Notes under the pieces: generated by a model | Database searches by the model: none | What the model saw: only the letters and a program-made list of their open reading frames with translations | What the model was told of the DNA's origin: nothing | Made by a program: the position numbers and the translations under genes | IMG/VR virus record: IMGVR_UViG_3300031344_000003 | Coordinates: 38,815 to 102,814 of that record | Length of the DNA stretch: 64,000 nucleotides | Direction: 5' to 3' (one strand) | From: a virus | Lineage: Duplodnaviria > Heunggongvirae > Uroviricota > Caudoviricetes | Part shown: one piece after another, positions 1 through 64,000 of the stretch | How positions within the stretch are numbered: the first letter of the stretch is position 1 | Layout of the letters: each line of letters opens with the position of its first letter

Positions 1-1344
1 CACGAGCACACACCCTACGATTGGGGTCACCCGCTGATCAATGAGACACTGAAAGAAACGCGAGGATTGTTGGTTTTTCAGGAATCTGTGATGGCTCTCG
101 TCAACAAGGTCGCCGGCTTTCCCATGGCCGAGACCGACGAAGTGCGCCGTGCCATCATGAAGCGCAGCATCTCGGGAGGTGAGGCCGCCAAGAAGAAGGT
201 GAAGGAGCTCGAGGACAGCATTGTCTCCGGCGCGGTCAAGAACGGCGTGCCTGAAGCGACAGCTCGCAAGATGTACGAGACGATATGTTTCATGAGCGGC
301 TATGGGTTCAATCGCGCCCACGCGTGTGGGTATAGCATTGTCTCGTACTGGTGCGCGTGGATGCTGACCCACCACGAGGAACAGTGGCTGTGCGCCTACC
401 TCGAGGCGATGTCGACGACCCCCGACAAGCGCGCCAAGGCCTTCGGCGAGGTCAAGGCCCTGGGCTACCAGATCGTGCCCATCGACATCAACCACGCGCA
501 GTTGGGGTGGACGGTGCTGCCCGGCAAGAAGCTGATGCCGTCGATGACGTCGGTCAAGGGGGTGGGTGACTCCGCCGTCGAGGAGATCATGTCGCAGCGT
601 CCCTATGAGTCGATCGAGCAGATGCTGTGGAACGACGACGGTTCGTGGCGCCCCAGCAAGTTCAACCGTCGCGCCCTCGAGGCGCTGATCAAGGTACAGG
701 CGCTCGACAGCGTGGGCTGTATCGGCCCCGACAAGGTCTTCAAGTCGTACCACCACATGCACGAGACGCTGATGGGTGAGTACGTTGAGACGGTGACCCG
801 CAAGCGCAAGGGTGTCGAGGAGACCGTCGAGATCACCCGCGAGCACGCCGCGCTGATCAAGCGGTCGAACAAGGGCGATCCCCACGAGGGCCGCAAGAAC
901 TTCTTCGAGCTGGCGCGGCGCCTGGCCGACACCCACGGTGACGAGTGGACGCGGAAGCAGCTCGCCGAGTTCAAGGCCGACTACTTCGGCACCGTCGACG
1001 TGATGACGATGTTTGACCCCAAGTACTTTGAGGCCTTCACCCGTAACGGTGTCGGGCCCATCGAAGACCTCGAGGTGGGCTCGACGGCGCTGTGTTGGTT
1101 GGTCACCACGCTGTCGGCACCAAAAAAGGGTGGGTCACCTGTCGCCGGCGTGATGAAGAAGACGAAGAATGGCAAGGCCTACCTGCAGGCCTTCGTCACC
1201 GGGCAGGTCGGCAAGCCCCTGCGGCTCAACGTGTGGGGCAAGAAGGAGCTGCTCGAACCTTATGTCCTCTATGCGGGTGAGGTGGAACGCAATGAGTTCG
1301 GCTTTTCAACTGCGGCCTTCAAGTTGAGGCTCATCGCCGGGTGA
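1..1344 (+). CDS. dnaE: DNA polymerase III alpha subunit (DnaE-type), C-terminal part; 5' end lies outside the window
   Basis: Frame 1 is open from nt 1. The translation LLVFQESVMALVNKVAGF...AGYGFNRAHACGYSIVSYWCAWMLTHH matches conserved DnaE C-terminal motifs (VMQIAQ.LAGY, FAGYGFNKSH-like). Confidence 0.8.
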   Translation, partial: HEHTPYDWGHPLINETLKETRGLLVFQESVMALVNKVAGFPMAETDEVRRAIMKRSISGGEAAKKKVKELEDSIVSGAVKNGVPEATARKMYETICFMSGYGFNRAHACGYSIVSYWCAWMLTHHEEQWLCAYLEAMSTTPDKRAKAFGEVKALGYQIVPIDINHAQLGWTVLPGKKLMPSMTSVKGVGDSAVEEIMSQRPYESIEQMLWNDDGSWRPSKFNRRALEALIKVQALDSVGCIGPDKVFKSYHHMHETLMGEYVETVTRKRKGVEETVEITREHAALIKRSNKGDPHEGRKNFFELARRLADTHGDEWTRKQLAEFKADYFGTVDVMTMFDPKYFEAFTRNGVGPIEDLEVGSTALCWLVTTLSAPKKGGSPVAGVMKKTKNGKAYLQAFVTGQVGKPLRLNVWGKKELLEPYVLYAGEVERNEFGFSTAAFKLRLIAG

Positions 1345-1371
1345 TGCGGGTGAATAATTAGGGTCAATTCC

Positions 1372-1869
1372 ATGGACTTTCTCGACATGTTCCACGTACC
1401 CGACACCGAAGAAGGCAAGCGCGACATCAAGTGGATCGAGAAGGCCCACATTGTCATGTGGCTCCTCAAGGACATGTCGTGGGTCAACCATTGGCGTTGG
1501 GTGGGCATGGCGGCGATCCTGCCGACGTTGGGGTTGGCCATCAAGATCGCCTACGACAGTCGCCATTCGATGGCCGACTTTGTCCACGATGTCGCGGTGT
1601 GTTGTTGGATCAGCGCCAACATCACCTGGATGCTGGGTGAGTTCTTTGTCAACGACGAAACCCGGCCCATCGCCAAGGTGTTCTTTTACCTCGGCGCCGT
1701 AGTAATATTGAGCTACTACGCCTACGCAGGCTCCAAGAGGTTGCTCCATGCTCATCGCCTTCGACACCAAGTTCCACAAGCCCAAGAGTCCCTCGGGGGA
1801 CGAAGTGACGCTGGCGCTCGGCCCGGGGACAGCGATGCTGACGCTGCGCTCGGACAAGTTCAACGTTGA
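1372..1869 (+). CDS. hypothetical membrane protein
   Basis: ORF with several hydrophobic segments. The C-terminal 40 aa look like read-through into the next gene's region. Confidence 0.35.
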   Translation: MDFLDMFHVPDTEEGKRDIKWIEKAHIVMWLLKDMSWVNHWRWVGMAAILPTLGLAIKIAYDSRHSMADFVHDVAVCCWISANITWMLGEFFVNDETRPIAKVFFYLGAVVILSYYAYAGSKRLLHAHRLRHQVPQAQESLGGRSDAGARPGDSDADAALGQVQR

Positions 1870-2449
1870 GCATAGGCCCGGCGCGCCGACCGAAGTGGGA
1901 CTGGCCCGCTACATGACGAAGGACGAGCTGCGAGAGCTGGCCTTGGCAGCGTCGAAGGCGGCCGATGAACTCGAGGCGCGTCAATCGCCCATCACCGTCG
2001 TGGGATCACAGGTGCCTGCCAACGTGACGTTGGCACAGCACAACATTGACTACGTCAACAATCCCGGCATACAGGCCGGAGCGGCGAGCACCCTGCCACC
2101 CGGCGTGACGTTCGTGGTGCGGGACCCGGGCAAAGGTGGGCTGATGGGTGGCTTCACCGAGCGCGAGCTGACGATGTTGTCGTACTTGATGGCGTGGCTC
2201 GTCAAGTCGCCGGCGTCCGCCGGGCGGTTGGTTTCCGTCGCTACTGGAACACAAGATGACTCTACGTTGCTTCCGCTCCTCAAGGAGCTACAGGAGCTGA
2301 TCACTACCACGGCGATCGAGCGCAATTTTGCATCCGATCGTGTCACACTGCGCGCCGCGGCGCTGACGTGGTTGGGCAACCCACACGCTCGCAAGCATGT
2401 CATTGGGAGGTTGCTATTGACGGCACTCGACGCAGGGGAGGTGGGCTGA
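1835..2449 (+). CDS. hypothetical protein (start uncertain, 1748-1913)
   Basis: Long ORF in a different frame from 1372..1869. The first ATG that avoids a large overlap is at 1835. Confidence 0.35.
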   Translation: MLTLRSDKFNVEHRPGAPTEVGLARYMTKDELRELALAASKAADELEARQSPITVVGSQVPANVTLAQHNIDYVNNPGIQAGAASTLPPGVTFVVRDPGKGGLMGGFTERELTMLSYLMAWLVKSPASAGRLVSVATGTQDDSTLLPLLKELQELITTTAIERNFASDRVTLRAAALTWLGNPHARKHVIGRLLLTALDAGEVG

Positions 2450-2527
2450 TGTGGCTCGCCGTCCTGATCGTGGTCGCGGTGTTTAGCATCGGCTTCATCC
2501 TTGGTCAAGCTCTGGAGAGGCGGTGAT
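2450..2527 (+). CDS. possible 25-aa transmembrane micro-protein (MWLAVLIVVAVFSIGFILGQALERR)
   Basis: ATGA overlap with the upstream stop and TGATTCATG coupling to the downstream gene. Single hydrophobic helix. Not in the ORF track (<60 aa). Confidence 0.2.
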
Positions 2528-2529
2528 TC

Positions 2530-3477
2530 ATGTCACTGTGCGGAGGTTGTGGATCTACGTTTGACCCATGGTCATTGAGTGGAAAAGGTAGATTTGTAAG
2601 TCGATGGTGTCGATGTTGTGTTGATGGCACTAAACGTCGTCAAGTGTTTGATTGTTTAGGTTGTCATCAACACATTGATCGTTGGGTTGAAGGTCTTTAT
2701 ACCTCACCAACTTTTTGTAATAAGTCATGTAGAATGAAGTATGAATATGCTAACAATATTAGGCGTAATTTTCTTAATGATAAAACAACGTGGGAATGGT
2801 GGGTCAGTAAATACGGCGAAGAAGAAGCACTTCGTAGAAAAGAGCATCATCGCGACGCAACATCACTAGCTACGTCGGGAGAAAATAATCCGATGTATGG
2901 GCGTCATGATCATGTACACGGTTTGAAACGTTTTGCCAAAGAAAAGACTGGTAAAACACTTGAAGAAGTGCATGGCGTTGATCTAGCAAGGAAAATGCGC
3001 GAGAACAAGTCATTACATGCGCGTGGGTCAAATAATCCTGCGTATGGCAAGGTGTATACGAAAGGTGGAAAGAGCATTAAGGGTTACTACAAAGACAAGT
3101 TTTTTCGTAGTCTACTCGAGTATTCATTCATGAAACATCTTGAGAGTGAGGGGTTATCGCTTAACATTGATGTTGATTATGAGTGCTTCATTGTTCCATA
3201 TGTGTTCAATGGTGCTGATCGGACATATCGCGTTGATTTTTACGTGCCAAGTCGTCATGCAGTGTATGAAGTCAAACCTGCTTATGCTATGAAAGGTGTG
3301 ACGCCCATCAATGAAGCAAAATGGAGTGCAGCACGTGTATACTTCAACCAACGCGGCATACAATTTTATGTAATGTCTGAGTTAGATTTTCCAAAGATCA
3401 TGTTTGATATCGCGAGACAAGACAGCGATGTGACATGGAAAGAAGAGACGTTCAAGTATTTCAAGAGGTCAAAATGA
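2530..3477 (+). CDS. putative homing-endonuclease-like protein: Cys-rich HNH-like N-terminus, NUMOD3-like repeats, C-terminal PD-(D/E)xK-like motif
   Basis: N-terminal CGGCG..CRCC..CLGCHQH..CNKSC. Repeats ENNPMYGRHDHVHG and SNNPAYGKVYTKGG resemble NUMOD3 (N.MYGK.HSEE). C-terminal RVDFYVPSRHAVYEVKP fits D...EVK. Sits in a low-GC island. Confidence 0.45.
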   Translation: MSLCGGCGSTFDPWSLSGKGRFVSRWCRCCVDGTKRRQVFDCLGCHQHIDRWVEGLYTSPTFCNKSCRMKYEYANNIRRNFLNDKTTWEWWVSKYGEEEALRRKEHHRDATSLATSGENNPMYGRHDHVHGLKRFAKEKTGKTLEEVHGVDLARKMRENKSLHARGSNNPAYGKVYTKGGKSIKGYYKDKFFRSLLEYSFMKHLESEGLSLNIDVDYECFIVPYVFNGADRTYRVDFYVPSRHAVYEVKPAYAMKGVTPINEAKWSAARVYFNQRGIQFYVMSELDFPKIMFDIARQDSDVTWKEETFKYFKRSK

Positions 3478-4196
3478 TGCAACGAGTTATCATGTTTGTT
3501 GGGCCAGATCGTTGTGGCAAAACGCAAATTGCTCAAGCTCTTGCAAAAAAGATGGGTGCGATGTACTTCAAAGCATCGTGGGAACATGCCGCATATCAAC
3601 AAAGCATAGGTCTTCGTCAAGGTCGAGATTTAGATCGGGGTGCAGTCGGTGCTAATCTTGATTTAGTGCGCCATCAAGTGCGCGAAATTGCTCGACAAGA
3701 TGATATTGGATTTTGGGTTGCTGAGACAAAAGATAGTGATGGTAAACTCACTCGACAGACTCTTGAACCCAAGGCATTTACGAAAAAAGATCGATTTTTG
3801 AATGAATTACGGTTTGCCGATCCGCGTACATTTGATTTTGTGAAACAATTAGGAGAACAACTTGGAACAAGCGTTGTGTTTGATCGTGCATACCCTTGTG
3901 AAAGTGCGTATTCAACCGTAATGTGCCGTGAAACCGATCAATCAGCGCTTGAACAAATTGATCGTTGGTGGTCATCTCTTAATACTTTGATTATTGTGTG
4001 TCGTCGATCTAACTACAGTGGCATTACAGACGATCTTGATTCTTCAATCAATGGTGACGTACTTCAAAAACTTGATGACGCATACATGGAATTTACCACG
4101 TGGACGCGGTGCTTCTTCAAAGAACTCAACGTCGACGATGAAGACCTCGACCGCGAAGTCAATGAGATCCTGCAGTTCATCGGATGGGAGAAGTGA
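3474..4196 (+). CDS. P-loop nucleoside/nucleotide kinase (possible dNMP kinase)
   Basis: Walker A IMFVGPDRCGKTQIA close to the N-terminus. ATGA overlap with the upstream gene. Also low-GC. Confidence 0.5.
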   Translation: MMQRVIMFVGPDRCGKTQIAQALAKKMGAMYFKASWEHAAYQQSIGLRQGRDLDRGAVGANLDLVRHQVREIARQDDIGFWVAETKDSDGKLTRQTLEPKAFTKKDRFLNELRFADPRTFDFVKQLGEQLGTSVVFDRAYPCESAYSTVMCRETDQSALEQIDRWWSSLNTLIIVCRRSNYSGITDDLDSSINGDVLQKLDDAYMEFTTWTRCFFKELNVDDEDLDREVNEILQFIGWEK

Positions 4197-4204
4197 GGTG
4201 ATCC

Positions 4205-4390
4205 ATGTGGCTCTATGACAGCGTGGCGAACGTGTGGCACATGTGGGCAATTGCCAGCCCAACGATCGGCACCAAGGCATGGTGCGGCTTCGCTCTAACG
4301 GCAGATTGCACCCCCACGGGCGGCACCACCGGCATCCGCTGCGTATCGTGCAGTTACCTCTTCACCAAGTCGAGGCCCCAACGTGCCTAA
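4205..4390 (+). CDS. small hypothetical protein (61 aa, Trp-rich)
   Basis: ATG 8 nt after a GAGGTGA RBS. Confidence 0.25.
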   Translation: MWLYDSVANVWHMWAIASPTIGTKAWCGFALTADCTPTGGTTGIRCVSCSYLFTKSRPQRA

Positions 4391-4877
4391 TACCTGTCAC
4401 TTCTGCGCCAAGCCAACGAAGCCGGGTCACAACTACTGTGATTGGGACTGTCACGTCGCTGATGCCAAGCGCATTGGGGGCAAGGTCAAGTGTCCCAACG
4501 GTCTGCGCATCGCCTGCATCAAGCACAACGGCGACATGCTGGAACACGAGCACGGTGACCACCCGGACTACAAGTTTCCCGTCACCGTCGAGTACCACGG
4601 CACCGACTTCGAGCGCGCCGAGGTGCAGCTGGCGATCTATGGCAAGCTACTCACGCCTGCTGAATTGCTGCGCTCCCGTGATCAGGTGCACGCGCTGATC
4701 TACACCGACGGAACCATCGCGGTGACAATGTACGAATGTTGTTACGCGACGTGGTTCATCAATCAATCAAGCGTTTCCCGTGTGGTGGGTAACCTGTGGG
4801 AGCGCGGTGAGTGGGCGTTATCTGCGGCTTCACGCACGAAGATCAGTGACTTGTACAATGGCTCGCGTGGGCACTAG
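4383..4877 (+). CDS. hypothetical protein with N-terminal Cys/His zinc-binding cluster (GTG start)
   Basis: CHFC..C.WDCH...CPNG..C motif. No conflicting ORF. Confidence 0.4.
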   Translation: MPNTCHFCAKPTKPGHNYCDWDCHVADAKRIGGKVKCPNGLRIACIKHNGDMLEHEHGDHPDYKFPVTVEYHGTDFERAEVQLAIYGKLLTPAELLRSRDQVHALIYTDGTIAVTMYECCYATWFINQSSVSRVVGNLWERGEWALSAASRTKISDLYNGSRGH

Positions 4878-4886
4878 AATCAGCAC

Positions 4887-5438
4887 ATGAAACTCTACTG
4901 GCTTGATCTAGAAACCACGGGTCTCGATCCCTCAAGCACCGAGATTCTTGAAGTGGCGGTCGCCGAGGCTGACTTGCTCAACCCCTTCGACGTCAAGCAC
5001 ATCTATCACGCGGTGTTGCCGCTCCTCACGCACGTCGAGCAGCTTAACCCGTTCATTGTCAACATGCACACCCAGAACGGGTTGTTGGCCGAGTGTCAGG
5101 GTCCGAATACCAAGTCGCTAGCGCAGGTTGACAAGGAACTGGCTGCGTTGATTGCGTGGGTCGACGACAAGGACGAGCGTGCCACACTGGCCGGGTCGAG
5201 CATTCACTTCGACCACTCGTACATCAAGGTGTACATGCCGCTGACCAACAAGAATCTGTCATACCGTCACTATGACGTGTCAGCACTGAAGTTGTTCTGC
5301 CAATCGATGGGCATGCCCAAGTTCAAGAAGGCCGAAGCGCACCGTGCCAAGGACGACATCATCGAGAGCGTTGACCACGCCAAGGCCTGCAAGGAGTGGC
5401 TGACGGCGAACTTGAGCTATGCGCCGGTGATGAAGTGA
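4887..5438 (+). CDS. orn: oligoribonuclease (DEDDh 3'-5' exoribonuclease)
   Basis: LYWLDLETTGLDP..ILEVA, HFDHSYIKVYMP, YRHYDVSALKL and AHRAKDDIIESV match Orn almost motif for motif. Confidence 0.85.
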   Translation: MKLYWLDLETTGLDPSSTEILEVAVAEADLLNPFDVKHIYHAVLPLLTHVEQLNPFIVNMHTQNGLLAECQGPNTKSLAQVDKELAALIAWVDDKDERATLAGSSIHFDHSYIKVYMPLTNKNLSYRHYDVSALKLFCQSMGMPKFKKAEAHRAKDDIIESVDHAKACKEWLTANLSYAPVMK

Positions 5439-5662
5439 AGCTCGGCCTCATCTTCGTTGGGTTGTTGGCGCTGTGCGGGTGTTCGCAGACCGCACAGGTC
5501 CTGTCGAAGGATGGAACTAAGGTCGCGGCGGTGTGTGAGGGTGGTAACTGGGTGCTGTGCATGACCACAACGTGCCCCAACGGTTACGACGTTGTCAGCA
5601 TTGACATGCGAAACAGTGAACGCGCGCCACAGGACGCCAACGCGATCGTCAGGTGCAAGTGA
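5435..5662 (+). CDS. small lipoprotein (GTG start)
   Basis: N-terminus VKLGLIFVGLLALCGCSQ is a signal peptide with a lipobox-like LxGC. Confidence 0.45.
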   Translation: MKLGLIFVGLLALCGCSQTAQVLSKDGTKVAAVCEGGNWVLCMTTTCPNGYDVVSIDMRNSERAPQDANAIVRCK

Positions 5663-5669
5663 GTGTTGA

Positions 5670-6761
5670 TCAGTCAGCCAGTCTTGACAGGTGCTCGTAC
5701 ACCAGCTCATCGATGATCTGCCTGGCCTCGTCAATGGGATCCCACGTCTGCGTGTGATCAAAGCCCAGCTTCTTGACCTTCAACTTGCCGTCGGGGTCAC
5801 GGGTGACCTTGGCATCCTGGCCTGGGTTGAACCGCGTGTTGGTGGTGGGCCCGGGACCGTAGGCCTTGCCCTTGTAGCGGGTGTGGACGGGACGGTTGTT
5901 CTTGCGGCCGTAGATGCGGTAGGTGTCCTTCGACGCGCCGGGGGTACGGACGCTGTTGGCCGGGTCAGCCTTGGGTTTCTTGGCCCAATCGGGCTGTTCT
6001 GCCTTGGGACGGTCATATGTACCAGCGCTGGGTGGCTTGGCCCAATAAGGTTGTTCTGCCTTGGGCGGGGGTGGGCGACCGGGTCGAGGTTTTTCGACAT
6101 AGCCCTTCTTGCGCTTGTCATTGATCTGTGCCTGCGCCACGTGGACCGCCATGCCGTTTGCACTGTAATCCTCGGTAGTGGTTTGACCCGCTGAACCGAT
6201 GCGGCCCCATCGCTTGGTGAGTTTATTACCACTAACGCTGATCTCCCAGAACTTGCTCGATGAACCACCCACGAATTCGAAGTAGCGAGGCTCTCTGAAC
6301 CCGCTCTTTCGTTGCTCCTCCTGCGCTTTCTTCGCCGAGGCCTGGTCATTGTATGTTCCACCGGCCGATGCTGGTGGGGGTGGCTGCTTTTTCCACCATG
6401 CATCGCGCTCGTCGCGTTTGCTGGAATTCCATCCGTCTTGTGGCGGGGGAGGTGCTGCCTTGGGTGGTGCCGCATGGGCCTTCGCCGCCTTGGGATCTTC
6501 ATAACCCTTGAATTCGGCGCCGAACCTGAACTTGTTGGTGGGGTTGAGCAGCCGATCCTTGGCATTGTTGATGTCGACCATCTTGCCGTGGGCGTTGGGA
6601 TCGCCTGCGTTGCGGTCGGGGTGGTGCTGGAGGGCCAACTTCTTCCATGCCGCCTTGATCTGATCCTCCGACGCACCCTTGGGCACCCCGAGGATATCAT
6701 AGGCGTTGAGCAGGGCCTCTTGGATCAGGCGCCTGACCTCGTGGATGTTGAGCCTCATCAC
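5670..6761 (-). CDS. J-domain (DnaJ-like) plus WGR-domain protein with a Pro/Lys-rich repeat region
   Basis: YDILGVPKGASEDQIKAAWKKLALQHHPDRN (HPD motif). KFWEISVSGNKLTKRWGRIGSAGQ fits a WGR domain. Repeats AEQPYWAKPP / AEQPDWAKKP. Confidence 0.7.
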   Translation of the reverse strand: MMRLNIHEVRRLIQEALLNAYDILGVPKGASEDQIKAAWKKLALQHHPDRNAGDPNAHGKMVDINNAKDRLLNPTNKFRFGAEFKGYEDPKAAKAHAAPPKAAPPPPQDGWNSSKRDERDAWWKKQPPPPASAGGTYNDQASAKKAQEEQRKSGFREPRYFEFVGGSSSKFWEISVSGNKLTKRWGRIGSAGQTTTEDYSANGMAVHVAQAQINDKRKKGYVEKPRPGRPPPPKAEQPYWAKPPSAGTYDRPKAEQPDWAKKPKADPANSVRTPGASKDTYRIYGRKNNRPVHTRYKGKAYGPGPTTNTRFNPGQDAKVTRDPDGKLKVKKLGFDHTQTWDPIDEARQIIDELVYEHLSRLAD

Positions 6762-6799
6762 CGTAAATAGGGGTGTAGATGGGCGTGTGCGGGAGTAAA

Positions 6800-8122
6800 A
6801 TGAAGAGCATGAAGCGACTACTGGTGACGACGCAGTTGAGCAACTTTGTCGACGGTAAAGCAGATCTCGCTTGCGATAGCGGGTGGCAAATGTGCATCAA
6901 CCGCATCCGCGAGATGCTACGATTGAACCCCAACCTCTACGTCGACATCATGGGACCCAATGAGGATCAGTTGGTGCAGCACCCCGCCGACGTCAATCCT
7001 GATCTGGTTGCGATGTACGGCGAGATCGACGTGCCACGATTGCGGTACATTGAGCACCCAATCGTCACCAGCGCGCTGATCACCCGCTATGACTTCAAGT
7101 GGTCGGAGATCGCCGACTCAATGGGCCTCGAGGAACACAAGGCTGATGTCACCCAGCGCTATGACGCCGTCTATGTGAATGATCCCATGCAGCTCCGCGC
7201 CTTCAAGGCCATGTTCCACGTCGTCGGGGGCTACCAACCCAAGTTCTTCGTGCACTCACACTTCGTCGACGTCCCCGAGGTCCCCAAGTTCCCAGCCGAA
7301 GCGTCGCTGTGGCTGGGCCAGTGCGAGGCCACGCTGAAGGCTGACTACAACTTCTGGCAGTGCGAGTCGGCGATGAACCAGTTCTTCGACAGCATGGGCA
7401 AGTGGTTCGTGCAGGACGTGGTCGACGACGTGCGGGCTAAATCGCAAGCGTCTGATGACGGGTATTCGATTGCGGAGATCACTTCGCCCATATGCCAAGC
7501 TAATCTACGGTTTACGGACGCTGAGTGGCGTGCCAAGACTAATGGTAAGGTGGTACTGTTCTTTCCCAATCGCATTAGCCAGAGTTCAAGTGATTACACG
7601 CGTGGTTGGTGGTTCACACATGAGTTCATGCCCAAACTTCGACAACGTCGCCAAGACTATGTCGTGGTGTGCGGTAATCCTAACATGAAGCTGTCGAATG
7701 ATGAACTCGTTCAATTATGTGGGCCTCATGGTTATGTTAAGCTGCACGATCACACGTTCAATCGTGATGAGTATAAGTACGTTGCGTCACACAGTGACAT
7801 TGTCGTAGCGCTGTATGATGCCAAGAGTGACGCGTACGGTGGGACGGCCTCTCGAGAATGCATTGAATTGGGGTGTGTACCATGCTGGCCTTCTTGCAAT
7901 GAATATTTGAGCCTTGCTCGAGAAGCAAGAGTTGAACACCTATTGGCCAAGTCTGACTTGTCTGATTTAGTAGACGTCGCAGACAATCTCATTGGTCTTG
8001 CGGGTTCATCATCTTTGCCATTGAAACAGTACAATGAACGATTGCGTGAAGTTGTACGTAGGCGCTGTTCGTTTGAACAGACTGTTCCCACAATGATGAA
8101 AAAGATGGGTCTACTATGCTAA
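6800..8122 (+). CDS. putative glycosyltransferase (GT-B-like; weak similarity to the T4 beta-glucosyltransferase UDP-binding motif)
   Basis: C-terminal YDAKSDAYGGTASRECIELGCVPCWP resembles GT-B E..G..EA..G.P and T4 BGT IYGGSFRSGQRE. Start set at MKSMKRLL after a GGGAG RBS. GC drops sharply after about 7440, so the gene looks chimeric. Confidence 0.35.
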   Translation: MKSMKRLLVTTQLSNFVDGKADLACDSGWQMCINRIREMLRLNPNLYVDIMGPNEDQLVQHPADVNPDLVAMYGEIDVPRLRYIEHPIVTSALITRYDFKWSEIADSMGLEEHKADVTQRYDAVYVNDPMQLRAFKAMFHVVGGYQPKFFVHSHFVDVPEVPKFPAEASLWLGQCEATLKADYNFWQCESAMNQFFDSMGKWFVQDVVDDVRAKSQASDDGYSIAEITSPICQANLRFTDAEWRAKTNGKVVLFFPNRISQSSSDYTRGWWFTHEFMPKLRQRRQDYVVVCGNPNMKLSNDELVQLCGPHGYVKLHDHTFNRDEYKYVASHSDIVVALYDAKSDAYGGTASRECIELGCVPCWPSCNEYLSLAREARVEHLLAKSDLSDLVDVADNLIGLAGSSSLPLKQYNERLREVVRRRCSFEQTVPTMMKKMGLLC

Positions 8123-9141
8123 TTGAAGTTCTCGAAACATGGATCAAGACGCCTCGATACAAGAATCGTGGTAAACGACGATTGTTAGCGATTGTTGCGT
8201 GTGATGCGTGCGGCAAACGTGAACAGCTACCATACATCAACGGAATGTGGGAGACTCGAAAACGCGTCTGTTCACCTGAGTGTGATACAAAACTACGATC
8301 TCGTGGTGGTGCGCTTTATGCAAGTATCACGGCGACGAACGTAGAGCGATATGGCGCAAAGTACGCATCAGCGACTGATTTAGGAAAGCACAAACAGGAA
8401 GAGACAAATCTTAGAAAGTATGGATATAAGGCATCCTCACAATCACCTGAAGTTGAAGCTAAACGACTTAACACGTGTCTTTCTATGTATGGCGGACCTG
8501 CAGCAACAAGTGACGCGAACGTCAGAGCGAAAGTCAAGTTGACGTGTGATACCAAGTTTGGTGGTGGTGTGTTGCTCGATGATGATATTCGAGAGCAATT
8601 CAACGCAACTATGGTAGAACGACATGGTGCACCGTGGGCAGCACAATCAGCAATCATTCTCGCTAAACAACATCAGACCAACATTGAACGTTATGGAGTT
8701 GCGTTTCCATTCCACACAGATGAAGCGAAGTCAAGAGCACACTCACCCCAAGCGCTACTCAAACGCCATGAGACCATGAAGCGTAATGGCACATACAGGA
8801 CTTCAAAGCCTGAAGACCGTCTCTATCAAGTTCTGTGTGAGATGTTTGATATAGACGACGTCGACCGCCAGACGCTCGTATACAAGTGGCCAATTGACTT
8901 CTACGCCAAGAGCATTGACACCTACGTACAGTACGACAGTTATTGGCATGGCGTCGGACGCGCAATCATTGAGGTCGCTGAACACAAGGTGCCTCGAGAC
9001 GTCTCGATTCACAAGAAGATGCTGACTGACATCGCTCAGGATGCGTACTTCGCCGAACGTGGCATGCGGCTCATTCGTGTGCAGAGCCTGACGCCTGAAC
9101 AGATTACCCCCGCGGCCATGCGTCGCATGGGCCTGCTGTGA
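8116..9141 (+). CDS. putative homing-endonuclease-like protein: Cys4 zinc ribbon, tandem ERYG repeats, C-terminal DUF559/Vsr-like motif
   Basis: CDACGKR...CSPEC. Repeats NVERYGAKYAS / LRKYGYKAS / MVERHGAPWA / NIERYGVAF. C-terminal PIDFYAKSIDTYVQYDSYWHG is like the DUF559 .DF...IE.DG..WH. In a low-GC segment. Confidence 0.4.
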   Translation: MLIEVLETWIKTPRYKNRGKRRLLAIVACDACGKREQLPYINGMWETRKRVCSPECDTKLRSRGGALYASITATNVERYGAKYASATDLGKHKQEETNLRKYGYKASSQSPEVEAKRLNTCLSMYGGPAATSDANVRAKVKLTCDTKFGGGVLLDDDIREQFNATMVERHGAPWAAQSAIILAKQHQTNIERYGVAFPFHTDEAKSRAHSPQALLKRHETMKRNGTYRTSKPEDRLYQVLCEMFDIDDVDRQTLVYKWPIDFYAKSIDTYVQYDSYWHGVGRAIIEVAEHKVPRDVSIHKKMLTDIAQDAYFAERGMRLIRVQSLTPEQITPAAMRRMGLL

Positions 9142-9142
9142 C

Positions 9143-9469
9143 ATGAAACCCGGTGACCTCATCGAGTGGGCGTACAAGTCGGACGGCAAAGTCGTTCACC
9201 CCCATGAAGAATTGTGGTCATCGATCGAGAAACGCTACGTGCCCATCGGCGGCCTACACCTGTTCGTCAGCAATGTTGACGGCACCCTGACATGGCTGCC
9301 TCTGGGTGAGAATTGTAAGGGGTTGCTCCACGCGCGCGAGGCTGATACGATGGCCAGGTCGGGCCGGTCGTTCGCGACGAGCGGTTGCTCCACGCGCGCG
9401 AGGCTGATACCGACCTGTACGGCGAGTGGTGCGACGACGAAGTCGGTTGCTCCACGCGCGCGAGGCTGA
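9143..9469 (+). CDS. small MKPGDLIEW-family protein, paralog 1; 3' end runs into the repeat array
   Basis: The first 70 aa are conserved with 14071 and 14328 (VPIGG(I/L)HL, DG.LTWL, KGLLhAaEaD). ATG 1 nt after the upstream stop. The tail after GLLHAREAD is translated repeat/spacer sequence. Confidence 0.5.
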   Translation: MKPGDLIEWAYKSDGKVVHPHEELWSSIEKRYVPIGGLHLFVSNVDGTLTWLPLGENCKGLLHAREADTMARSGRSFATSGCSTRARLIPTCTASGATTKSVAPRARG

Positions 9470-9472
9470 TAC
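9321..9472 (+). CRISPR. CRISPR-like mini-array: 3 identical 28-bp direct repeats (GGTTGCTCCACGCGCGCGAGGCTGATAC) at 9321-9348, 9383-9410, 9445-9472 with two unique 34-bp spacers
   Basis: Read directly from the sequence. Period 62 bp, repeats identical, spacers of equal length and unrelated. No cas genes in the window. Repeat 1 also encodes the conserved C-terminus of the 9143 ORF. Confidence 0.35.
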
Positions 9473-9510
9473 GGTAGGCGTGCCGAGACGTCGCCGATTG
9501 TACCCACGCC

Positions 9511-9547
9511 TGTACCACACCTGAACACTGATCTCTCATGTGGTACA
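9511..9547 (+). other. stem-loop (9-bp stem TGTACCACA/TGTGGTACA, 19-nt loop) between the array and the next gene
   Basis: Perfect inverted repeat seen directly in the sequence. No T-tract follows, so a terminator is uncertain. Confidence 0.3.
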
Positions 9548-9556
9548 GTCTAACCC

Positions 9557-10513
9557 ATGACCGAACGGGTATTGATCACGGGCGCGGCGGGTTTCATCGG
9601 CTCAAACCTGGTCACCCGGTGCCTGGCCGAAGGGTGGGTCGTCCGCGGCGTCGACGACATGAGCAGTGGCCACCGAGAACTGCTGCACCCCGCCTTTAAT
9701 ACTGGTAGCCTGTTGATCGGCGACTTTGCCGCTGATTTCGTCCTCAACTCGATCAGGGCACAGGCCTTCGACGTCGTCATTCACCTGGCGGCGACGCCCC
9801 GCGTCAGCTATTCCGTCGAACACCCGCTGGAAACGCACGACAACAACGTCACCAAGACGCTGAAGTTGCTCGACGCCTGCACGGGCAACGTCAAACGCTT
9901 CGTCTTCGCCAGCTCCAGTGCCGTCTATGGTGGCGCGCTGGAGCTGCCCACTCCCGAGACGGCACCCAAGGAACCCAAGTCGCCCTATGCACTCCAGAAG
10001 TCGATCATTGAGGACTACCTGAAGTTGTACAGCAACCTCTACGGCCTCGACAGCGCTTGCCTGCGGTTCTTCAACGTCTTCGGCCCGGGCCAGTTGGGTA
10101 GCAATCCCTATGCGACGGCGATCGCGGCGTGGCTGACAGCGATCAAGCGCGGCGAGCCCATGCGCAGCGACGGTGACGGCTTTCAAAGCCGCGACATGTG
10201 CTACGTCGACAACGTCACTGATGCCTGTGCCAAGGCGGTGCAGAGCAAGGTACCCCTGATGGGAGCGTGTTACAACGTGGCCTGCGGCGACAATGTCTCC
10301 AACAACGACATCTTGGCGGTGTTGCGGGCCCATTACCCAGAGGCGACCGTCGTCAATGCGCCGGCTCGACGGGGCGACGTGATGCACACCATGGCCGACG
10401 TGTCGAAGGCCCAGCAACAGTTGGGCTACGTGCCGCTGGTCAAGTTCTGGCCGGGCCTCATCAAGACGATGATGTGGTACGAGCGTGAGTGGGAACAGAT
10501 CAGGAGCCTGTGA
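9557..10513 (+). CDS. NAD-dependent sugar epimerase/dehydratase (extended SDR)
   Basis: LITGAAGFIGSNL Rossmann motif, SSSAVYG, YALQK (YxxxK). Confidence 0.85.
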   Translation: MTERVLITGAAGFIGSNLVTRCLAEGWVVRGVDDMSSGHRELLHPAFNTGSLLIGDFAADFVLNSIRAQAFDVVIHLAATPRVSYSVEHPLETHDNNVTKTLKLLDACTGNVKRFVFASSSAVYGGALELPTPETAPKEPKSPYALQKSIIEDYLKLYSNLYGLDSACLRFFNVFGPGQLGSNPYATAIAAWLTAIKRGEPMRSDGDGFQSRDMCYVDNVTDACAKAVQSKVPLMGACYNVACGDNVSNNDILAVLRAHYPEATVVNAPARRGDVMHTMADVSKAQQQLGYVPLVKFWPGLIKTMMWYEREWEQIRSL

Positions 10514-10710
10514 TGAAGATCACCTTGACGGCCGATGAAGTGCGCGAGGCCTGCGCGATGTACGTCCGCAGCAAGTACGAAAATTTGCGGGGTGCAACTC
10601 TGGCGGTGCAACTGCACCGTCGTCAACTGACGCCGCAGGAGGAATTCGACGCCTCGCACGGCTACGTCAACGACATGACGGACCGCGTTGAAGCCGTGGT
10701 GGACGCATGA
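10513..10710 (+). CDS. hypothetical small protein
   Basis: tgATG overlap with the upstream stop. Begins MKITLTADEVREA. Confidence 0.35.
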   Translation: MKITLTADEVREACAMYVRSKYENLRGATLAVQLHRRQLTPQEEFDASHGYVNDMTDRVEAVVDA

Positions 10711-10940
10711 GCAATGTCAGGTCAGTCGCAGATTACCATGCAAATCACGCAATTGAAGCACTCAAAGTGCTCATTGAGTCAACGCCTGAAGGCGAGTTCG
10801 TAGATATCCCACAAACACGTCAACAGCTCGAACAGATGCGTCAAAAATTGATCGGCATCGAACACATGAAGGATAGCGTCGCATACATCGATTATCAACT
10901 TGAACAGGGTGATTTGGGAAGGGTACGATTCGCAACATGA
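10707..10940 (+). CDS. hypothetical small protein (low-GC segment)
   Basis: ATGA coupling on both sides. Confidence 0.4.
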   Translation: MSNVRSVADYHANHAIEALKVLIESTPEGEFVDIPQTRQQLEQMRQKLIGIEHMKDSVAYIDYQLEQGDLGRVRFAT

Positions 10941-11692
10941 TTACTAACACCGTCTCTGACATGCGACTGGAGCTGGCACGTCACCTCGCTGACCAGCGCT
11001 TCACCAGCGTCAACCGTGAGGCGTCAATGACGTCGCTGGTCGGCGCCAAGACGATCGAACTGTGTGGTGTCAACTTCATCGCCGACCAAGAAGTGCTGTT
11101 CGGCAAGCTGAACCACGATTACCTCAAGCGTGAGGAACAGTGGTACCAGTCAATGTCGTGCAGCGTTGATGACTTTCCGGGTGGCGCCCCCGCGGTGTGG
11201 GAGGCAATCGCCTCGAGGGATGGACTGGTCAACTCAAACTACGGCTACCTCATCCGTCACTCCGACAATGGTTATCAGTTCGACCACGTCGTTAACGAGT
11301 TACGAAGGAACCCGGAGTCCCGCCGAGCGGTGATGATCTACACCCGGCCGTCGATGTGGGTCGACTACAATAAGGGTGGGCGCTCTGACTTCGTCTGCAC
11401 CAACACGGTGCAGTACCTGATCCGCGACGGTTCGGTGAGTGCTGTGGTGAATATGCGCTCACAAGATTCACACATCGGATATAAGAACGATCGCGAATGG
11501 CAGCGATTGACGCTCAACGCCGTCGCTGATGCGGTGGGAGTACCAGCGGGCGTGCTGATGTGGCAGGTGGGGTCGCTCCATGTCTACCAACGTGACTTCT
11601 ACCTCGTCGATCACTTCATCAAGACGCGTGAAGTCAACATCACCAAGGCGCAGTACCGTGAACTGTATCCCACGTCGCCGTATAATGAGTGA
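10937..11692 (+). CDS. T4 gp42-type deoxynucleotide (dCMP/dUMP) hydroxymethylase, ThyA superfamily
   Basis: RRAVMIYTRPSMWVDYNKGGRSDFVCTNTVQYLIRDG...VVNMRSQDS...VGSLHVYQRDFYLVDHF is near-identical in motif order to T4 gp42 (RRGIMIYTRPSMQFDYNKDGMSDFMCTNTVQYLIRD...VVNMRSND...VGSLHVYSRHFYLVDHW). Confidence 0.8.
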   Translation: MITNTVSDMRLELARHLADQRFTSVNREASMTSLVGAKTIELCGVNFIADQEVLFGKLNHDYLKREEQWYQSMSCSVDDFPGGAPAVWEAIASRDGLVNSNYGYLIRHSDNGYQFDHVVNELRRNPESRRAVMIYTRPSMWVDYNKGGRSDFVCTNTVQYLIRDGSVSAVVNMRSQDSHIGYKNDREWQRLTLNAVADAVGVPAGVLMWQVGSLHVYQRDFYLVDHFIKTREVNITKAQYRELYPTSPYNE

Positions 11693-11708
11693 AGGAGCAA
11701 CACCGAAA

Positions 11709-12275
11709 ATGACATGCATCGTTGGCGTCGCGAAGGGCAACACGGTCTGGTTGGGCGGCGATAGTGCCGCGACGGGCGGGAACATGAATCGCACCATCAT
11801 CAAGGATCCCAAGGTCTTCGTCCGCGGCGAGCTAGCCTTCGGCGTCTGCGGCCTACCTAAGGTGATGGACGCCGTGGCCCATGGCATCGAAATGCCCCAG
11901 CAACAAGGTGATACAAGCGATCGGACCTTTCTGGTCAATGAGCTGGTGCCGGCCCTCCGCGCGGGGCTCAAGCGCCTTGATTGTACCGCCAAAGACCCGC
12001 AATTCGGCACCGTCTTCATGGGAGGCATGTTGATCGGCTACCGAGGTGTCATCTATGAGTTGCAGGGCAATTTTCAACTGTGTACCTGCGCTGAAGGCTT
12101 TGCCTCGGTCGGCTCGGGCTCGCCCTTCGCCAAGGGCGCCCTCCATGCGTCGAATGGCAAGGGCAGTCCCCGCAAGCGGATCCTCAACGCCCTCGAGTGC
12201 GCGACAAAGGGCAATGCGGGCGTCGCCCCACCCTTTGTCATCGTCAGTGTCAAGCAGAAAAGGAAGTGGCTGTAA
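11709..12275 (+). CDS. HslV-like / proteasome beta-type Ntn hydrolase (paralog 1)
   Basis: Begins MTCIVGVAKGNTVWLGGDSAATGGN (Thr1 after Met removal). FGVCG and GSGSPFAKGAL resemble HslV GFAGG and GSGGPYA. AGGAG RBS. Confidence 0.7.
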   Translation: MTCIVGVAKGNTVWLGGDSAATGGNMNRTIIKDPKVFVRGELAFGVCGLPKVMDAVAHGIEMPQQQGDTSDRTFLVNELVPALRAGLKRLDCTAKDPQFGTVFMGGMLIGYRGVIYELQGNFQLCTCAEGFASVGSGSPFAKGALHASNGKGSPRKRILNALECATKGNAGVAPPFVIVSVKQKRKWL

Positions 12276-12277
12276 GC

Positions 12278-12859
12278 ATGACCTGCGTCGTTGGGTTGGA
12301 AGATCACGGCATCATCTACGTCGGTGCGGACAGTGCGGGCATCGACTCTCACTCGTTGAGCATCGTCGGCCGCGCCGACGAGAAGGTCTTCGTCACCGAT
12401 GACGGCGACTTCATCATGGGCTTTGCGGGCTCTTTCCGCATCGGTCAGCTGCTGCGCTATGCCCTCGTCACCCCTGATCAACCGGGCCGCATGGATGACA
12501 TGGCCTACATGGTCACCGACTTCATCGACGCCGTGCGCGCAATGCAGCACGACAAAGGCGCGCGAGAGAAGAAGGACGAACTTGAACAGCACGAGGCCTC
12601 GTTCATCGTCGGGTATCGAGGTCACCTCTATGTCATCGAGAGCGACTACCAGGTGGGTCGACCCATCGACAACTATGCCGCGATCGGTTGTGGAGCTGAC
12701 ATGGCCTTGGGTGCCATGTACGCGACCAAGAAGCTGAAGATGAAGCCTGAAGAGCGATTGATGTTGGCGCTGCAGGCGGCCGCAGAGTTTAGCGCCGGCG
12801 TCAGGCCACCCTTTCACATCCTGAAGCTCGAACCTCCTGTTGTTGACGAGGCAAAGTAG
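12278..12859 (+). CDS. HslV-like / proteasome beta-type Ntn hydrolase (paralog 2)
   Basis: MTCVVGLEDHGIIYVGADSAG...FIMGFAGS...AIGCGADMALGAMYA. Sits 3 nt after paralog 1. Confidence 0.7.
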   Translation: MTCVVGLEDHGIIYVGADSAGIDSHSLSIVGRADEKVFVTDDGDFIMGFAGSFRIGQLLRYALVTPDQPGRMDDMAYMVTDFIDAVRAMQHDKGAREKKDELEQHEASFIVGYRGHLYVIESDYQVGRPIDNYAAIGCGADMALGAMYATKKLKMKPEERLMLALQAAAEFSAGVRPPFHILKLEPPVVDEAK

Positions 12860-12868
12860 GAGAACACC

Positions 12869-13183
12869 ATGGGCGCACACCTGATCAATGGTGAGTTTCA
12901 AAGCGACAAATATCCGACGTGTCCCCGGGGAAAGGTGCCATTGAGCGTCAAGGATCCGACGGCACAAGACCTGCTGTGGGAGTACGCGCAGCGTCGCCGC
13001 GCAGTTGATGCCGAGTTTGCTGACGATCTGGAGACGGCGCTGCGCGCGTGTGGTTATGAGCCCAGGGGCATCACTAGGATTTCAAAGTCCGATGCCGAAT
13101 ACTTGCGAGGCGAGCCTTCACCACTGAAAATTCTGATCCCAAATTCTATTGAAGAAGACGACCCGCCTGAAAGTGAGGAGTGA
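12869..13183 (+). CDS. hypothetical protein
   Basis: AGGAG RBS. Acidic C-terminus. Confidence 0.4.
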   Translation: MGAHLINGEFQSDKYPTCPRGKVPLSVKDPTAQDLLWEYAQRRRAVDAEFADDLETALRACGYEPRGITRISKSDAEYLRGEPSPLKILIPNSIEEDDPPESEE

Positions 13184-13185
13184 AC

Positions 13186-13488
13186 ATGACATCGAGAGAC
13201 TTCTGCTACTGGCTCCAGGGCTTCTTGGAGCTCCGCGATGCAGGTTACTCGGGTACGAACATCTCGCTGACCCACGAACAGCTCGACTGCATCAAGCGTC
13301 ACCTGGCGATGGTGTTCAAGCACGAGATTGACCCGAGCATGGGTGATGAGGCTCACCGTGACGAGCTGCAGGACATCCACGACGACGATGCGACTGCCAA
13401 GCAACCCATTAGACCCAAACGCGTGAACGTCTCCGTCCTCGACCAGCGCGGTCCCACGTTCGATCCCAACGTCAGGTTGATGTGCTGA
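13186..13488 (+). CDS. hypothetical protein
   Basis: GGAG RBS 5 nt before ATG 13186. Confidence 0.4.
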   Translation: MTSRDFCYWLQGFLELRDAGYSGTNISLTHEQLDCIKRHLAMVFKHEIDPSMGDEAHRDELQDIHDDDATAKQPIRPKRVNVSVLDQRGPTFDPNVRLMC

Positions 13489-13489
13489 G

Positions 13490-14074
13490 ATGGCCGACAC
13501 CAACGCCTCTCTGATCGTCTTCTGTGGGCCCATGATGTCGGGCAAGACGTCGAAGCTGTTGATGGCCCTCGAGCGCCTCAAGTACCAGCACAAGCGCGTT
13601 GCCGTCTTCAAGCCCTCGCTCGACGTCAGGTACAGCGCCAGCGAAATCGTCAGCCACTTGGGTTGGCGGCACCCGGCGACGACGGTGCAAGGCGGCGCCG
13701 ACATCCTCGAGGCACTGGCTGAGGCCGACGTGGCACCTGATGCGATTGCCGTCGACGAGGCCTTCATGATCCCGGGTGTCGCAGGGGTGTTGACGTGGTT
13801 GTACCGCACCGGCGTCGACGTCGTCGTCTCCACGCTCGACATTTCGGCGACGGGCAAGCCCTTTCCCGAGGTCGAGAAGTTGTTGCCGTGGGCCACGCAC
13901 ATCGAGAAGTGCTCGGCCGTCTGCACCCAGTGTGGCCGTGACGCCTTCTACACCCACAAGAAGCAGGTGTCGACCGACGATGAGATTGAAGTCGGTGGTG
14001 CCGAGATGTACGAGCCGCGTTGTAGCCGCCATCACGTCGCGATCGATCTGCGGCCCAAGCTCAATGAGCCATGA
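13490..14074 (+). CDS. tdk: thymidine kinase (TK1 family)
   Basis: LIVFCGPMMSGKTSKLL, VAVFKPSLDVRY, C-terminal zinc motif CTQCG...EPRCSRHH. Confidence 0.85.
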   Translation: MADTNASLIVFCGPMMSGKTSKLLMALERLKYQHKRVAVFKPSLDVRYSASEIVSHLGWRHPATTVQGGADILEALAEADVAPDAIAVDEAFMIPGVAGVLTWLYRTGVDVVVSTLDISATGKPFPEVEKLLPWATHIEKCSAVCTQCGRDAFYTHKKQVSTDDEIEVGGAEMYEPRCSRHHVAIDLRPKLNEP

Positions 14075-14331
14075 AACCCGGCGATCTCATCGCGCGGGTG
14101 TACGAATCTGACGGCGTTACAGCACTTCGTAGAGAAGAATTGTTATCATCGGTGACGGGCGATTACGTGCCCATTGGGGGCATTCACCTGTTGATCAGCT
14201 ATGTCGATGGAATATTGACATGGTTGCCTTTGGGTGCAAACTGCAACGAGTTGTTTAGTGCGGACGAGAACGACACCGAAGCCGGCATTGCAGGCGACGA
14301 CGTCATCTACGTACACGTGAGCCTGACATGA
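14071..14331 (+). CDS. small MKPGDLI-family protein, paralog 2
   Basis: ATGA overlap with tdk. Protein conserved with 9143 and 14328. Confidence 0.5.
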   Translation: MKPGDLIARVYESDGVTALRREELLSSVTGDYVPIGGIHLLISYVDGILTWLPLGANCNELFSADENDTEAGIAGDDVIYVHVSLT

Positions 14332-14618
14332 AGCCAGGCGACCTCATCGAGTGGGCGTATAGGGTTGATAATTGTGTCGTTGTTCACAGTGAATATTTGT
14401 GGTCATCGGTGTTCAATCGTTTTGTGCCCATTGGGGGCATCCACCTGCTGATCGGACGCGCCGATGGGATATTGACGTGGCTGTCTCTACGTGCAGCTCA
14501 CAAGGGCTTGTTGCGAGCCGCCGAGCGCGATGTGCTGTGCCTAAGGGCGGAACGTCCTGCCGGCAAGGGTTGTTACGCACGTGTCTTCGGGCGCGGTGCG
14601 GTGAGGCCGACGGTGTAA
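14328..14618 (+). CDS. small MKPGDLIEW-family protein, paralog 3
   Basis: ATGA overlap. Conserved at protein level with synonymous DNA divergence from paralog 1. A degenerate copy of its 3' segment recurs about 64 bp downstream (14501 vs 14565). Confidence 0.5.
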   Translation: MKPGDLIEWAYRVDNCVVVHSEYLWSSVFNRFVPIGGIHLLIGRADGILTWLSLRAAHKGLLRAAERDVLCLRAERPAGKGCYARVFGRGAVRPTV

Positions 14619-14647
14619 TCGATGATCCACCGTGGTATGATCAGTAG

Positions 14648-15787
14648 GTGATACCCATTCGCCGCCCATTCACAATGAAACTGCCCGCTGAAGTGTTGAC
14701 CCTATCGAGCCTCTTCAATCAGGTGGGTCATGAGCTCTACGTGGTCGGCGGTGCCGTTCGCGATGCGGTGTTGGGGCAATCACCCAAGGACTTTGACGTG
14801 GCGACGGGGGCGACACCAGACCAAGTGGTGAAGCTGCTGAAGACACTGCCTGGCGGGTGCAAGATCAATGCCGTCGGCAAGTCATTCGGCGTCGTCAAGG
14901 TGCAGTTCTACGCCGCGCGCAATGAACTCGAGATCGCCACGTTCCGCCAGGACGTGGGTGCAGGGCGAAGGCCTGAAAGCGTCGTCTTTACCACGATCGA
15001 CGAGGACGTCAAGCGCCGTGATTTAACGATCAACGCGCTGTTCTTCGACATCGAACGCAGCGAACTCGTCGATCTGGTGGGCGGGTTGGCTGACCTCGAC
15101 GCCAAGCTCGTCAGGACGGTGGGCGACCCATTCGCACGCTTTGCCGAAGATCGCCTCCGCATCCTGCGCGCCGTCAGGTTCGCCTGCAAGTTGGGCTTTG
15201 ACATCGAAGGGATGACTGCGCAGGCGATCAAGCACGACCCCAACCTTCACGGCGTGTCGCCTGAGCGCATTCACGACGAGTTCACTCGTGCCGTGGCGAC
15301 GGCGAAACACGTGCCGGCACTGATGCAGCACCTGAACTACTTTGACCTGTGGCCTCACGTGCTGCCGGGCCTCAACGTGTCGTACCAGTTGGCCGAAGGC
15401 ATCACCTCACGCGTGCCTGAGGTCGCACTAGCAGTGCTGCTCGATCACCAGCGACCGTGTGGCATCGACGAGCGTTTGGCCGCGCTGAAGTACAGCGCTC
15501 ACGAGATCTCGCGGACGACGTTCCTGTTGAGGTACCGCGACCTCGAGGTGTCGAGTGCCTTCAAGCTGCGCAAGGCCTTCTTGGCGTGCTCGATGAGCGC
15601 TGAGGTGCTGCAGGACTACTATCGCCTGCGGGGCCTGCCCGTCACTGCGTTGGTCAGGGCCTTCAACGACTACCTGCGCGCGGCGCCCGTCAAGGGCGGC
15701 GACGTGATGAAGGATGGTTTTGCTAAGCAGGCGCTTGGCGCTGAGATTGAACGACGTGAGACCGAGATTTTCAAGGGGTTGCTATGA
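14648..15787 (+). CDS. cca: tRNA nucleotidyltransferase (CCA-adding enzyme) / poly(A) polymerase family
   Basis: LYVVGGAVRD..LG, DFDV and RRDLTINALF are head-domain motifs of the class II CCA-adding family. Confidence 0.8.
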   Translation: MIPIRRPFTMKLPAEVLTLSSLFNQVGHELYVVGGAVRDAVLGQSPKDFDVATGATPDQVVKLLKTLPGGCKINAVGKSFGVVKVQFYAARNELEIATFRQDVGAGRRPESVVFTTIDEDVKRRDLTINALFFDIERSELVDLVGGLADLDAKLVRTVGDPFARFAEDRLRILRAVRFACKLGFDIEGMTAQAIKHDPNLHGVSPERIHDEFTRAVATAKHVPALMQHLNYFDLWPHVLPGLNVSYQLAEGITSRVPEVALAVLLDHQRPCGIDERLAALKYSAHEISRTTFLLRYRDLEVSSAFKLRKAFLACSMSAEVLQDYYRLRGLPVTALVRAFNDYLRAAPVKGGDVMKDGFAKQALGAEIERRETEIFKGLL

Positions 15788-16344
15788 AGAAGACATTCGA
15801 GGAAGCATGGGCCGAGAAGGAGAAACAGGGCTACCAGTACGGCGCCGACGCCCTGGAGCAGGTTCGCATGGGATGGGAGCTGCACGAAGGTGCTGATGAG
15901 CCCAAGGTCGGTCGATCACCTTGGCCTACGCGGTGGATGAATGTCGCTCGCTTGCTAGCCAGTGAGTGTTCTTATGACCCAAGACTGAAGGTCTGTGCAA
16001 TCATGGTGCCCGAGGACAATACGGGAATCATGGCTTTTGGGTACAATGGGAATGCGAAGGGCATGCCCAATGAAGTCGAGTCACTTGTTCCCGGCCAATC
16101 AGGTGCGATTCACGCTGAACAAAATTGCCTCATTAAGGCACCATTCCACTTTCCACTCAAGAAACACATGTACATCACCCACAGTTCATGCAGGGCCTGT
16201 GCCAAGCTCCTGATCAACGCCAACGTGTCGCGCGTGGTCTATGGAGAGCTGTACCGCGACGCGTCGGGCCTCGACCTGCTGCGAGCAGCGGGAATAGAGG
16301 TTTACTCCGAGGCAGAAGCCGTGGCCCTTACGGCACGGGCGTGA
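15784..16344 (+). CDS. dCMP deaminase (zinc-dependent cytidine/deoxycytidylate deaminase)
   Basis: HAEQNCL (HAE) and SSCRACAKLL (PC..C). Confidence 0.85.
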   Translation: MKKTFEEAWAEKEKQGYQYGADALEQVRMGWELHEGADEPKVGRSPWPTRWMNVARLLASECSYDPRLKVCAIMVPEDNTGIMAFGYNGNAKGMPNEVESLVPGQSGAIHAEQNCLIKAPFHFPLKKHMYITHSSCRACAKLLINANVSRVVYGELYRDASGLDLLRAAGIEVYSEAEAVALTARA

Positions 16345-16357
16345 TACTTATGCCAAA

Positions 16358-16669
16358 GTGATGAAGAAGCTACAGGAAGTCGACGTCATTCGCATCATGC
16401 GCGAGGAATGGTCAGCGAAGGTCAAGACCCTTGCCGAGGAGGTTGACGTCGTCATGAACTCCAAGGTGAAGGATGGTAGCACGGTGGGGGTGCTCTCGCC
16501 GGGATTAAAGATAAAACATAAACAAAGTGGGATTTTGTACACCGTCATGTCCGTCGGCCCACGTGATGTGCTGATCAGGCCGCCCGATGGAGACCCAAAT
16601 GGATCAATTAGTGACACTGCGATGCTCGTCGATGCTGCTGAGCTAGAGCAGTCCTACAAGCTTGACTGA
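16358..16669 (+). CDS. hypothetical protein
   Basis: ORF only. Confidence 0.35.
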   Translation: MMKKLQEVDVIRIMREEWSAKVKTLAEEVDVVMNSKVKDGSTVGVLSPGLKIKHKQSGILYTVMSVGPRDVLIRPPDGDPNGSISDTAMLVDAAELEQSYKLD

Positions 16670-17417
16670 AATTGGGAGATCAATACGAATGGCACAGCAC
16701 GATAAAGAAGACCAGTTGACCGATCTCCTCAAGGGCGTCGACATCAAGGGCATCGTCAATGGCGCGTTGCAGAAGGGTGGTGCTGTCGCTGCCCCCATCG
16801 ACGAGGCCTACGTGGCGCAGCCCAAGCCCTACTCGCAGGTGACGGAGTTCGTGTCCCAGAAGACGAAGGACGCCCACACGTCGCTGTACCAGAAGTACGT
16901 CGAGACGTTGAACCGGGTGTCTGCTGAACTCGACACTGCTTCGAAGTCGGAAGCCAACAGCAACCACTCCGACTTCAGGAGCCTGAAGCTTGATGAGACG
17001 CGGTTGCTGAACGCGGTTTGGCTACATGAACTTTACTTCGCCAACTGCTTTGACGTTCATAGTGAGTGCTACATGAATTCCATGGCGTACATCCGCCTGG
17101 AACGTGACTTCGGCACCTTTGAGGACGCACAGCAGGACATGATGGCATGTGCGCTGGCCTGCGGTGAGGGCTGGATGATCACCGCCTACAACATGTTCCT
17201 CAAACGCTACGTCAACGTCATGGTCACCGACAACAGCCACGACGTGATGTTGGGGCTGTACCCGATCATCGTCATCGACATGCATGCTCACGCGTACTTC
17301 AAGGACTACCTGACTGACAAGAAGAGCTACCTCGTAGCGATGATGCGCCAGCTCAACTGGAACGTCATCGAAGAGCGGTTCACCAAGGCTGAATCGATTG
17401 CCGAGGTGGTCAAGTGA
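16662..17417 (+). CDS. Fe/Mn superoxide dismutase-like protein
   Basis: AVWLHELYF (like WNHTFYW), DFGTFEDAQ, GEGWMITAY and IDMHAHAYFKDYLTDKKSYLVAMMRQLNWNVIEERF parallel SOD DVWEHAYYL...NWENV. Metal-ligand His/Asp positions look retained. Confidence 0.6.
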   Translation: MTEIGRSIRMAQHDKEDQLTDLLKGVDIKGIVNGALQKGGAVAAPIDEAYVAQPKPYSQVTEFVSQKTKDAHTSLYQKYVETLNRVSAELDTASKSEANSNHSDFRSLKLDETRLLNAVWLHELYFANCFDVHSECYMNSMAYIRLERDFGTFEDAQQDMMACALACGEGWMITAYNMFLKRYVNVMVTDNSHDVMLGLYPIIVIDMHAHAYFKDYLTDKKSYLVAMMRQLNWNVIEERFTKAESIAEVVK

Positions 17418-18067
17418 AACTCCGCGTCGGCGACCTCAAGCGCATCCTTGTCGAGGCCCAGCGTGGCCAACTGACGACCTATCACCGCATCCTGTTGACC
17501 GAGGAGGGCGATTCGGCTGCCCACACCGAAGGTGGTAGCGGTGAGTCGCTCGACAATCAGGTCGACAAGTACCTGATGCAGTACGAGAACGACTCCAAGA
17601 AGACCGACGGTGAAGTCCCCGGGGGTACGGTGGGCCAGATGGAGTCGGCTGACTGGCGCGACATCTGCCGTGGCATTCTGAATGAGGCAGGCGATGATGA
17701 CGCCGCCGACAAGCCCGCCAAGCCTGACCCCGATGCCGATGGCACCGAGGACGCCGGCGCGCCCGCCAAGCTCGGTGTTGACAGCCTCGACGTCGAGAAG
17801 TTCGCCAGCAACGTCGTCCGCCTGATCGAGAACTACGACAGCCTGCTCGAGGTGCGCAATACCCTGATGCGCCGCGCCAAGGCATTCTTGGCCAAGACCT
17901 ACGATGATGAGGTCTGCAAGACCTACGACGACGTGCTGCGCGATGACCACGGCATGGAGCCCGGTGCCAACAAGGGCGAGCTCAACGCCGACAAGTACCC
18001 AGCGCCCGCCGCCGACCGTGCCAGTGGCAGCGCCGAAGCGGGCCCCGGAGGGGGAGGCGCTCCGTGA
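17414..18067 (+). CDS. acidic protein with T4 internal-protein-type capsid-targeting N-terminus
   Basis: N-terminus MKLRVGDLKRILVEA fits the (K/R)-rich ... (L/I)xE-A pattern shared with T4 IP CTS (MKTYQEFIAEA). Confidence 0.45.
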   Translation: MKLRVGDLKRILVEAQRGQLTTYHRILLTEEGDSAAHTEGGSGESLDNQVDKYLMQYENDSKKTDGEVPGGTVGQMESADWRDICRGILNEAGDDDAADKPAKPDPDADGTEDAGAPAKLGVDSLDVEKFASNVVRLIENYDSLLEVRNTLMRRAKAFLAKTYDDEVCKTYDDVLRDDHGMEPGANKGELNADKYPAPAADRASGSAEAGPGGGGAP

Positions 18068-18450
18068 AGAGAAACGGCGTCCTCAGGAGAAAGAACATAC
18101 ACGTCAAGCTGACCCGGGAGACGCACACTGCCTTCAAGATGCGCCTGTTGGAGCACGACGTGCCGATGCAGCGTGCCTTTGAGGCCTTCGCCGAGGCCGT
18201 CGCCGACGGTTGGCAACCTGCAATCAACATCGTCATCCGCGAAGTCCGCCGGAAGTTGAAAGACGAGTTGTTGTCGGTGGGCATCAAGCCGATCGACCTG
18301 AAGCGCAAGTTGAAGGCGCCTGGTCCTGTCAGTGAACTCGACGCAGACACGTTGTATGATTTGATCAGCGACGACGAGGATGATTCGGAATCGCCCAATG
18401 ACGATGAAGAACCACCCATGACGCAAGGACATCACCATGAAGCTGCTTGA
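18064..18450 (+). CDS. hypothetical protein (GTG start, basic N-terminus, acidic C-terminus)
   Basis: GTGA overlap with the upstream gene. Confidence 0.35.
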   Translation: MKRNGVLRRKNIHVKLTRETHTAFKMRLLEHDVPMQRAFEAFAEAVADGWQPAINIVIREVRRKLKDELLSVGIKPIDLKRKLKAPGPVSELDADTLYDLISDDEDDSESPNDDEEPPMTQGHHHEAA

Positions 18451-18712
18451 TAAGGCCTTCAACAAGGCGCTGATGTTGGCTCCACCCATCGTGGAGTTAG
18501 TCAATGCCCTCAAGTCATGCGTGGACACGCTGCATGAACTAGCGCAGCACACGGCATCGCTGATTCGTACCCAGACTTATCACCAGCGCGTTCTCGAACA
18601 CCTGCACGCTCAACAGCAGCAGATCATCGGTCGCATGATGGAACACAAGCTCGACACCACGCTGCCCGCACTCGGCGACGGCGTCATTGACGACAAGAAC
18701 AAGCCCAATTGA
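18437..18712 (+). CDS. hypothetical protein
   Basis: ORF only. Confidence 0.35.
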   Translation: MKLLDKAFNKALMLAPPIVELVNALKSCVDTLHELAQHTASLIRTQTYHQRVLEHLHAQQQQIIGRMMEHKLDTTLPALGDGVIDDKNKPN

Positions 18713-18804
18713 ATTCACGAGGAGAACACCATGGTCGACAAGAAGAAGTCATCGCCTGACAAGGGCACCCAGGGTCACGTCATCCCGGGGACGGATCCGA
18801 TTCT

Positions 18805-19209
18805 ATGAGCCTCTCTGTCTTCGGCGTCGTCCTCAACTTTCTCAAGGCACACTGGGGCGCGATCGCGCTGGTCGGCCTCGTGGCGGTGGGTTATGGCTGG
18901 TTCCACCACCAGAATGCGCTCAACGTCGCTGCACTTGCACAGCTCAACACCGCCCACCAAGTCGAGATCACCGCAATCAACAAGGCCCGTGCCGACGAGG
19001 AAGCACAGCACGCGCAGGAGCAGCAGGCCCTGCAGGCGTCGCTGGCTCAGGCCCAACAACAGTTTGAGCAGGCCACCGCTGCACTGGCAGTGAAGCAGGC
19101 CGCCGAACAAACGAAGATCGCCAAGCAGTACGCCAATGATCCCGTTGGGCTAGCGACGCTGTTGAGCGCCAAGTTCGGTTTCGCCGTGCAACCCCCGGCG
19201 GGCCAGTGA
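18805..19209 (+). CDS. N-terminally anchored coiled-coil membrane protein (i-spanin-like?)
   Basis: TM helix ALVGLVAVGYGWF followed by a Q/A-rich coiled coil. Confidence 0.35.
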   Translation: MSLSVFGVVLNFLKAHWGAIALVGLVAVGYGWFHHQNALNVAALAQLNTAHQVEITAINKARADEEAQHAQEQQALQASLAQAQQQFEQATAALAVKQAAEQTKIAKQYANDPVGLATLLSAKFGFAVQPPAGQ

Positions 19210-19778
19210 GGTCGCTCATGAATTCACCTCGCATCATCGCCACGGTGACAGTCGTCGCCCTGATCGCTGCAACGTCGGTGCCCGCTTGGGCCGACGACGC
19301 CGTGCTCGCAGCGAACCATGCAGCATCGGATGCAGCCTCCAACGCAGCTAGCGCTCGGGTCACCGTAGCGCTCACTGCCCCTGCACCGGTGGTCACCACG
19401 CCGCCCCCAGTAATTACGCCGCTCAAGCTTGGGCAGGTAGCTCCGTACCCGGGTGTGCTATTTTCTCCCAGCGCTGTAGGCCAGATCATTGCCCAGCAGG
19501 ACACGGCGATGGCCACGTTGCAGTTGTCGGTGCAGCACCAGGCGACGATCGACGCAGATCAACAGAAGTTTGCCCTTGATGCCGCGGCGACGACGTGCAC
19601 CACTGACAAGAGCATCTTTAGCGCGCAATTGACCGACGCACAGAAGCAGAACTTGATCCTGCAGGACGAGCTGAAACGTGAGTCATCGGGCCCAGGCGCG
19701 GGCACGTGGATCGGTCTCGGCGTCGTCGGTGGCATCGTCTTGACGGTAGTGACCGCGTTTGCCGTGGGTAAGCTCTGA
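19206..19778 (+). CDS. secreted/membrane protein (signal peptide and C-terminal TM)
   Basis: IIATVTVVALIAATSVPAWA signal peptide. C-terminal GLGVVGGIVLTVVTAFAV. Confidence 0.4.
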   Translation: MRSLMNSPRIIATVTVVALIAATSVPAWADDAVLAANHAASDAASNAASARVTVALTAPAPVVTTPPPVITPLKLGQVAPYPGVLFSPSAVGQIIAQQDTAMATLQLSVQHQATIDADQQKFALDAAATTCTTDKSIFSAQLTDAQKQNLILQDELKRESSGPGAGTWIGLGVVGGIVLTVVTAFAVGKL

Positions 19779-19812
19779 CCAGCGACCTATTTACGTTGGT
19801 GAGGTCGTGCTC

Positions 19813-20184
19813 ATGGCAAACTTGTGGATCAAGGATCAGAACGGCGATCCCAGCGTCATTGTGACACTGGTCGCGGTGTCGTTTGTGGCGGTGACAGTGG
19901 GCTACGTGATGTCGCTGTTCGATCGCATCGGCACCGTGTCAATCAGGCCCTTCGACGTCGCGGCGTGTGGTGCTTATTTCGGGAGCGTGATGGCCGCCTT
20001 CGTGGGCCACCATTGGGTGACGACCAAGTACGTCAATGGTCAAGTCGTCACCGATGATTCGTCGGCGACCGTCACCACGACCCAATCAGGCAGCGGTAAC
20101 ACCGTCACCGCGACGACTGATGCAACGTCGACGACCACGACGATGCCAGTGGTGCCAGGAACGAACCCCGGGGTCACGACATGA
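19813..20184 (+). CDS. membrane protein with Thr-rich tail (holin-like?)
   Basis: GGTGAGG RBS. TM VIVTLVAVSFVAVTVGYVM. Confidence 0.4.
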   Translation: MANLWIKDQNGDPSVIVTLVAVSFVAVTVGYVMSLFDRIGTVSIRPFDVAACGAYFGSVMAAFVGHHWVTTKYVNGQVVTDDSSATVTTTQSGSGNTVTATTDATSTTTTMPVVPGTNPGVTT

Positions 20185-21401
20185 CGACCATTGTCACCGA
20201 CGATGCCCTCCGCGAGATGGTGCGCGAGGCGCTCTCCAACACGGGCTGGAGCAATGAGGACGCGGGCACTGCCAACGTCAACCCCGTCGTCGATCCGTCG
20301 AAGGCCGTCACCGACCCCGTCAACCCCAACTTCACGCCCCAGACCAAGACCGAGTTCGGCGTGGCGATCAATCAGCTAGTCAGGAACCTACCCGACACCG
20401 AGATGCCCGACCTGTATGGCGTCGTCAAGAAGACGCTAGACCAGCGGACTGAAAAAGAAGAGGAACAAGCGATGGACAAGAAGGCAGTGCAAGGCGGTTC
20501 TCAAGAAGCGATCGATGACGCGAAGAAGAAGCAAGCTGAGGCGGTGATCCGCAAGGCCGTCCGCAAGGCGCTGGCTGAGGCACCCCTGCCCCCGGTCAAG
20601 AAGATCCCGATCGGTGTCCACGGCAAGGAATTCAACGATCGGGTCGAGAAGACGAAGGCCGGCCTCAAGAAGTCGTTGGGCACCGCGGCGGCTGAACTCG
20701 ATAAGCCTGATCAAGAAGAACTTGATGCTGTTGCCGATGGCGGTAATGCACCTAAAGGGCGCAACAAGGCATACAAGCCCGGCGCGTTGGGGGGCATGCA
20801 GGACGTCGGCGGTCAGTCGTTTGAGGCCATTGCCAAGGAAGTGGGCATGTCGGTCGCCGGTGCCAAGCAGCTCGTCGACAAGTCACTGGAGAAGTTGAAG
20901 TGGCTGCACCGCCTGCCCGAAGACGACCGTGACATCCTGATCCTCACCACCGCCAACGACTACATCAAGACGCTGGCGCAATCGGGCGAGCTGACGGCGC
21001 CCGACATTCAACTGATGAAGGATCACCCGACGATCGTCACCGAGCTCGACGGTTTCCGCGAGTACCTGCACGACGTCATCACCAAGGCACGCAAGCCCGG
21101 CAAGAAAATCAACGCCTTCGGCGAGGGGACGGAGGCCGACGAGGTCAACCAGCTCAACGAGTCCGCCAAACGCTTGGTCACCACGTTGACCGAGGTCATC
21201 GGCAACCACGCCGTGGTGCAGGCCGACATGCGAGGCCCCTACATCGTCATCGAGGGCCGCGAAGCCCGCCCGCGTGATCCCAACAAGACGCAGTACGCCG
21301 CGGGCACCAAGGTGCGAGTGCACCAGCGGGCCAGCAAGGGCGTGTCATTGGTGGAGATGCCCAACGGGGAACAGTGGACATTGAAGGGCATGAAGGGCTA
21401 A
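20181..21401 (+). CDS. CTS-bearing protein with a sigma-70 region-4-like HTH
   Basis: N-terminus MTTIVTDDALREMVREA (LRE / VRE-A). Internal SFEAIAKEVGMSVAGAKQLVDKSLEKLKWL resembles sigma region 4.2. Confidence 0.45.
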   Translation: MTTIVTDDALREMVREALSNTGWSNEDAGTANVNPVVDPSKAVTDPVNPNFTPQTKTEFGVAINQLVRNLPDTEMPDLYGVVKKTLDQRTEKEEEQAMDKKAVQGGSQEAIDDAKKKQAEAVIRKAVRKALAEAPLPPVKKIPIGVHGKEFNDRVEKTKAGLKKSLGTAAAELDKPDQEELDAVADGGNAPKGRNKAYKPGALGGMQDVGGQSFEAIAKEVGMSVAGAKQLVDKSLEKLKWLHRLPEDDRDILILTTANDYIKTLAQSGELTAPDIQLMKDHPTIVTELDGFREYLHDVITKARKPGKKINAFGEGTEADEVNQLNESAKRLVTTLTEVIGNHAVVQADMRGPYIVIEGREARPRDPNKTQYAAGTKVRVHQRASKGVSLVEMPNGEQWTLKGMKG

Positions 21402-21407
21402 ACGTCG

Positions 21408-22187
21408 ATGGACGGCATCACCACATACGTGCCCAAGACGCAGGTCGTCGCCGCGGTACAATACGAGGTGCGCCTGATGCAGCCTCGCGCCAACATCGAG
21501 GTCGCCAAGCAACTGTGCTATGAAGCGGCAGCGAAAGGCGCCAAGCTCATCGTGCTGCCCGAGCTGTGCATCGGTGGGGCGGTGCTGAGGTCGACCGACG
21601 AGGCTTTCAAGGTATGCCAAGAGGCCGACGGGTGGCAGACGCAGGCCTTCGTGCCCATTGCCCAACGATTCAACGCCCACATTGTCTTCGGCTACACCCA
21701 GTGGTGTGAGGGCAAGTTCTACAACTCGGCGGCGATGGTAGGACCGACAGGGTTGGTGGGTAACTGGCAGAAGCACAATCTTTTCGGCGGGGATAATTTG
21801 TGGGCGCAGCCAAGCGAACAAACACCACCCATCGTGCTGACCCCCGCGGGGCGCGTCGGTGTGCTGATCTGCCGTGACATCAGCAATCGCATGCGCGAGA
21901 GCTACGTCTTTCACCAACCCGGCCAGCGTTTCTACAAGCCCGGTCAGGTCGACGTCATTGCGTGCCCGGTCAATTGGGGCAGCGCCTTCTCATATCCCGC
22001 CAGTGAGTGGGTCGAGTTGGTCGAGCAGACGCGTGCCAACGTCATCGTCAGCAATCGGGTGGGCGAGGAACGCGACATGAGTTACAAGGGAGGCTCGGCG
22101 ATCATTGACCGTGACCGCCGCATCTGGACCAATGGCTCCAGTTTCACAGAAGCTGCCGTCGTGGGCGGCGTGGTGGTGTTGGGATAA
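21408..22187 (+). CDS. carbon-nitrogen hydrolase (nitrilase superfamily)
   Basis: Glu-Lys-Cys triad context: LIVLPELC, QKHNLFG, GVLICRD. Confidence 0.7.
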   Translation: MDGITTYVPKTQVVAAVQYEVRLMQPRANIEVAKQLCYEAAAKGAKLIVLPELCIGGAVLRSTDEAFKVCQEADGWQTQAFVPIAQRFNAHIVFGYTQWCEGKFYNSAAMVGPTGLVGNWQKHNLFGGDNLWAQPSEQTPPIVLTPAGRVGVLICRDISNRMRESYVFHQPGQRFYKPGQVDVIACPVNWGSAFSYPASEWVELVEQTRANVIVSNRVGEERDMSYKGGSAIIDRDRRIWTNGSSFTEAAVVGGVVVLG

Positions 22188-22243
22188 TGTCTGGCGCCTG
22201 AGCGGGTTGATTAAGCCCAGTCAGGCCGTCAATTGATCACCGC

Positions 22244-22702
22244 TTACCGAATGTGGACTTCTAGCCCCTGAGGGCCTTGGTGTTCTTGTGAGTGCTGACG
22301 ATCCTGCTCTTGGCGCTCTTTGTCCTGTCGCTCTTTGTTCTGTTGCTCTTGCCTCTGTTGCTCCTGAAAATTACGGTCTTGTTGGTCACGTTCTTCGTGC
22401 TTGCGCGCCTCTTCTTGTTTCTGCTTGTCTTCTTGCACACGCTGCTGGCGAAGGCGCTCTGCCTGATTCGCTTGTTCCTGACGTTGCAGCGCTTGCTGAG
22501 CGCTGTTCTGTCGCTGTTGTTCCTGCTGAATCTGAAACTGACGATCGCGCTCGGTGTTGTCAACAACAACGGGCGGGGCTGCGGGCACGAACACCTGTTG
22601 TGGCGCCGGCACGGGTTCTGGCGTGGACTGAACGGGTGCTTGGCAACCGATTGCCACCGTCGACGCGGCGAGTAGTGAGAATAGAATTGACTTGAATTGC
22701 AT
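22244..22702 (-). CDS. lipoprotein with Q/E/R-rich low-complexity body
   Basis: MQFKSILFSLLAASTVAIGCQAP signal peptide plus lipobox. Low-GC region. Chosen over the plus-strand ORFs here, which lack features. Confidence 0.45.
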   Translation of the reverse strand: MQFKSILFSLLAASTVAIGCQAPVQSTPEPVPAPQQVFVPAAPPVVVDNTERDRQFQIQQEQQRQNSAQQALQRQEQANQAERLRQQRVQEDKQKQEEARKHEERDQQDRNFQEQQRQEQQNKERQDKERQEQDRQHSQEHQGPQGLEVHIR

Positions 22703-22833
22703 GGTATTTCTCCATCGAATACTTAACTAAGTCAGTGCAATTGTTGTCCACTAATTCGCGATGAATTCTCAATCCGAGCATGTTGAAAGTTCGCGGAATC
22801 CTGACAGCGTACCACCCACGACCTACTTAGATC

Positions 22834-23244
22834 ATGAGCCAGCTGTCTCGCCTTCACGAGAACTTCATTGCCCAGTCCGAGCGACCCATGGACTTCGGTC
22901 GGTTACCCATCACTGCGCAGCAGGCCCAGTCCCCCGTGGTGCCCATGGATCGGTGGCAGGCGATCGACGGTGCCCTGCACAAGACGTACCGCTTTCGGGA
23001 ATCCGAGCACCGCAACGAGTTCATCGTCTCGTGGTTGGCCTACGAGCACCAGACGCAGCACCACGCCCGTTTGACCCTCGACGAGGGTGAGGTCAGCCTC
23101 CGCCTCCAGACCCGCGACACCCAGCGCATCACTGAACTCGATAAGGAAGCGGCTCGCTATGCCGACGTGTTGTACAAGGACCTCGTCTCGCGCCCAACTA
23201 CGGTGACGTCGTCGGGTGATGACCAAGACGCTGACACGTTGTAG
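22834..23244 (+). CDS. pterin-4a-carbinolamine dehydratase (PCD/DCoH)-like protein
   Basis: DRWQAIDGALHKTYRF...F..SW...EHQTQHHARLTL follows the PCD W...L.R.F.F...[EA]..HHP pattern. Confidence 0.55.
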   Translation: MSQLSRLHENFIAQSERPMDFGRLPITAQQAQSPVVPMDRWQAIDGALHKTYRFRESEHRNEFIVSWLAYEHQTQHHARLTLDEGEVSLRLQTRDTQRITELDKEAARYADVLYKDLVSRPTTVTSSGDDQDADTL

Positions 23245-23253
23245 GATCGTGCT

Positions 23254-23673
23254 ATGGAGCTCAAGGCACAGTCACCCACGCTGATGATGAGCGAGGCCCT
23301 GAAGGGTCGCCTGACCGACGATGACGGGGTCGTGGGTGAGGATACACCACCCGTCCTTGCGGTGACCGTCGTTGCCGTCATCAAGGTGGGTGACAAGCAG
23401 ACGGCGATCGTGGGCCTGCTGAGGAGCGCGCTGTTCGACACGGACACGCCAGAGCTGGAGTTCAAGGTGCAGCTCTCCGATGCCCTCGACTTCGTCGCCG
23501 CCAAGTCGTTGTTGTTTCAAGGCTTTGAGCTGCACCACGGCGCCACCTGCGCCGTCGCTGTTGAAGGCCCCTTCATCGTCAAGGGTGCCCGGATCGATGA
23601 CATCAACGTTGTTGAACAATTGTGCGTGCTGTGTTTGGGCCTCGAACGCACGATTCGCACCGTGACCGCCTAG
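23254..23673 (+). CDS. hypothetical protein
   Basis: ORF only. Confidence 0.4.
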   Translation: MELKAQSPTLMMSEALKGRLTDDDGVVGEDTPPVLAVTVVAVIKVGDKQTAIVGLLRSALFDTDTPELEFKVQLSDALDFVAAKSLLFQGFELHHGATCAVAVEGPFIVKGARIDDINVVEQLCVLCLGLERTIRTVTA

Positions 23674-23682
23674 TTATTTGCC

Positions 23683-24753
23683 ATGAGTGGCATGGTACCT
23701 CGCACGGGTGAAGAGACGCTGATCGACATGTCGACGACGGAAGATGACTGCATGGACAGCATGGACCTACAATCAATTGTCGATCGAAACATGGACATTG
23801 CCGTCCGGGACAATGGTTACACCGAGCTTGCCAGCATGTCTCCCGAAAACGCTGCCATTGACTTGTGTACCTATTCACAAGAACTTGAAAACTTTGACAT
23901 CGACGACGTTGCAGCTTGTGTTAGTGTCTGGCGAGCGAGTCACAAGCAACTTGAGGATGCCAACCCGCCCATCGACATGTCGATGACGGAAGAGGATGAT
24001 ATAGACACCGAACGCTACGAAGCGACCGTCACCGTCGCTAAACCCGACGAGGCAGTGAAGAGCGCCAAGCAGTGGAACCTGCGGGCGACGCAAGCGACGG
24101 TGGGTCATTCACACGACGTCACCTTTGAAGGCAACTACGGCGACCTGATGAACTTTATGACGGCATATCTATCGATGTCGAGTGCCGACGCCGATACCTA
24201 CGTGGATCGGGTACCGGATCGACAACAGGAGAGCAGACAGATGACGAAACCGATGAACGAGACGATGGATGATGACATGGACGAAGGCTCTGCCGACGAT
24301 GAGAAGTCGCCACGTGGTGATGAGCACGAGTGGCTTGACTTGCCTGACGGCAAGGTCTCACGTGAAGACGACGACGATTTTGCCTCAGGTGGCGGTGCTC
24401 TCGCGCCTCACATGAGCGAGACGATGGATGACGACGACATGGACGAGGCCGGGCCGCCCCCGCCTCCGTCAACTGCGCCCCCGACGTCAACGCCGCCTCC
24501 GACGACCACGCCGCCGACCAAACCCTCGTCGACTCCACCACCGTCGAGCACGCCGTCGTCGACCCCACCTACGCCGACCCCTCCCATAAAGACTGAGTCG
24601 ACAGAGTTCGATCTGTTCATGGATCGCATTGTCATCGACGAGGCACGCGTCCGTAAGGTCGATCTCCCGGAGAACAACCCGATGCGGCGCCTGGCCAAGA
24701 ACTACCAAGAACGACCCATGGGCCGCACCCGGTTCGTCAAGCGGGGCACGTGA
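23683..24753 (+). CDS. acidic protein with internal repeats and a Pro/Thr/Ser-rich linker
   Basis: Repeats IDMSTTEDDCMD / IDMSMTEEDDID and ETMDDDMDE / ETMDDDDMDE. PPPPSTAPPTSTPPPTTTPP tract. Confidence 0.45.
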   Translation: MSGMVPRTGEETLIDMSTTEDDCMDSMDLQSIVDRNMDIAVRDNGYTELASMSPENAAIDLCTYSQELENFDIDDVAACVSVWRASHKQLEDANPPIDMSMTEEDDIDTERYEATVTVAKPDEAVKSAKQWNLRATQATVGHSHDVTFEGNYGDLMNFMTAYLSMSSADADTYVDRVPDRQQESRQMTKPMNETMDDDMDEGSADDEKSPRGDEHEWLDLPDGKVSREDDDDFASGGGALAPHMSETMDDDDMDEAGPPPPPSTAPPTSTPPPTTTPPTKPSSTPPPSSTPSSTPPTPTPPIKTESTEFDLFMDRIVIDEARVRKVDLPENNPMRRLAKNYQERPMGRTRFVKRGT

Positions 24754-25442
24754 TGACAAAGCACGTCAAGTTGACCGACGCCAAGTCGCTGTTCGCCTAC
24801 ATTGACAACGTCTTCGCCGAGGGCATCAAGAGCACCCTGCACCAGAAGGCGTTGGCCGAGAAGGACAAGCAGGGCACGGGCGGGGGTTCAACCAACGCCA
24901 ACGATGACCTGTTCGGTGCGGGCAGTGGTGGCGATGATCAGGGCGGCAGCGATCAAGGCACCGACGACCACACCGACAAACCCAGTTCATCGAAGACGAT
25001 GGACGACGAGAACAGCAAGCTGAAGGACGCCGACGTCGAGCCCAAGGACATCGTCGACAAGCTGAACTCGATCAGGAGCGGCAAGTCGTTCAAGGACAGC
25101 GCCGTCAAAGGGGCGATGGACGAGTGGATCAACAGCCTGTCGAAGACTGAGCGCGTTGCGCTGTTCGCCTTCGTCCGCGGCATCGCCCAGATCGTCACCG
25201 GTGAAGTGCCCGCCAAGCAGGCTGAGGAGCCCGGCAAGCACCCGGCCGACATCAAGATGGACAAGACCAACGAACCACACACTAAGGAAGTGCGTCCCAA
25301 TGTTATTAAGGGTGCTGGGGGCGACAAGCCCGCAGGCAGCAAGCACTCGGGCGCCACGAGCCCACAGAAAAAATCGCACGGCACCGATGAGGAGAACACC
25401 GACGCGCCGATCAGCGCACCAATTCAGGCGAAGCGGCGTTGA
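24750..25442 (+). CDS. Gly/Asp/Lys-rich disordered protein (possible head internal or scaffold-like)
   Basis: ATGA overlap. N-terminus ...LFAYIDNVFAEG is weakly CTS-like. Confidence 0.4.
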   Translation: MMTKHVKLTDAKSLFAYIDNVFAEGIKSTLHQKALAEKDKQGTGGGSTNANDDLFGAGSGGDDQGGSDQGTDDHTDKPSSSKTMDDENSKLKDADVEPKDIVDKLNSIRSGKSFKDSAVKGAMDEWINSLSKTERVALFAFVRGIAQIVTGEVPAKQAEEPGKHPADIKMDKTNEPHTKEVRPNVIKGAGGDKPAGSKHSGATSPQKKSHGTDEENTDAPISAPIQAKRR

Positions 25443-25473
25443 CCACACAACGTGGATGGTATAAGATTAGCGC

Positions 25474-25788
25474 ATGACTGACCCGCAATTCGTCGACATC
25501 CGCTACATCCCGCTGCCCATGGGCGGCACCCTCGAAGTCAAGGTGACGCAGCCGTTTCTCGATCGCCTGCGCGCCCACTTTGGGCTACTGGCACAACAAC
25601 CCGTGGATGATGATCAGATCAGGATGTACTTATACGGTGCAATGGACACGGCCGTCACCAAGGCCGAAGCTGAGGTCAACAAGGATGTCGTCGAACCCAA
25701 GCGAAGCAAGAAGAAGGCAAAGCGAGTCAAGGCGCCTGCTAAGGACGCTGGTAAACCTCGTGGTCGAAAGACGCGTAAGGGAAGCTGA
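25474..25788 (+). CDS. hypothetical protein with basic C-terminal tail
   Basis: ORF. KRSKKKAKRVKAPAKDAGKPRGRKTRKG. Confidence 0.4.
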   Translation: MTDPQFVDIRYIPLPMGGTLEVKVTQPFLDRLRAHFGLLAQQPVDDDQIRMYLYGAMDTAVTKAEAEVNKDVVEPKRSKKKAKRVKAPAKDAGKPRGRKTRKGS

Positions 25789-25789
25789 C

Positions 25790-25987
25790 GTGTCAGACGG
25801 CTCGCGGGTGCCCCACGGCTCCAGCAAGCACGTCAAAGATCTGGAGACGCGGATCAGGTCGCTGACCACGTGGCGAGACCGACAGAAGCGTGGGTCGGAA
25901 GCGCGTGCCAACTATAGTCGCCTCATTCAACGCCTGAAGGGTGAACTTGCCAGCGCTAAACGCGCGTCGGCGAAGAAGGACGACTGA
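25790..25987 (+). CDS. small basic protein (GTG start)
   Basis: Fills the gap between flanking genes. Low confidence. Confidence 0.2.
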   Translation: MSDGSRVPHGSSKHVKDLETRIRSLTTWRDRQKRGSEARANYSRLIQRLKGELASAKRASAKKDD

Positions 25988-25989
25988 AC

Positions 25990-27258
25990 GTGGGAGGTGC
26001 GAGCGGGCATCTTCGACATTTGCACGACAACCTCGACCTGACGTTCGGGGAGTTGAAGGATGTGTTGTCGTCGGCGGCCGATGGCAAGCTCGAGCGCACC
26101 AGTGAAAAACTCGACGGGATCAACCTAGTCTTCACGTGGGCGGGTGATCAACTGAAAGTAGCCCGCTCGGGCGGTGACATCAAGAGCGGCGGCATGGACG
26201 CTGTAGGTCTGGCGACCAAGTTTCAGGGGCGCGGCAACCTGGCCGACGCCTTCAACGGTGCCTTCAAGGTGCTCCGCGACGCGGTGGGCTCGCTGAGCGA
26301 CGCCGTCCGAGCCAAGGTCTTCAACGACGGCCGCACCTGGTACTCGATTGAGGTCATCTACTCCAAGAATCCCAACGTCATCAACTATGACGCCAACTAC
26401 GTTGTCTTCCACGCCAGTCCCGTCTTCCACGTCTCACGCGCCGGCGAGGTCAAGAAGCTCGACTCTGCTCCCGGCGTGGCCTTGTTGGAGAAGCACGTCG
26501 ACAACATGCAGCGTGCCCTGACGCAGCGTAGTTGGCAGGTCAGGGGCCCGGCTCTGGTTCGCCTCAAGAAGCTGAGCGACGGCAACGCCGTCAAACGTGC
26601 CTTCACCATGATCGGTCAGGCACAGTCGATCGCCGGAGTGGGTGACGATGATACCCTCGGCGATTACCTCGCGGCGCGGATGACTGATGAAGTCGCGGGG
26701 CTCGACCTGCCACCCAAGGTCGCCAAAGCGGTGACGGCTCGGGCGGTGGGCAACCCGGGCGCACCGTCGTTGCTCAACCTGAAGAAGCTCGTCTCGCCCG
26801 ACCAATATGCCGCCGTCAATCACTTTGTCAAGGCATCGCCGGGCCTGCTGAAGAAGTTCATTGAGCCCATCGAGCGTGCCGTCCATGAGTTTGCGATTGA
26901 GGCCCTGCGTGGCATGCACTCCACGCTCATCGGCAACAACGACGCCGAGGTGCAGCGCCTGCGGGGTGAGGTCGCCCGGGCCGTCAAGGCGATTGAAGCC
27001 AGCGGCGACGCCACGGCGATGGACGTGTTGCAGAAGCAGATGACGAAGTTGGGTAGCATCGAGAATGTCAGCAGCGCGATGGAGGGCGTTGTCTTCACGT
27101 GGAAGGGCAACTCATATAAGTTCACGGGTGGGTTTGCGCCTGCCAACCAGATCCTCGGCCTGTTCAAGTACGGGCGCAAGGGCGTAAAGATCCCCGTTCA
27201 AGAGGCCTATTTAAGGCACGCGGTCGCTCGGTTGGTCGCCAATGGGAGACACAGATGA
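25990..27258 (+). CDS. RNA-ligase-like nucleotidyltransferase (Rnl2 / PF09414-like motifs)
   Basis: Motif I EKLDGIN (cf. Rnl2 EKIHGTN). SIEVIY / NYVVFHA (III/IIIa-like). EGVVFTWKGNSYKF (cf. EGYVLK...KCKNSKF). A roughly 200-aa insertion precedes motif IV, so the call is tentative. Confidence 0.4.
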   Translation: MGGASGHLRHLHDNLDLTFGELKDVLSSAADGKLERTSEKLDGINLVFTWAGDQLKVARSGGDIKSGGMDAVGLATKFQGRGNLADAFNGAFKVLRDAVGSLSDAVRAKVFNDGRTWYSIEVIYSKNPNVINYDANYVVFHASPVFHVSRAGEVKKLDSAPGVALLEKHVDNMQRALTQRSWQVRGPALVRLKKLSDGNAVKRAFTMIGQAQSIAGVGDDDTLGDYLAARMTDEVAGLDLPPKVAKAVTARAVGNPGAPSLLNLKKLVSPDQYAAVNHFVKASPGLLKKFIEPIERAVHEFAIEALRGMHSTLIGNNDAEVQRLRGEVARAVKAIEASGDATAMDVLQKQMTKLGSIENVSSAMEGVVFTWKGNSYKFTGGFAPANQILGLFKYGRKGVKIPVQEAYLRHAVARLVANGRHR

Positions 27259-28064
27259 GGGTTAGGTTGGGCTTGTTGAGAGAGCAGATACGCGCCATTC
27301 TGACGGAGTCGCCCGCCTCAAACGCATTTGAGAAGCACGTTGCATCAGCCGTAAAGGCCGCCCTTTCTGGGACAGGTGCCAAGATTGAACACGCTGGCTC
27401 TTCTGAGTACTCTGACATCCGCATTGACATCCCGGGCATTGGGTCATCATTCCTCGAAGTGAAGCTGACGTCAGGTGACAACCTTGGCAACCCACGCCTG
27501 CAATACGATGGTAATCAGTGGATCGTTGCCGGCGACAGTGGTTCGCCGCTGGCAGCCTATGCAGTAGAGTTCATGAATGAGTCACCCGAAGCGCAGGCCT
27601 TCATCAATGACCTCAAGGCGTTCCTGAAGACTGACACCGTCAGGTTACAAGGCAAGAAGCCCGGGTCGGTAACGTTGCCGCAGATCAAGGCGTTCTTAGC
27701 CAAACGACCCAACAAGAACATCGCTGAGCTTGACAGCGTCGATGCCGCCGCGTTGGCCACACAGCACTATGCCGTCGCCAAGAAGGAACCTGCTCACTAC
27801 GTACAGGCAGGCGACGACTTCTACCTCATGGGTAGTGCAGATCCATTGGACTTGAACCTGGTCAACGATGGGCAGATCCCCGTCCTCAGGGGCATGGGTC
27901 GGCTGGCGGTTCGCATTGCCGATCGCAGCGCGCGCTATGAGGTACAAGTGTCAGTGAAGATGTGGAAGCACGATCCGAGCCCATTCTCGGCCATGCTGCC
28001 GACCTCTAAGGTCAATCCCTTCACTGCACTGGCTAAGTCACTGAAGGCCCGCAAGCGCGGCTAA
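27255..28064 (+). CDS. CTS-bearing protein with PD-(D/E)xK-like motif
   Basis: N-terminus MRVRLGLLREQIRAILTES. IRIDIPGIGSSFLEVKL fits D-x(n)-E-x-K. Confidence 0.4.
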   Translation: MRVRLGLLREQIRAILTESPASNAFEKHVASAVKAALSGTGAKIEHAGSSEYSDIRIDIPGIGSSFLEVKLTSGDNLGNPRLQYDGNQWIVAGDSGSPLAAYAVEFMNESPEAQAFINDLKAFLKTDTVRLQGKKPGSVTLPQIKAFLAKRPNKNIAELDSVDAAALATQHYAVAKKEPAHYVQAGDDFYLMGSADPLDLNLVNDGQIPVLRGMGRLAVRIADRSARYEVQVSVKMWKHDPSPFSAMLPTSKVNPFTALAKSLKARKRG

Positions 28065-28114
28065 GATCTGTACTTCACCGCACTATGTGGTAGACTGCTC
28101 TCGGAGGTGCAATC

Positions 28115-28930
28115 ATGCACTATCGAGACACCGTTTGGTACACCAGCGCGGTCATGGACTTGAATGCTGAGATTGAGGACCTTGAGGCCCAAAAGTCGCA
28201 GCTAGCCGGCATCAAGTCCAACCTGCGCACGAAGACACAAAAAAACGTCCTGTTGAGCGTCAAGAATCGCCTGAAGAAGAGGCATAAGTGGGCTCACAAG
28301 CTGGAGATGGGTGACCTATCGTACTTCAAGGCATACGAGCTAATCAGGATACTGGCGGAGCTTGAAGGTCGGTTGTGGTCACCTGCCGAATGCGCCACGT
28401 TGGGAGAACCGCGCGCATTGCACGAGGGCCCGGGCGAGAAGGCGATCAAGATGCGGTTGGGTCTAACGCTATCATCGTCTACTGGCAGAGACCTGCCCAA
28501 TGGCGAGATCAAGTGGCTCGACAATGGTAAAGGCTCATTACAGGCGATGCAGGTGTCGCTGTGCGGTCAGAAAGCATGGGGCGCCTTCATCTTTGAACAG
28601 GCGGAAGCGGGCCTGTTCAGGGGTCTTGACCCCACTGTCAGGCAGGCGCTCAAGGACGGTGAAGTGCCCAAAAGGATGATCGACGTGCTACCTCTCAACG
28701 TTCACCGTGAGCTATGCATGGCAGTCTTGCCGGCAAAGGTGCTGGCGGGTTACGGTGACATCTACTGTGCCTTCAATTTCGGTTACATCGTAGTGCCTGC
28801 CGATGACCTCAATGCCTGGCGTTTAACAGGCATCTCCAAGGGCCGACCACGCTATGCACTGAACATTGACTATGTCGTCATTAAGTTGCTGATCTCATCG
28901 TCCGAGCAGCAACTTGACGTAGTGGCGTAG
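28115..28930 (+). CDS. hypothetical protein
   Basis: ORF with GGAGG RBS. Confidence 0.4.
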   Translation: MHYRDTVWYTSAVMDLNAEIEDLEAQKSQLAGIKSNLRTKTQKNVLLSVKNRLKKRHKWAHKLEMGDLSYFKAYELIRILAELEGRLWSPAECATLGEPRALHEGPGEKAIKMRLGLTLSSSTGRDLPNGEIKWLDNGKGSLQAMQVSLCGQKAWGAFIFEQAEAGLFRGLDPTVRQALKDGEVPKRMIDVLPLNVHRELCMAVLPAKVLAGYGDIYCAFNFGYIVVPADDLNAWRLTGISKGRPRYALNIDYVVIKLLISSSEQQLDVVA

Positions 28931-29527
28931 CAGCGCCTCGGCGCGGGGCTTGCGAGCCCTGTCGGTCGTCTTGATGTCCTTGGGCGGGTCTTTCGCTCGG
29001 GCCGACAATACGTTCCACACTAGGTCGCGGTCGATGGCTTTGGGCAGGTGCTTGGTGAAGTTGGCCTTGTCACCCGCTCCGAGCCATTGCCGCATCTGGG
29101 TGCCCGACACGTTGACGGTCTGTGACCGCTCGATGGGCCGGAGTTTAATCTGCCCGTGGGCGAGAAGGTTGCCTGCATACTTGCTCAAGGTGGCGTAGTT
29201 GGCCTTCAGGTCGTCGGGGTCGGAGTAGATGTTGAAGGTGTCAGTGGAACCTGCTGTGTCGGCATCGCCCAATTCTTTGTAGACGTGGCCGATGGGTGAG
29301 CCACCGTAGGTGACGGTGACGTTGGCGGGTAGACTGGGCTCGATCGTCTCGTCCCACAGCTTCTTCATGTCGGCGCCGACGATGGGCACCTCACCCGGCC
29401 GCGCCCGATCGCTCAACGACACGTAGAGGTGCACTTCATCGTTGTTGCGCGCGGCGATGTTGACAAGGGCACTATGGCCAGCCTGCCAGGGCTTGAATGA
29501 TCCCGCGATGATGCCGATCTTTGCCAA
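28895..29527 (-). CDS. nucleotidyltransferase of the HxGH cytidylyl/adenylyltransferase family (NMNAT-like)
   Basis: N-terminus IGIIAGSFKPWQAGHSALV matches GxFxPxHxGH. Divergently arranged with the Nudix gene. Confidence 0.55.
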   Translation of the reverse strand: MAKIGIIAGSFKPWQAGHSALVNIAARNNDEVHLYVSLSDRARPGEVPIVGADMKKLWDETIEPSLPANVTVTYGGSPIGHVYKELGDADTAGSTDTFNIYSDPDDLKANYATLSKYAGNLLAHGQIKLRPIERSQTVNVSGTQMRQWLGAGDKANFTKHLPKAIDRDLVWNVLSARAKDPPKDIKTTDRARKPRAEALLRHYVKLLLGR

Positions 29528-29564
29528 GTGATAGTGTGCTCCTGTCCGTTATAAGGTAAGTACC

Positions 29565-30020
29565 ATGGACGACAAGAACAAGGTTCGCCGGAAGGCGACT
29601 TCATGTGGCGGTCTACCGTGGCGAGTTCACCTGGGTCGAGTGCAGGTGCTGTTAGTCAAGCAATTTTCACACAGTGACAACTGGGGCGTGCCTAAGGGTC
29701 ACCTCAAACCCGGTGAATCGCTGGAGGACTGCGCACGGCGAGAAATTCGTGAGGAGACTGGCATCGACGTTGGGCTGACCGAGCGCCTGCCTGACATCAC
29801 GACGGTGCACCGTGGTGAGGAAAAGACGGTGGTGCTGTGGCTAGCGCTGCCCACTGCCGACGTTGAACCCTATCACGACAACCCCGACAGTGAAGTCGCC
29901 GATGCGCGTTGGTTCAACATCGATGCACTGCCCATGATTCACAACTACCAGCGCACCATTGTCAAACACGGCATCGAGGCGATCAAAGTTGATCTCAACA
30001 GCTACGTGCCATCGCCGTGA
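29565..30020 (+). CDS. NUDIX hydrolase
   Basis: Nudix box GVPKGHLKPGESLEDCARREIREETGI. Confidence 0.75.
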   Translation: MDDKNKVRRKATSCGGLPWRVHLGRVQVLLVKQFSHSDNWGVPKGHLKPGESLEDCARREIREETGIDVGLTERLPDITTVHRGEEKTVVLWLALPTADVEPYHDNPDSEVADARWFNIDALPMIHNYQRTIVKHGIEAIKVDLNSYVPSP

Positions 30021-30259
30021 ACCTCGTTGACCTAAAACCCGGCAGCGTGTTTTACTGCCCACACGGTGCCACGATGTGGAGTAAATCTGCGGGGACCGGC
30101 GCATCAAAGGCGTTGGGTAGACTAAACACCCGCGAGCTGTGTTTAGTGGTGGCCTTGACCAAGGAGTCTGTGCTGATCGTGACGTCAGCACCGCGCGCGG
30201 TGTGGATCGACAAGATCAGTCAACACGGTGACAACGATCGCATCCGCAAGCTGTGGTGA
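30017..30259 (+). CDS. hypothetical small protein
   Basis: ATGA overlap. Confidence 0.3.
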   Translation: MNLVDLKPGSVFYCPHGATMWSKSAGTGASKALGRLNTRELCLVVALTKESVLIVTSAPRAVWIDKISQHGDNDRIRKLW

Positions 30260-30299
30260 TGTGCCTGTAACTTTGGTGTGCGTGGCATACTTATCAGCG

Positions 30300-31340
30300 A
30301 TGGCGTCCGACAAACTGCTACGTGAGTTCATCAGTGAGGTGGTGCTGCTCACTGAGGAGGGCGAAGGTGGGGGTGAATACGCTGACTTATCAATGGCAGA
30401 TGCTACGGGCAGTCCCTACGGCATGTCGTTCGGCTCCAACGACGACCTCTACAACACCTTCGTCAAACCCTTCACCGACGTGGTGGGCGTGGCCGCGGGC
30501 AAGACCAAGGCCCTGTCACAGAAGGGTCAAACCCTGGTACGCGTTGCCTTCGAGGCCGTGGCCACGACGCTGGTGCCCATCCTCCGCGACTCCTACGGCG
30601 AGATCTTCGAGAAGGAGAAAGAGGAACTCGACAAGATTCGTCGTGACTACCACGACGTCTTTCAGGCCACTTGGGATGCCTTCGAAGACCACGATGCGTT
30701 GCTGGCCGCATTCCTCCATGCGCCGGCGTCGTTCATCACGTCGCGATTGGCCAAGCAATCACCCAAGGTCGTCATCAAGATGATCAGCGTGCTGACGGGC
30801 GGCACCCTCGACACGTGGCTCGATAAGGTGAAGAACGCCTTCGGTGTCGAGGGTGGCCCATCAGGTGCCAACAAGCCGGTGCACGGTGGTGACAGTGGGC
30901 CCATGGAGAGCACCCTGCATGAGGATGGGGGTAACCACCCACCCATTGAGCAGGTGCTGACCAGCGACAAGGTGAGGGCCCGTGTCGCCGATGCGCCGGT
31001 GACCAAGAAGTTGCAGCAACGTGGGACGGAGATCACGCGCGGCACCCTGGAGAAGGTCTACAAGCAGGCCAAGGGGGTGTTGGGTGCCAAGTCGCTGGAG
31101 CAATTGCAACAGTTGGTGCATAGACCGCTCAAGGGCCTCGACAAGATGAAGGGCGTCCCACAACAGGAGCGTCAGGCGGCGGAACAGCAGATCTTGGCGG
31201 CGGCGAAAAAGTCGATGCGTGAATTCTACACGAAAAACCTCGAGGGTCAGGTGAAGCAGGCGCTCGACCAGGGAGTGCCCGACGACTCGCCTTATATCAG
31301 TGACTACCGGCGCGTCATCAGCAAAATCAAAGCACTGTGA
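30300..31340 (+). CDS. CTS-bearing protein (346 aa)
   Basis: N-terminus MASDKLLREFISEVV parallels 43602 (VASDRDLLRQLIREVL). Confidence 0.45.
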   Translation: MASDKLLREFISEVVLLTEEGEGGGEYADLSMADATGSPYGMSFGSNDDLYNTFVKPFTDVVGVAAGKTKALSQKGQTLVRVAFEAVATTLVPILRDSYGEIFEKEKEELDKIRRDYHDVFQATWDAFEDHDALLAAFLHAPASFITSRLAKQSPKVVIKMISVLTGGTLDTWLDKVKNAFGVEGGPSGANKPVHGGDSGPMESTLHEDGGNHPPIEQVLTSDKVRARVADAPVTKKLQQRGTEITRGTLEKVYKQAKGVLGAKSLEQLQQLVHRPLKGLDKMKGVPQQERQAAEQQILAAAKKSMREFYTKNLEGQVKQALDQGVPDDSPYISDYRRVISKIKAL

Positions 31341-31370
31341 TCGGTGTAGGATTACCTGAGGAGCACTCAC

Positions 31371-31691
31371 ATGGGCAATTGGACGATCGTGATCAAGGGC
31401 GTGGGCTGTCATCACAACATGGACTACCTGGGCGACGCCGACCGCATGGCCGCCGAGTTCGTCAAGGCGCTGCGCAATGCGGGTCACAGCGTCTCGCACG
31501 CGGCAATCACCCACGGTGGTGAGACCGACCTGTCACAGCCCACTGTCTACATCGACAATCAATCGACCAACAAGGGACCGCGGTGTGACAAGGAACTGCA
31601 CCACACTGATGGTACAAAGCCCGAGCACTGTCGGTTGGTCGTGGCCCATGAGGGCGTCTGTCTCCCGCCGGTGAAGTGGGAGACGCTCTGA
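31371..31691 (+). CDS. hypothetical Cys/His-rich protein
   Basis: GGAGCA RBS. A 7-bp inverted repeat lies in the gene's 3' end. Confidence 0.4.
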   Translation: MGNWTIVIKGVGCHHNMDYLGDADRMAAEFVKALRNAGHSVSHAAITHGGETDLSQPTVYIDNQSTNKGPRCDKELHHTDGTKPEHCRLVVAHEGVCLPPVKWETL

Positions 31692-31729
31692 TAGAGTGAC
31701 CAAGTGTGCGGTGACGGTATAGAGTGACC
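31691..31729 (+). promoter_or_regulatory. direct repeat ATAGAGTGACC x2 (31691-31701, 31719-31729) immediately upstream of ATG 31732
   Basis: Seen directly in the sequence. Related TAGAGTG(TTG) motifs precede genes at 48635 and 63445, and GATAGAGTAG at about 37552. Confidence 0.3.
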
Positions 31730-31731
31730 GC

Positions 31732-32013
31732 ATGGCAAAGACAGCACCCGCAAAAGCAGTCGCAGAGATGATGCCCGACGAGATCACCGCCTTGCGCGCC
31801 GTGGTCAACGACTTCATGGGCCAAGTGAGTTCGATCGACAACGAGATTGAGACCCTGAAGGGGGATCGCAAAGAAGTCATCGAGTCCTTCAAAGACAAGC
31901 TCGATATGAAGACGTTGCAGACTGCGCTGAAGGTCATCAAGCTCCAGAACAGCATTGCGCACAAGGATGCCTATGACTTGTTCATGGAAGTCCTCGGCGA
32001 TCCGGCCCAATGA
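31732..32013 (+). CDS. hypothetical protein
   Basis: ORF only. Confidence 0.4.
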   Translation: MAKTAPAKAVAEMMPDEITALRAVVNDFMGQVSSIDNEIETLKGDRKEVIESFKDKLDMKTLQTALKVIKLQNSIAHKDAYDLFMEVLGDPAQ

Positions 32014-32222
32014 ACCGCGGCACCGCCTGCAATGACTGCATCAGGTGTGCAGAGATCAAGGTCGCCGCACGTGGGGTGCGCGCCACTCTTCTTGAACCTG
32101 AGTTGAATCGCATGTTCCTGTGTCCGACGTGTGGCAACAAGCGGTGTCCCAAGGCAACCTACCACGACAACAAGTGCACCGGCTCCAATGCGCCCGGACA
32201 GGAAGGCAGCGACTACAAATGA
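32010..32222 (+). CDS. small Cys-rich zinc-ribbon protein
   Basis: CNDCIRC...CPTCGNKRC. ATGA coupled on both sides. Confidence 0.35.
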   Translation: MNRGTACNDCIRCAEIKVAARGVRATLLEPELNRMFLCPTCGNKRCPKATYHDNKCTGSNAPGQEGSDYK

Positions 32223-33754
32223 GTGCCGATATTGAGTGGGATAAATCGGTGATCTTGAACGCTGACAATGAACATCTCCTTGCTTTGCCAGTCATGTCGT
32301 TCATCAAGGGATTGGTCGAGCGGTACGGCGCTAGCGTTGACACGTGTCTCGATGCCCGCAAGCACCGCAGCATCGTTGACTGCGACTTCGCTCGTTCACC
32401 CGAGGAGCTCGACTCATCATGGCGTGCGGCACCCCCACCTGCCGACCTCATCGATCGCCGCGTCGAGATCACCGGGCCGCCCACCCGCAAGGGCGTCATC
32501 AATGCTCTCAATTCGGGCGCTGACGTCTTCATGGCCGACTTTGAGGACTCATGCTCACCGACGTGGGACAACCTGATCAGTGGTCAGGTCAATCTCTTCA
32601 ATGCCGTTCGTCGCACCATTACCTACGACGATCCTACGACGGGCAAACACTACTCGCTCAATGACAAGCCAGCGGTGTTGATGGTCAGGCCCCGGGGCTG
32701 GCACCTCAAGGAGAAGCACGTCAGGCTCGATGGCAAGCCCGTGCCTGCGGCCCTGGTCGACTTCGGTCTCTATGTCTTCAACAATGCACACGAACTGTTG
32801 TCACGTGGGTCAGGCCCGTATCTGTACCTGCCCAAGATGGAGAGTCACCACGAGGCGAAGCTGTGGGACGATGTCTGTTCCTACGCAGAGCAGGTACTCA
32901 ACCTGCCCATGGGCGCCATTCGCACGACGTGCCTGATCGAGACGCTGCCTGCCGCCTTCTGTATGGACCGCATCATCTACGCCCTCCGCGACCGCATCGT
33001 GGGCCTCAACTGCGGGCGCTGGGACTACATCTTCTCCTTCATCAAGAAGCGCCACGATGACCCGAGCGCGGTGTTACCCGATCGCTCGCTGTTGACGATG
33101 GACAAGGCATTCCTCAACGCCTACGATGAGCTGTTGGTGCAGACGTGCCACAAGCGCGGCATCCACGCGATGGGCGGCATGGCGGCGCAGATCCCGATCA
33201 AGGGCAATGCCGAGGCCAATGACGTCGCCATGGAGAAGGTACACACCGACAAGTTGCGTGAAGCAGCGATGGGCCACGACGGCACTTGGGTCGCCCACCC
33301 GGGTCTGATCCAGATCGCTCGTGAGGCCTTCAAGGACTGCGGGCCCAATCAGATCGATCGGCCACGCACCAATCGACCCATCACTCGCGACGAGCTGTTG
33401 TTGGTGCCGTCAGGTCCCTGCACCGAGGAAGGCCTGCGCCACAACATCAGGGTTGGCATCCAATACCTCGAGGCGTGGTTGAGCGGCAATGGCTGCGTGC
33501 CCCTGTACAACCTGATGGAGGACGCGGCGACGGCCGAGATCTCACGTGCCCAAATATGGCAGCAACTACACCACGGTGCGATCGTCGGCGGGCGCCCACT
33601 GACCTACGTCAGGTTGGCGGACATCATCAGCCAAGAAACAATGCCACTGGTGGGCGCGCGGATCGACGATGCGATCAGGTTGTTCATGAAGGTTGCATGC
33701 GACCCGCACGAGTTCACCGACTTTCTGACGCTGCCCGCCTACGACATGCTGTAA
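32219..33754 (+). CDS. aceB: malate synthase A
   Basis: EITGPPTRKGVINALNSGADVFMADFEDS..PTWDNLISGQVNL, GRWDYIFSFIKK and other signature blocks. Confidence 0.9.
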   Translation: MSADIEWDKSVILNADNEHLLALPVMSFIKGLVERYGASVDTCLDARKHRSIVDCDFARSPEELDSSWRAAPPPADLIDRRVEITGPPTRKGVINALNSGADVFMADFEDSCSPTWDNLISGQVNLFNAVRRTITYDDPTTGKHYSLNDKPAVLMVRPRGWHLKEKHVRLDGKPVPAALVDFGLYVFNNAHELLSRGSGPYLYLPKMESHHEAKLWDDVCSYAEQVLNLPMGAIRTTCLIETLPAAFCMDRIIYALRDRIVGLNCGRWDYIFSFIKKRHDDPSAVLPDRSLLTMDKAFLNAYDELLVQTCHKRGIHAMGGMAAQIPIKGNAEANDVAMEKVHTDKLREAAMGHDGTWVAHPGLIQIAREAFKDCGPNQIDRPRTNRPITRDELLLVPSGPCTEEGLRHNIRVGIQYLEAWLSGNGCVPLYNLMEDAATAEISRAQIWQQLHHGAIVGGRPLTYVRLADIISQETMPLVGARIDDAIRLFMKVACDPHEFTDFLTLPAYDML

Positions 33755-33769
33755 ACAGAGAGGTGCGAC

Positions 33770-35152
33770 ATGGATGACATCAAACGACCCTACACTCCCG
33801 CTGACGTCAAGCGCCTGCAGGGCCGCACCCGAATCGTACACTCGCTGGCCGAGAATGGTGCCGGTCGATTACGTGCTATGATGGTGAACCAATCCGTGCG
33901 GGCGTTGGGAGCGCAGACTGGCAACCAAGCGGTGCAGATGGTCAAGGCAGGATTGAAAGCCATATATGCGTCAGGTTGGCAAGTTGCCGCCGACGCCAAC
34001 ACGTCAGGCCAGACCTACCCAGATCAGTCACTGTACCCCGTCGACAGCGTGCCCACCCTGGTCAGGCGCATCAACAATGCACTGCTCCGTGCCGAGCAGA
34101 TCGATGCGATGGAAGAGGCAGATGGCCAACGCAGCGAGAATCATCGTCACTGGTTAGCGCCCATCGTTGCAGATGCTGAGGCAGGCTTTGGCGGTCACCT
34201 CAACACCTATGAACTTGTCAAGGCGTTGATCGAGGCCGGTGCGGCAGGCATTCACCTCGAGGATCAGCTGTCGAGCGCGAAAAAATGCGGGCATTTAAAT
34301 GGGAAAGTGCTCATCCCGACGTCTCAAGCGATCAACAACCTCGTCGCCGCCCGCCTCGCTGCCGACGTGCTCGAGGTGCCGACGGTCATCATTGCTCGCA
34401 CCGATGCACTGAGTGCGCAATTGATAACCAGTGATATTGACGAACGAGATCGCCAGTTCGTTGCACCAACTAGTCGCACTTCGGAAGGTTTCTACCACCT
34501 GACGGGCGATCCCATGCAGCGGACGATCGCTCGTGGCCTCGCCTATGCGCCCTACGCCGACCTGCTGTGGTTCGAGACGTCAACGCCCGATTTGGCGCAA
34601 GCCAAGCAATTCGCTGAGGCGATCCACGCACAGTTCCCGGGCAAGCAGTTGGCCTTCAATTGTTCGCCGTCGTTCAAGTGGCGCAAGCACCTGACGGACG
34701 ATCAGATCGCCTCGTTTCAGGATGACCTACACGCGATGGGTTATGTCTTCCTCTTTGTAACCCTCGCGGGTTGGCACGCCAATGCCAGCAGCGTCTTCGA
34801 ACTGGCGCTCGATTATCACCAGCGTGGCATGGGTGCCTACGTCAAGTTGCAGGATCGGGAATTCACGCTCGAACAAGCGGGCTACACCGCCGTCAAGCAC
34901 CAGCGCGAAGCCGGCACCTCATACTTCGACGCGATCGTTAGTGTCATCACCGGCGGTACTTCGTCGACGTTAGCGATGAAGGGCTCGACTGAGGCCGAGC
35001 AGTTCTCTGAACATGCAACCCCGTACGGGGTAGGATTACCCTATGGCGAAGAAGTCGAAGAAGAAGCGGGAAAAGACGGTGGTGTGCACGGATGTCGGGC
35101 AAGCGAAGTTCGCGCCCCAGCAGACGTACGCCCTGACGCTGACCCGGTTTGA
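33770..35152 (+). CDS. aceA: isocitrate lyase (C-terminal extent uncertain)
   Basis: [11 protein letters not shown] signature, IARTDA, GFGG. The last 50 aa are atypical and overlap ORF 35043. Confidence 0.85.
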
Positions 35153-35561
35153 GGTCCTCCACCTACGCGACCTGTTTAGCATCACGTTGCCCACCGACGT
35201 CAAGCAGACGGTGAGCCAGGGATTGGCCGCCGTCGAGGATCGAGAGATCGTCGAAGCCAAGCTGTGGCGCAAGGTCGCCACCTTGTGTCAAGCGGCGGCA
35301 GTGCCGACTGACGATGCGGCCCCTGACTTCGTCTGCGCGGCGTCGCAGGCACCCCCGGTCGGCGTCTTCAGGCTGGCGCACGATCCGCAGGAGGGTCAGG
35401 AGAATCAGTCACCAACCGGGAGCGTGTTGGATAACATCGTGACCGGTGATGAGAACGTTGATGATCCGGGTGACGACGACCCGTTCATGGGCGCCACGCC
35501 GTCATGGCCCACCGGTGAACCGATCGGACAACGTACACCAAAGAAGGCGAAGCAGCCGTGA
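35043..35561 (+). CDS. hypothetical protein overlapping the isocitrate lyase 3' end by about 110 nt
   Basis: ORF begins [11 protein letters not shown]. The large overlap could instead mean a frameshift in aceA. Confidence 0.25.
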
Positions 35562-36076
35562 CCGCCTACAAGATCGGCCAGCTGATCTATGTGGTTCTTC
35601 GTGGCCAGAACACGGTGTACCCGATGATGATCACCGAGGTCATCAGCAAGCAGACGATGGAAGGTGACAGCATCACCTACATGGTCGCCGGGGGTTCAGG
35701 TACGGGCGCGCAGGTACTGCCGATCGACAAGGTAGACGGTGAGATCTTCACGTCGGCGGCCGAAGTCAAGCGGATGTTACTCGAGCGGGCGACCAACGGC
35801 ATCAACCAGCTGGTCAACAACGCCGTCACTAAGGCGAAGGAGTGGTACCCGACTGCAACAGAAGCGACGACTGAGGGGTGGAAGTCCAATACTGAACCTC
35901 CTCACAAGAGCATCCATGCGCCTGGGCCGCAGATCAAGGCGCGAGGTGCCAAGTCGACCAAGGCGCGCGAAGAAGTGCCGCCCGTGACTGAAGAATTACC
36001 CGTCGATGGTGATGGCGTCACAGTGCAGATGCCCGACGGCACTGTCGCCCGCGTCAAGCTACCCGCCTCGATGTGA
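35558..36076 (+). CDS. hypothetical protein
   Basis: ATGA-type coupling. Confidence 0.4.
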   Translation: MTAYKIGQLIYVVLRGQNTVYPMMITEVISKQTMEGDSITYMVAGGSGTGAQVLPIDKVDGEIFTSAAEVKRMLLERATNGINQLVNNAVTKAKEWYPTATEATTEGWKSNTEPPHKSIHAPGPQIKARGAKSTKAREEVPPVTEELPVDGDGVTVQMPDGTVARVKLPASM

Positions 36077-36097
36077 TGGGAGCCGATAGTTAGCTAC

Positions 36098-36418
36098 ATG
36101 AAGACGACAGTGGGCAAGTTGAAGCAGTTCATCACAGAAGCGATGGACATTCCGCAGTTCAAGTCGATCAAGGGGTTGTCACGCTTTGTACACAACAAAC
36201 ATGCACACGGTACCGTGGTGACTCGGGAAGCGATCGCCTTCACCAATCCTCCTCCCGAAGCAGTCAGGTTCACCGTCGGCGCTGGTTATTTGGTCGGTTG
36301 GAACACTGATGACCCACGACAACGTAACATTGATTGGGAGCTCCACATCAATGAGCCGGGTGGGTTTACCGATGGACCACCTTGGGAATACAAGTGGGTG
36401 AAAGTGGGGACGGGATGA
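36098..36418 (+). CDS. small CTS-bearing protein
   Basis: N-terminus MKTTVGKLKQFITEA is strikingly like T4 IPIII MKTYQEFIAEA. Confidence 0.45.
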   Translation: MKTTVGKLKQFITEAMDIPQFKSIKGLSRFVHNKHAHGTVVTREAIAFTNPPPEAVRFTVGAGYLVGWNTDDPRQRNIDWELHINEPGGFTDGPPWEYKWVKVGTG

Positions 36419-36678
36419 AGACGACAGTCGGCAAGCTTCGTAACCTCTGTGCTGAGGCGGTCTCGGCGCACCCCGACTACTTGAAAAAGGAAGCGCTGCG
36501 TGAGGCCCTCCAACAAATCATCACCACGTCGGTAGCATCAGGTGATGTAGCGACCCAAGAAAGGCTCGATGGCCTCTTCGGCGACCTATCGATGGCACTG
36601 AACGCCTTGAAAGGCGTTCCCTTTGACGTGTGGGTGAAGATGGCGACGAAAGCGACGAAGGTGAGGAAGTCCCGTTGA
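36415..36678 (+). CDS. small CTS-bearing protein (tandem paralog of 36098)
   Basis: N-terminus MKTTVGKLRNLCAEA. The first roughly 20 nt are identical to 36098. Confidence 0.45.
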   Translation: MKTTVGKLRNLCAEAVSAHPDYLKKEALREALQQIITTSVASGDVATQERLDGLFGDLSMALNALKGVPFDVWVKMATKATKVRKSR

Positions 36679-37061
36679 GTGATAACACGACGCCGGCGAC
36701 GACGCTCTTCTACGTGTGGTTGACGACCTTCGACACCAGCTATGTCGATCAACTGTGCCTCAAGCTGATCAAACGTGGCTTTGTGGTGGGGGCGATGGGC
36801 CGCAAGTTGTTCACTGAACACGAAGATAATGCCGTCAGCGTCGTTGCGTTGTCGATCCACCGTCATCCGGTGAGTGAAGAAGAGAAACGAGACTACACCG
36901 CGACGGGTATCCACGCCGAGATCACCGACGTGTTGCGGACACTGAAGGCCAAGTGGGCCAGCATGGTGGTGTCAGTCACCGCAGGCTGCACGTGGAACAT
37001 CGGTAATGTTCGGGTGACTGCCGCCGAACGCGCCGTCGAATTGACCAAGAAGTTGAACTGA
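36630..37061 (+). CDS. hypothetical protein (start uncertain; a TTG at 36675 would give TTGA coupling)
   Basis: ORF only. Confidence 0.3.
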   Translation: MGEDGDESDEGEEVPLSDNTTPATTLFYVWLTTFDTSYVDQLCLKLIKRGFVVGAMGRKLFTEHEDNAVSVVALSIHRHPVSEEEKRDYTATGIHAEITDVLRTLKAKWASMVVSVTAGCTWNIGNVRVTAAERAVELTKKLN

Positions 37062-37063
37062 AC

Positions 37064-37480
37064 ATGCGTGACGCGGGTTGGCTGGTGCTGGCGATCGTGG
37101 GTTGGGGTTGTTGGCCCGTCACCCAGGCGCTGGCGACTCGCTACATGCACCCGTTGTCAGTGCAGTTGACCAACGTTTGCATCTGTGGCGCGCTGGCGCC
37201 CATCCTCTACGTGTGGATGCGATCGAACGCTCAAGTGGGCAGCTTCAACGTGCCCGGGGTGTTGTGGACGCTGGCGTCGACAGTGCTAGCGGGCATGGCG
37301 GGCCTCGGCTTTCTGTTCGCCACCAAGCAACGACCCGCCAGTGAAGTGCTGTCGTACACTCAAGTCTACCCGGCCCTATCATTCATCATGTGTTGGGTGA
37401 CACTGGGCGAGACGTTCACACTGGTGAAGGTCATCGGCGCGGTGCTGTTGGTCGCCGGTTGCGTCGTCATGAACCAGTGA
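37064..37480 (+). CDS. small 4-TM membrane protein (EamA/SMR-like transporter fold)
   Basis: Four hydrophobic helices in 138 aa. Confidence 0.45.
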   Translation: MRDAGWLVLAIVGWGCWPVTQALATRYMHPLSVQLTNVCICGALAPILYVWMRSNAQVGSFNVPGVLWTLASTVLAGMAGLGFLFATKQRPASEVLSYTQVYPALSFIMCWVTLGETFTLVKVIGAVLLVAGCVVMNQ

Positions 37481-37567
37481 GGGTGCAAAAGTGCGGTGGT
37501 GTGAGGTAGGATGGTCACATGGCATTATTGTTCACCAGCTGCCGACGGTGTGATAGAGTAGTACTCG

Positions 37568-37750
37568 ATGGCCACCAAGCTGCTCTTCACCCAGGTATAT
37601 CACGGATTCGAGGCCTTTGCCGACTACTTTCGTGACGTGCACGAAGCAGTCGATGCCGACTTCAACCCGGCGATGAAGGACATCCCGGGCGAGTTTCAAG
37701 GCAAGGTCACCGTCACAATCACCTACGAACCTGAGGACGACAACACATGA
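37568..37750 (+). CDS. hypothetical small protein
   Basis: Preceded by GATAGAGTAG. Confidence 0.3.
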   Translation: MATKLLFTQVYHGFEAFADYFRDVHEAVDADFNPAMKDIPGEFQGKVTVTITYEPEDDNT

Positions 37751-38316
37751 GCGCGAAGCTGTCAACGGAGAAACTGAAGGAATTGATCGGCACCTGGCTG
37801 GCGACCGATGCGGCCCGACATGACCTGAAGCACCACTCCGACCTCGACAATCCCGACGAGATGACGGTGGATTGGGCCAATGGCGACGTTGAAGTGACGC
37901 GGCTACAATACGTGTGCCGACTGTACGGTGCACCACTCGACTCAACGTTGGTGCAGCTCGAGGAGTTCATCTGGCACATGTGGTGCGATGGTTCGCAGTG
38001 GAAGCGCTGTGAGAAGCGCCAGTTGAAGGACGAGGCCGAGGACACCTTCACACAGGTGGAGTACATCGGCGAGTGGAAAAAGGGTCTGCCTGGCAACCAG
38101 CAGGCACGTCGCACTGTCGAATCGTTCCCGTGCGACCTGATGGGCGAGCACAACCCGGAGCTGGTCACCAAGTTCTTCAATGACCTGAAAGCGGCACAGA
38201 AGTGCATCTATCGCACGTTCGTGCCCAACAACCAGCTCGCCGACAACTACCGTCTCGAAGTGATCACCACACCCGATGACACTGAAGTCGTGGGCTGGTG
38301 GGTGACGGTGGACTGA
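37747..38316 (+). CDS. hypothetical protein
   Basis: ATGA overlap. Confidence 0.4.
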   Translation: MSAKLSTEKLKELIGTWLATDAARHDLKHHSDLDNPDEMTVDWANGDVEVTRLQYVCRLYGAPLDSTLVQLEEFIWHMWCDGSQWKRCEKRQLKDEAEDTFTQVEYIGEWKKGLPGNQQARRTVESFPCDLMGEHNPELVTKFFNDLKAAQKCIYRTFVPNNQLADNYRLEVITTPDDTEVVGWWVTVD

Positions 38317-38317
38317 C

Positions 38318-38533
38318 ATGAGTAAGCAACGCTTTGAAGAACAGGTCGGCATTGAGCTGACGCGCTGTGGCAAGGTGATGCCGCTCGGTGGCAACCTGTC
38401 ACTGCGTGGTGCTGCAGGCGCGACCGAGACGCGGTTGGGTTATGAGTGCAGCAAGTGCTTCCGTCGAGTTGCCGTCGTCAATTGCTGGCCTCCACCGGGC
38501 AACACTATCTACTTGAACGATGAGGAGCCGTGA
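38318..38533 (+). CDS. small zinc-ribbon-like protein
   Basis: C..GK...C.KC pairs. Confidence 0.3.
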   Translation: MSKQRFEEQVGIELTRCGKVMPLGGNLSLRGAAGATETRLGYECSKCFRRVAVVNCWPPPGNTIYLNDEEP

Positions 38534-38862
38534 TGACCGATCGCTTCACCTGGGACTCCGACGGCGTCCTCAACTATGCCTTCACCGGCGCGGCACTTGA
38601 CGAACAATGGTCACGTGAATTGTCACAGATGCATCACTTGTCGTACGATGAGGGCGGTGCCGTCAAGTTCCTGAAGGCGCGCCTGGGCAGGCAGAAGTTC
38701 TGTTGGCAGGGGTCATCTGTTCGCAATTGGGTCTGGGAGGGCGACGATTGGCGTGCCTTCGCCTCGACCCGCGGCGTCTCGTTCGAGGTACGCACGGGCT
38801 CGACGGTTGAACAGGCCTTCGCTGCGTGGCAGGACTTCAAGCGAAAGGTGGGACTAACATGA
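38530..38862 (+). CDS. hypothetical protein
   Basis: ATGA overlap. Confidence 0.4.
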   Translation: MMTDRFTWDSDGVLNYAFTGAALDEQWSRELSQMHHLSYDEGGAVKFLKARLGRQKFCWQGSSVRNWVWEGDDWRAFASTRGVSFEVRTGSTVEQAFAAWQDFKRKVGLT

Positions 38863-39110
38863 TTCACTATAGGTCAGGTGACGTACCCATGGTCGGCGAT
38901 CGGGTGATGATTTCGCCCGAGTCGCCACGCGTTCGAACAGGACGAAGGGCAGCAAAGAGCGAAGGCACCGTAACACAATTGGGTTGTGACTTGTGTGATC
39001 CGATGCCAGACTTAGTCTTCGTCGATTGGGACGATGAGATTGGGTCGACAATGCCGACAAGCGACACCATGTTGAGTGATCTGATTCTAGTGAAGAGAGG
39101 TTCAACATGA
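38859..39110 (+). CDS. hypothetical small protein (GDRV / SH3-like N-terminal motif)
   Basis: ATGA overlap at 38859. N-terminus MIHYRSGDVPMVGDRVMI. Confidence 0.3.
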   Translation: MIHYRSGDVPMVGDRVMISPESPRVRTGRRAAKSEGTVTQLGCDLCDPMPDLVFVDWDDEIGSTMPTSDTMLSDLILVKRGST

Positions 39111-39943
39111 GCATCCTCGTTCTCGACGGCGCAAATTTGCTACACCGCGCCCGCAGTGGCTTTCAATTGGGTGACTTCGCAACCGTCTACAACTTCTTCC
39201 GCCAGCTACGCCCGTTGGTCGACCAATTCAAACCTACGAGGGTCTATATGACACTCGAGGGGGCACCCAAGCGGCAACTGGCGCTGCTCCCGGAGTACAA
39301 GGCCCACCGCATCATCGACGTCACCACTGACGAGGGTGCCAAGAAGCAGGCGTCACTCGTCGACTTTCGCCGGCAGTCTGCGCTGATCGTTGAGCTGGTG
39401 TCCGCACACTTTCCCATCAGCGTCATCCGTCATCCCGATTTTGAGGGGGACGACGTGATCATGTCTATCGTGAACCGTTCGTCGTCAAGTGCTGAGTTCA
39501 TCATTGTGTCGACCGACAGCGACTTCACACAGATGTTGCAGAATGGCGTCGGCAACGTGCGCCTCTACAACCCGGTGACCAAGAAGTTCGTCGAGGCACC
39601 CGTCGATTATTCTTACGTGCTGTGGAAAGCACTACGAGGCGATGGCTGTGACAACATCCCGGCACTGGTCACTGAAGCGAAGGCACTGGAGCTGGTTCAT
39701 GATCCTGAGTCGCTTGAGGGAATGCGCCTGATGCCGGCCTTCGCCGAACAGTTCGAGCGCAACTATAAGCTCATCGCCTTGTGCACGTTGACGGATGCCG
39801 AGGCGATGCAGACGCAGTCGTCTGCGCCCACCCGCGACTGGGACGCGGTGAAGGCCAAGTTTGATGAGTGGGCCTTCAAGTCGCTGACCAAGGACGGCAC
39901 CTGGGACAAATTTGTGGCGACGTTTGAACCCCTGTGGGGGTGA
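39107..39943 (+). CDS. rnh: 5'-3' exonuclease / flap endonuclease (T4 RNase H-like)
   Basis: ILVLDGANLLHRA, EGDDVI, STDSDFTQ, RGDGCDNIPAL match FEN / Pol I 5' exo motifs. Confidence 0.8.
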   Translation: MSILVLDGANLLHRARSGFQLGDFATVYNFFRQLRPLVDQFKPTRVYMTLEGAPKRQLALLPEYKAHRIIDVTTDEGAKKQASLVDFRRQSALIVELVSAHFPISVIRHPDFEGDDVIMSIVNRSSSSAEFIIVSTDSDFTQMLQNGVGNVRLYNPVTKKFVEAPVDYSYVLWKALRGDGCDNIPALVTEAKALELVHDPESLEGMRLMPAFAEQFERNYKLIALCTLTDAEAMQTQSSAPTRDWDAVKAKFDEWAFKSLTKDGTWDKFVATFEPLWG

Positions 39944-39976
39944 CGTCGAGCCCACCTACCCTCAACGGAGTGGACG

Positions 39977-40192
39977 ATGCGACAGTGGCAGCGTGCGATC
40001 GGCTGGTTATGGGCAGCGCCGTTGACGGCGTGTGGCCTGCTCTACGTCAACCTCTTCACCCTGTTGGGTTGGTACCGGCGCCAACAGAAGGTCATCGTCG
40101 ACACCCTCTGGGTTGATACTTATGAGGATGCGATTAAAACTCGGTACGTTGAAACGACTCATCAGGGAGGCTTCGATGGCATCTGCTGTTGA
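39977..40192 (+). pseudogene. truncated paralog fragment of the 40538 gene (N-terminal 35 aa conserved, then diverges and overlaps the next gene)
   Basis: WLWAAPLTACGLLYVNLFTLLGWYRR vs YVWAAPLTLLGLIYVNLFTLLGWYRH. The underlying 72-bp DNA repeat is about 85% identical. Confidence 0.3.
40009..40080. repeat. about 72-bp dispersed direct repeat; second copy at 40579-40650
   Basis: tgggcagcgccgttgacgg...ctacgtcaacctcttcaccctgttgggttggtaccgg vs tgggcagcaccgttgacgc...ctacgtcaacctcttcaccttgttgggctggtaccgg. Confidence 0.6.
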
Positions 40193-40481
40193 TCTGTTGT
40201 CACAATGGGCAAAGAGATACGATTTCGAACCTTCTTCGGGAAAAGAGTGTGAACGCTATCTCGAAGACATGGCAGAAACAGAAATTCCCAAAGTTTGTTT
40301 TTATGACAACAATAGCACAGTTCATGAACCACCGATTGCTTGGGTTGCAGCTGATGATCGGATCATGATCGTCAGCGACGGAAGTGGTCCCACGGGCGTA
40401 TTCTGTCGCGAAGTTTCGAAAGACGAACTTGAAGCGGCACTTCAACCTGACGCGGCGCCAACTGACATCACTCCGGAGTGA
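40122..40481 (+). CDS. small CTS-bearing protein
   Basis: N-terminus MRMRLKLGTLKRLIREAS. Confidence 0.45.
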   Translation: MRMRLKLGTLKRLIREASMASAVDLLSQWAKRYDFEPSSGKECERYLEDMAETEIPKVCFYDNNSTVHEPPIAWVAADDRIMIVSDGSGPTGVFCREVSKDELEAALQPDAAPTDITPE

Positions 40482-40537
40482 TGGACACGTTTACTTCTGA
40501 CCTCTGACGCGCTCGGCGGGCCTACATATCGCAGGAG

Positions 40538-41032
40538 GTGTGTCCCATGTCCAAGGTCACGCAAGTAGCGGGCTACGTTTGGGCAGCACCGTTGACGCTG
40601 CTCGGTCTCATCTACGTCAACCTCTTCACCTTGTTGGGCTGGTACCGGCACCTGGGCACCTTCGGCGATGCACTGGCTTGGGAACCCAAACCGCACTGTT
40701 TGCCGCCGTGGTTGGCACGCCACTGGCACCTACGAGCGGGCCAATCACTGGGTAACGTCGCTGTCCTCAATGTCAACCTCGCCACCCACACGGGTCAATT
40801 GGCACTGCACCACGAGCAGGACTGCATCAGGCAGGCGATGACGTTGGGCCCGCTGTACCCGGTCGCCTATGCCGTAGTGTGGGCAGCGATGAAGGCGGCG
40901 TGCCCGCGGTCGAACCCCCACTTCTCGCACCCGTTCGCCGTCGAGGCACGTCGAGCCGCGGGTCAGCTCATTGACGTTGAGGGTGCCTACGAGAAGCTAC
41001 GGGCACACCATCACCCCGCGAAAGGCGACTGA
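40538..41032 (+). CDS. hypothetical membrane-associated protein
   Basis: Hydrophobic N-terminal helix shared with the 39977 fragment. Confidence 0.4.
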   Translation: MCPMSKVTQVAGYVWAAPLTLLGLIYVNLFTLLGWYRHLGTFGDALAWEPKPHCLPPWLARHWHLRAGQSLGNVAVLNVNLATHTGQLALHHEQDCIRQAMTLGPLYPVAYAVVWAAMKAACPRSNPHFSHPFAVEARRAAGQLIDVEGAYEKLRAHHHPAKGD

Positions 41033-41079
41033 TCGGCCTATTTCGGCCTGAGGTCTTCAGACTGAGGGTATTTAGCGGC

Positions 41080-41331
41080 ATGGCCCGCATTGCCCTGACA
41101 CCTGACCGCCTCAAGCACATCATCAAGGAAGAGCTCGCACAGGCCCCCGTCGCAGGCGCGGGCATCGGCAAGCTACTGAGCGATCTCGTCGGCACCTTCG
41201 AGGCCAAGCTGAGCCAACAGTACCCGGGTGACGTCGTCAAGCGCGAGGCCGCTGATCTCAAGACGCAGATCGAGGCGTTGCTCCGTGCCGCGGTGACCAA
41301 GGTCAAAACCGCACAGGGGAAGGCGTCGTGA
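41080..41331 (+). CDS. small CTS-bearing protein
   Basis: N-terminus MARIALTPDRLKHIIKEEL. Confidence 0.4.
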   Translation: MARIALTPDRLKHIIKEELAQAPVAGAGIGKLLSDLVGTFEAKLSQQYPGDVVKREAADLKTQIEALLRAAVTKVKTAQGKAS

Positions 41332-41918
41332 GGACGTCAGCTGCAGGCATACAATTTATAACGCATGAAGAAGGCGTCGTGCTCCACACTTACAATGATG
41401 TCGGTGGGAAAGCAACGATCGGAATTGGCCACCTGCTCGGCCCGGGTGAGTCGTATCCCAACGGCATCACCCTTGCACAGGCACAGGCCATGCTCGCGAA
41501 CGACCTTGCCCGGTTCGAGGCCGCCATCAGCGGCGGCGTCAAGGTGACGATCACCCAACACATGTTCGACGCGCTCGCCAGCTTTACGTACAACCTGGGC
41601 ACCGGCGCACTCGCCTCCTCTACACTCCTCAAGCTCCTCAACAAGGGTGACTTCGCCGGTGCGGCCGCCCAATTTCCGGCCTGGGACAAGGTCGACGGCG
41701 TGCCCAATGCCGAGATCCTCGGCCGGCGCAAGCGTGAAGCTGCACTGTTCTTGACCCCCGATGCGGCCCACGTCGCTCCCCCGCCCGCGCCGCCTGTTCC
41801 CACCCCTCCCGTGCCGCCGAGTATTCCTGCGGTCCCCGTGGCGCCTCCACCCGCGCCCACCAATGCATTCGCCGACTTCTTTGCGATGATCTTGAGACTG
41901 TTCACCGGAGGCAAGTGA
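41328..41918 (+). CDS. GH24 phage lysozyme (endolysin) with Pro-rich C-terminal extension
   Basis: EGVVLHTYNDVGGKATIGIGH fits the T4 lysozyme catalytic region (E...D...T). C-terminal PPPAPPVPTPPVPP. Confidence 0.8.
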   Translation: MRTSAAGIQFITHEEGVVLHTYNDVGGKATIGIGHLLGPGESYPNGITLAQAQAMLANDLARFEAAISGGVKVTITQHMFDALASFTYNLGTGALASSTLLKLLNKGDFAGAAAQFPAWDKVDGVPNAEILGRRKREAALFLTPDAAHVAPPPAPPVPTPPVPPSIPAVPVAPPPAPTNAFADFFAMILRLFTGGK

Positions 41919-42778
41919 TGACGCAGACATACCGCAAGACGTGGCGACCTGATAGCACCCAACCACTGCCCGCAGGCCAAGCCGCATTCCACGACCTGCC
42001 ACTCGGGGCGGCTAACCTCGCCTCGGTGCTGGCGGCGGGCGCTGCTGTGCCCAATCAGATCGTGGAACAGGGTGGCATCCTCGACCTCAGGCCCCTGTGC
42101 CCACCAATTGACAACCAGTACCAAGTGTCCGACTGCGTTGCCGATGCCACGTGTTCGGCGTTGGAGTTCTGTCAGATCCGCAATGGCCTGCCCTTCGTCA
42201 AGCTGTCACGCCTGTTCATGTACTACAACGCTCGATTGCAGACGCAGGACACCGCCAACGATGCAGGCACCTACATCAGGTTGGCCTTTAGCACTCTCGC
42301 GTCGCTGGGCACCTGTCCTGAGTCCACGTGGGCCTATGACACCTCAATGATCTTCACCCGCCCGTCGTGGGAGAGCTACCGCGAGGCGTATCCCAACAAG
42401 GTCACCAACTTCTACTCGATCAGCCAGCTGTTGATCGCGGCGAACAACATCATCAATCCCAATTCGTTGACGGCCTCCATCAAGCAAGCACTGCAGGCGA
42501 TCCACCCGGTCGTCTTCGGCATGACCGTTGATGAAGGTTACGACAACACGGGTCGCGACGGCATGGTGGCGATGCCGGCATCGAAGCGCATCAGTCCCGG
42601 TGGCCACGCACAGATGATCTGTGGCTACAACGACAACCTACAGCGATGGATCGTCAAGAACAGCTGGGGCACTGGTTGGGGCGACGGGGGATACTGCTAC
42701 GTGCCCTATGCCTACTTGGGTGCGTCCGGCGTCGACGACATCTGGGTGCCGACGCTGGCACCGGGCCAGCGGGCGTGA
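41915..42778 (+). CDS. papain-like (C1) cysteine peptidase
   Basis: Q..SDCVADATCSALEF (Gln-Cys), GGHAQMICGY (His), NSWGTGWGDGGY (Asn-Ser-Trp). Confidence 0.65.
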   Translation: MMTQTYRKTWRPDSTQPLPAGQAAFHDLPLGAANLASVLAAGAAVPNQIVEQGGILDLRPLCPPIDNQYQVSDCVADATCSALEFCQIRNGLPFVKLSRLFMYYNARLQTQDTANDAGTYIRLAFSTLASLGTCPESTWAYDTSMIFTRPSWESYREAYPNKVTNFYSISQLLIAANNIINPNSLTASIKQALQAIHPVVFGMTVDEGYDNTGRDGMVAMPASKRISPGGHAQMICGYNDNLQRWIVKNSWGTGWGDGGYCYVPYAYLGASGVDDIWVPTLAPGQRA

Positions 42779-43110
42779 CACACCTGCTGCGCACCTTCAT
42801 CCACGAGGCATTGCTCCACGAGCTGCGCCGTGACCACAAGTTCATCACCCACCTGCGGACTTCTGGGTTGGGCGAGCCCGGGTCGAAGGAAGGCTTTGAA
42901 GCGCGACGACTGGCGGATGATTGGCTGCGCGACGTGGAATTAGAGCTGGGTCGGCCCCTGCGACCCGCTATCAAGGCAGGCGTCCGCAAGTTCGTCGAGC
43001 GGCGGTGGGCAGGCCTCCGCGCACGTTTCAAGGGCGATGAACAGGCGGCGCAACAAACGCTTTCCAACTTGCTCAATACCAAGTACGTTGACCTGAGGAC
43101 GGGAGACTAA
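42775..43110 (+). CDS. small CTS-bearing protein (GTG start, GTGA overlap)
   Basis: N-terminus VTHLLRTFIHEALL. Confidence 0.35.
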   Translation: MTHLLRTFIHEALLHELRRDHKFITHLRTSGLGEPGSKEGFEARRLADDWLRDVELELGRPLRPAIKAGVRKFVERRWAGLRARFKGDEQAAQQTLSNLLNTKYVDLRTGD

Positions 43111-43111
43111 G

Positions 43112-43612
43112 ATGGGCATCAAGATCTTGCGACACTACACTAGCAGTGCACGGCCTCTCATACAGATCGCGGCGTGGGCAGCCGTCGCCGGCACGGTGAC
43201 GCTGGCACTGGCCACGTGCACGTCGTGTCACAGCACCGGGGTGCTCATCGTGCCCACCAACCCGCCGACCATCACCGATCAATCGGCATGTGCACAGGCG
43301 TGTGGCAACCTCGTGGCACTGGGTTGCGTGGAAGGCACGCCCATCGACACTCACCAGACGTGTAAGGTCGACGCCGACTGCTTGGGAGTGACAGGCGTCC
43401 ACGATGAATATCAGACGTGCTCCGTCGCCTTCACCTGCATGGTCACCTGCGTCAACTTCTGCACCGCGACGGAGAACACCGGCGTGTGGCTCGACCCCAC
43501 GTGTGCGGCCAAGATCACTTCGTGTGACCAACTGAGCACCTGTCCGGGCCCACAGACGGCGGGCACCAGCTGCACCGGCCCGGGCTGCAAGGTGGCGCCG
43601 AGTGGCAAGTGA
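43112..43612 (+). CDS. Cys-rich secreted lipoprotein
   Basis: Signal peptide with LALATC lipobox. 18 Cys in the mature part. Confidence 0.5.
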   Translation: MGIKILRHYTSSARPLIQIAAWAAVAGTVTLALATCTSCHSTGVLIVPTNPPTITDQSACAQACGNLVALGCVEGTPIDTHQTCKVDADCLGVTGVHDEYQTCSVAFTCMVTCVNFCTATENTGVWLDPTCAAKITSCDQLSTCPGPQTAGTSCTGPGCKVAPSGK

Positions 43613-44174
43613 CCGTGACCTGTTGCGGCAATTGATCCGCGAAGTTCTCACCGACTTCAACACCAAGACGCTCGGCAAGGACGGCGTTGCGGGCAACGTC
43701 TTCAACACGGGCCTGACGACGGGCGGTGCGGGTGTGTTGAAGCAGAACGGCAACATCCTCGATGATGAGGATGCCGACGAACAGCACGACGAACAGAGCA
43801 CACAGCGGGCGGCGTGCTGTTTAATCGTGGGCCACGATGGGACAGTGCTGTGCGTGTCACGGAAGGATGATCCCACCGCTTGGGGCATGCCGGGAGGGAA
43901 GGTTGATCCCGGCGAAGACGACGAGACTGCTGCGGGTCGAGAGTTGACGGAAGAAGTGGGCCTGACAGCGACGGCGCTGCACCCGGTCTTCACTATGCGC
44001 GACAGGCAGGGGTTCACAACGACAACATTTGCCTGTGAAGTTGACGGCCAGATCAACACCAGCGAATCGGGCGTCATCAGGTGGGTGCACCCGAGCCTGT
44101 TGTGCAATGATGCCCACTCGCCGTTCGCTGCGTATAATCGGGCCCTGTTTGCCGAGCTGGGAGTGAAAACTTGA
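43602..44174 (+). CDS. NUDIX hydrolase with CTS-type N-terminus (GTG start)
   Basis: N-terminus VASDRDLLRQLIREVL. Nudix box GGKVDPGEDDETAAGRELTEEVGL. AGGTGG RBS. Confidence 0.6.
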   Translation: MASDRDLLRQLIREVLTDFNTKTLGKDGVAGNVFNTGLTTGGAGVLKQNGNILDDEDADEQHDEQSTQRAACCLIVGHDGTVLCVSRKDDPTAWGMPGGKVDPGEDDETAAGRELTEEVGLTATALHPVFTMRDRQGFTTTTFACEVDGQINTSESGVIRWVHPSLLCNDAHSPFAAYNRALFAELGVKT

Positions 44175-44216
44175 ACTGACTTGGGGTAGGATCAGATCTA
44201 AGAGGGTCGTCGCTCC

Positions 44217-44975
44217 ATGAAGTCGATTGTACTGGCAACGTCACTGGCGCTGATCACGGTGGGTTGTGGTGGCACTGCTTCTCCGGGTGGGAGCGCAGCG
44301 CTGTGCGTTCACGACGTCAACCGAGCAACTCCCAACGGTTGGTTGTTGAAGTCGCCTGTCGTGCGCTTCGACTTCTGGGGTTCGTACTGGCAACAATTGC
44401 AACCCGCCGACGTGGGCAGCGACGAGGCACCCACCGTCGACGGTGCACAGGATGAGCTGAACACTTGGGATAGGCTGCTCAACCAGGGACCCATCAACGT
44501 GTTGCAGAGGCTGACCGAGTACGGCATCGGTGCACCCATTATGTCTGACGTCATGGTCATCGACAACGTCAACGTCGTCAACTCCTTCGTCGATGCCACC
44601 GTCGGCGATGAACTCAATGCCGAGATCCAACGTGGCGACATCGCTGCACCCTCCGTTGACGGCGAGACGCTGTACGTCGTGGTGTTGCCGCCCAACGTGC
44701 TGTCGGCATACATGATCGCACAAGGCGCCGGCGGTTACCATTCCTGGGCCACCTACGGCACCACCAAGTATGCCTTCGCCATCGTCAAATTCCGTGATGA
44801 CATAGCCCTTTCACACGAGATCTATGAGGCGGTGACTGATCCGGGCGACGGCTCGGGTTACATTGAACGCAACAGCGGGAAAGAAATCGGTGACTTCTGC
44901 GAGCAATCGAGCGAGATCATCAATGGCTACAACGTCCAGAAGGTGTGGTCACAGGCCGCGTGTCAGTGTGAATGA
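44217..44975 (+). CDS. lipoprotein, function unknown
   Basis: MKSIVLATSLALITVGCGG signal peptide plus lipobox. Confidence 0.5.
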   Translation: MKSIVLATSLALITVGCGGTASPGGSAALCVHDVNRATPNGWLLKSPVVRFDFWGSYWQQLQPADVGSDEAPTVDGAQDELNTWDRLLNQGPINVLQRLTEYGIGAPIMSDVMVIDNVNVVNSFVDATVGDELNAEIQRGDIAAPSVDGETLYVVVLPPNVLSAYMIAQGAGGYHSWATYGTTKYAFAIVKFRDDIALSHEIYEAVTDPGDGSGYIERNSGKEIGDFCEQSSEIINGYNVQKVWSQAACQCE

Positions 44976-45190
44976 GGAGAAATGTGATGAGCGTCAAAGA
45001 AGACTACAGTACTGAACACATGTTGCAACAGGCGGAAGATGACGGCATCGCGGTGACGAGTGTCACTGACCGTCACATGTTCATCTTCACCAAGCGCCAC
45101 GTTGAAGGCCTATTGAAGACGATGGCCGACTCGGGCAACGATAAGTGTATGGTCTTCGTCAAGCGCCCCGTCGCTGGCAACGGCAACTGA
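44972..45190 (+). CDS. hypothetical small protein
   Basis: ATGA overlap. Confidence 0.35.
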   Translation: MRRNVMSVKEDYSTEHMLQQAEDDGIAVTSVTDRHMFIFTKRHVEGLLKTMADSGNDKCMVFVKRPVAGNGN

Positions 45191-45191
45191 C

Positions 45192-45662
45192 GTGAACATC
45201 TTCGTCGTCGATGAAGATCCAATTCTGGCCGCGCGCGACCTGTGCAACAAACACGTGGTCAAAATGTTGCTGGAGAGCGCTCAACTGCTAGTCACCGCTT
45301 TCCCACCCGGGACTACGCGCTACAAGCACACGCACGTCAATCACCCGTGTGCCAAGTGGGTGCGCGCATCATTGTCGAACTATGAGTGGCTGTTGAAGCA
45401 CGCTTGTGAGCTCTGCAATGAATACACGCGGCGTTACGGCAAAGTTCACAAGACCGAGGAAGTGATCGCTTCGCTCGAAGAAGCTCCCACGCTCGATGAT
45501 GTCGGGTTGACGTCCTTCGTGCAGGCAATGCCCGACAAGTACAAGGGACCCAATGCAGTCGCGGCATACCGCGCCTATTACGTCGGTGACAAGGCACGCT
45601 TTGCCAAGTGGGCACCTCGTGCTGTGCCTCCTACGTGGTGGCCTCATGAGGAGACACCGTGA
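45192..45662 (+). CDS. denV: pyrimidine-dimer DNA glycosylase (T4 endonuclease V / DenV family)
   Basis: N-terminus MNIFVVDEDPILAARDLCNKHVVKMLLES parallels DenV [20 protein letters not shown]. C-terminal PPTWW parallels DenV RPTWY. Confidence 0.55.
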   Translation: MNIFVVDEDPILAARDLCNKHVVKMLLESAQLLVTAFPPGTTRYKHTHVNHPCAKWVRASLSNYEWLLKHACELCNEYTRRYGKVHKTEEVIASLEEAPTLDDVGLTSFVQAMPDKYKGPNAVAAYRAYYVGDKARFAKWAPRAVPPTWWPHEETP

Positions 45663-45841
45663 AAAATACGGGCTTCTTTCTCCGCTTTCTTCGTGGGTTC
45701 ACGTGCAAACACGAGTGGGGCAACGTCGTCGAAATCGTTCACGACGAAGGTGACCTCATTCGCGACTGGCTCGGTTCGAGCTACACCAGACACACGTACA
45801 TCTGCAATCAGTGTGGCAAGGAAAAGACATGGACACGTTGA
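45659..45841 (+). CDS. small zinc-finger protein (GTG start)
   Basis: CKHEWG...CNQCGKE. Confidence 0.3.
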   Translation: MKNTGFFLRFLRGFTCKHEWGNVVEIVHDEGDLIRDWLGSSYTRHTYICNQCGKEKTWTR

Positions 45842-46893
45842 CGAAAGAGCCTGGTTTCACCCGTTCACTGCGGGAAGAGTTGGTGCAGGTGTCGCCCGAC
45901 TTTCAGGTTCGGGTGCACCGGCCGGGGGCGTTGTCCGACGCTGAGTTGATGGCACTGACGATGCGGCACGATGCTGACCCGGCGATGTATCACCCGGAGC
46001 CCGTTAATGCCAGTGGAGTATCGATCCTGGGCGACGTCACCCCTGCCGACGAGGCGATGGGCATGAGCGCGATCAAACGCGGTGAAGTTGCCATGGTGGT
46101 ACTGGCGGGCCGGGCCCCCAAGTTGCTTGCCAAGATCCCGGGCGTTGACACCAGCATGCTGGCGTGGAAGCTGATGCAGGGCGGCGACATGCCCGTGTGG
46201 ATCATGGTGGCGCCTGACCAATTGGCGCCGGCGGAGCACCACATCAAGCAATTGGTGCTGTCACCCAACCTCAGGGGCACCCTCTTCACGCAGTTCGAGG
46301 GGTACCGCCTGACACCCGACAATAGGATGGCATGGGTGGCACCGGGGGTGCCCGACTTGGGCCCGTTGGGCAACGGTGACCTGGGCCCGGCACTGCACGA
46401 GGCAGGCATCCTCGCCGAACACCCCAACGTCAAGTGGGTCTTCATCTGCAACGTCGACAACGTCATGGCGTCGCCGCACGAGGGCCTCATCGGCCTTCAC
46501 ATCAGGCACCGGGCACCCATCACCTGTGAGGTCGTCGACCTGCACCCGGACGATCGGGGCGGCGTGCTGGCTCGCGTCGAGGGTTATCGTCAGCTCGCCG
46601 AGGATTGGCGGTTACCGTCAGGTTTTGCGAAGCCGGGCATGTTCTATAGCACTAACACCATGCTCGTCAACGTCGAGGTGTTGCAGACCCACTTTGCATG
46701 GCGCTGGCACCGCATCCGGCGGGAAGTGGGCAATCGACTGGTGGTGCAGCACGAGCGCTTGCTCCAGCAGTACACCGAGGAATTCGGTGCCGTCTACGTG
46801 CGGGTACCGAGGGACATGCGGTACGTGTCGGCCAAGACGACGGCGGGTCTCGAAGAAGCGGGTAAGGCAATCCTACGAACGAGGCACCCATGA
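45829..46893 (+). CDS. UDP-sugar pyrophosphorylase (UDPGP / UTP-glucose-1-phosphate uridylyltransferase family)
   Basis: PLGNGDLGPALHEAG, VKWVFICNVDNVMA and related blocks. AAGGA RBS before ATG 45829. Confidence 0.55.
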   Translation: MDTLTKEPGFTRSLREELVQVSPDFQVRVHRPGALSDAELMALTMRHDADPAMYHPEPVNASGVSILGDVTPADEAMGMSAIKRGEVAMVVLAGRAPKLLAKIPGVDTSMLAWKLMQGGDMPVWIMVAPDQLAPAEHHIKQLVLSPNLRGTLFTQFEGYRLTPDNRMAWVAPGVPDLGPLGNGDLGPALHEAGILAEHPNVKWVFICNVDNVMASPHEGLIGLHIRHRAPITCEVVDLHPDDRGGVLARVEGYRQLAEDWRLPSGFAKPGMFYSTNTMLVNVEVLQTHFAWRWHRIRREVGNRLVVQHERLLQQYTEEFGAVYVRVPRDMRYVSAKTTAGLEEAGKAILRTRHP

Positions 46894-47246
46894 TCCTCTC
46901 ACTCGTCGCTGTCGTGGCGGCATCGGCATTCGGTTCTGTCGTCATCATCACCAAGTCGGCGCTGGCATTCGCCAACGTCTTCGACAAGCGCGAGCGTGAA
47001 GACGACAGTGGCGTGAAGCTGTACCCATTCGAGCACGTGGTCAATGGAAAAACTCGCTGTGTAGTGTGTGGTTACTACGCTAGTAATGCCACTAGTGGCA
47101 ATCCTGCATTGGGACCAGGGGCACCGCGTGCGTGCGAGGATGATACTTGCAGTGCTCGGTGGGATGACATCGCTCACCTTCACATGACGTGTCGTTCGTG
47201 CCGCAGCGCGTGGTTGATGAGGACGGCACCGGCTGACCTCACGTGA
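46890..47246 (+). CDS. hypothetical membrane-anchored Cys-rich protein
   Basis: N-terminal TM. CVVCG...C..C pairs. Confidence 0.4.
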   Translation: MILSLVAVVAASAFGSVVIITKSALAFANVFDKREREDDSGVKLYPFEHVVNGKTRCVVCGYYASNATSGNPALGPGAPRACEDDTCSARWDDIAHLHMTCRSCRSAWLMRTAPADLT

Positions 47247-47662
47247 GGATACCACCCGTTTCACCCTACGGCCTCATTCAGGAGACGCTGTGGCCCGACG
47301 AATGGTTGATCCTCGTCACCGGCACCATGCTCAATTGCACCACGCGCAAGCAGGTTGAACGGGTGCTGCCCGACTTTCGTTGTCGGTGGCCCACCCCTCA
47401 GGTCTTTGTCACCGCCTCATACGACGACGTCTTTGAGTTGATCAAGCCACTGGGTTTCGGCAACAGGCGCACGGGCAACCTGTTGAAGATGACGCGTGCC
47501 TACCTGATGACCGACTGGCACCACGCCCGTGAACTGCCCGGCGTCGGCGAGTACGGTGCACGCAGTTGGGAGATCTTCTGCTTGGGCGTGTTGGGCACGA
47601 CGCCACCGAAGGATCATGCCTTGCTACAGTATTGGGACTGGGCGGTGACCTTACCGAGCTGA
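47243..47662 (+). CDS. HhH-GPD superfamily DNA glycosylase-like protein
   Basis: LILVTGTMLNCTTRKQVERVLPDF plus helix-hairpin-helix ELPGVGEYGARSWEIFCLG. Confidence 0.45.
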   Translation: MRIPPVSPYGLIQETLWPDEWLILVTGTMLNCTTRKQVERVLPDFRCRWPTPQVFVTASYDDVFELIKPLGFGNRRTGNLLKMTRAYLMTDWHHARELPGVGEYGARSWEIFCLGVLGTTPPKDHALLQYWDWAVTLPS

Positions 47663-48526
47663 CAACGGGCCGATGATCTTGTTGTGCTCGAGGAAGCCAC
47701 GAATGGTGTCGTGGCAGGTGAACAGCGAGATGTCAGGCACGTTCCTCTTGAAGCTGTCGGCGGTGCCGATGAGGTCGCCTGCAGCATTGAAGGCCGGGCC
47801 ACCCGAGTTGCCGAAGAAGACGGCCGCTGACACCTGCACGTAGTCGTGAGGTTTACCTTCATTGTTGGTGTACTCTGACAGGTGCCCCGACACGTAACCG
47901 TGGGTGTATGTCCACCACATGCCCGCCGGCATGCCGATGATGTGAACCTCGTCGCCAGGTGAAGGTGTGGTCGACATCAGGTGAGCAATGGGATGATCAC
48001 CAGGATCCTTGACGCGGATCAACGCTAGGTCATTGTACATGTCGACGGCGATGCACGCGCTGTCATGGTACGTTTGTTGTGAGTCGGCGATGTCGCCGCG
48101 CGTTGAGTATATCACGGGTTGACCCACCGGCGTCCACTCCGTCAACTGAGGAGGCGGTGCCGTCGTCACTCCGTTGATCTGGTCGATCATTTGTTTCAGG
48201 ATCGCCGTCGCGTCGAGCGGTGGCTTAGCGTCGGCGGGCTTGCCGATGTCATCAATGCAGTGTTCGGCCGTCAGGATGACGTTGGCACTGACCCACACGC
48301 CGGTGCAGTAGGAGTGCAGCTTGGCACCGCGCCCTGCGTTGATCGGCTCGATGACGTTGCCCTCACTGTCGGCGTAGTGTACCAGGGCGACGGTCTCATA
48401 CTCCAGTTGGGCGATCATCTCGGCATGTGTCAATGGAGGTGGTGTAGCAATGGTGATGTAGTGGTAGGCATGTGTACAGCAAGCGGGTAGAAAGGCAATG
48501 CCCAACCAGGCCAACAACTTCTTCAT
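47651..48526 (-). CDS. secreted trypsin-like (S1) serine protease, lipoprotein
   Basis: Signal plus LPACC lipobox. Catalytic triad contexts LTAEHC, DLALIRV, GNSGGP. Confidence 0.75.
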   Translation of the reverse strand: MKKLLAWLGIAFLPACCTHAYHYITIATPPPLTHAEMIAQLEYETVALVHYADSEGNVIEPINAGRGAKLHSYCTGVWVSANVILTAEHCIDDIGKPADAKPPLDATAILKQMIDQINGVTTAPPPQLTEWTPVGQPVIYSTRGDIADSQQTYHDSACIAVDMYNDLALIRVKDPGDHPIAHLMSTTPSPGDEVHIIGMPAGMWWTYTHGYVSGHLSEYTNNEGKPHDYVQVSAAVFFGNSGGPAFNAAGDLIGTADSFKRNVPDISLFTCHDTIRGFLEHNKIIGPLSAR

Positions 48527-48634
48527 TCACTGCACCTCTGATCTATACTATGGCGTCTCGTGCGCACCTACACCACATTGTCACCGGGATGTAACACAAT
48601 GAACGGGGAGCGTGTACGGGTGTGATGTCATACA

Positions 48635-48645
48635 GTAGAGTGTTG
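48635..48645 (+). promoter_or_regulatory. GTAGAGTGTTG motif 15 nt upstream of ATG 48660, in the divergent intergenic region
   Basis: Shares the 10-mer TAGAGTGTTG with 63445-63455 and TAGAGTG with 31691/31719. Confidence 0.25.
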
Positions 48646-48659
48646 AATGGAGCACTACA

Positions 48660-49514
48660 ATGCCAGAGGGACCTGAACTTCGAAAAAGTCGCGATGACCT
48701 ACAATTCTTGGTCGGTCGCTACATCACCCGCGTTGAGGCGGTGGGCGGACGCTATGCGAAGGTGCCGCCCGTTGGTCTCAACGACTTCACTGGCTCAAGC
48801 AAATGTGCCGAGTGCCTCTACCTGAAGGAGTACGGTCGCATCGAGGAAGTCGAGGTCAAGGGCAAGTTCATGTGGTGGAGCATTCGAGCGGCGTGGTCGC
48901 TGTGGTGCACCTACGGCATGACGGGCAGGTGGAGCACCACCCGAGACGATAAGCACTGTGCTGTGGTGCTGACCCACCGTGGTGCTGCAGGCGACGAGGC
49001 CTGCGTCTACTTCAATGATCCACGGCACTTCGGCACCCTGAAGTTCGTCTATGACCGTGACGGCGACAAGACGCAGGCCAAGCTCGACGCGCTGGGTCCC
49101 GACATGTTGGGCTCACCGCCGGCCCCTGAACAATTCATCGCCCGGCTGGGCAAGAAACCCAATCGCACCCTGGCCGAGGCGCTGATGGACCAATCTGTCG
49201 TCTCGGGAGTGGGCAATTACGTCAAGGCCGAGGGCCTCTACATGGCCGCACTATCGCCACACCGCACCGTCGCCGAGTGTTCGGTCGCCGAACTGATGCA
49301 CTTGGGCACGCGGTTGACCCAGGTCATGATGGAATCGTACACGTCTGGTGGCGCGACGATCAGCACCTACCGCACCGTCGACGGCACCAAAGGTGGGGCG
49401 CAGCGACGCTTTGCGGTGTATGGTAATATGACGGACCCGATGGGTCACCCGGTGATCAAAGAGGCGACCAAGGACGGGCGCACTACCCACTGGTGCCCGG
49501 CGATCCAAAAGTGA
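48660..49514 (+). CDS. Fpg/Nei-family DNA glycosylase
   Basis: N-terminus MPEGPEL (Pro2/Glu3). GVGNYVKAEGLYMAALSP. C-terminal zinc finger ...HWCPAIQK. Confidence 0.7.
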   Translation: MPEGPELRKSRDDLQFLVGRYITRVEAVGGRYAKVPPVGLNDFTGSSKCAECLYLKEYGRIEEVEVKGKFMWWSIRAAWSLWCTYGMTGRWSTTRDDKHCAVVLTHRGAAGDEACVYFNDPRHFGTLKFVYDRDGDKTQAKLDALGPDMLGSPPAPEQFIARLGKKPNRTLAEALMDQSVVSGVGNYVKAEGLYMAALSPHRTVAECSVAELMHLGTRLTQVMMESYTSGGATISTYRTVDGTKGGAQRRFAVYGNMTDPMGHPVIKEATKDGRTTHWCPAIQK

Positions 49515-49523
49515 ACCCCAACC

Positions 49524-49760
49524 ATGCATGACAACATCATCTCCTTCATCAGATCACTGTCACAGGGTCGTTGCTCGTGCTACCAGATCGGTGGCAGCCT
49601 GAGCATCGGCACCTATGACCCATTGACGGGTGCTGAGACGCCGTTCAAGTCAACGCCCGGGACGACGATCAAGTGCCAGCGTTGCAAGGCGAGGGCGATG
49701 CTCGAGGCCGATGGCATTGAGTACGAAAAGGTCGATCACTTGCCGGTGTACACGACGTGA
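49524..49760 (+). CDS. hypothetical small protein
   Basis: ORF only. Confidence 0.3.
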   Translation: MHDNIISFIRSLSQGRCSCYQIGGSLSIGTYDPLTGAETPFKSTPGTTIKCQRCKARAMLEADGIEYEKVDHLPVYTT

Positions 49761-49776
49761 GAGAAAGAACTACACC

Positions 49777-50568
49777 ATGACCAAGCCCAACAAGACCGAG
49801 ATCATCTTCGTCGTCGACCGCAGTGGATCGATGAGCAACATTGCCGTGGCCATGAGCGCCGGCTTTGACGAGTTCATCAACAAACAGAAGTCAGTGCCGG
49901 GGGAGTGCCTGGTGACGGCCACACAGTTCGACGACAAGTATGAAGTGTTGTACACCGCGAAGCCGCTGGTCGAAGTGCCGGCCTACGTGCTGGTGCCTGG
50001 CGGCATGACGGCGCTGTACGACGCCATTGCACAGACGATCACCGCGACGGGCACGCGCCTCAATCTGATGCCCGAGACCGAACGTCCGAGCCAAGTCCTC
50101 TTCGTCATCATCACTGACGGCGGCGAGAACTCATCACGAGAATTTGCAGGCGAAGCGGGTCGACAACGCGTGCACAGCATGATCACTCACCAGCGCGCCA
50201 AGTACAGCTGGGAATTCGTGTTCTTGGGCACCAACCAGGACGCCATTGCCACGGGCACCTCGCTCGGCGTCAGTGCGACCAACTCTGTCACCTACGTCTG
50301 TTCGTTGACGGGCAGTCAGAACTTGATGCGTGGGTTGTCGGCAAACGTGGGTGCATACCGCCAGTCGAATCAGGCGACGATGGACAACCTCTACAATCAA
50401 GCGTCGTACGATTCGCTGATGACTGACGATGCGGTTGAACCGCAACCCACCTTGTGGACGGGCCCGATGATAATTCCCGGCGGTGCGGTGCCCAACATCA
50501 CCTGTGCGCCGACGATCCTACCGGGCACCACAATTGGCACTGTCACCGTCAATCCGCCTAAGCGTTGA
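49777..50568 (+). CDS. von Willebrand factor A (vWA) domain protein
   Basis: MIDAS motif VVDRSGSM. TALYDAI. FVIITDGGEN. Confidence 0.65.
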   Translation: MTKPNKTEIIFVVDRSGSMSNIAVAMSAGFDEFINKQKSVPGECLVTATQFDDKYEVLYTAKPLVEVPAYVLVPGGMTALYDAIAQTITATGTRLNLMPETERPSQVLFVIITDGGENSSREFAGEAGRQRVHSMITHQRAKYSWEFVFLGTNQDAIATGTSLGVSATNSVTYVCSLTGSQNLMRGLSANVGAYRQSNQATMDNLYNQASYDSLMTDDAVEPQPTLWTGPMIIPGGAVPNITCAPTILPGTTIGTVTVNPPKR

Positions 50569-50602
50569 GTGGCGGTGTAAAACGCCCGGTTGTGGGCTTA
50601 CA

Positions 50603-50824
50603 ATGGAGTTCATGACCAAGGAAGAGTTTCTCGAGCACGTGAGAGACGCCATCGACAATGTCAACTCGCCCGGTGGTGAGTATGCTGCCTTCATTGTTGA
50701 AGGGGAGCAAAATGCTCGCAACATGGCACAGCACGATCCCGTGCTCGGCCAGAAGGTCACCCGCGTCGTCGAGGCCATGAAAGACCTCGGCACCTACCTC
50801 AAACACCGCGGCGAATCTCAATAA
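50603..50824 (+). CDS. hypothetical small protein
   Basis: ORF only. Confidence 0.3.
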   Translation: MEFMTKEEFLEHVRDAIDNVNSPGGEYAAFIVEGEQNARNMAQHDPVLGQKVTRVVEAMKDLGTYLKHRGESQ

Positions 50825-50835
50825 CACGTCTCGTC

Positions 50836-51036
50836 ATGGAGGATGCACTCACAGTACGAGCGTGCCTCAACTTGCTGCGTGCAGGTCACAAGCGCCTCGT
50901 CAGGAACACCCTCCGAAATAAGGGTACCGTCGTGCTTGAAGCCTGTGGTACCCGTTTGATCACCCCCGAAGAAGCGACGACGTTATTCATGTTACAGCGC
51001 ACTCCCTGGTACGTGAGAGTGTGGTGGGTCAAGTAA
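50836..51036 (+). CDS. hypothetical small protein
   Basis: ORF only. Confidence 0.25.
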   Translation: MEDALTVRACLNLLRAGHKRLVRNTLRNKGTVVLEACGTRLITPEEATTLFMLQRTPWYVRVWWVK

Positions 51037-51051
51037 CCATTCAAGAGAGGA

Positions 51052-52014
51052 TTGTCCATGTTGAACCGTAGTTTTACGATCGTGGCACTGTTGGGCACGT
51101 TGGCCTTCAATGCAGGCTGTTCGAGCCAAGACGTGCCGCCTGCACACAAGGGGCGCATGTTCGAGAAGACGGGCATGTTGAAGTTCTACACCGGAGGCAA
51201 GGGGTTTGATGGGCCAGTGTTGGGCCCGGGCACCTATTTCACCGGCGTGTATCCCGAAGTCAGGATCGTCGATTGCTCGACGCGGACGTTCAAGGAACCC
51301 ATGACGTCGATGACGAAGGACGGCGTCCAATTCGCGCTCGATGTCTACATCACCGTCAGTGCCAACTGCGACAATGATCAGGCCACCGAGATCCTGCTCA
51401 ATAAGCTGGCCCCCACGGGCAAAGTCGACGCACCGAACCCGGGTGCCGGTGCAGGTAACGGCGTTCCCGACGAGAAAGATCCCGTTGAGACTGATGCTGA
51501 CCGTGCCATCACTTCGAGGCAGGTGTACAGCACCTTCGTGCGCCCCGCGTTGGGCGAAGCGGTGCGGCAGGCGATCGCCAGCTACGACGCCAACGACATC
51601 AACTCCCACCGGGAAGAACTGTTCGGCCGCATCAAGACGAAGCTCGACTCTGACCTGAAGGGTTCACCATCGCTGGTCACCGTCGTCAACTTCAACCTGT
51701 CCAACTTCAAGCTGCCCGATGAGATGGCCAACGCCGCCGCCGACCGAGCGACACAACAGGTGCTCCGCGACAAGTCGGTCGCTGAACAGGAACGCATCAA
51801 GGTTGAGACGGCGACGGCACTGTTGCAGGTCGACAAGACCGCCGCCGAGGCACAAGCTGAAGCACGTAAGATCGATGTGGTCGGTGCTGCGCTGCACCGC
51901 AATCCCGAGTACTACGTCCGCGACGTCTATTACTACGCCGCGGAGCACGGAGGCAGCGTGATGCTACCGACGAATCCCAACGTCATCCTGTCGATGACGC
52001 CCGGACACAAGTAG
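51052..52014 (+). CDS. SPFH (band-7 / prohibitin-like) domain lipoprotein
   Basis: Signal plus FNAGC. SPFH core VQFALDVYITV ... SRQVYSTFVRPALGEAVRQAIASY. Confidence 0.65.
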   Translation: MSMLNRSFTIVALLGTLAFNAGCSSQDVPPAHKGRMFEKTGMLKFYTGGKGFDGPVLGPGTYFTGVYPEVRIVDCSTRTFKEPMTSMTKDGVQFALDVYITVSANCDNDQATEILLNKLAPTGKVDAPNPGAGAGNGVPDEKDPVETDADRAITSRQVYSTFVRPALGEAVRQAIASYDANDINSHREELFGRIKTKLDSDLKGSPSLVTVVNFNLSNFKLPDEMANAAADRATQQVLRDKSVAEQERIKVETATALLQVDKTAAEAQAEARKIDVVGAALHRNPEYYVRDVYYYAAEHGGSVMLPTNPNVILSMTPGHK

Positions 52015-52022
52015 AGAACGCC

Positions 52023-52301
52023 ATGGTCGTCGCCGATGTCATTGCGCTGTTCGTCGTCCTGGGCCTGTTCGGCCTGGGCGGCAAGACGATCTTCTCGGCG
52101 TGGAATTCGTTGCGCGAGCGCCATAAGGAGAAGGTCGTTGACCACGACCGCATGCGGAATGAACTACGTGCTGCTCTCAATTCGCGTGACTACAAGCAGC
52201 TCGAGGACTTTCTCATCGTCTGGGACGCCGACATCAATAGCGTCACCCGAGACGTCATCAGACAACGCATCAACGAACTGATCAGCGAGCACGGGCTATG
52301 A
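52023..52301 (+). CDS. small membrane protein (possible SPFH partner)
   Basis: N-terminal TM. Immediately downstream of the SPFH gene. Confidence 0.35.
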   Translation: MVVADVIALFVVLGLFGLGGKTIFSAWNSLRERHKEKVVDHDRMRNELRAALNSRDYKQLEDFLIVWDADINSVTRDVIRQRINELISEHGL

Positions 52302-52477
52302 GCACCAAGCTCCCCGACGTGGCGTCCGTCTTCCTGCAGCTCGACGCCGCGCTGTGCCTACTGTCGCGCGCCAAGGGTGAGAAGCCGCCGGCACAGTACT
52401 TCGACCAACGCTCAAAGCACGTCTGTCGACTGACGCTCGACGGTCACACTTATCAGTTAGTCATTACCGAAGTCTAG
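52298..52477 (+). CDS. hypothetical 59-aa protein
   Basis: ATGA overlap. Not in the ORF track. Confidence 0.2.
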   Translation: MSTKLPDVASVFLQLDAALCLLSRAKGEKPPAQYFDQRSKHVCRLTLDGHTYQLVITEV

Positions 52478-52485
52478 GAGAGAAC

Positions 52486-52710
52486 ATGATTGATTCGCTA
52501 GGAACACGATGGGTAAAGTGCGTGCGTGCAAGCAACACGCAGGGGCAGCTCCACGTCGGGAACATCTACCATGTGCGCGGTGAGATCGGTGCCTACACCT
52601 ACTTCGATGGAATGCAGGACGGATTTCTCACGCGGCGGTTCGTCGACTGCGATCCACCACCGGCACGAGGTTCGACCTTAAAGTCGAGGAGGGCTCGTGC
52701 CCGACGCTAG
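52486..52710 (+). CDS. hypothetical small protein
   Basis: ORF only. Confidence 0.3.
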   Translation: MIDSLGTRWVKCVRASNTQGQLHVGNIYHVRGEIGAYTYFDGMQDGFLTRRFVDCDPPPARGSTLKSRRARARR

Positions 52711-52933
52711 GGAAGTGCGCGCACCCGATTGCGAAGGTTGGTGGCTACGGGGCAAGGGTGGCTTCAATGTCAAGCTGTTCTTCGTCCAGGGCTTCGACGA
52801 CGGCACGCCTCTCAGCATTTGGGATGAAGACATTGAAGATTTCATCCCGGTGACCAAGTACGTCAAACCCCTAGTACGTTGGTGGGGGCCCATCGTCCAC
52901 ACGTTGAGCGATGAAAAGTTGAGCTCTACATAG
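52697..52933 (+). CDS. hypothetical small protein
   Basis: ORF only. Confidence 0.3.
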   Translation: MPDAREVRAPDCEGWWLRGKGGFNVKLFFVQGFDDGTPLSIWDEDIEDFIPVTKYVKPLVRWWGPIVHTLSDEKLSST

Positions 52934-53329
52934 GGGTGCAAATGAAGTGTTTGATCTACATCGTCGGAACAATGAACATTCTGATCTGGGGGTGGTGAAG
53001 TGCGAAGATCAGCGTTGGTTTTGCACCATCAATGGGGTCAACATTGGGTCGACGTCATCGCTGCGATGCTAGGATTGCCCGTAGAGCTGATGTTCATCGC
53101 AATGAGCGTCTACATCATGTTGCCAGTGGCGAGAGAATGATATGAGGAGCAAACTTACGGCGCCACAGTGTACTGACCCCAACTGCAAGTACAACATACG
53201 TGGCATTCGCCACACGTGTGGACAGTGCAGCTTTTTGTCCGAAGTGAAGTGTGCTTGCTATGAGAAGAACGTGAAACGGGGTCTCAAGGCACATGTTGAC
53301 AATGAGTGACGTGAATGATAGGTTAAGAC

Positions 53330-54094
53330 ATGTGCACCCTCATCGTCCTCAGTGAAGCGATCGATGGTTACCCACTCGTCGTCGCCGCCAATCGCGATGA
53401 GCACTATGATCGGCCTTCGCTGCCGCCTGCAATCACCGGTGATGTCATCTGCCCGCGTGATCTCCACAAGGGTGGCACGTGGCTGGGCGTGGCTCGTGGT
53501 GGCTGGTTCGCCGGGTTGACCAACCAAGTCGACGCCCACCAACCGCACCTGCTGGCGTCACGAGGCCACGTCGTTGATGCTTGCCTCAAGGCCGGCAATC
53601 ACCTGGCCGTGGCCCAATACCTGCAGGGGCTTGATCGTGGCGTCTACAACAACTTCAACCTGGTCTTTGGCAGGCCCGGCGCCATTTTTTTGTGCCGTGT
53701 CTGGGGGCTGCACGCGCTGGAGATGCTCGTGGTGCCTGCAGGAACCAGCGTCTTCACCAATGATTGTTGGGACGGGCAGTTTCAGGCCAAGGCCGAGCGC
53801 GCCCGCGAATTGACCACCCACCTCGCCGGCGCAGTACCGATCCACGACGTCAAGAACGCGTTGTTCGCAGTGCTGTCAGACCACCAACACGGTGACGATC
53901 CTCGTCAATCGATGTGCATCCATGCCGACGGTTGGGGCACTCGTAGCACCTCGATCATCACAGTGTCCAATGAGGGGGCCGTGGAGTACTACTATTCAGA
54001 TGGTGCACCGTGTAGGAGTCCCGGTGTTGCATGTGTGGGCGTTCTATCGATTGATGACGAACTCATCACTGACGCAGACCTGAAGAAACCCTGA
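53330..54094 (+). CDS. NRDE/TANGO2 (DUF833) family protein
   Basis: Starts MCTLIVL and contains the VVAANRDEHYDRP NRDE motif. Confidence 0.6.
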   Translation: MCTLIVLSEAIDGYPLVVAANRDEHYDRPSLPPAITGDVICPRDLHKGGTWLGVARGGWFAGLTNQVDAHQPHLLASRGHVVDACLKAGNHLAVAQYLQGLDRGVYNNFNLVFGRPGAIFLCRVWGLHALEMLVVPAGTSVFTNDCWDGQFQAKAERARELTTHLAGAVPIHDVKNALFAVLSDHQHGDDPRQSMCIHADGWGTRSTSIITVSNEGAVEYYYSDGAPCRSPGVACVGVLSIDDELITDADLKKP

Positions 54095-54268
54095 TGCAGG
54101 ACAACTACTCAATCCACTCGCGGCCCATCACTCACAAGGTCGAGAAGGACGTCGTCATGACGTTGACCAGGGCACAAGCCGACATCCAACGCTTCAAAGA
54201 ACGCTTGGGTTCCAACGTGCTCATCACTCTGACGATCACTGCACACCTACCCACGAGGCCCGTGCTCA

Positions 54269-54952
54269 ATGAAGACAACGCAACAGAGTGACGTCATCGA
54301 ACAAGCCAGCGATCGCCGACACCTGAAGGGTTATGGCAAGAACTTCAAACCATTGGTCGCCGCCGGCTCGTGGGTGATCAGCGGATTCCGTTACGGCAGG
54401 TCGAAGTGTGCCTGTTGTGGGCGACCCATTCACCACGTATTGCAGTTGACCAACGAGAGCCACGACGATTCGATCAAGGTGGGCAAGTTCGACGCGAGCG
54501 GACAGTCATTTTCGAAGACGATCGACATCGGCATTGTCTGCGGGCCCAAGGTCTTCACCGAATCATGCGTCGGCTTCTACGATGACCCTACACGTGAGTG
54601 GGAGCGCCAGATCAAGACGTGGCGCGACTTCATCACCTACACCATTCTCTGCGTCAAGAACGCTGACACTTGGGCGCGGGTACCTGAAGAGATCAGAGGA
54701 GCCATTGACCTCTACCTTGAGAAGGGATACAAGGTTGACTTGCAGCACAGCGGTAAATGGTGTCTCATCAAGGATTGCAAGAAGCGCTATCTCAAGATCA
54801 AGCGCTCGCCCGGGGTGATGCCGCAGGTGCAAGTGCTTCTCATGTATGCGCGCTCGTTGATCAGCGTTGCAAAGCGTCAGGGACTGATCCCACTCAACTG
54901 GAGACTCGGTGACGACATGAACCTGATCAAGGACATCGAGGTGTGCACGTGA
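54269..54952 (+). CDS. hypothetical protein
   Basis: ORF. N-terminus MKTTQQSDVIEQA is weakly CTS-like. Confidence 0.4.
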   Translation: MKTTQQSDVIEQASDRRHLKGYGKNFKPLVAAGSWVISGFRYGRSKCACCGRPIHHVLQLTNESHDDSIKVGKFDASGQSFSKTIDIGIVCGPKVFTESCVGFYDDPTREWERQIKTWRDFITYTILCVKNADTWARVPEEIRGAIDLYLEKGYKVDLQHSGKWCLIKDCKKRYLKIKRSPGVMPQVQVLLMYARSLISVAKRQGLIPLNWRLGDDMNLIKDIEVCT

Positions 54953-55038
54953 GTGCCTCGCGCTCGTGGACTGACCTATTGTTTACCGACAAGGCACCAT
55001 CACCACCATCACCACCATCAACTAGGAAGACAGCTCAC

Positions 55039-56310
55039 ATGGCAGACGACAGTGATTCTAAGTTGATGCACGAATCGACGTCCCTCTATGATGAAGTCAG
55101 GCGTGCCCTGGGCGTCAACCACGTCAAACGAGCCTTTGCGTTGGGCACCGAACTGTTCGGTGCGGCGACTCCATTCCTCGACAAGCCCACGTGGTGGAAT
55201 GCGGCCAAGTCTGTCTTTGCCATGGGCAAAGTGATGGTCGAAGACGTCGAAGTGTACAGCGACGACTACTTCGGGGGTGACGAGTGGACCGAACCCTACA
55301 ATCCTGACTTCAACCAGACGTTGCTCCACGTGCTGCAAAAGTTCCCGTATGAGCGCATCAAGACGGCCGAGGACAACACCTTTGTCAGGTTGGTCACCCT
55401 GCCCAATGGAATCAGGGTGGGATGGACATACACGGGCAAGATGCAGATGGTCGACCACATCTACGTCAAGACCGATCAAGTTGACATGGCGCGCGACTTC
55501 ATCAAGAAGTTGTTGTGGGCTCAATTTGAGGGCAAGTCGCTCGTCATGCGGAAGAATAACCGGGTGATGATGACCGGTGATGAAGCGCGTGTCATCTTTG
55601 AGGTCGACAATGCCTTCGAATCGAAGTTGTCACAGCGCGCGACCGACTACGCCGAGTACCTCAAGAAGCCACTGACGGCAGGGGTGCCGCGGTCGGTGAT
55701 GTTCTATGGCCCACCAGGCACCGGCAAGTCGACGCTGGCGCGGACGATCGTGGAGCTGATGAACCTCAGGTCATTCCGCATCAGGATCGCTGACCTTGGC
55801 GGGCTCGATAACTCCACGTTGTTCGAGGCCATCAACATCTTCGAACCCGACGCCGTCATCCTTGACGACTTTGATCGGGCTAACGGCCAAGCGCAGTTGC
55901 TCGAGACGCTGGAGTTTTTTCAACAGCGCGTCAAGCTGGTCATTGTCACCGTCAACAATAGGATGGAACTTGATGAGGCACTGCTGCGACCGGGACGCAT
56001 TGATGAACTGGTCCTCATTGACAAGATGGACAATGAGGTCGTCAAGCACGTGTTGGGCGACTACGTCGACGGTTTCGACGTGGTGAAGGATTGGCCCATC
56101 GCATTCATTGCAGAATATGTTGTCCGTCGCACCTACCTCTCGGCAGAAGAGGCGGCAACGTCTGTCAAGGAATTGACAGAACGCGTCAATCGTCTCGCAT
56201 GTTATCGTGATGAGAATGACGTGCAGCGGATGGTAAAGTTGATGACCGCGAAGAACAAGAAGGCCAAGCGCAAGACGTTGAATGAGAATGGAGGTAGTGG
56301 CCCTTTTTGA
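55039..56310 (+). CDS. classical-clade AAA+ ATPase (start could be GTG 54943)
   Basis: Walker A FYGPPGTGKSTLA. Walker B ILDDFD. Second region of homology LLRPGRIDE. Confidence 0.75.
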   Translation: MADDSDSKLMHESTSLYDEVRRALGVNHVKRAFALGTELFGAATPFLDKPTWWNAAKSVFAMGKVMVEDVEVYSDDYFGGDEWTEPYNPDFNQTLLHVLQKFPYERIKTAEDNTFVRLVTLPNGIRVGWTYTGKMQMVDHIYVKTDQVDMARDFIKKLLWAQFEGKSLVMRKNNRVMMTGDEARVIFEVDNAFESKLSQRATDYAEYLKKPLTAGVPRSVMFYGPPGTGKSTLARTIVELMNLRSFRIRIADLGGLDNSTLFEAINIFEPDAVILDDFDRANGQAQLLETLEFFQQRVKLVIVTVNNRMELDEALLRPGRIDELVLIDKMDNEVVKHVLGDYVDGFDVVKDWPIAFIAEYVVRRTYLSAEEAATSVKELTERVNRLACYRDENDVQRMVKLMTAKNKKAKRKTLNENGGSGPF

Positions 56311-56354
56311 CGCGCGGCGGGAGGCCGGTACCTGAGTCACACGAACCGCTGGTA

Positions 56355-56576
56355 ATGTCTTTTGATGACGCCGCAGACAACGCACTCAAAGGAGACCTTT
56401 CCGAGGCTGATAAAGATGCCATACGCCAGACACGTCAAAGGCTAAAAGAAGCCGGTTACCATCTCGACCTTAGTGAGCGCGGCTACGGCAAGGTGCCTGC
56501 ACGTCCACACACCAAGCGACTACGTAAAGTCCGTATGAAGGTCAAGCGTCTATTGTCACGGACGACTGATAAGTAG
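56355..56576 (+). CDS. hypothetical small basic protein
   Basis: ORF only. Confidence 0.25.
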   Translation: MSFDDAADNALKGDLSEADKDAIRQTRQRLKEAGYHLDLSERGYGKVPARPHTKRLRKVRMKVKRLLSRTTDK

Positions 56577-56704
56577 TACTATGCAGTCATGGCTCACTTT
56601 CGACACCCCACCCCTGTAAATCACCATTGTGCCTACGCTCACCACGTGTCAGTGCGGTGTCATTGGGATTCAGGCACCCATTAGTCAGAGGTTGCAGGCT
56701 ACTT

Positions 56705-56962
56705 ATGATCTTGATGGCTACACGCAATCCCGGATTCCCTGACCGTACCGAAAAATACACGGAGTTTCAACTCTATGTGGGTCGCGGTAACGTTGTAGTT
56801 GACTTTACTGAGTGCAAGTTGAGGCGATACGCCGCGGCGGCAATCGACCCACAGCAGAAATTGACGCTGTGTGCCATGATCGACGACTACCTCGCTGGTC
56901 ACATTGCCATCGCGTGGAAGCGCGGCGTGCCGATCTGGCTGAAGGTGACCAAGAACGCCTGA
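56705..56962 (+). CDS. hypothetical small protein upstream of groEL (no GroES similarity seen)
   Basis: ORF only. Confidence 0.3.
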   Translation: MILMATRNPGFPDRTEKYTEFQLYVGRGNVVVDFTECKLRRYAAAAIDPQQKLTLCAMIDDYLAGHIAIAWKRGVPIWLKVTKNA

Positions 56963-56999
56963 TTGAACAATCGGCCTAATCAGGTGTATGATTGAGGCC

Positions 57000-58649
57000 A
57001 TGAACGACAATACCACGCACGTCATCTTTGCCGCGGACGCTCGTAAGCAACTGTGGGCCGGCATGAAGATTGCTGCCGATGCCGTCACCACGACGTTGGG
57101 CCCTAAAGGTCGCACCGTCATCATCCAGCGCGCTAACCAATCCCCTCTGGTGACGAAGGACGGGATCACCGTCGCCAAGTCGATCAAGTTGAAAGATCCC
57201 GTCAAGCGGATGGGCGCCGAACTGATCCTCGAAGCTGCCAATCAGACCAATGAGGTCGCCGGTGACGGCACCACGACGGCCACGTGCCTGACGGCCGCGC
57301 TCGTCGCCGAAGGTTTGAAGCTGGTCGAAGGCGGCTTTAGCCCACTCGAGCTGTGCAAGGGCATTGAGGCAGCGACCGGGTTGGTGCTCGCCGCCCTCAA
57401 ACAACAGGCGGTGCAGGTGTCAACCAGTGCTGCGGTCGCCCAAGTCGGTACCATCAGTGCCAACGGTGATGCACAGATCGGCAAGTTGATCGCCGATGCC
57501 ATGGAACACGTGGGCCGCGACGGCATCATCACCGTCGAGGACGCCAAGGGCATGGCCACGTCAATGTCAATCGCTGATGGCATGCAGTTTGAACGCGGCT
57601 ACATTAGCCCCTACTTCGTCACCGATGCAGAACGGATGCGGGCGACGTACGATGATGCCTTTGTCCTCGTCACTGACAAGAAGATCAGCAGCCTCAAGGA
57701 ACTGATCCCACTGCTCGAGCGAGTGGTGCGGTTACAGAAGGGCCTGCTGATCATCGCTGAAGATGTCGACGGTGATGCACTGACGGGCCTCGTCCTCAAC
57801 CGCGTCAAGTCAGGCCTGCCCGTTGTCGCCATCAAGGCACCCGGTTACGGCCTGCACCGACAAGAGCTACTGCACGACATCTGCGTCATGACGGGTGCAA
57901 CCCTCGTCTCCAGTGCCAACGGCCTGACACTCGACAAGGTCACTGACGCCAACTTGGGACGTGTCAAGCGCTTCAACACCGACGCGAAGTCGACGACGCT
58001 CGTCGGGACGGGTGCTCAAAAGACGCACATTGACACCCACGTGGTTGAACTGCGCAAGCAGCTCGAGGACATCACTCTGGGGCAGGATGAGGTGACCAAG
58101 CTGAAGGTTCGCATTGCCAAGTTGGCCTCGGGCGTCGCCGTCATCCGCGTCGGCGGCGCGACCGAAGTCGAGATGACAGAGCGGCGCTTCCGCGTCGAGG
58201 ATGCATTGAACGCGACGAAAGCGGCCGTCGAAGAGGGCATTGTGCCCGGTGGCGGCATGGCCTTCTACCACGCCGTCCATGCAGTGAAGAGTACGACGGT
58301 CGATGAAGCCACCGGCGCCCACGATGAGCAGGCAGGCATGGGTGTCGTCTATCGGGCGTGCCTCGCGCCGCTCAAGCGCATCATTGAGAATGCAGGTGCC
58401 AGCTCTCCCGTGGTGCTGGCGGAATTGGCGCGCAGGGATGCCGCGGCACCGCTCATCAATGACAACATGGGTTACAACGCGGCGACGGGTGAATACGTCG
58501 ACCTCGTCACTGCCGGCGTCGTCGATCCTGTCAAGGTGGCACGGACTGCACTGAAGAACGCAGCATCAGTTGCTGTCACCTTCCTCAGCCTCGACGCCGT
58601 GGTGTATGATGAACAGGTCACCAAGGAGCAACACGCTGATGAACAGTGA
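57000..58649 (+). CDS. groEL: chaperonin GroEL (Cpn60)
   Basis: TTTLGPKGR, DGITVAKSI, VAGDGTTTAT and a full-length colinear match. Confidence 0.9.
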   Translation: MNDNTTHVIFAADARKQLWAGMKIAADAVTTTLGPKGRTVIIQRANQSPLVTKDGITVAKSIKLKDPVKRMGAELILEAANQTNEVAGDGTTTATCLTAALVAEGLKLVEGGFSPLELCKGIEAATGLVLAALKQQAVQVSTSAAVAQVGTISANGDAQIGKLIADAMEHVGRDGIITVEDAKGMATSMSIADGMQFERGYISPYFVTDAERMRATYDDAFVLVTDKKISSLKELIPLLERVVRLQKGLLIIAEDVDGDALTGLVLNRVKSGLPVVAIKAPGYGLHRQELLHDICVMTGATLVSSANGLTLDKVTDANLGRVKRFNTDAKSTTLVGTGAQKTHIDTHVVELRKQLEDITLGQDEVTKLKVRIAKLASGVAVIRVGGATEVEMTERRFRVEDALNATKAAVEEGIVPGGGMAFYHAVHAVKSTTVDEATGAHDEQAGMGVVYRACLAPLKRIIENAGASSPVVLAELARRDAAAPLINDNMGYNAATGEYVDLVTAGVVDPVKVARTALKNAASVAVTFLSLDAVVYDEQVTKEQHADEQ

Positions 58650-58989
58650 TACTCGCACTCAACAATTGTTAGCAATTGACATCGCCGACGCGGCGCTGCA
58701 CGCCTACGAAAAGAGGCGAGTGGCGTGGGGCACTGCATTGGGTGGCGTCATTAGCGTGGCGATGATGACGGTACTCGGGGTGCTGGTGGGTGCCAGTGGT
58801 TACTTCATTGCCGGCCTCATCGTCACTACACAGGTATTCCGCACTCTGTGGTTGGGGTACAAGGCGTTTCGCGCGGGCCAGGAGTGTGATCGGTTGCAAT
58901 GTGAAGCGGCCTTCGCGAAGGTCGGCATACCGTTCAATCACGTGGATGCTGATGTCGATGATCTCTTAGGCGAACAACCTCCCCAATAA
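58639..58989 (+). CDS. two-TM membrane protein
   Basis: gATGAa overlap with the groEL stop. Confidence 0.4.
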   Translation: MNSDTRTQQLLAIDIADAALHAYEKRRVAWGTALGGVISVAMMTVLGVLVGASGYFIAGLIVTTQVFRTLWLGYKAFRAGQECDRLQCEAAFAKVGIPFNHVDADVDDLLGEQPPQ

Positions 58990-58998
58990 GTATGACAT

Positions 58999-59223
58999 GT
59001 GCAGCCCGGTGAATTGGTCGTCAAGCGCGTCAGGTGGAGCGTGGACGCCGAGTGCATGGGGTTTGTCGTCGCCCACGCCGCCGGTGATGTCGATGAGTGT
59101 TTGGTGATGTGGACGATGGGTGACCAACGCATCATGTTCAAGTGGCACCTGACCGACGCGTTGATGGCGGTCGACACGTCTAACGTTGCCGAAGTGAGGG
59201 GCAGATGCGACCTCGGTTCTTGA
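58999..59223 (+). CDS. small PGD(L)-motif protein family member
   Basis: N-terminus MQPGELVV. Confidence 0.3.
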   Translation: MQPGELVVKRVRWSVDAECMGFVVAHAAGDVDECLVMWTMGDQRIMFKWHLTDALMAVDTSNVAEVRGRCDLGS

Positions 59224-59429
59224 CGGGTGACCTGATCTTGCATACCGGGTGGGATCGTCTGTCGTGGTGTCGGACGATTGCCATGGTCGTCTCCGTGATG
59301 CCGGCTAATGACGTGCCTGACGCACAGATCAGAGGCATTGAAGCACAACCATGGATCTACTACGTGCTCGACGTCAATACCAACATCATCAACGGTCCAC
59401 TAACGTCATCGGAGATGGACAGTGCTTAG
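59205..59429 (+). CDS. small PGD(L)-motif protein family member
   Basis: N-terminus MRPRFLTGDLILHTG. Confidence 0.3.
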   Translation: MRPRFLTGDLILHTGWDRLSWCRTIAMVVSVMPANDVPDAQIRGIEAQPWIYYVLDVNTNIINGPLTSSEMDSA

Positions 59430-59781
59430 GTCGTGGCGACCCGGTGATTTAGCGATCGTCTGTGGCAATAGCCTCATCAGTCGACTCAACAGCAATGTGG
59501 CACAGTGGACATTCGGTCACAAGCTTGTCATCATCGTCGGCGGAGTCAACAGGTGGGTTAGTTCTTCTGACGATGAAGATGTCGTGCAATGTTACATCGT
59601 CATGGTGTCTCACACAGACTACGGTGCACACGCTCCAGGTGGCAATCTCAATCCCATCACATGGCCCCACGTCGTGCCGCTAGTCAGTGGCTTGTACTCG
59701 GTACCGAGCGACAGGCTGCTCGATCTGACGGAGTTCAGTGAACCAGGCCGCCTGTTTGGCACCCAGAGGCTGCGAGATTAA
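59422..59781 (+). CDS. small PGD(L)-motif protein family member
   Basis: N-terminus MLRSWRPGDLAIV. Confidence 0.35.
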   Translation: MLRSWRPGDLAIVCGNSLISRLNSNVAQWTFGHKLVIIVGGVNRWVSSSDDEDVVQCYIVMVSHTDYGAHAPGGNLNPITWPHVVPLVSGLYSVPSDRLLDLTEFSEPGRLFGTQRLRD

Positions 59782-59787
59782 TTGTCG

Positions 59788-60051
59788 TCACCTAGGTGTA
59801 AGCAACTGCCAGTTATACTTGAGGTTTTCAAGTGACGACGAGAAGATGAAGATCTTGTCGAGCGCTAAGACGTCGAACCTCACGCTCTCCCGTACACGAC
59901 CGATAAACATGACGGCCATCACCAGCCCGGTGAATCCTGGGTAAATAACATCACCGTGGTCGCCCCTGTACCAGTGCGATTCCCACGCCCGCATCGGATG
60001 TAGGGCGGCAATTAGGTCACCCGGTTGCAGCGTCAAAGGCCGCGGCGTCAC
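59788..60051 (-). CDS. small PGD(L)-motif protein family member
   Basis: N-terminus ...LQPGDLIAALHP. Confidence 0.35.
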   Translation of the reverse strand: MTPRPLTLQPGDLIAALHPMRAWESHWYRGDHGDVIYPGFTGLVMAVMFIGRVRESVRFDVLALDKIFIFSSSLENLKYNWQLLTPR

Positions 60052-60578
60052 TTGAGTCTGAAAGATCGCAACACATCACCGCACACCACACCGGCGCCCG
60101 ATCGTTCCGAATCGGCCTTGCAGGCGATGACATAACCCAGGTGCGTTGACGCTTGGCCAATGCCCACGATGCCGAAACCCAACTTGGCGTCGGTGACAAT
60201 GATCGTCATCGATGCCGGCGAGCCCCCGACGTCAATCATGTTACGTTTGATGAAGGAGGGTGTGCCTTGCACCAGTCGCGGCGCCTGCATCGCCACGTTC
60301 CCAGCGAACTGTTCAGGCGTCTCCTCTTCATCCATGCCCCGCGCGGTGACGATGACACCCGTGGGTGAACGGGTGCTCGGCCCGGGAGCGTGCGCACGGG
60401 TGGCCTCAGCATTGTCTTGATCGATGATCCAACCATCGGGGAACGTCATTGACCAATTTGCGTGATTGATGACGACGCGTGCAGGCGTAGCAGCGGCGCT
60501 TGCCGGGCTAGAGTGTTGGTGCGTACAGCAGGCAGTCGTGACGACCAGTAATGCTAGAGCACTCAATCGCTTCATCAT
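60048..60578 (-). CDS. lipoprotein, function unknown
   Basis: MMKRLSALALLVVTTACC signal plus lipobox. Confidence 0.5.
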   Translation of the reverse strand: MMKRLSALALLVVTTACCTHQHSSPASAAATPARVVINHANWSMTFPDGWIIDQDNAEATRAHAPGPSTRSPTGVIVTARGMDEEETPEQFAGNVAMQAPRLVQGTPSFIKRNMIDVGGSPASMTIIVTDAKLGFGIVGIGQASTHLGYVIACKADSERSGAGVVCGDVLRSFRLK

Positions 60579-60898
60579 GGCTCAACACTACATGGGGGGC
60601 GGACAATTGTCCAAAGGTTGTCGTATCCCTCCCAATCGAGCTCAAGTATCGTCATCTCACACCAACCATGACCTGACATCAACCCATTGACTAATTGCCC
60701 GATCGATGAACGCTCGTAGTAGGCGAGAGTGGCCTGTTCTTCGCTGGAGATGATGAACGCATGGTTGCCACTGACGTGGAAGACGATCATGTCCCCCGGG
60801 CGCACGGGCAACACCTTGCGGGCGAGGCCGTCCATCGCTCGGCGCAGTTCAGGGCGCACGGTGGAAGACTCGCCAGCGTTTTCCGCGCTCATCATCAA
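60575..60898 (-). CDS. small PGD-motif protein (start possibly at 60835)
   Basis: ...VRPGDMIVFHVSG. Confidence 0.35.
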   Translation of the reverse strand: MMMSAENAGESSTVRPELRRAMDGLARKVLPVRPGDMIVFHVSGNHAFIISSEEQATLAYYERSSIGQLVNGLMSGHGWCEMTILELDWEGYDNLWTIVRPPCSVEP

Positions 60899-61091
60899 AC
60901 AACACTAGCACCTTGACATATTCACCGATGATGACTGTCACCACGTTGTAGCGACCCTCAACACGTTTTTCAACATTGACAATGAAGGCCAATATGGGCT
61001 TGCCGGTCGTCGCGCGGAAATCAATGAGCAAGTGGCCCGGTAACAATGGAAGATCAGCGGCCATCTTTCGTAAGTAATCGTTCGAGTTCAC
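60849..61091 (-). CDS. hypothetical small protein
   Basis: ORF. Overlaps the alternative start of the downstream gene. Confidence 0.25.
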   Translation of the reverse strand: MNSNDYLRKMAADLPLLPGHLLIDFRATTGKPILAFIVNVEKRVEGRYNVVTVIIGEYVKVLVLFDDERGKRWRVFHRAP

Positions 61092-61453
61092 AGCGCAATG
61101 TCACGTTGATCGGGGGCCGTGGCCGTGGGTGCCGGGGGCGTGATTGTGGTCGCGGTCGGGGCGGCGTACGGTGCACACTTGCACACGACGTTGTTGTCGA
61201 TGATGTGGAGCGAAGTGTGGGGCGGACACGTGGCCACGTCGTGCTGTTCAGGTTCAACATTGACAATGACGTCAACGCACGCATTGCGCTCGTCCAGCCT
61301 TTCAACGCCGCGTCCCAACACGAACGTCAACCCAATTATAACCGTGGCGATGAAGGAAACGATCAGGCCATCAGTGACAGGTTTGAAAGACTTTGCCCAC
61401 ATGTTCAAGCTCCTCTTACAGCACGCACCATGAACGATTGCGATCATTGTCAT
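61088..61453 (-). CDS. hypothetical membrane protein
   Basis: TM LIVSFIATVIIGLTFVL. Confidence 0.3.
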   Translation of the reverse strand: MTMIAIVHGACCKRSLNMWAKSFKPVTDGLIVSFIATVIIGLTFVLGRGVERLDERNACVDVIVNVEPEQHDVATCPPHTSLHIIDNNVVCKCAPYAAPTATTITPPAPTATAPDQRDIAL

Positions 61454-61643
61454 CGAGGAGTAATTCGTGCACTCGTTCCTCGAACAATGCTAACACTGAC
61501 CAAGTCATCTCATTGATGAAACCTCGACGTTGTTGATGTTGACACGAGATGATCAAACCCACGGTATACATCGGTGTCAACCATGGATCACGGTTTAGAT
61601 CAATGCGCCTAGTCACGGTCTTAAGTAGTGAACCGGGCTGCAT
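61416..61643 (-). CDS. small PGxL-motif protein
   Basis: N-terminus MQPGSLLK. Confidence 0.25.
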   Translation of the reverse strand: MQPGSLLKTVTRRIDLNRDPWLTPMYTVGLIISCQHQQRRGFINEMTWSVLALFEERVHELLLDDNDRNRSWCVL

Positions 61644-61679
61644 CTGATCAGAGTGTAATCCACGTAGGAAGGATGTACT

Positions 61680-62048
61680 GTGATTGAGATGGAATTGATG
61701 TCTCAAGAGCGTACTTCAATCGTGCTTGAGGGCCATGTGACCCTGTCACGACCCAACTACACGACGCCGTTGTCGGCGATTGAATTGGCTCACATCAAGG
61801 CGGGCGAACCGCTGGCGATTGCCGCGGGGCGTAATCCCACCACCAACGGCATCACCTTCTTGCTGGCCTCAGGTGAACTCAGGGAGTTGGCTAATGCCAG
61901 CAGCCTAGGAATTCCTGATGGCGCTGTCAGGCCCACCGATCACGGTCAAACGCTCGCTGTAGACTGGTACGCCGGCGACTTTGAGATTGACGTGGGCTAT
62001 GCAATTGATCATAGTGCCATCATTGGCTTAGATTCTCAAGAGAGGTAA
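61680..62048 (+). CDS. hypothetical protein
   Basis: AGGAAGGA RBS. Confidence 0.4.
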   Translation: MIEMELMSQERTSIVLEGHVTLSRPNYTTPLSAIELAHIKAGEPLAIAAGRNPTTNGITFLLASGELRELANASSLGIPDGAVRPTDHGQTLAVDWYAGDFEIDVGYAIDHSAIIGLDSQER

Positions 62049-62057
62049 CAGAAGTAC

Positions 62058-62417
62058 ATGTTCAACGCATTCCTCGTCGCGTTAGCGCTGTTGGCACCGA
62101 CGTATCAACCCACGCAGCAGGCATTCAAAGCGGGTGACATTCAGCCTGATCACACTCGCACCTACGTGATGCCGGCGACCAAGCGTGGCTATTACTACTC
62201 GGTCAATGTCAGGGGCCTTTCCAAGGGCGGTGATGTCGACTGCTACTTGTTGACCAAGAACACCGAAGGCAAAGGTTTTGTCATCAAGTACACTGATGAG
62301 AGCACGGCCAACAAGTGCAGCTTTGGTTTCTACGCGTCGGGCAATGACACGTACAAGTTGTGGTTGGTCAACAACGGTACCAGCGATGATGCCTTTGATG
62401 TCACCGTCACTCAGTGA
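62058..62417 (+). CDS. secreted protein, function unknown
   Basis: Signal peptide MFNAFLVALALLAPTYQ. Confidence 0.45.
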   Translation: MFNAFLVALALLAPTYQPTQQAFKAGDIQPDHTRTYVMPATKRGYYYSVNVRGLSKGGDVDCYLLTKNTEGKGFVIKYTDESTANKCSFGFYASGNDTYKLWLVNNGTSDDAFDVTVTQ

Positions 62418-62435
62418 GCGCGCCTATCTATAGCA

Positions 62436-62702
62436 ATGAGGCTCACCCTACGTCGTCTACGACGATTGATACGAGAATTCGGTGTTGACGACACACTACG
62501 GAATGATGCTGGCTTCTTCATGGCAGGCGGCCTGAGTTCAGCGCACCGTGACCGTGAGAATACGTTGATGGATCCACCGCCCGGGTTGGGCAGTGACGCA
62601 GAAGAGACAGATGACGCAGAGAAGGATGGAGACATTGAAGACAAATCACAGTTCGCAGTCAGGGTTGACGACAAACGAGGCGGGCCGGGACGATCGGCTT
62701 GA
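62436..62702 (+). CDS. small CTS-bearing protein
   Basis: N-terminus MRLTLRRLRRLIREF. Confidence 0.45.
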   Translation: MRLTLRRLRRLIREFGVDDTLRNDAGFFMAGGLSSAHRDRENTLMDPPPGLGSDAEETDDAEKDGDIEDKSQFAVRVDDKRGGPGRSA

Positions 62703-62703
62703 A

Positions 62704-62898
62704 ATGCAGGGTAAGGTCGAAGAGTGCATGCCGGGCACGCTGTTCCGGGTGCGCTGCGACAACGGGCACCTCGTCCTGTGTACCTTGAGCGGCAAGTTGA
62801 GGCAGAACCGCATCAGAATACTGGCCGGTGACGCGGTGACGTGCGAGTGCAGTCCGTATGATGTCTCGAGGGGTCGCATCACCTGGAGACGTACGTAA
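62704..62898 (+). CDS. infA: translation initiation factor IF-1 (S1-like OB fold)
   Basis: EMQGKVEECMPGTLFRVRCDNGHLVLCTLSGKLRQNRIRILAGDAVTCECSPYDVSRGRITWR parallels E. coli [64 protein letters not shown]. Confidence 0.75.
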   Translation: MQGKVEECMPGTLFRVRCDNGHLVLCTLSGKLRQNRIRILAGDAVTCECSPYDVSRGRITWRRT

Positions 62899-62903
62899 TC
62901 ACC

Positions 62904-63095
62904 GTGAAGTGGTTGCTCTATGTCTTGATTTTCACTGGCGCAGGTGTGTTGGGTTCCACCTGCACTTGGTTAGCATCGCGTGGTCGTACGTTCGATGCGG
63001 GTGTATTGACGTGGATGACGGTATGCACCACGTGGTTCATCCTCACTGACCTGCAGCTCGAACGTGCTGACACAACCAATCACCGTGTGACGTAG
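62904..63095 (+). CDS. small membrane protein (GTG start)
   Basis: Two hydrophobic helices. Confidence 0.3.
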   Translation: MKWLLYVLIFTGAGVLGSTCTWLASRGRTFDAGVLTWMTVCTTWFILTDLQLERADTTNHRVT

Positions 63096-63146
63096 TAAGG
63101 CTAGGACGTTGTTGTACTACTGGTTGATCGAACGTAGTATGGCAGT

Positions 63147-63416
63147 ATGAAATACGTCATCACTGCCCTGGTCGCCATGACGCTCGTTGCCTGCGCTTCA
63201 GGTCCCGTCTTCAATGAGGGTGCCGATCATGAAGAAGGCGCCGACATCCCGTGCCAGACACCCGGACAACCCCGTGCACAATTGGGTTGGCATGCATGTC
63301 GCCGTGGGCCCGTTGCCTGTTGCCCCGACGGTTATTCGTGCTCGGCCGACGATTTCGTGCCGCGTGCTGACGGCGCCTGTCGTTGGTGGGCCCCCACGGC
63401 GACGTCCCAATATTAA
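63147..63416 (+). CDS. Cys-rich lipoprotein
   Basis: MKYVITALVAMTLVACASG signal plus lipobox. Confidence 0.5.
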   Translation: MKYVITALVAMTLVACASGPVFNEGADHEEGADIPCQTPGQPRAQLGWHACRRGPVACCPDGYSCSADDFVPRADGACRWWAPTATSQY

Positions 63417-63444
63417 GGGAGAACGCGGTTGAGCCGCGACCTAA

Positions 63445-63455
63445 TTAGAGTGTTG
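63445..63455 (+). promoter_or_regulatory. TTAGAGTGTTG motif 15 nt upstream of ATG 63470
   Basis: Same 10-mer as at 48636. Confidence 0.25.
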
Positions 63456-63469
63456 GGTAGGACGAGCAC

Positions 63470-63853
63470 ATGAAGACAACACTACGTCGCTTGAAGCAGG
63501 TCATCCGAGAAGCCGCGGGTGAAGAGCACCTCAAGTCTTACGAGAACGTCACAGTGGGTGACTGGTACAAGGAACGTCCTGAACCTCGCTTTCGTGGTGC
63601 ACAGCCCGAAGCAGCCGACGTCGCACAGTTGGTCGACCTGTATTGGCGTGACTTTGGTGGCACTCACGGCAAGTTGTTGATGGCGACGCGACGTTTTCCC
63701 AGCGGGCACAGCACCAACAGCAGGTACGACGTGTGGATGGAGAAGTTTGAGGGCCCGGCGACGCCCGAAGAGGTCACCCAAGCGAAGGCACACGGTGATG
63801 CCAAACAGCGTCACATGGCTCGCACGATCGACACCTCACGCGAGGGCACCTGA
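63470..63853 (+). CDS. CTS-bearing protein
   Basis: N-terminus MKTTLRRLKQVIREA. Confidence 0.5.
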   Translation: MKTTLRRLKQVIREAAGEEHLKSYENVTVGDWYKERPEPRFRGAQPEAADVAQLVDLYWRDFGGTHGKLLMATRRFPSGHSTNSRYDVWMEKFEGPATPEEVTQAKAHGDAKQRHMARTIDTSREGT

Positions 63854-64000
63854 TGGGCGGGTTGATGCCTTACATCAGGCTCATCAACAGGAACAACCTG
63901 CGCGGTGACTATGGGTCAGAACTGACGGATCACTTCGACGCAAGGCTCACGCACCTCAATTGCATTCGGGGTGACATGCGGCGCTTTGAACGAGACTGTC
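63853..64000 (+). CDS. hypothetical protein, 3' end outside the window
   Basis: ATGA-type overlap. Open to the window end. Confidence 0.3.
   Translation, partial: MGGLMPYIRLINRNNLRGDYGSELTDHFDARLTHLNCIRGDMRRFERDC

What the first reader, a model, noticed from the sequence alone, without database searches (positions are those of the whole stretch)
6800..16344. T4-like hydroxymethyl-pyrimidine DNA modification module with added sugar-nucleotide enzymes
ORF 10937 is an unmistakable T4 gp42-type dNMP hydroxymethylase. It is flanked in the wider neighbourhood by dCMP deaminase (15784), thymidine kinase (13490) and a P-loop nucleotide kinase (3474). There is also a putative GT-B glycosyltransferase with a T4 beta-gt-like YGG..RE motif (6800). 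The phage additionally encodes its own UDP-sugar pyrophosphorylase (45829) and an NAD-dependent sugar epimerase/dehydratase (9557). Together these suggest glycosylated hm-pyrimidine DNA whose sugar may be supplied, and possibly altered, by phage enzymes.
Basis: partly seen in the sequence, partly recalled or inferred. Interest (0 to 1): 0.65.

Follow-up and report, generated by a model that had tools for sequence, protein, structure and literature searches.

The report
Jumbo-phage hydroxymethylcytosine glycosylation gene cluster
An uncultured 360-kb phage carries a T4-type enzyme that makes hydroxymethyl-cytosine nucleotides, next to a previously unnamed sugar-transferase, a nucleotide kinase and a sugar epimerase, so it most likely coats its DNA cytosines with a sugar to escape host nucleases; this is a known strategy carried out here with new parts.

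Summary
ORF 10937-11692 is a T4 gp42-type dCMP hydroxymethylase: about 50% identical to T4-like gp42, E=2e-71 to PDB 1B5E. It has the catalytic Cys, Asp at E. coli ThyA 177 and 143, and keeps Asp169, so it lacks the RB69 5-hydroxy-dCMP synthase signature.

This GT family is small (151 clusters). In 30 viral loci and four further contexts on other phage backbones it lies beside a dCMP-type TS homolog, a dNK/Tmk-like kinase (the 3435-4196 family) and usually an SDR. RB69, DLP3 and RL38J1 have the same kinase-GT-TS trio.

The SDR (9557-10513) is a PelX/WbgU-like UDP-sugar 4-epimerase. The UDPGP homolog (45811-46893) has lost its nucleotide-binding loop here and is probably inactive. No dCTPase lies in the window.

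Verdict: probable glycosylated 5hmC DNA; a new member of a known kind. Nothing is shown biochemically.

The parts
3435..4196 (+). dNK/Tmk-like P-loop nucleotide kinase; the likely start is Met14 at 3474. Its proposed role, inferred only, is as a 5hm-dCMP kinase or another nucleotide kinase partner of the GT.
   Evidence: The Walker A motif is GPDRCGKT and there is a DR..E motif. A family profile (A2) hits the PDB deoxynucleoside kinase 2JAQ at E=1e-5 and SPbeta YorR 3KB2. It also hits RB69 gp45, the 'thymidylate kinase' of the arabinosyl-5hoC cluster, at 27.6 bits. Pfam dNK matches 7 of 17 members and Thymidylate_kin 2 of 17. The gene lies upstream of the GT in 27 of 28 loci and directly adjacent to it in L021, L026, L029, L034 and L041. 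The window copy carries a unique insertion of about 56 aa and lies in a 41% GC island.
6779..8122 (+). Sequence-orphan GT-B (GT4-like) glycosyltransferase. It is the proposed DNA 5hmC glycosyltransferase.
8116..9141 (+). DUF7487-type homing-endonuclease gene inserted between the GT and the epimerase. It is a mobile passenger, not part of the pathway.
   Evidence: Pfam DUF7487 E=5.5e-19 and PHROG homing endonuclease E=1.7e-16. GC3 is 0.47 against about 0.75 for its neighbours. Homologs sit at different positions in related loci.
9557..10513 (+). NAD-dependent extended-SDR UDP-sugar 4-epimerase. It is the proposed supplier of the GT's donor sugar, for example UDP-GalNAc or UDP-Gal made from host UDP-GlcNAc or UDP-Glc.
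   Evidence: Pfam Epimerase E=5.6e-50 and PHROG nucleotide-sugar epimerase E=1e-66. The best PDB matches are PelX 6WJB at E=1.5e-56, then WbgU and WbpP. The GAAGFIGS, SSSAVYG and YALQK motifs are present. The gatekeeper in 'GDVMHT' is Thr, aligned with the Ser of PelX and WbgU in 'GD[IV]RHS'. The protein scores below NCBIfam's GalE cut-off, 154 against 262 bits. The gene lies next to the GT in 27 of 30 loci.
10937..11692 (+). T4 gp42-type deoxycytidylate 5-hydroxymethyltransferase (5hm-dCMP synthase).
   Evidence: PDB 1B49/1B5D/1B5E at E=2.3e-71. tblastn gives about 50% identity over 94-96% of the length to gp42 of T4-like phages. The score is 243 bits to T4 gp42 against 41.5 bits to the RB69 gp48 5hodCMP synthase. 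In E. coli ThyA numbering the residues are E58, C146, L143->D, D169 retained and N177->D.
13490..14074 (+). Thymidine kinase. It is part of the nucleotide-metabolism neighbourhood, as in T4.
   Evidence: Pfam TK E=2.3e-35 and NCBIfam thymidine kinase E=3e-44. The gene is syntenic in most related loci.
15784..16344 (+). dCMP deaminase (T4 cd analogue).
   Evidence: Pfam dCMP_cyt_deam_1 E=2.5e-15. The HAE and C..C zinc motifs are visible in the translation. The gene is syntenic in related loci.
45811..46893 (+). UDPGP-family (UDP-sugar pyrophosphorylase) homolog. In this phage it lacks the nucleotide-binding loop and is probably inactive or repurposed.
   Evidence: Pfam UDPGP E=1.2e-9 over profile positions 161-339 only. 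Homologs occur on the same jumbo-phage contigs as the GT. Relatives have LAGG-xGTRxGGPK, whereas the window copy and its 83%-identical relative P0122 have LAGR------APKLL. They also show TS->VA and H->N changes at otherwise conserved positions. The flanking genes encode DNA glycosylases.
29565..30020 (+). NUDIX hydrolase. It is the only nucleotide pyrophosphohydrolase candidate in the window. A role as a dCTP-clearing enzyme is pure speculation.
   Evidence: Pfam NUDIX E=5e-21 and PHROG MutT/NUDIX E=3e-18. No T4 gp56, MazG or dUTPase homolog is present in the window.

Best explanation
The region is the cytosine-hypermodification module of an uncultured jumbo phage of about 360 kb.

1. Step 1 (strongly supported by sequence): the gp42-type enzyme (10937-11692) converts dCMP to 5-hydroxymethyl-dCMP before replication.
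2. Step 2 (inferred): the dNK/Tmk-like kinase (3435-4196), together with host NDP kinase, raises it to the triphosphate. The phage Pol III alpha-type replicase then incorporates it, so the DNA carries 5hmC.
3. Step 3 (inferred from fold and conserved gene neighbourhood): the GT4-like GT-B enzyme (6779-8122) transfers a sugar from a UDP-sugar to the 5-hydroxymethyl group of 5hmC in duplex DNA after replication.
4. Step 4 (inferred): the adjacent PelX/WbgU-like 4-epimerase (9557-10513) makes the donor by epimerising a host UDP-sugar at C4 (UDP-GlcNAc to UDP-GalNAc, or UDP-Glc to UDP-Gal). The sugar is therefore probably not plain glucose.

dCMP deaminase and thymidine kinase balance the pyrimidine pools, as in T4. 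The UDPGP homolog of this phage has lost its NTP-binding loop and probably does not supply UDP-sugar. The expected benefit is resistance to host restriction and other nuclease defences.
For: Hydroxymethylase:
- E=2.3e-71 to the T4 enzyme, with C148, E60 and D179 aligned.
- It shows the published diagnostic pattern N177D + L143D + D169 retained. The RB69 gp48 control shows D169N in the same alignment (criteria from PMC13326640).

GT fold:
- pLDDT 89.
- The BFVD neighbours include GTs of phages with glycosylated DNA: SP-15, S-TIM5 'DNA alpha-GT', RL2RES, KARL-1 and SSE1.

Association:
- In the 26 IMG/VR loci with at least 4 kb downstream of the GT, 26 have a TS homolog within 4.3 kb.
- The kinase is present in 27 of 28 loci and the SDR in 27 of 30.
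- Every TS homolog has Asp at the ThyA 177 and 169 positions.

Independent backbones carrying the same GT family:
- L035 (Pol A phage): TS - kinase ... GT - MazG/PRA-PH.
- L038 (Pol B/DnaB phage): TS - kinase - SDR - UDG - GT - PolB.
- L040: gp56-like dCTPase ... UDP-Glc dehydrogenase - SDR - GT - dCMP deaminase - PolB - TS.
- L037: kinase - GT - ... - RB69 gp50 homolog at E=3e-70.
- L041: the kinase abuts the GT.

Precedents:
- The same kinase-GT-TS trio occurs in the experimentally studied clusters of RB69 (p045-p048), DLP3 and RL38J1.
- The window kinase family is detectably homologous to RB69 gp45.
- GT plus partner-epimerase pairs that put Hex, HexNAc or HexA on 5hmC have been shown experimentally for other phage GTs (bioRxiv 10.1101/2023.12.21.572611).
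- The window shows no palindrome avoidance. This is weak evidence but consistent.
Against: - Nothing here is biochemical. The phage is uncultured and its DNA composition is unknown.
- Most of the synteny evidence comes from one clade, so the loci are not independent observations. The independent contexts number only four or five.
- No dCTPase (gp56, MazG or dUTPase type) was found in the window, so complete replacement of C is unproven. About 295 kb of the genome could not be examined.
- No T4 gp1-type dNMP kinase was found. The role of the Tmk-like kinase is unknown even in RB69, which also has gp1.
- The epimerase scores below NCBIfam's GalE cut-off, and its substrate is not determined.
- Two clade members (L027, L032) keep the GT without the SDR.
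Confidence: 0.65

Rival explanations
1. The phage makes 5hmC DNA (or only a 5hm-dCMP pool), but the GT-B and the epimerase serve something other than DNA. Candidate targets are a virion or host protein, a host envelope glycan or lipid, or a small molecule. On this reading their position next to the hydroxymethylase only reflects a shared early-gene block.
For: The closest structures are small-molecule and lipid GT4 enzymes: BshA, PimA, sucrose-phosphate synthase and PglA. Generic GT4 enzymes of giant viruses also appear among the BFVD matches. The window block also contains unrelated genes: an HslV-like pair, a CCA-adding enzyme and SOD. PelX-type epimerases normally feed exopolysaccharide synthesis.
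Against: The GT family is tiny (151 clusters in 1.84 billion representatives). Wherever enough sequence was recovered it sits beside a dCMP-type TS homolog and a Tmk-like kinase, including on Pol A and Pol B phages that share no backbone with this one. Surface-glycan GTs do not show that pattern. The proven DNA arabinosyltransferases of DLP3 and RB69 give the same kind of BshA and sucrose-phosphate-synthase top hits.
Confidence: 0.17
2. The GT glycosylates a modified base in RNA (for example tRNA) rather than in DNA, by analogy with the GT4-like queuosine mannosyltransferase.
For: Two of 33 distant family members hit Pfam QTMAN_N, the N-terminal domain of tRNA-queuosine alpha-mannosyltransferase, with best E=2.9e-6. 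A CCA-adding enzyme lies 6.5 kb downstream.
Against: There is no tRNA gene in the window. No queuosine-pathway gene was detected in the window. The constant partners are deoxynucleotide enzymes and DNA polymerases. QTMAN_N is simply a GT4-type N-terminal domain.
Confidence: 0.04
3. The TS homolog makes a different C5 product (5-hydroxy-dCMP as in RB69, or 5-methyl-dCMP), and the sugar is attached to that base or is not attached at all.
For: RB69 gp48 was long annotated as a dCMP hydroxymethylase but makes 5hodCMP. This shows that annotation by similarity can mislead within this family.
Against: The window enzyme is about 50% identical to T4 gp42 itself (243 bits) against 41.5 bits to RB69 gp48. 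It keeps Asp at ThyA 169, where all tested 5hodCMP synthases have Asn. It has Asp at ThyA 143, the position linked to hydroxymethyl rather than methyl products.
Confidence: 0.06

Closest known systems
T4 5hmC pathway (gp42 dCMP hydroxymethylase, gp1 kinase, gp56 dCTPase, alpha- and beta-glucosyltransferases, cd, tk)
   Same: - The hydroxymethylase is orthologous: about 50% identity and identical active-site pattern.
- dCMP deaminase and thymidine kinase are present.
- A GT-B enzyme lies close to the hydroxymethylase gene, as b-gt abuts gene 42 in T4.
   Different: - There is no sequence homolog of alpha-GT, beta-GT or gp56 in the window.
- The kinase is dNK/Tmk-like, not gp1-like: 1DEK is absent from the profile hits.
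- A phage 4-epimerase is added, so the sugar is probably not glucose taken directly from host UDP-Glc.
- The replicase is Pol III alpha type in a genome of about 360 kb.
Glycosyl-5-hydroxycytosine clusters of RB69, DLP3 and Rhizobium phage RL38J1 (Lee et al. 2026, PMC13326640)
   Same: - The gene trio is the same: Tmk-like nucleotide kinase, GT-B 'glycosyltransferase 1' and a TS homolog with N177D.
- The kinase families are detectably homologous at 27.6 bits.
- The GTs give the same structural neighbours: BshA, sucrose-phosphate synthase and PimA.
- Phage-encoded sugar-nucleotide enzymes accompany the GT.
   Different: - The TS homolog here keeps Asp169, so the predicted base is 5hmC, not 5hoC.
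- The GT shows no detectable sequence similarity to RB69 gp46:47.
- The sugar enzymes differ: a 4-epimerase here, against an arabinose-5-P isomerase, kinase-uridylyltransferase and phosphatase, or a UDP-Gal mutase, in those phages.
Epimerase-dependent DNA glycosyltransferases of the phage C5-MT/5mYOX (TET) pathways, 'subclass II' (bioRxiv 10.1101/2023.12.21.572611)
   Same: A GT is paired with an adjacent sugar epimerase and acts on 5hmC in DNA. Those pairs were shown to install Hex, HexNAc or HexA, and the activity depends on the epimerase.
   Different: In those pathways 5hmC is made after replication by a methyltransferase plus a TET-like dioxygenase, and the epimerase-paired GTs are not among the enzymes that paper lists as GT-B. 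Here 5hmC is made before replication by a ThyA-type enzyme and the GT is GT-B/GT4-like.
GT4-family retaining glycosyltransferases (BshA, PimA, MshA, sucrose-phosphate synthase)
   Different: The window protein itself hits no GT Pfam model and no PDB sequence. The first Glu of EX7E is not conserved. The genomic context is deoxynucleotide metabolism, not cell-envelope synthesis.

Membership tests
T4 gp42-type dCMP hydroxymethylase (5hm-dCMP synthase, thymidylate-synthase superfamily) | Full-length homology to the solved T4 enzyme | tested here: met
   PDB 1B49/1B5D/1B5E at E=2.3e-71 over residues 31-241. About 50% identity to gp42 of T4-like phages.
T4 gp42-type dCMP hydroxymethylase (5hm-dCMP synthase, thymidylate-synthase superfamily) | Catalytic Cys (T4 C148 / E. 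coli C146) and Glu (T4 E60 / E. coli E58) | tested here: met
   Both residues are aligned and conserved.
T4 gp42-type dCMP hydroxymethylase (5hm-dCMP synthase, thymidylate-synthase superfamily) | Asp at E. coli ThyA N177 (T4 D179), which gives cytosine rather than uracil specificity | tested here: met
   The window has 'YKNDREW', with D aligned to T4 D179. The criterion comes from PMC13326640.
T4 gp42-type dCMP hydroxymethylase (5hm-dCMP synthase, thymidylate-synthase superfamily) | Acidic residue at E. coli ThyA L143, linked to a hydroxymethyl rather than a methyl product | tested here: met
   Asp is present ('RSDFVC'), as in T4 'MSDFMC'.
T4 gp42-type dCMP hydroxymethylase (5hm-dCMP synthase, thymidylate-synthase superfamily) | Enzymatic conversion of dCMP and methylene-THF to 5hm-dCMP | not testable with these tools
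   This needs expression and LC-MS.
5-hydroxy-dCMP synthase (RB69 gp48 / DLP3 gp80 type) | Asn replacing Asp at E. coli ThyA position 169 (D169N) | tested here: not met
   The window has Asp ('MRSQD'). The RB69 gp48 control in the same alignment has Asn ('MRSQN'). The window protein scores only 41.5 bits to RB69 gp48.
T4 beta-glucosyltransferase (CAZy GT63) | Sequence or close structural similarity to T4 BGT | tested here: not met
T4 beta-glucosyltransferase (CAZy GT63) | YGG..RE phosphate-binding motif at the start of the C-terminal domain | tested here: not met
   The string exists in both proteins. In BGT it is at residues 186-196 of 351, at the start of the C-terminal domain according to prior structural knowledge of BGT (not modelled here). 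In the window protein it is at 353-360 of 447, late in the C-terminal domain, between strand 341-343 and helix 356-363.
T4 alpha-glucosyltransferase (CAZy GT72) | GT-B fold similar to AGT | tested here: met
T4 alpha-glucosyltransferase (CAZy GT72) | Sequence homology to AGT | tested here: not met
   phmmer and hmmsearch find no hit, and a profile search of PDB sequences returns nothing.
GT4-like retaining GT-B glycosyltransferases | Two Rossmann-like domains with best structural matches to GT4 enzymes | tested here: met
GT4-like retaining GT-B glycosyltransferases | Match to the Pfam Glycos_transf_1 / Glyco_transf_4 models | tested here: inconclusive
   The window protein has no hit. The distant family member in L035 hits Glyco_trans_1_4 at E=4e-4. 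Of 33 distant members, 2 hit Glycos_transf_1 and 1 hits Glyco_transf_4.
DNA 5hmC glycosyltransferase (functional class) | Transfer of sugar to 5hmC in duplex DNA | not testable with these tools
   Only context supports it: a TS homolog within 4.3 kb in 26 of 26 loci and the same association on four other backbones.
UDP-hexose / UDP-HexNAc 4-epimerase (extended SDR; GalE, WbpP, WbgU, PelX) | GxxGxxG NAD site and the Ser...YxxxK catalytic residues, without the Asp-Glu pair of 4,6-dehydratases | tested here: met
   GAAGFIGS, SSSAVYG and YALQK are aligned with the PelX and WbgU catalytic S, Y and K.
UDP-hexose / UDP-HexNAc 4-epimerase (extended SDR; GalE, WbpP, WbgU, PelX) | Small gatekeeper residue that admits N-acetylated substrates (Ser in WbpP, WbgU and PelX; Tyr in E. 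coli GalE) | tested here: met
   The Thr in 'GDVMHT' aligns with the Ser of 'GDIRHS' (PelX) and 'GDVRHS' (WbgU). The link between this residue and substrate range is from prior knowledge.
UDP-hexose / UDP-HexNAc 4-epimerase (extended SDR; GalE, WbpP, WbgU, PelX) | Score above a curated equivalog cut-off | tested here: not met
   GalE TIGR01179 scores 154 bits against a cut-off of 262. TviC scores 147 against 760. The substrate is therefore unassigned.
UDP-sugar pyrophosphorylase (Pfam UDPGP, PF01704) | Match above the Pfam gathering score | tested here: met
   37.8 bits against a cut-off of 22, but only profile positions 161-339 are matched.
UDP-sugar pyrophosphorylase (Pfam UDPGP, PF01704) | Gly-rich nucleotide-binding loop (L-x-G-G-x-G-T-R-x-G...PK) | tested here: not met
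   The loop is deleted in the window protein and in P0122 ('LAGR------APKLL') and present in most of the other 28 aligned relatives (degenerate in a few, e.g. P0160) ('LAGGAGTRMGGPK').
Deoxynucleoside / thymidylate kinase-like P-loop kinases | Walker A motif plus profile similarity to dNK/Tmk enzymes | tested here: met
   The profile A2 hits 2JAQ deoxyguanosine kinase at E=1.1e-5 and YorR at E=0.013. It hits RB69 gp45 at 27.6 bits. Pfam dNK and Thymidylate_kin hit some members weakly.
T4 gp1-type dNMP kinase | Sequence similarity to T4 gp1 (PDB 1DEK/1DEL) | tested here: not met
   1DEK and 1DEL are not among the 47 PDB sequences matched by profile A2 at E<=10.
T4 gp56-type dCTPase / MazG-like NTP pyrophosphohydrolase | A homolog present in the window | tested here: not met
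   phmmer with T4 gp56 and RB69 gp28 finds nothing, and Pfam over the remaining ORFs finds only a NUDIX. The rest of the genome, about 295 kb, was not examined. Relatives L035 and L040 do carry such genes next to the GT family.

The most novel reading that the evidence does not exclude
The 447-aa protein may represent a previously unnamed, sequence-orphan family of DNA glycosyltransferases. On this reading it travels with a dedicated dNK/Tmk-like kinase as a portable cassette among at least five unrelated phage backbones: a jumbo Pol III alpha clade, one Pol A phage, two Pol B phages and others. Paired with lineage-specific sugar-nucleotide enzymes (a 4-epimerase here; UDP-Glc dehydrogenase plus an SDR in L040), it would decorate pre-replicatively made 5hmC with non-glucose sugars such as GalNAc, Gal or hexuronate. 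Such sugars have not been reported for ThyA-type pathways. A corollary is that a whole clade of 300-370 kb soil and peat phages, spanning 34-62% GC, would have fully hypermodified DNA.
Probability: 0.4. Interest if true: 0.6.

Novelty: new member of a known kind. Interest (0 to 1): 0.45.

Why it matters
Glycosylated 5hmC is the classic phage counter-defence against restriction enzymes and many other nuclease-based systems. Recent work shows that the chemistry is much more varied than the T4 case.

If the inference is right, a large clade of uncultured jumbo phages uses this strategy with a glycosyltransferase family that no current profile database recognises. Such clusters are therefore invisible to annotation pipelines.

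Three practical consequences would follow:
- a search handle (the GT plus Tmk-like kinase pair) for finding further DNA-glycosylation clusters;
- candidate enzymes for installing new sugars, possibly HexNAc, on 5hmC for biotechnology;
- a warning that the DNA of these phages may be under-represented or mis-sequenced in metagenomes.

It would not change the conceptual picture of phage DNA hypermodification.

Tried and rejected
- Megablast of 6700-16400 against 50,697 phage records found no match. tblastn of the GT found no match either. The best Pol III alpha hits are only 25-34% identical, so no cultured relative is available.
- Sequence searches for the GT returned nothing: Pfam, PHROGs, NCBIfam, and PDB by single sequence and by profile.
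- phmmer with T4 gp56, alpha-GT and beta-GT, and with the RB69 cluster proteins, against all six-frame ORFs of the window found only the gp42 homolog.
- I considered that the divergent TS homologs in about half of the related loci might be plain ThyA, which would have uncoupled the GT from cytosine modification. I rejected this because all of them carry Asp at ThyA 177 and 143.
- I considered the RB69-type 5-hydroxycytosine chemistry and rejected it because Asp169 is retained.
- The search for related loci with alignments of distant GT members failed because no stretch was conserved enough. A single distant protein gave no confirmed locus. I used the look-up of encoding contigs instead.
- The palindrome-avoidance test gave O/E of about 1.0. 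This is consistent with modified DNA but has too little power to count as evidence.
- The tRNA scan found none.
- PADLOC was not searched.

Full report
**What the window is.** The 64-kb window is about 58% G+C and almost all of its genes are on the + strand. The exact 447-aa product of ORF 6779-8122 is recorded on metagenome contigs of up to 361 kb. One ENA contig of 359,321 bp carries the same gene order as the window. Megablast of the region and tblastn of the 447-aa protein find nothing in 50,697 phage records. The Pol III alpha fragment at the window start has at best 25-34% identity to any cultured phage. The source is therefore an uncultured jumbo phage of about 360 kb.

**Checking the observation.**
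- 10937-11692 matches Pfam Thymidylat_synt only weakly (E=1.6e-14). It matches the solved T4 deoxycytidylate hydroxymethylase at E=2.3e-71 and is about 50% identical to gp42 of many T4-like phages.
- 9557-10513 is an NAD-dependent epimerase/dehydratase (E=5.6e-50), and 13490-14074 is a thymidine kinase.
- 15784-16344 is a dCMP deaminase, and 45811-46893 passes the Pfam UDPGP threshold.
- 3435-4196 is a P-loop protein.
- The string YGGTASRE is really there, at residues 353-360 of the 447-aa protein. T4 beta-glucosyltransferase really contains YGGSFRSGQRE.

**The hydroxymethylase.** A 2026 paper (PMC13326640) shows that RB69's 'dCMP hydroxymethylase' actually makes 5-hydroxy-dCMP, so similarity alone is not a safe guide in this family. 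The paper gives three diagnostic positions in E. coli ThyA numbering:
- N177D confers dCMP specificity.
- An acidic residue at L143 goes with a hydroxymethyl rather than a methyl product.
- D169N marks 5-hydroxy-dCMP synthases.

I aligned the window protein with E. coli ThyA, T4 gp42 and RB69 gp48. The window protein has D177, D143 and D169, exactly the T4 pattern. The RB69 control shows D169N, as published. The window protein scores 243 bits to T4 gp42 and 41.5 bits to RB69 gp48. The prediction of a 5hm-dCMP synthase is as firm as sequence can make it.

**The glycosyltransferase.** The 447-aa protein hits nothing in Pfam, PHROGs, NCBIfam or PDB sequences, even as a 33-sequence profile. Its AlphaFold2 model is confident (pLDDT 89, pTM 0.88) and is a two-Rossmann GT-B fold.
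- Foldseek puts GlgM, glycogen synthase, BshA and OtsA on top.
- T4 beta-glucosyltransferase is in neither top list, and a profile search against it is negative.

The YGG..RE string lies at residues 186-196 of 351 in beta-GT. From prior structural knowledge (not modelled here) that is the start of its C-terminal domain. In the window protein the string is at 353-360 of 447, late in the C-terminal domain, where GT4 enzymes carry their EX7E motif. The proven DNA arabinosyltransferases of DLP3 and RB69 give the same kind of structural neighbours. A GT4-like profile is thus compatible with a DNA acceptor but does not demonstrate one. Among predicted viral structures the neighbours include GTs of Arthrobacter phages, SP-15, cyanophage S-TIM5 ('DNA alpha-GT'), Rhizobium phage RL2RES, KARL-1 and SSE1, alongside generic giant-virus GT4 enzymes.

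**Comparative genomics (the main new evidence).** The GT family is small: 151 clusters at 50% identity among 1.84 billion representatives. Thirty IMG/VR loci carry a relative. Twenty-nine of them belong to one clade of large phages (contigs up to 369 kb, G+C 34-62%). Their gene order is conserved: Pol III alpha ... P-loop kinase - GT - SDR - TS homolog - two HslV-like genes - TK - CCA enzyme - dCMP deaminase - SOD.
- A TS homolog lies within 4.3 kb downstream of the GT in 26 of the 26 loci that have enough sequence.
- The kinase is present in 27 of 28 loci and the SDR in 27 of 30.
- The TS homologs fall into two very different sequence types, but all have Asp at ThyA 177, 143 and 169.

These loci share ancestry, so they are not independent observations. 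I therefore looked at distant family members on other backbones.
- L035 (a 22-kb Pol A phage): TS homolog - Tmk-like kinase, then GT - MazG/PRA-PH pyrophosphohydrolase.
- L038 (a Pol B/DnaB phage): FEN - TS - kinase - SDR - UDG - GT - Pol B.
- L040 (another Pol B phage): a gp56-like dCTPase, then UDP-glucose dehydrogenase - SDR - GT - dCMP deaminase - Pol B - TS.
- L037: kinase - GT - a Nuc_deoxyrib_tr protein - a close homolog of RB69 gp50 (E=3e-70) - dCMP deaminase.
- L041: the kinase abuts the GT.

The same trio of Tmk-like kinase, GT-B 'glycosyltransferase 1' and N177D TS homolog is found in the experimentally studied clusters of RB69 (p045-p048), DLP3 and RL38J1. This repeated association across backbones is why I rate the DNA-glycosylation reading as the most likely one.

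**The kinase.** A profile of the 3435-4196 family hits PDB deoxynucleoside kinases (2JAQ, E=1.1e-5) and the SPbeta protein YorR. YorR is the top Foldseek hit reported for DLP3 gp78. The profile also hits RB69 gp45 at 27.6 bits. It does not hit T4 gp1 (1DEK). The protein is therefore a dNK/Tmk-like nucleotide kinase. Its role as the 5hm-dCMP kinase is an inference, and even in RB69 the role of this kinase is undefined.

**The sugar enzymes.** The SDR is closest to PelX (E=1.5e-56), WbgU and WbpP, all UDP-HexNAc 4-epimerases. It has the GxxGxxG site, the catalytic Ser and YxxxK, and no dehydratase Asp-Glu pair. It has Thr where PelX and WbgU have the small gatekeeper Ser. It falls below NCBIfam's GalE and TviC cut-offs, so the substrate is open: Glc/Gal, GlcNAc/GalNAc or a uronate. 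GT plus epimerase pairs that install Hex, HexNAc or HexA on 5hmC, with GT activity dependent on the epimerase, have been shown for other phage GTs (bioRxiv 10.1101/2023.12.21.572611).

The UDPGP homolog is conserved on the same jumbo contigs. In this phage and in its 83%-identical relative, however, the Gly-rich nucleotide-binding loop is deleted: 'LAGR------APKLL' against 'LAGGAGTRMGGPK' in most of the other 28 aligned sequences (the loop is also degenerate in a few, e.g. P0160). Two further conserved positions are also changed. The gene sits between genes for a pyrimidine-dimer glycosylase, an HhH-GPD glycosylase and an Fpg/Nei glycosylase. I conclude that it is probably not an active pyrophosphorylase here, so 'the phage supplies its own UDP-sugar' is not supported for this genome.

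**What is missing.** No gp56, MazG or dUTPase-type dCTPase was found in the window. The only candidate is a NUDIX hydrolase at 29565-30020. Whether C is completely replaced is therefore unknown. Palindromes are not avoided (O/E about 1.0), which fits protected DNA but is weak evidence.

**Rivals.**
- The GT and epimerase could serve a non-DNA acceptor. The best structural matches are small-molecule and lipid GT4 enzymes. The cross-backbone linkage to deoxynucleotide enzymes argues against this (confidence about 0.17).
- A tRNA-base acceptor is suggested only by two weak QTMAN_N hits among distant members. There is no tRNA or queuosine gene here (about 0.04).
- A different C5 product is made unlikely by the diagnostic residues (about 0.06).

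**Novelty and verdict.** The logic is that of T4 and, more closely, of the RB69, DLP3 and RL38J1 clusters and the epimerase-dependent GTs of TET-type pathways. A TS homolog makes a C5-oxygenated dCMP, a kinase activates it, and a GT-B with phage sugar-nucleotide enzymes decorates it.

New here are:
- a glycosyltransferase family that no profile library recognises;
- its pairing with a 4-epimerase in a ThyA-type 5hmC pathway;
- its presence across a clade of uncultured jumbo phages.

I class it as a new member of a known kind, with interest 0.45. Confidence in the overall mechanism is 0.65. By step, this is about 0.9 for 5hm-dCMP synthesis, about 0.65-0.7 for DNA glycosylation by the GT, about 0.55 for the epimerase as donor supplier, and about 0.2 for any role of the UDPGP homolog in this phage.

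Noticed in passing
window 32120-35152: Adjacent full-length malate synthase (Pfam E=1e-102) and isocitrate lyase (E=1e-101) genes. This is a complete glyoxylate-shunt pair encoded by a phage.
   Followed up: no
window 2500-4200: An island of about 1.7 kb at about 41% G+C in a roughly 60% G+C genome. It holds a TnsA/endonuclease I-NUMOD3 homing-endonuclease-like gene (2530-3477) and the Tmk-like kinase gene, both with GC3 of 0.34. The kinase also has a unique insertion of about 56 aa that is absent from the 24 full-length relatives aligned. It looks like an allele imported from a low-GC relative together with a homing endonuclease.
   Followed up: partly
window 11580-12275 and 12197-12859: Two paralogous HslV/proteasome-beta-like genes (PHROG 1040, E about 1e-22) lie directly downstream of the hydroxymethylase. 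They are conserved at that position in most related jumbo-phage loci. An AAA ATPase lies at 54943-56310.
   Followed up: no
window 8116-9141; L006, L008, L011, L024, L027, L032, L033: A DUF7487-type homing-endonuclease gene sits between the GT and the epimerase in this phage and in L024. Its homologs sit at other positions in relatives, so it is mobile within the clade.
   Followed up: partly
window 9143-9469, 14071-14331, 14328-14618: Three small paralogous ORFs (86-108 aa; mutual E of 1e-16 to 1e-25) with no family match are scattered through the nucleotide-metabolism block. Relatives carry up to four copies, for example L006.
   Followed up: no
window 45192-49514: A cluster of base-excision repair genes surrounds the degenerate UDPGP homolog. 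It comprises a T4 endoV-like pyrimidine-dimer glycosylase (45192-45662), an HhH-GPD glycosylase (47243-47662) and an Fpg/Nei glycosylase (48660-49514).
   Followed up: no
L006-L034 (syntenic TS position): At one syntenic position the clade carries two very different TS-homolog types. One is T4 gp42-like (E of 1e-70 to 1e-110 to the window protein). The other is a longer form of about 330 aa (E of 1e-9 to 1e-19). Both have Asp at ThyA 143, 169 and 177, which implies gene replacement with function retained.
   Followed up: partly
L040 5856-9323; L037 3735-5896: Other phages pair the same GT family with different sugar or base enzymes. L040 has UDP-glucose dehydrogenase plus an SDR, which suggests a uronic acid or pentose donor, and a gp56-like dCTPase. 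L037 has a Nuc_deoxyrib_tr protein and a close homolog (E=3e-70) of RB69 gp50, the U32-peptidase-like protein of the arabinosyl-5hoC cluster.
   Followed up: partly
window 56988-58649, 5670-6761(-), 16662-17417, 62593-62898, 53330-54094, 21408-23244: An unusual set of host-like genes: GroEL (about 45% identical to bacterial GroL), a DnaJ-WGR fusion, Fe/Mn superoxide dismutase, an IF-1 homolog, a TANGO2-family protein, a carbon-nitrogen hydrolase and a pterin-4a-carbinolamine dehydratase.
   Followed up: no
window, whole: There is no avoidance of 4- or 6-bp palindromes (mean O/E of 1.02 and 0.99). Only CTAG is depleted (0.49). No tRNA genes are present in these 64 kb, although a CCA-adding enzyme gene lies at 14648-15787.
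   Followed up: yes

What the first reader, a model, noticed from the sequence alone, without database searches (positions are those of the whole stretch)
11709..12859. Tandem pair of divergent HslV-like Ntn-hydrolase (proteasome beta-type) genes in a phage
Two adjacent paralogs both start M-T-C-(I/V)-V-G, which exposes an N-terminal Thr nucleophile after Met removal. Both retain the HslV GFAG and GSG.P(Y/F)A blocks, yet they share only about 25-30% identity, consistent with a hetero-oligomeric ring. No HslU is adjacent. A classical-clade AAA+ ATPase lies far away at 55039-56310. Phage-encoded proteasome-like proteases are not a standard phage feature and could degrade host defence or regulatory proteins.
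Basis: partly seen in the sequence, partly recalled or inferred. Interest (0 to 1): 0.65.

Follow-up and report, generated by a model that had tools for sequence, protein, structure and literature searches.

The report
Paired proteasome-like protease genes, huge phage
Two neighbouring genes in an uncultivated ~360 kb phage encode divergent but catalytically intact relatives of the proteasome/HslV protease; this protein family is already known in phages, and the new part is a conserved two-gene version whose function is still unknown.

Summary
Gene A (11709-12275, 188 aa) and gene B (12278-12859, 193 aa) are adjacent, co-oriented paralogs with 28% identity. Both start M-T-C.

Both model confidently (pLDDT 93-95) as proteasome-fold proteins. 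The closest solved structure is BPH, followed by HslV and 20S beta subunits. Thr1, Asp17, the Lys33 equivalent and the Gly47 equivalent are essentially invariant in 120 homologs of each gene.

They are not true HslV, because they score far below the HslV model cut-offs. Both match phrog_1040. B matches the description of the AAH group of Fuchs, Alva and Lupas (2021). That group is widespread as a single-copy gene in phages, prophages, Actinobacteria and alpha-proteobacteria.

A is a basic, monophyletic paralog found only in a clade of huge phages. It usually lies within a few bases upstream of an unusually acidic B.

A mixed A/B ring is plausible but untested. Relatives that carry only A or only B show that the partnership is not obligatory.

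The distant AAA+ ATPase belongs to the classical clade. It has a gap where the substrate-threading pore loop should be and carries an acidic C-terminal tail with a D-P-F/L motif, so it is a poor candidate partner.

Verdict: a real feature and a modest new variant of a known kind. Interest 0.35.

The parts
11692..11697 (+). AAGGAG ribosome-binding-site-like hexamer, 11 nt upstream of the gene A start codon. It overlaps the last base of the stop codon of the upstream ThyA-like gene.
   Evidence: Read directly from the sequence. Not tested functionally.
11709..12275 (+). Gene A. It encodes 188 aa, is basic (pI 9.5, net charge +8.6) and is a proteasome-fold N-terminal-threonine hydrolase. Key residues, counting Met as 1, are Thr2, Asp18, Lys35, Gly45/Gly48 and the G135-S136-G137 turn. 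It belongs to a monophyletic paralog clade found only in huge-phage contigs.
   Evidence: ORF and translation. phrog_1040, E = 5.5e-21. AF2 model pLDDT 94.6; best PDB fold match is BPH 5ovs/5ovt, TM 0.76-0.79. Catalytic positions invariant in 120 homologs. Monophyly in an NJ tree. Charge.
12260..12266 (+). AAGGAAG ribosome-binding-site-like sequence for gene B. It lies inside the 3' end of gene A, 11 nt upstream of the B start codon, which suggests translational coupling.
   Evidence: Read directly from the sequence. The distance from the A stop to the B start is -29 to +6 nt in 13 of 15 distinct A-B arrangements in relatives. No promoter-like or terminator-like site lies between the genes.
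12278..12859 (+). Gene B. It encodes 193 aa, is acidic (pI 5.0, net charge -10) and is a proteasome-fold N-terminal-threonine hydrolase of the widespread phage/bacterial single-copy type, inferred to be the AAH group. Key residues are Thr2, Asp18, Lys36, Gly48 and the G137-C138-G139 turn, where Cys replaces the proteasome Ser129 equivalent.
   Evidence: ORF. phrog_1040, E = 2.5e-22. BPH is the best PDB sequence hit, E = 1.9e-6. AF2 model pLDDT 93.0; best fold match is BPH 5ovs, TM 0.79-0.82. 43-53% identity to single-copy genes in Actinobacteria, alpha-proteobacteria, Firmicutes and Chloroflexi. 51% identity to Moorella phage MTATph1. Residue conservation.

Best explanation
Genes A and B are co-transcribed and probably translationally coupled. 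They encode two catalytically competent N-terminal-threonine peptidase subunits of the proteasome/HslV/BPH superfamily.

B is the huge-phage copy of a widespread, normally single-copy phage and bacterial protein, most probably the AAH group of Fuchs et al. 2021. A is an old, divergent, basic paralog restricted to one clade of huge phages.

Inferred mechanism, not shown:
1. The initiator Met is removed, exposing Thr1.
2. The subunits assemble into barrel-shaped double rings, like BPH (14-mer) or HslV (12-mer), with the active sites facing inward.
3. The particle acts in the infected cell without a dedicated phage-encoded unfoldase, on unfolded proteins or peptides that are still unidentified.

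In this clade I favour a mixed A/B particle, because a basic A sits next to an unusually acidic B. That step is the weakest, at roughly 0.4 taken alone.
For: Fold and active site:
- AF2 models have pLDDT 93.0 and 94.6. The top PDB fold hits are BPH (TM 0.76-0.82), then HslV, then 20S beta subunits.
- Thr1 is present in 118/120 B homologs and 120/120 A homologs. Asp17 is present in 119-120/120. The Lys33 and Gly47 equivalents are present in 120/120 in both families.
- There is no propeptide: 112/120 B and 119/120 A homologs start M-T.
- For BPH, Met removal and Thr1 reactivity with epoxomicin were shown experimentally (PMC5777263).

Family placement:
- Both genes match phrog_1040.
- B is 43-53% identical to single-copy genes in Frankia, Actinoplanes, Streptomyces, Mesorhizobium and Paenibacillus.
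- Phage head-module markers flank the B-type gene in the Firmicutes loci. None was detected beside it in the Frankia, Actinoplanes or Actinomadura loci. This broadly matches the published description of AAH.

The pair:
- A-B adjacency occurs in 28 fetched loci, about 15 of them distinct, on 90-370 kb contigs with conserved synteny.
- The gap between A and B is -29 to +6 nt in 13 of 15 arrangements.
- A is basic (median pI 8.5). Partnered B proteins are more acidic than unpartnered ones: median net charge -8.5 versus -2.0, Mann-Whitney p = 2e-8, not corrected for phylogeny.

No dedicated unfoldase:
- No HslU gene is in the window.
- No gene family recurs next to the family across about 230 loci. 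Fuchs et al. reached the same conclusion.
Against: - No assembly or activity was tested here.
- The closest solved homolog, BPH, was inert on standard peptides and casein in vitro. Proteolysis and its substrates therefore remain assumptions.
- A occurs without an adjacent B in relatives that keep the same ThyA-A-TK synteny (L087, L098).
- B is single-copy in all 80 bacterial loci and in every isolated phage hit. Neither subunit therefore needs the other.
- A and B net charges do not co-vary across 15 pairs (rho = -0.15, p = 0.58).
- Tight gene spacing is general in these genomes. For example, B overlaps the TK gene in L005.
- Pfam's Proteasome model is matched only below its gathering score.
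Confidence: 0.55

Rival explanations
1. A and B form two separate homo-oligomeric proteases with different substrate preferences, for example a basic versus an acidic inner cavity. They are co-expressed but do not assemble together.
For: A-only and B-only genomes exist. Paralog number varies among huge phages: one, two (L035, two B-type copies 65% identical) or three (L097, 23-32% identical). Salmonella phage pSal-SNUABM-04 carries two non-adjacent HslV-like genes. There is no charge co-variation between partners. BPH and HslV are homo-oligomers.
Against: Partnered B proteins are systematically more acidic than unpartnered ones, and A is basic. A is almost always immediately upstream of B when both are present.
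Confidence: 0.3
2. The pair is the proteolytic core of an ATP-dependent protease. Its unfoldase would be either the phage AAA+ ATPase at 55039-56310 or a hijacked host unfoldase such as HslU.
For: The AAA+ ATPase belongs to the classical clade, like the proteasomal ATPases, with PDB matches to p97/Cdc48/FtsH at E about 1e-16. Its orthologs (46-90% identity) were found only on contigs of the clade that carries A. The window also encodes GroEL and a DnaJ-domain protein, so the phage invests in proteostasis.
Against: The AAA+ gene lies 42 kb away. Co-occurrence cannot be separated from shared ancestry, and the IMG/VR scan was truncated. In the HMMER alignment to Cdc48/p97 the ATPase has a 4-5 residue gap exactly at pore loop 1, so the aromatic threading residue appears to be missing, and its Walker B motif is D-D rather than D-E. 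Its C-terminal tails are acidic with a D-P-[F/L] motif; to my knowledge this resembles the tails of SSB and T7 replication proteins and not the HbYX docking motif. A and B fail the HslV models by more than 110 bits. Fuchs et al. found no co-occurring AAA+ for any of these homologs.
Confidence: 0.12
3. The family acts in or around head assembly. It could be a late-expressed accessory peptidase or a capsid-associated protein, rather than a cytoplasmic housekeeping protease.
For: In small phages and prophages the B-type gene sits inside the head module, directly next to the large terminase or the portal gene. Examples are L070, L073, L076, L081 and L136 (after TerL), L045, L071 and L074 (before the portal), and L021 and L032 (after the portal). 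PHROG scans of L071 and L076 confirmed TerL, portal, head maturation protease and major head protein, and in L032 the head maturation protease. At least 31 of 148 viral loci and 8 of 80 bacterial loci have head-module markers within 5 kb.
Against: A canonical head maturation protease (phrog_80) is present in the three modules scanned, so the protein does not replace it. In this window and in other large phages the gene lies among nucleotide-metabolism or auxiliary genes. No phage context was detected at most actinobacterial loci (PMC8665760).
Confidence: 0.1
4. A and B are not proteases. They could be a specific ligase or transpeptidase like connectase, or an amidohydrolase acting on a small molecule linked to the surrounding nucleotide-metabolism block.
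For: The genes are embedded between a ThyA-like gene and thymidine kinase, near dCMP deaminase. Connectase shows that the proteasome fold can be a ligase. BPH shows no protease activity in vitro.
Against: The nucleotide-metabolism context is specific to this clade; elsewhere the neighbours are head genes or an HD phosphohydrolase. The connectase signature insertion between strands S3 and S4 is not seen: the models are compact and match BPH and HslV end to end.
Confidence: 0.05

Closest known systems
[quoted passage not shown]
   Same: Both are compact subunits of about 180-190 aa with no propeptide and no C-terminal S12/H5 elements. Both have the Thr1/Asp17/Lys33/Gly47 residues and no partner AAA+. 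Both are found in many phages, in Actinobacteria and alpha-proteobacteria, and in phage-derived regions of Firmicutes. The distribution of gene B matches this.
   Different: Membership is inferred from distribution and architecture. The AAH reference sequence (WP_035979212) could not be compared. Gene A is a separate, basic, monophyletic branch (mean 33% identity to B-type proteins) seen only in huge phages. The A-B tandem is not mentioned in that paper: the words 'tandem' and 'paralog' do not occur in it.
BPH (Betaproteobacteria proteasome homolog; PDB 5ovs, 5ovt, 5ovu)
   Same: BPH is the nearest solved structure for both proteins (TM 0.76-0.82) and the best PDB sequence hit. It starts Met-Thr, has the same catalytic residues and has no partner unfoldase.
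   Different: Sequence identity is only 16-23%. BPH is a bacterial homo-tetradecamer with a long, highly acidic pore loop. The oligomeric state here is unknown. Gene A is basic overall. Gene B has Cys where BPH has Ser139.
HslV (ClpQ) of the HslVU protease
   Same: Same fold and catalytic residues, and a similar size. IMG, UniRef and PHROGs all label this family 'HslV'.
   Different: The genes score 13-23 bits against cut-offs of 137-158 bits for the HslV equivalog models. Identity to E. coli HslV is about 20%. No HslU gene is present.
Duplicated beta subunits of 20S proteasomes, for example the S. acidocaldarius 20S proteasome (PDB 6z46) and eukaryotic beta1-7
   Same: Divergent paralogs of a ring-forming Ntn peptidase encoded in one genome. 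This is the precedent for paralogs sharing one ring.
   Different: There is no alpha-type subunit here. Both paralogs keep Thr1 and neither has an N-terminal extension. Co-assembly has not been shown.
Two HslV-like genes in Salmonella jumbo phage pSal-SNUABM-04 (ORF 1 and ORF 116; PMC7823757)
   Same: A jumbo phage with more than one HslV-like gene and no HslU.
   Different: Those genes are not adjacent. Their relationship to types A and B was not examined here.

Membership tests
Proteasome/HslV superfamily (Ntn hydrolase, Pfam PF00227, MEROPS T1) | Alpha-beta-beta-alpha sandwich fold of proteasome subunits | tested here: met
   AF2 models have pLDDT 93.0 and 94.6. More than 1000 PDB chains match at E <= 0.001, led by BPH, HslV and 20S beta subunits.
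Proteasome/HslV superfamily (Ntn hydrolase, Pfam PF00227, MEROPS T1) | N-terminal Thr (or Ser) nucleophile plus Asp17, Lys33 and the Gly47 oxyanion hole | tested here: met
   Thr at position 2 (the residue after the initiator Met), Asp18, Lys35/36 and Gly45-48 are present in 118-120 of 120 homologs of each gene. HMMER alignments to BPH place them on Thr1, Lys37 and Ser139 of BPH. Met removal itself is not testable here.
Proteasome/HslV superfamily (Ntn hydrolase, Pfam PF00227, MEROPS T1) | Score at or above Pfam's gathering cut-off (22.4 bits) | tested here: not met
   13.2 bits for A and 20.1 bits for B. Some close homologs of B do carry a precomputed PF00227 hit.
HslV proper (NCBIfam TIGR03692 / NF003964) | Equivalog model score at or above the cut-off (157.75 / 137 bits) | tested here: not met
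   A scores 13.3 / 16.2 bits and B scores 22.7 / 23.2 bits.
HslV proper (NCBIfam TIGR03692 / NF003964) | A partner HslU ATPase encoded with it | tested here: not met
   No HslU in the 64 kb window and none in the 10 kb flanks of relatives.
HslV proper (NCBIfam TIGR03692 / NF003964) | Dodecamer made of two hexameric rings | not testable with these tools
PHROGs phrog_1040 'peptidase HslV family' | Significant match to the family profile | tested here: met
   E = 5.5e-21 for A and 2.5e-22 for B, covering residues 1-186 of each.
AAH (Fuchs et al. 2021, group I) | Compact subunit without propeptide, insertions or C-terminal S12/H5 elements | tested here: met
   M-T start in 112/120 B and 119/120 A homologs. 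The models end shortly after the last beta strand and show no extra domain.
AAH (Fuchs et al. 2021, group I) | Distribution: abundant in Actinobacteria and alpha-proteobacteria, present in many phages, and phage-borne in Firmicutes | tested here: met
   For B: the 80 best bacterial loci are dominated by Frankia, Actinoplanes, Streptomyces and Actinomadura, with Mesorhizobium, Methylobacterium, Paenibacillus and Brevibacillus also present. Head-module markers flank the Firmicutes loci; none was detected at the Frankia, Actinoplanes or Actinomadura loci. For A: not met, because it was found only in huge-phage contigs.
AAH (Fuchs et al. 2021, group I) | Clusters by sequence with the AAH reference (WP_035979212) | not tested
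The accession did not appear among the members of the six bacterial clusters looked up.
BPH | Tetradecameric double ring with a long acidic pore loop; bacterial, in stress-regulated operons | tested here: inconclusive
   BPH is the best structural match, but at 16-23% identity. Oligomeric state is unknown. The genes are phage genes. A is basic overall.
Two-gene alpha/beta 20S proteasome | One inactive alpha-type subunit with an N-terminal gating extension plus one active beta-type subunit | tested here: not met
   Both A and B keep Thr1 and start directly at M-T.

The most novel reading that the evidence does not exclude
A and B co-assemble into a charge-complementary, two-subunit proteasome-like particle specific to one clade of huge soil and sediment phages. 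This would be the first hetero-oligomeric proteasome-family protease encoded by a virus. It would have arisen by the same route of duplicating a homomeric ring subunit that produced multi-subunit cellular proteasomes. Relatives with three paralogs, such as L097, would represent a further step along that route.
Probability: 0.3. Interest if true: 0.6.

Novelty: new variant of a known kind. Interest (0 to 1): 0.35.

Why it matters
No proteasome homolog of the orphan groups (BPH, AAH, PPH) has a known substrate or physiological role. I found no experimental work on the phage copies in the searchable literature.

A conserved pair of divergent, oppositely charged, catalytically intact paralogs offers a concrete handle on the problem. 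The two proteins are small and probably easy to express. They can be tested for co-assembly, for inhibitor labelling and for activity.

If they do form a mixed ring, they would be a compact viral model for how homomeric protease rings become heteromeric.

In practical terms, the result corrects the idea that such genes are unusual in phages. The wider sequence family comprises thousands of 50%-identity clusters and is a named PHROG.

Tried and rejected
- DNA-level searches of the locus and of window 1-25000 against isolated phages found nothing. The clade has no cultured representative in that collection.
- A single-sequence scan of IMG/VR for relatives of the AAA+ ATPase found nothing.
- I clustered all ORFs from about 230 loci to look for a universal neighbour. 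The largest clusters were antisense or low-complexity artefacts of GC-rich DNA, and only clade-specific synteny emerged.
- I considered that the protein replaces the prohead protease in small phages. I rejected this because a canonical head maturation protease (phrog_80) is present in the three modules I scanned.
- I looked for compensatory charge co-variation between A and B across 15 pairs. There was none.
- I tried to tie B to the AAH reference accession through exact cluster look-ups. The accession was not among the listed members.
- PADLOC defence models gave no hit for A, B or the TANGO2-like protein.
- The afdb50 fold library was unavailable.
- Multimer prediction was not possible.
Full report
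**What is in the sequence.** Two + strand ORFs fill the stated interval. Gene A runs 11709-12275 (188 aa, MTCIVGVAKGN...). Gene B runs 12278-12859 (193 aa, MTCVVGLEDHG...). They are 2 nt apart. Each is preceded by a purine-rich Shine-Dalgarno-like sequence 11 nt upstream: AAGGAG at 11692-11697 and AAGGAAG at 12260-12266. No promoter-like or terminator-like site lies between them. Public gene calls on the source contigs give the same two products. A and B align end to end at 28% identity, E = 1e-27. One slip needs correcting: the literal 'GFAG' block is only in B (A has FGVCG), and 'GSG.PFA' is only in A (B has GCGADMA). The equivalent glycine positions are conserved in both.

**What the proteins are.**
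- Pfam's Proteasome model is hit only below threshold: 13.2 and 20.1 bits against a cut-off of 22.4.
- The NCBIfam HslV equivalogs are missed by more than 110 bits.
- Both proteins match PHROG phrog_1040 'peptidase HslV family', at E = 5.5e-21 and 2.5e-22.
- The best PDB sequence match is BPH, the Betaproteobacteria proteasome homolog, at E = 1.9e-6 for B.
- AlphaFold2 models built on 150-sequence alignments are confident: pLDDT 93.0 for B and 94.6 for A.
- Foldseek ranks BPH first (TM 0.76-0.82), then HslV, then archaeal, bacterial and eukaryotic 20S beta subunits.

**The catalytic residues.** In 120 homologs of each gene the catalytic set is essentially invariant:
- Thr directly after the initiator Met: 118/120 in B and 120/120 in A.
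- Asp17: 119-120/120.
- The Lys33 equivalent: 120/120.
- The Gly47 equivalent: 120/120.
- The Ser129 equivalent: Ser in A (117/120) but Cys in B (96/120).
- No propeptide: 112/120 B and 119/120 A homologs begin M-T.

For BPH, Met removal and covalent modification of Thr1 by epoxomicin were shown experimentally, yet no peptidase activity was detected in vitro (PMC5777263).

**Where the window comes from.** The exact A and B proteins occur on metagenomic contigs of 359-361 kb, from JGI sample 3300031240 and ENA ERZ27245402. Contigs of 325 kb and 369 kb carry the same gene order: epimerase, ThyA-like, A, B, thymidine kinase, CCA/poly(A) polymerase, dCMP deaminase, superoxide dismutase. Relatives of 90-370 kb are filed as viral genomes in IMG/VR. 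Nothing in the isolated-phage collection matches at the DNA level. I take the element to be an uncultivated huge phage. That is an inference from its relatives and from PHROG content. No virion gene lies in the window itself.

**How the family is distributed.** The wider sequence family is large and already known.
- A single-sequence scan of 1.84 billion cluster representatives with gene A finds 4,897 clusters at E <= 0.001 and 2,431 at E <= 1e-10. The weaker matches will include distant proteasome-family members.
- tblastn finds one copy in each of 64 (A as query) or 78 (B as query) isolated phage records. These are annotated 'peptidase HslV family', 'proteasome subunit' or 'nucleophile aminohydrolase'.
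- B reaches 51% identity to Moorella phage MTATph1 and 43% to Geobacillus virus E3. A reaches at most 32% to any isolate.
- BFVD holds 33 viral models of this fold at E <= 0.001.
- Fuchs, Alva and Lupas (2021, PMC8665760) described phage-borne proteasome homologs. These are PPH (about 140 aa) and AAH and CPH (full length), all in 'group I' radiating from BPH. They reported no partner AAA+ and no informative gene context.

**Placing B.** B-type genes at 43-53% identity occur as single copies in 80 bacterial species genomes. These are dominated by Frankia, Actinoplanes, Streptomyces and Actinomadura, with Mesorhizobium, Methylobacterium, Paenibacillus, Brevibacillus and Dehalococcoidia also present. 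Phage head genes flank the gene in the Firmicutes loci. None was detected at the Frankia, Actinoplanes or Actinomadura loci. This broadly matches the published description of AAH. I therefore file B as AAH-type by inference. The AAH reference sequence could not be compared directly.

**What is particular here: the A paralog.**
- A-type proteins form one monophyletic clade in a neighbour-joining tree: 22 distinct sequences with no B-type protein inside the clade.
- Mean identity is 55% within A, 50% within B and 33% between A and B.
- A is not nested inside the B proteins it partners with. The split is therefore old, or A evolved quickly after it.
- In IMG/VR only about 20 contigs carry a true A-type gene, and all belong to the same huge-phage lineage.
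- In the global representative set only 11 clusters reach E <= 1e-30.

**Gene arrangements across about 155 fetched phage loci** (several loci are duplicate fetches of the same contig):

| Arrangement | Loci | Examples |
|---|---|---|
| A-B | 28 (about 15 distinct) | window, L005, L006 |
| B alone | 116 | most IMG/VR loci |
| A alone | 6 | L087, L092, L098/L099, L101 |
| B-B | 4 loci from 2 contigs (the two copies 65% identical) | L035, L064 |
| B-A...B (three paralogs 23-32% identical) | 1 | L097 |

In 13 of 15 distinct A-B arrangements the A stop and the B start are -29 to +6 nt apart, often as ATGA or TGATGA overlaps. In L087 and L098 the ThyA-A-TK order is kept but B is absent. A can therefore exist without an adjacent B.

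**Evidence bearing on a mixed ring.**
- In favour: A proteins are basic (median pI 8.5; the window protein has pI 9.5 and net charge +8.6). B proteins that have an A partner are markedly more acidic than unpartnered ones: median net charge -8.5 against -2.0, Mann-Whitney p = 2e-8, not corrected for phylogeny. The genes are almost always adjacent and coupled.
- Against: A-only and B-only genomes exist. A and B charges do not co-vary across the 15 pairs (rho = -0.15). Tight gene spacing is general in these genomes.

I rate co-assembly at about 0.4 and separate homomers at about 0.3.

**The AAA+ ATPase at 55039-56310.**
- It is a single-domain, classical-clade AAA protein. It matches PF00004, and its best PDB matches are p97, Cdc48, NSF and FtsH at E about 1e-16. 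It has an uncharacterised 200-residue N-terminal region.
- It is highly conserved, at 53-89% identity across 120 metagenomic homologs. In IMG/VR its orthologs were found only on contigs of the lineage that carries A. That scan was truncated, and the pattern cannot be separated from shared ancestry.
- In the HMMER alignments to Cdc48 D2 and p97 D1 the phage protein has a 4-5 residue gap exactly where pore loop 1 sits. This removes the aromatic residue used to thread substrates. Its Walker B motif reads D-D rather than D-E.
- Its C-terminal tails are acidic, with a recurrent D-P-[F/L] motif; the window protein ends in ...GGSGPF. To my knowledge this resembles the interaction tails of SSB and T7 replication proteins, not the HbYX motif of proteasome activators. 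That comparison rests on my own knowledge and was not tested.

I therefore consider it an unlikely unfoldase partner (about 0.1).

**Gene context as a clue to function.** No gene family accompanies the proteasome homolog across lineages. Three lineage-specific contexts appear.
- In this huge-phage clade the genes sit in a nucleotide-metabolism block.
- In another set of jumbo phages that carry only B, an HD-domain phosphohydrolase lies directly upstream.
- In small phages and prophages the gene lies inside the head module, immediately next to the large terminase or the portal gene. A canonical head maturation protease and the major head protein follow.

The third context suggests late expression and a possible link to head assembly. 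The gene does not replace the prohead protease. In larger isolated phages the neighbours are unrelated auxiliary genes.

**Conclusion.** The finding is real and its core reading is right: divergent proteasome-type Ntn hydrolases with intact active sites, in a phage. The family is already catalogued and widespread. The genes are not HslV in the strict sense. The proposed AAA+ partnership is not supported. The new element is a conserved, tightly coupled pair of an ordinary acidic AAH-type subunit and a basic, huge-phage-specific paralog. Further paralog expansions occur in related huge phages. Whether the two proteins share one ring, and what any of these viral proteasome homologs degrade, remains open and can be tested experimentally.

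Noticed in passing
window 32120-33754 and 33770-35152 (+): Adjacent genes for malate synthase (PF01274, E = 1e-102, plus the MS_C domain) and isocitrate lyase (PF00463, E = 1e-101). Together they make a complete glyoxylate shunt encoded by the putative huge phage.
   Followed up: no
window 56988-58649 (+), with the small ORF 56627-56962 upstream: A phage-encoded GroEL chaperonin (phrog_5725, E = 6e-146). A similar small ORF of about 100 aa precedes GroEL in the relatives L092 and L101 as well. In those two relatives the A-type proteasome homolog sits next to this GroEL module instead of in the ThyA/TK block.
   Followed up: partly
window 53330-54094 (+): A TANGO2 family protein (PF05742, E = 2.9e-29) starting M-C-T. 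By my own reading this is another Ntn-type fold with an N-terminal Cys, the NRDE motif family. It lies just upstream of the AAA+ gene.
   Followed up: partly
window 55039-56310 (+): A classical-clade AAA+ ATPase with a gap at pore loop 1, a D-D Walker B motif and an acidic C-terminal tail carrying a D-P-[F/L] motif that resembles SSB-type interaction tails. It is highly conserved in the clade, and its N-terminal 200 residues are unassigned.
   Followed up: partly
window 5670-6761 (-): A protein combining DnaJ and WGR domains, according to precomputed Pfam marks on the identical contig. It is one of the few minus-strand genes in this region.
   Followed up: no
window 14071-14331 and 14328-14618 (+); possibly also 58999-59781: Tandem small paralogs starting MKPGDLI... 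lie between the thymidine kinase and the CCA/poly(A) polymerase genes. Relatives carry the same pair (cluster 147 in L097 and L089). Similar 'PGDL' small ORFs appear near 59000-59800.
   Followed up: no
L070, L073, L076, L081, L136, L045, L071, L074, L021, L032 (small phage and prophage loci): The single-copy B-type proteasome homolog sits inside the head-morphogenesis module, immediately beside the large terminase or the portal gene. Where scanned with PHROGs (L071, L076, L032) a canonical head maturation protease lies in the same module.
   Followed up: partly
L015-L028, L033, L056 (jumbo-phage loci with B only): An HD-domain metal-dependent phosphohydrolase (phrog_990, E = 2e-23) is encoded directly upstream of the B-type gene in 18 loci.
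   Followed up: partly
L097 5415-9185; L035 5983-7361: Further paralog expansions. One 324 kb phage contig carries three proteasome-like genes (order B, A, then a third copy) that are 23-32% identical to each other. Another lineage has a recent B-B tandem at 65% identity, with lysine-rich C-terminal tails.
   Followed up: partly
window 16662-17417, 21408-22187, 2530-3477, 45811-46893: Other auxiliary genes: Fe/Mn superoxide dismutase, a CN-hydrolase (nitrilase family), a protein with a Tn7 TnsA-like endonuclease N domain, and a weak UDP-glucose pyrophosphorylase-like protein.
   Followed up: no

Follow-up and report, generated by a model that had tools for sequence, protein, structure and literature searches.

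An N-terminal leader shared by unrelated proteins of a large uncultured phage resembles the T4 capsid-targeting signal

We examined if a short N-terminal leader, found on otherwise unrelated proteins within a 64,000-nt stretch of viral DNA (the window), serves to direct these proteins into the phage head. The window comes from a ~359-kb metagenomic phage, uncultured, which belongs to a clade of soil and peat phages of 300-360 kb; its replication genes are not T4-like, and the polymerase is of the DnaE type. A shared helical leader ending in Leu/Ile-x-Glu was present on about 13% (~1/8) of the window genes; the genes that carry it lie dispersed between metabolic and repair genes, and several of them encode enzymes. 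An earlier note on this DNA had proposed at least 12 proteins with such a leader, and all 12 N-termini were recovered at the positions it gave; one strong addition (DnaJ/WGR) and one weaker addition bring the carriers in the window to 14, with one more just outside. They are listed below, where a slash marks the putative cut after the leader and "public call" refers to the independent gene calls for the public contig, which have the same start in 10 of the 12 cases (exceptions, 40122 and 62436).

5670..6758, minus strand: DnaJ + WGR protein (Pfam DnaJ, WGR), absent from the list in the earlier note; begins MRLNIHEVRRLIQEA; leader MRLNIHEVRRLIQE/ALLNAYDILGV (HMM 14.1 bits, residues 4-18), with the J domain beginning directly past it.
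16361..16669, plus strand: weak candidate of 102 aa; begins MKKLQEVDVIRIMREE; leader MKKLQEVDVIRIMRE/EW; orthologues retain DV(I/L)R(I/V)MREEW; independent HMM low, 0.3 bits.
17414..18067, plus strand: 217-aa acidic Gly/Ala-rich protein; GTG start, same in public call; leader MKLRVGDLKRILVE/A, kept in the L014 and L141 orthologues; second site ILLTE/EG at residue 30.
20181..21401, plus strand: 406-aa protein with a weak sigma-70 region-4-like stretch; leader MTTIVTDDALREMVRE/A; ALRE(M/L)VREA kept in 4 orthologues, the L141 orthologue having ELRKFLREA.
27255..28064, plus strand: 269-aa PD-(D/E)xK nuclease (restriction-endonuclease-fold); leader MRVRLGLLREQIRAILTE/SPASN; L-x-E at residues 16-18 (ILTE/S).
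30300..31340, plus strand: 346-aa all-alpha protein, clade-wide; leader MASDKLLREFISEVVLLTE/EGEGG.
36098..36418, plus strand: 106-aa protein; leader MKTTVGKLKQFITE/A, detected by both HMMs; public call has the same start.
36415..36678, plus strand: 87-aa protein; leader MKTTVGKLRNLCAE/A; L033 orthologue MKTTVGRLRSLFSEA.
40122..40481, plus strand: 119-aa protein; leader MRMRLKLGTLKRLIRE/A, tied for the best HMM score (16.5 bits); start uncertain, the public call being 40176 and the leader start overlapping a truncated upstream paralogue at 39977-40192.
41080..41331, plus strand: helical protein of 83 aa, encoded immediately upstream of lysozyme; leader MARIALTPDRLKHIIKE/E.
42775..43110, plus strand: 111-aa protein; GTG start, same in public call; leader MTHLLRTFIHE/A.
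43602..44174, plus strand: 190-aa NUDIX hydrolase (PF00293, E=7e-18); GTG start; leader MASDRDLLRQLIRE/V, kept in the L049 and L033 orthologues; about 50 residues lie between the leader and the NUDIX domain (residues 68-173).
62436..62702, plus strand: 88-aa protein, missing from the public gene calls yet conserved in relatives, with an orthologue in a 47.6% GC relative; leader MRLTLRRLRRLIRE/F; overlaps an IF1-like ORF (62611-62898) in the +1 frame.
63470..63853, plus strand: 127-aa protein; leader MKTTLRRLKQVIRE/A, scoring highest with the independent HMM (14.0 bits); public call has the same start.
L001:15016-15330: extra carrier, about 5 kb beyond the window.

The leader is genuine: it is confined to N-termini, modular, under selection as a peptide, and conserved across the 300-360-kb clade. 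It is a predicted amphipathic helix of 10-20 residues with the core h-x-x-L-[KR]-x-h-[IV]-x-E. Six-frame translation of the window was searched with the expression L[KRQ].[LIVMFAC][LIVMFCT].E, which gave 11 plus-strand matches, all 4-10 residues past a start codon, and just 3 junk matches on the minus strand. A 15-column leader HMM run against the 110 predicted window proteins (19,144 aa) gave 12 matches of 9.5-16.5 bits, all beginning at residue 2-7, where 100 shuffles gave a mean of 0.01 matches of 10 bits or more; an independent HMM, trained on 28 leaders, all from other phages, placed the same 12 window N-termini first, at 14.0 to 3.8 bits against 1.4 for the next best, with matches beginning at residue 4-9. 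Every carrier has a hydrophobic-x-Glu site within residues 6-30; the (L/I)xE ending described earlier holds for most leaders, and overall the hydrophobic residue (P3) is L/I/V/M/C. The leaders had also been described as basic, which does not hold for all of them: the first 20 residues carry net charges between -3 and +5, and the leaders fall into at least two sequence classes, the second of which is acidic (e.g., MASDKLLREF...).

The 15 carriers show no similarity to each other past the first 20 residues, and the leader is thus a portable module. Synonymous codons differ at nearly every leader position between copies which, taken with the lack of relation past residue 20, argues for selection on the peptide; the persistence of the peptide in genomes of 31-59% GC argues further that a DNA or RNA motif is not what is selected. 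In at least 10 families, orthologues of 35-75% identity, from relatives whose genomes have 36-58% GC, have kept the leader. A likeness arising from a nucleotide signal at gene starts (translation initiation, RNA structure, promoter), from chance, or from recent duplication of a 5' segment could draw upon the frequency of MKT/MKL starts in well-translated genes, and upon a CTAT(T/C)TA motif that precedes three leader genes by 11 nt; this explanation is effectively refuted by the codon differences, the shuffle control, and the recovery of all 12 N-termini by the HMM from other phages, and the range of GC content over which the peptide is conserved leaves it scarcely credible.

In the family of the 27255 nuclease, six leaderless homologues, one of them located in a T4-like replication module, start MS(A/T/L/K)xSD, and these starts correspond to the residue right after ILTE/S, MLSE/S or LLTE/S of the leader-bearing forms; such a leader-bearing and leaderless pair provides a ready-made natural experiment. 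Within the 30300 family (90 homologues), LLRE and a later L-x-E(D/E) are the conserved sites, LLRE and L-x-E being nearly invariant, whereas the Glu previously chosen as P1 in the 30300 protein (ISE/V) varies (A/Q/E/T); the exact position of a putative cut in this family is ambiguous. In AlphaFold2 models of both proteins the leader stands apart as a helix of lower confidence (residues 3-19 of the 30300 protein and 2-15 of the nuclease), followed in the former by a low-confidence stretch and in the latter by a confident fold from about residue 20.

The same leader occurs in other phages close to genes for S77 prohead proteases. In L020, only 6 kb separate a gene with an MKTT leader from a Peptidase_S77 gene (Pfam E=2e-31), in surroundings that encode core-like proteins, charged and of low complexity, and in L054 the two ORFs after the S77 gene begin MAKMTKSALKRLVKE and MKLTPSLLKRIIREE. 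An 88-aa ORF of L054, two genes downstream of the protease, aligns weakly with the 41080 protein (32% identity over 78 aa, pairwise E=1e-4). Among the best 80 IMG/VR S77 loci (1.1 Mb), 20 of 22 leader-HMM matches were at, or no more than 8 residues from, a start codon and 21 of 22 were on the protease strand; two ORF families recurred, one 0.5 kb downstream of the protease and the other 3.3-4.4 kb upstream. The S77 proteases' own N-termini, KLLRE[FWY]..(L)DY....h.E[AS], resemble MASDKLLREFISE and MASDRDLLRQLIRE of the window. The small S77-adjacent ORFs of environmental T4-like phages (L054, L119, others, and Flavobacterium phage immuto) carry the same leader (MKLTPSLLKRIIREE, MKLTSQLLRRIIAEE, MAKIGISRLKQIIREE) on helical proteins of 75-100 aa, some of them no further than 0.5 kb from the S77 gene, and had no match to a PHROG or to an annotated phage. 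They sit inside head modules and look structural, whereas the window carriers are scattered and several are enzymes. That the leader is found elsewhere on small genes adjoining T4-type head proteases suggests that its role is probably to bring a diverse set of enzymes into the capsid.

We therefore favor, with a probability of roughly 0.6, the interpretation that the leaders are prohead-core targeting propeptides of the T4 type. The N-terminal amphipathic helix would dock a newly made protein onto the scaffolding core during procapsid assembly, the shell would close around it, a Glu-specific gp21/S77-type prohead protease would cleave after (L/I/V)-x-E at the leader end, and the freed enzyme would remain inside the head and could enter the host with the DNA. 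Cargo encoded in the window would comprise at least 13 unrelated proteins, including the restriction-endonuclease-fold nuclease, the NUDIX hydrolase, the J-domain/WGR protein, and small or disordered proteins. Core binding, cleavage, virion retention, injection, and an anti-defence or takeover role are what we infer. The T4-type interpretation is supported, at the level of sequences and predicted structures, by the small ORFs flanking S77 genes, the S77 N-termini, the leaderless nuclease homologues, and the AlphaFold2 helix. As put forward in the earlier note it is partly supported: the NUDIX cargo was confirmed by its Pfam match, while the HTH likened to sigma-70 region 4 is weak, with just sub-threshold Pfam matches (E 0.002-0.003).

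Some observations count against the T4-type interpretation, among them the replication genes unlike those of T4, the ambiguous cut in the 30300 family and the generic nature of an amphipathic h-x-x-h-h-x-E helix. In the part of the contig that was read, roughly 100 kb (positions about 61-158 kb of ~359 kb), we found neither a Peptidase_S77-type prohead protease nor a major capsid protein, portal or scaffold, and contigs of the clade were absent among the best 120 S77 homologues and the best 80 IMG/VR S77 loci. The leader proteins matched no known virion protein family in PHROGs, or by tblastn against phages.

Could the helix dock onto something other than a capsid core? Cargo peptides of microcompartments and encapsulins are short amphipathic helices with a flexible linker that direct diverse enzymes into a protein shell, and they are not known to be cleaved. 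The PduD encapsulation peptide MEINEKLLRQIIEDVL contains LLRQIIEDVL, near-identical in pattern to LLRQLIREVL of the window. Docking to a microcompartment- or encapsulin-like shell, to the GroEL that this phage encodes, or to a membrane would require no proteolysis, and it fits a motif made up of an amphipathic helix of generic kind with a linker behind it; the same DNA pattern also matched an unrelated family of ~710-740-aa Firmicutes proteins. We consider this unlikely, as no BMC (PF00936/PF03319) or encapsulin Pfam match was found among called genes of contig ~61-140 kb or of relatives L141, L143 and L144, in other phages the leader turns up together with S77 head modules, it resembles the N-termini of the proteases themselves, and a pure docking helix leaves unexplained the conserved Glu in which the leaders end at the domain boundary.

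Slightly less probable still is that the leader is a regulatory tag for timed turnover (a Clp/Lon-type degron), or a shared oligomerisation or autoinhibitory helix. ClpX N-motif-2 has the form Met-basic-hydrophobic..., and several leaders begin M-(K/R)-h-x-h; ClpP is encoded by one distant clade member, and among the carriers are enzymes, such as the nuclease and the NUDIX hydrolase, that may have to act at a set time. The conserved part of the leader, however, is L-[KR]-x-h-[IV]-x-E and not the first five residues, the acidic class-2 leaders are unlike ClpX N-motifs, and a turnover tag leaves unaccounted for the leader's link to S77 head modules and to small structural-looking core proteins.

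If the leader is a T4-type capsid-loading signal, the proteins that large uncultured phages inject with their DNA could be predicted from sequence; this class, rich in anti-defence and host-takeover factors, is normally seen only by virion proteomics. The T4 principle would then extend far beyond the T-even phages, with a longer, better-defined leader and enzymes as natural cargo, and new leaders would be available for engineered protein delivery by phage capsids. More tentatively, and with odds somewhat short of even, the 300-360-kb clade may have made this principle a general loading system, by which more than 10% of encoded proteins would enter the head for co-injection; cargo would then include the restriction-like nuclease, the NUDIX hydrolase, the J-domain protein, and hot-spot cassettes that vary among relatives, and one could read off, straight from sequence, the "first-strike" proteome that uncultured phages package.

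Among known systems, the phiKZ-like propeptides (phiKZ gp175 / SPN3US gp245, MEROPS S80) are removed from many head and ejection proteins by cutting after Glu at a three-residue motif, and the SPN3US paralogues gp53 and gp54 have an identical 15-residue N-terminus containing Glu cleavage sites (PMC5694885). The phiKZ-like motif is (S/A/G)-x-E or A-x-E, whereas window leaders end L/I-x-E, and phiKZ-like propeptides vary widely in length with no one leader common to unrelated proteins. An S80-type identity was rejected on the P3 residues (L/I/V/M/C) and on finding no phiKZ-like hallmark genes in the Pfam/PHROGs-annotated contig ~61-140 kb.

The T4 capsid targeting sequence (CTS) is the closer likeness. 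It is a portable signal of 10 residues, borne by proteins that otherwise differ (PMC3012670, PMC9026906), present on IPI, IPII and IPIII and removed by gp21 (MEROPS S77), which cleaves after Glu in I/LxE (PMC12991175) and whose own N-terminus (LIE-9) was proposed to be CTS-like (PMC9026906). The resemblance noted earlier was confirmed in the T4 record, where IPII and IPIII both read MKTYQEFIAEA; T4 core and internal proteins (MKTYQEFIAE/A, MLKEQLIAE/A, MNEPQLLIE/T, MAKINELLRE/S) follow the same logic as the window leaders, with Glu at the putative P1 and a hydrophobic P3, and MKTYQEFIAE/A shares its MKT start and F-I-x-E-A end with MKTTVGKLKQFITE/A. In both, variable cargo genes lie at hot spots (PMC3012670; PMC9026906) and small leader genes lie beside lysozyme, NUDIX and endoV-like genes, the window order lysozyme, NUDIX, endoV-like gene, interspersed with small leader genes, paralleling T4 denV-ipII-ipIII-e-nudE. 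The window leader differs in its length, which exceeds that of the T4 CTS by 4-8 residues, in an additional conserved L-[KR] situated one turn of the helix upstream, and in its two or more sequence classes; its carriers make up about 13% of window genes, where T4 has a handful, and include recognisable enzymes of a ~360-kb phage with a DnaE polymerase. The leader system thus appears to be the known T4 principle, here with a longer leader on many more proteins.

The leader, a short N-terminal helix ending in (L/I)-x-E, is real and striking. All 12 N-termini listed in the earlier note, which had read them as T4 internal-protein-type targeting sequences, were present in the window sequence. A loose regular expression gave 11 plus-strand matches in the window, every one located 4-10 residues past a start codon, and a 15-column leader HMM gave 12 matches among 110 window proteins, all beginning at residue 2-7, compared with 0.01 matches for each shuffled proteome. 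Because window sequences formed part of the training set, the HMM was rebuilt using only 28 leaders taken from other phages; the same 12 N-termini came to the top (14.0 to 3.8 bits, next 1.4), beginning at residue 4-9. Leader profile scores of 10-18 bits are below any significance against 5.8 billion proteins. Independent gene calls confirmed 10 of the 12 starts; the start of 40122 is doubtful, and ORF 62436 was absent from the independent calls and is conserved in a relative of 47.6% GC. Additional leader members were:

5670-6758, minus strand, DnaJ/WGR protein
16361, in the window, weaker member
beyond the window, about 5 kb from its end, further member

Carriers stripped of their first 20 residues yielded no similar pair, and synonymous codons differ among the leader copies. 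Judged from sequence, what is shared is the peptide and not the DNA, and the leader is a portable module and not the product of paralogy. Codon differences between copies, the ~0.01 matches in shuffles and recovery of the 12 by the other-phage HMM exclude a nucleotide-level signal or chance as the source of the similarity. In at least 10 families the leader is kept by orthologues from relatives, with protein identities of 35-75% and genomes of 36-58% GC. A degron or regulatory tag would fit a few carriers, whose starts are M-basic-hydrophobic, but not the conserved leader core. Searched as DNA, the pattern MKTT-h-xx-L-[KR]-x-h-h-x-E-A turned up additional small ORFs on contigs from IMG/VR and JGI (31-59% GC); among bacterial genomes the MKTT-leader pattern matched just one unrelated Firmicutes family of ~710-740 aa, so the motif alone is not diagnostic. 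Most cargo proteins had no match in PHROGs and Pfam, and none matched a known virion protein (PHROGs, searches of known phages). The NUDIX hydrolase that had been proposed among the carriers was borne out by Pfam; the proposed sigma-70 region-4-like HTH drew sub-threshold Pfam matches only.

The CCA-adding enzyme at 4873-6036 of L014, a locus in another genome, has a leader-like start, MTLKLIREFVKHAL, whereas its window orthologue (14648-15787) has none; gain and loss of the leader within orthologous families may therefore occur. A variable island lies between conserved CN-hydrolase and pterin-4a dehydratase genes (window 22244-22830; L018 7969-8914; L141 4743-6783), holding two MKTT-leader genes in one relative, three tandem paralogues starting M.KLLKEYIQLLLQEK in another, and only a hydrophobic 127-aa ORF in the window; in this it recalls T-even phages, whose internal-protein loci are hypervariable. 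Membrane protein 40538-41032 has a truncated paralogue of its N-terminus in ORF 39977-40192 (80% DNA identity, 82 nt), and the start of leader gene 40122 falls inside this ORF, which suggests insertion of this leader gene into a duplicated copy of the membrane-protein gene.

By exact-protein matching, the window maps to roughly 66.5-130.5 kb on ena:ERZ27245402:k141_2233850, a metagenomic contig of 359,321 bp, and its sequence is also present in assemblies that JGI and Logan made from related samples. The source samples are from peat and rhizosphere, and IMG/VR has a relative, IMGVR_UViG_3300005529_000001, of 369,475 bp. Its GC content is 58%, its genes are tightly packed and nearly all on the plus strand, and it holds no tRNA genes. 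No deposited phage proved to be a close relative when known phages were searched with the leader proteins, DnaE and GroEL. The 90 homologues of w30300, a 346-aa all-alpha leader protein, all come from metagenomes, where their contigs reach 361, 358, 351, 343, 325, 309 and 301 kb; this places the window in a clade of phages with genomes of 300-360 kb.

Genes annotated in the window include
DnaE-type polymerase, RNase T, thymidylate synthase, thymidine kinase, dCMP deaminase, CCA-adding enzyme, 5'-3' exonuclease
SOD, malate synthase and isocitrate lyase
T4-type lysozyme, papain-like peptidase, endoV-like gene, Fapy glycosylase
SPFH protein, TANGO2, AAA ATPase, GroEL, IF1-like protein

The malate synthase and isocitrate lyase genes are adjacent (glyoxylate shunt, 32120-35152) and form the sole DNA-level similarity of the window to the phage collection, where the top-matching records are Salmonella genome sequences; isocitrate lyase also occurs in a distant clade member (L143). 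Just downstream of the DnaE gene, a low-GC island (2530-4196, ~47% vs 58%) encodes a TnsA-like endonuclease N-domain protein and a 239-aa partner; it has the look of a mobile element that was acquired recently. A CRISPR-like mini-array at 9321-9472, with three exact 28-nt repeats (GGTTGCTCCACGCGCGCGAGGCTGATAC) and two 34-nt spacers, starts within the 3' end of ORF 9143-9469, is identical in five assemblies and had no match in Rfam; L048, a locus in another genome, has two similar, more palindromic repeats and a different 33-nt spacer. That ORF is one of three paralogous small genes (9143-9469, 14071-14331, 14328-14618; two in tandem) starting MKPGDLIEWAYK. An IF1-like (eIF-1a/S1 fold) ORF, read in the +1 frame, shares ~90-110 nt with leader ORF 62436-62702 (window 62436-62898), and the pair is arranged likewise in the 47.6% GC relative (L017 3384-3860). 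These may be separate genes that overlap, or a programmed frameshift may fuse the leader to IF1; each ORF is conserved separately. In leader genes 41080, 62436 and 6758(-), the sequence CTAT(T/C)TA precedes the ATG by 11 nt (at 41069, 62425 and 6769(-)), and at 27208 it precedes 27255 by 47 nt, with no Shine-Dalgarno sequence between it and the start; it also occurs at 19788 and 38506. It may mark a class of promoters that yield near-leaderless mRNAs and co-regulate leader genes.

The AlphaFold2 model of w30300 (73 homologues; pLDDT 81.6) shows a helix at 3-19, a low-confidence stretch and an all-alpha domain, for which no structural neighbours were found. Within this family LLRE and a later L-x-E are nearly invariant, the latter with an acidic, Gly-rich linker behind it; the P1 Glu chosen in the earlier note varies across the family, and the actual cleavage site may be LLTE/EG (slash, candidate cut). 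In the family of w27255, a PD-(D/E)xK nuclease, six leaderless homologues begin MS(A/T/L/K)xSD and leader-bearing forms read ...ILTE/SPASN, ...MLSE/SEASD and ...LLTE/SPKSD; aligned, the leader's L-x-E stops precisely where the leaderless proteins start. One leaderless homologue sits in a T4-like replication module (family-B polymerase, UvsX, DnaB-like helicase), and a leader-bearing one (P0212) was found in a syntenic clade member. If the J-domain protein were cut after IQE, its new N-terminus would be ALLNAYDILGV, in the register of E. coli DnaJ (MAKQDYYEILGV).

Similar leaders stand beside genes for Peptidase_S77 (gp21-type prohead protease) in other phages. On L020, a 186-kb contig of 32% GC, an MKTT-leader gene lies among charged, low-complexity, core-like proteins, 6 kb from an S77 gene (Pfam E=2e-31; PHROG head maturation protease E=1.5e-52). 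In the T4-like head module of L054 (TerL, Portal_T4, S77, Gp23, gp13, sheath), the two ORFs that follow the protease begin MAKMTKSALKRLVKE and MKLTPSLLKRIIREE. Across the best-scoring 80 IMG/VR S77 loci, 20 of 22 leader matches lay no more than 8 residues from a start codon, and the protease strand held 21 of 22; two small-ORF families recurred around the protease, at 0.5 kb downstream and at 3.3-4.4 kb upstream. Most of the S77 N-termini inspected (P0001-P0120, and T4 gene 21 at L057 3449-4087) read (K/V/L)LL(R/T)E(F/W/Y)..(L)DY....h.E(A/S), with two Glu sites; their KLLRE[FWY] signature matches the second, acidic leader class of the window and may act as a propeptide that targets the proteases themselves to the core. 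A helix that docks to some other compartment (microcompartment-like, encapsulin-like, or GroEL) fits the helix-plus-linker shape, but it leaves both the S77 association and the boundary Glu unexplained, and the annotated region contains no shell gene.

No protease, capsid or scaffold gene was found in ~100 kb of this genome (contig positions 61-158 kb); IMG/VR contig 3300031344_000200, followed as far as ~158 kb, gave just small ORFs and a RadA-like gene. None of the best 120 of >8,000 S77 homologues was on a clade contig, the best-scoring 80 loci of the IMG/VR S77 profile scan were all from other phages, and distant clade members showed the same synteny with no head genes in the loci examined. 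No dispersed DNA repeats usable for linking other parts of the genome were found.

We put at about 0.6 the probability that the leader represents a longer, expanded version of the capsid-targeting propeptide of T4, borne in a huge-phage clade by many unrelated proteins, enzymes included; we infer that the leader proteins would be cleaved, packaged and injected. The concept of such a propeptide is already known, and what is new is the form of the leader, its scale, cargo and lineage. In the T4 record, IPII and IPIII begin MKTYQEFIAEA, gp22 MLKEQLIAEA, gp21 MNEPQLLIET, gp24 MAKINELLRES and Alt MELITELF; gp21 cleaves after the Glu within I/LxE (PMC12991175), and its own N-terminus is suspected to be CTS-like (PMC9026906). 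The 10-residue T4 CTS alone suffices for packaging foreign proteins and is the sole conserved part among diverse T4 internal proteins (PMC3012670; PMC9026906). In the window, a small leader gene is followed by lysozyme, a second leader gene, NUDIX and an endoV-like gene, an order reminiscent of denV-ipII-ipIII-e-nudE in T4.
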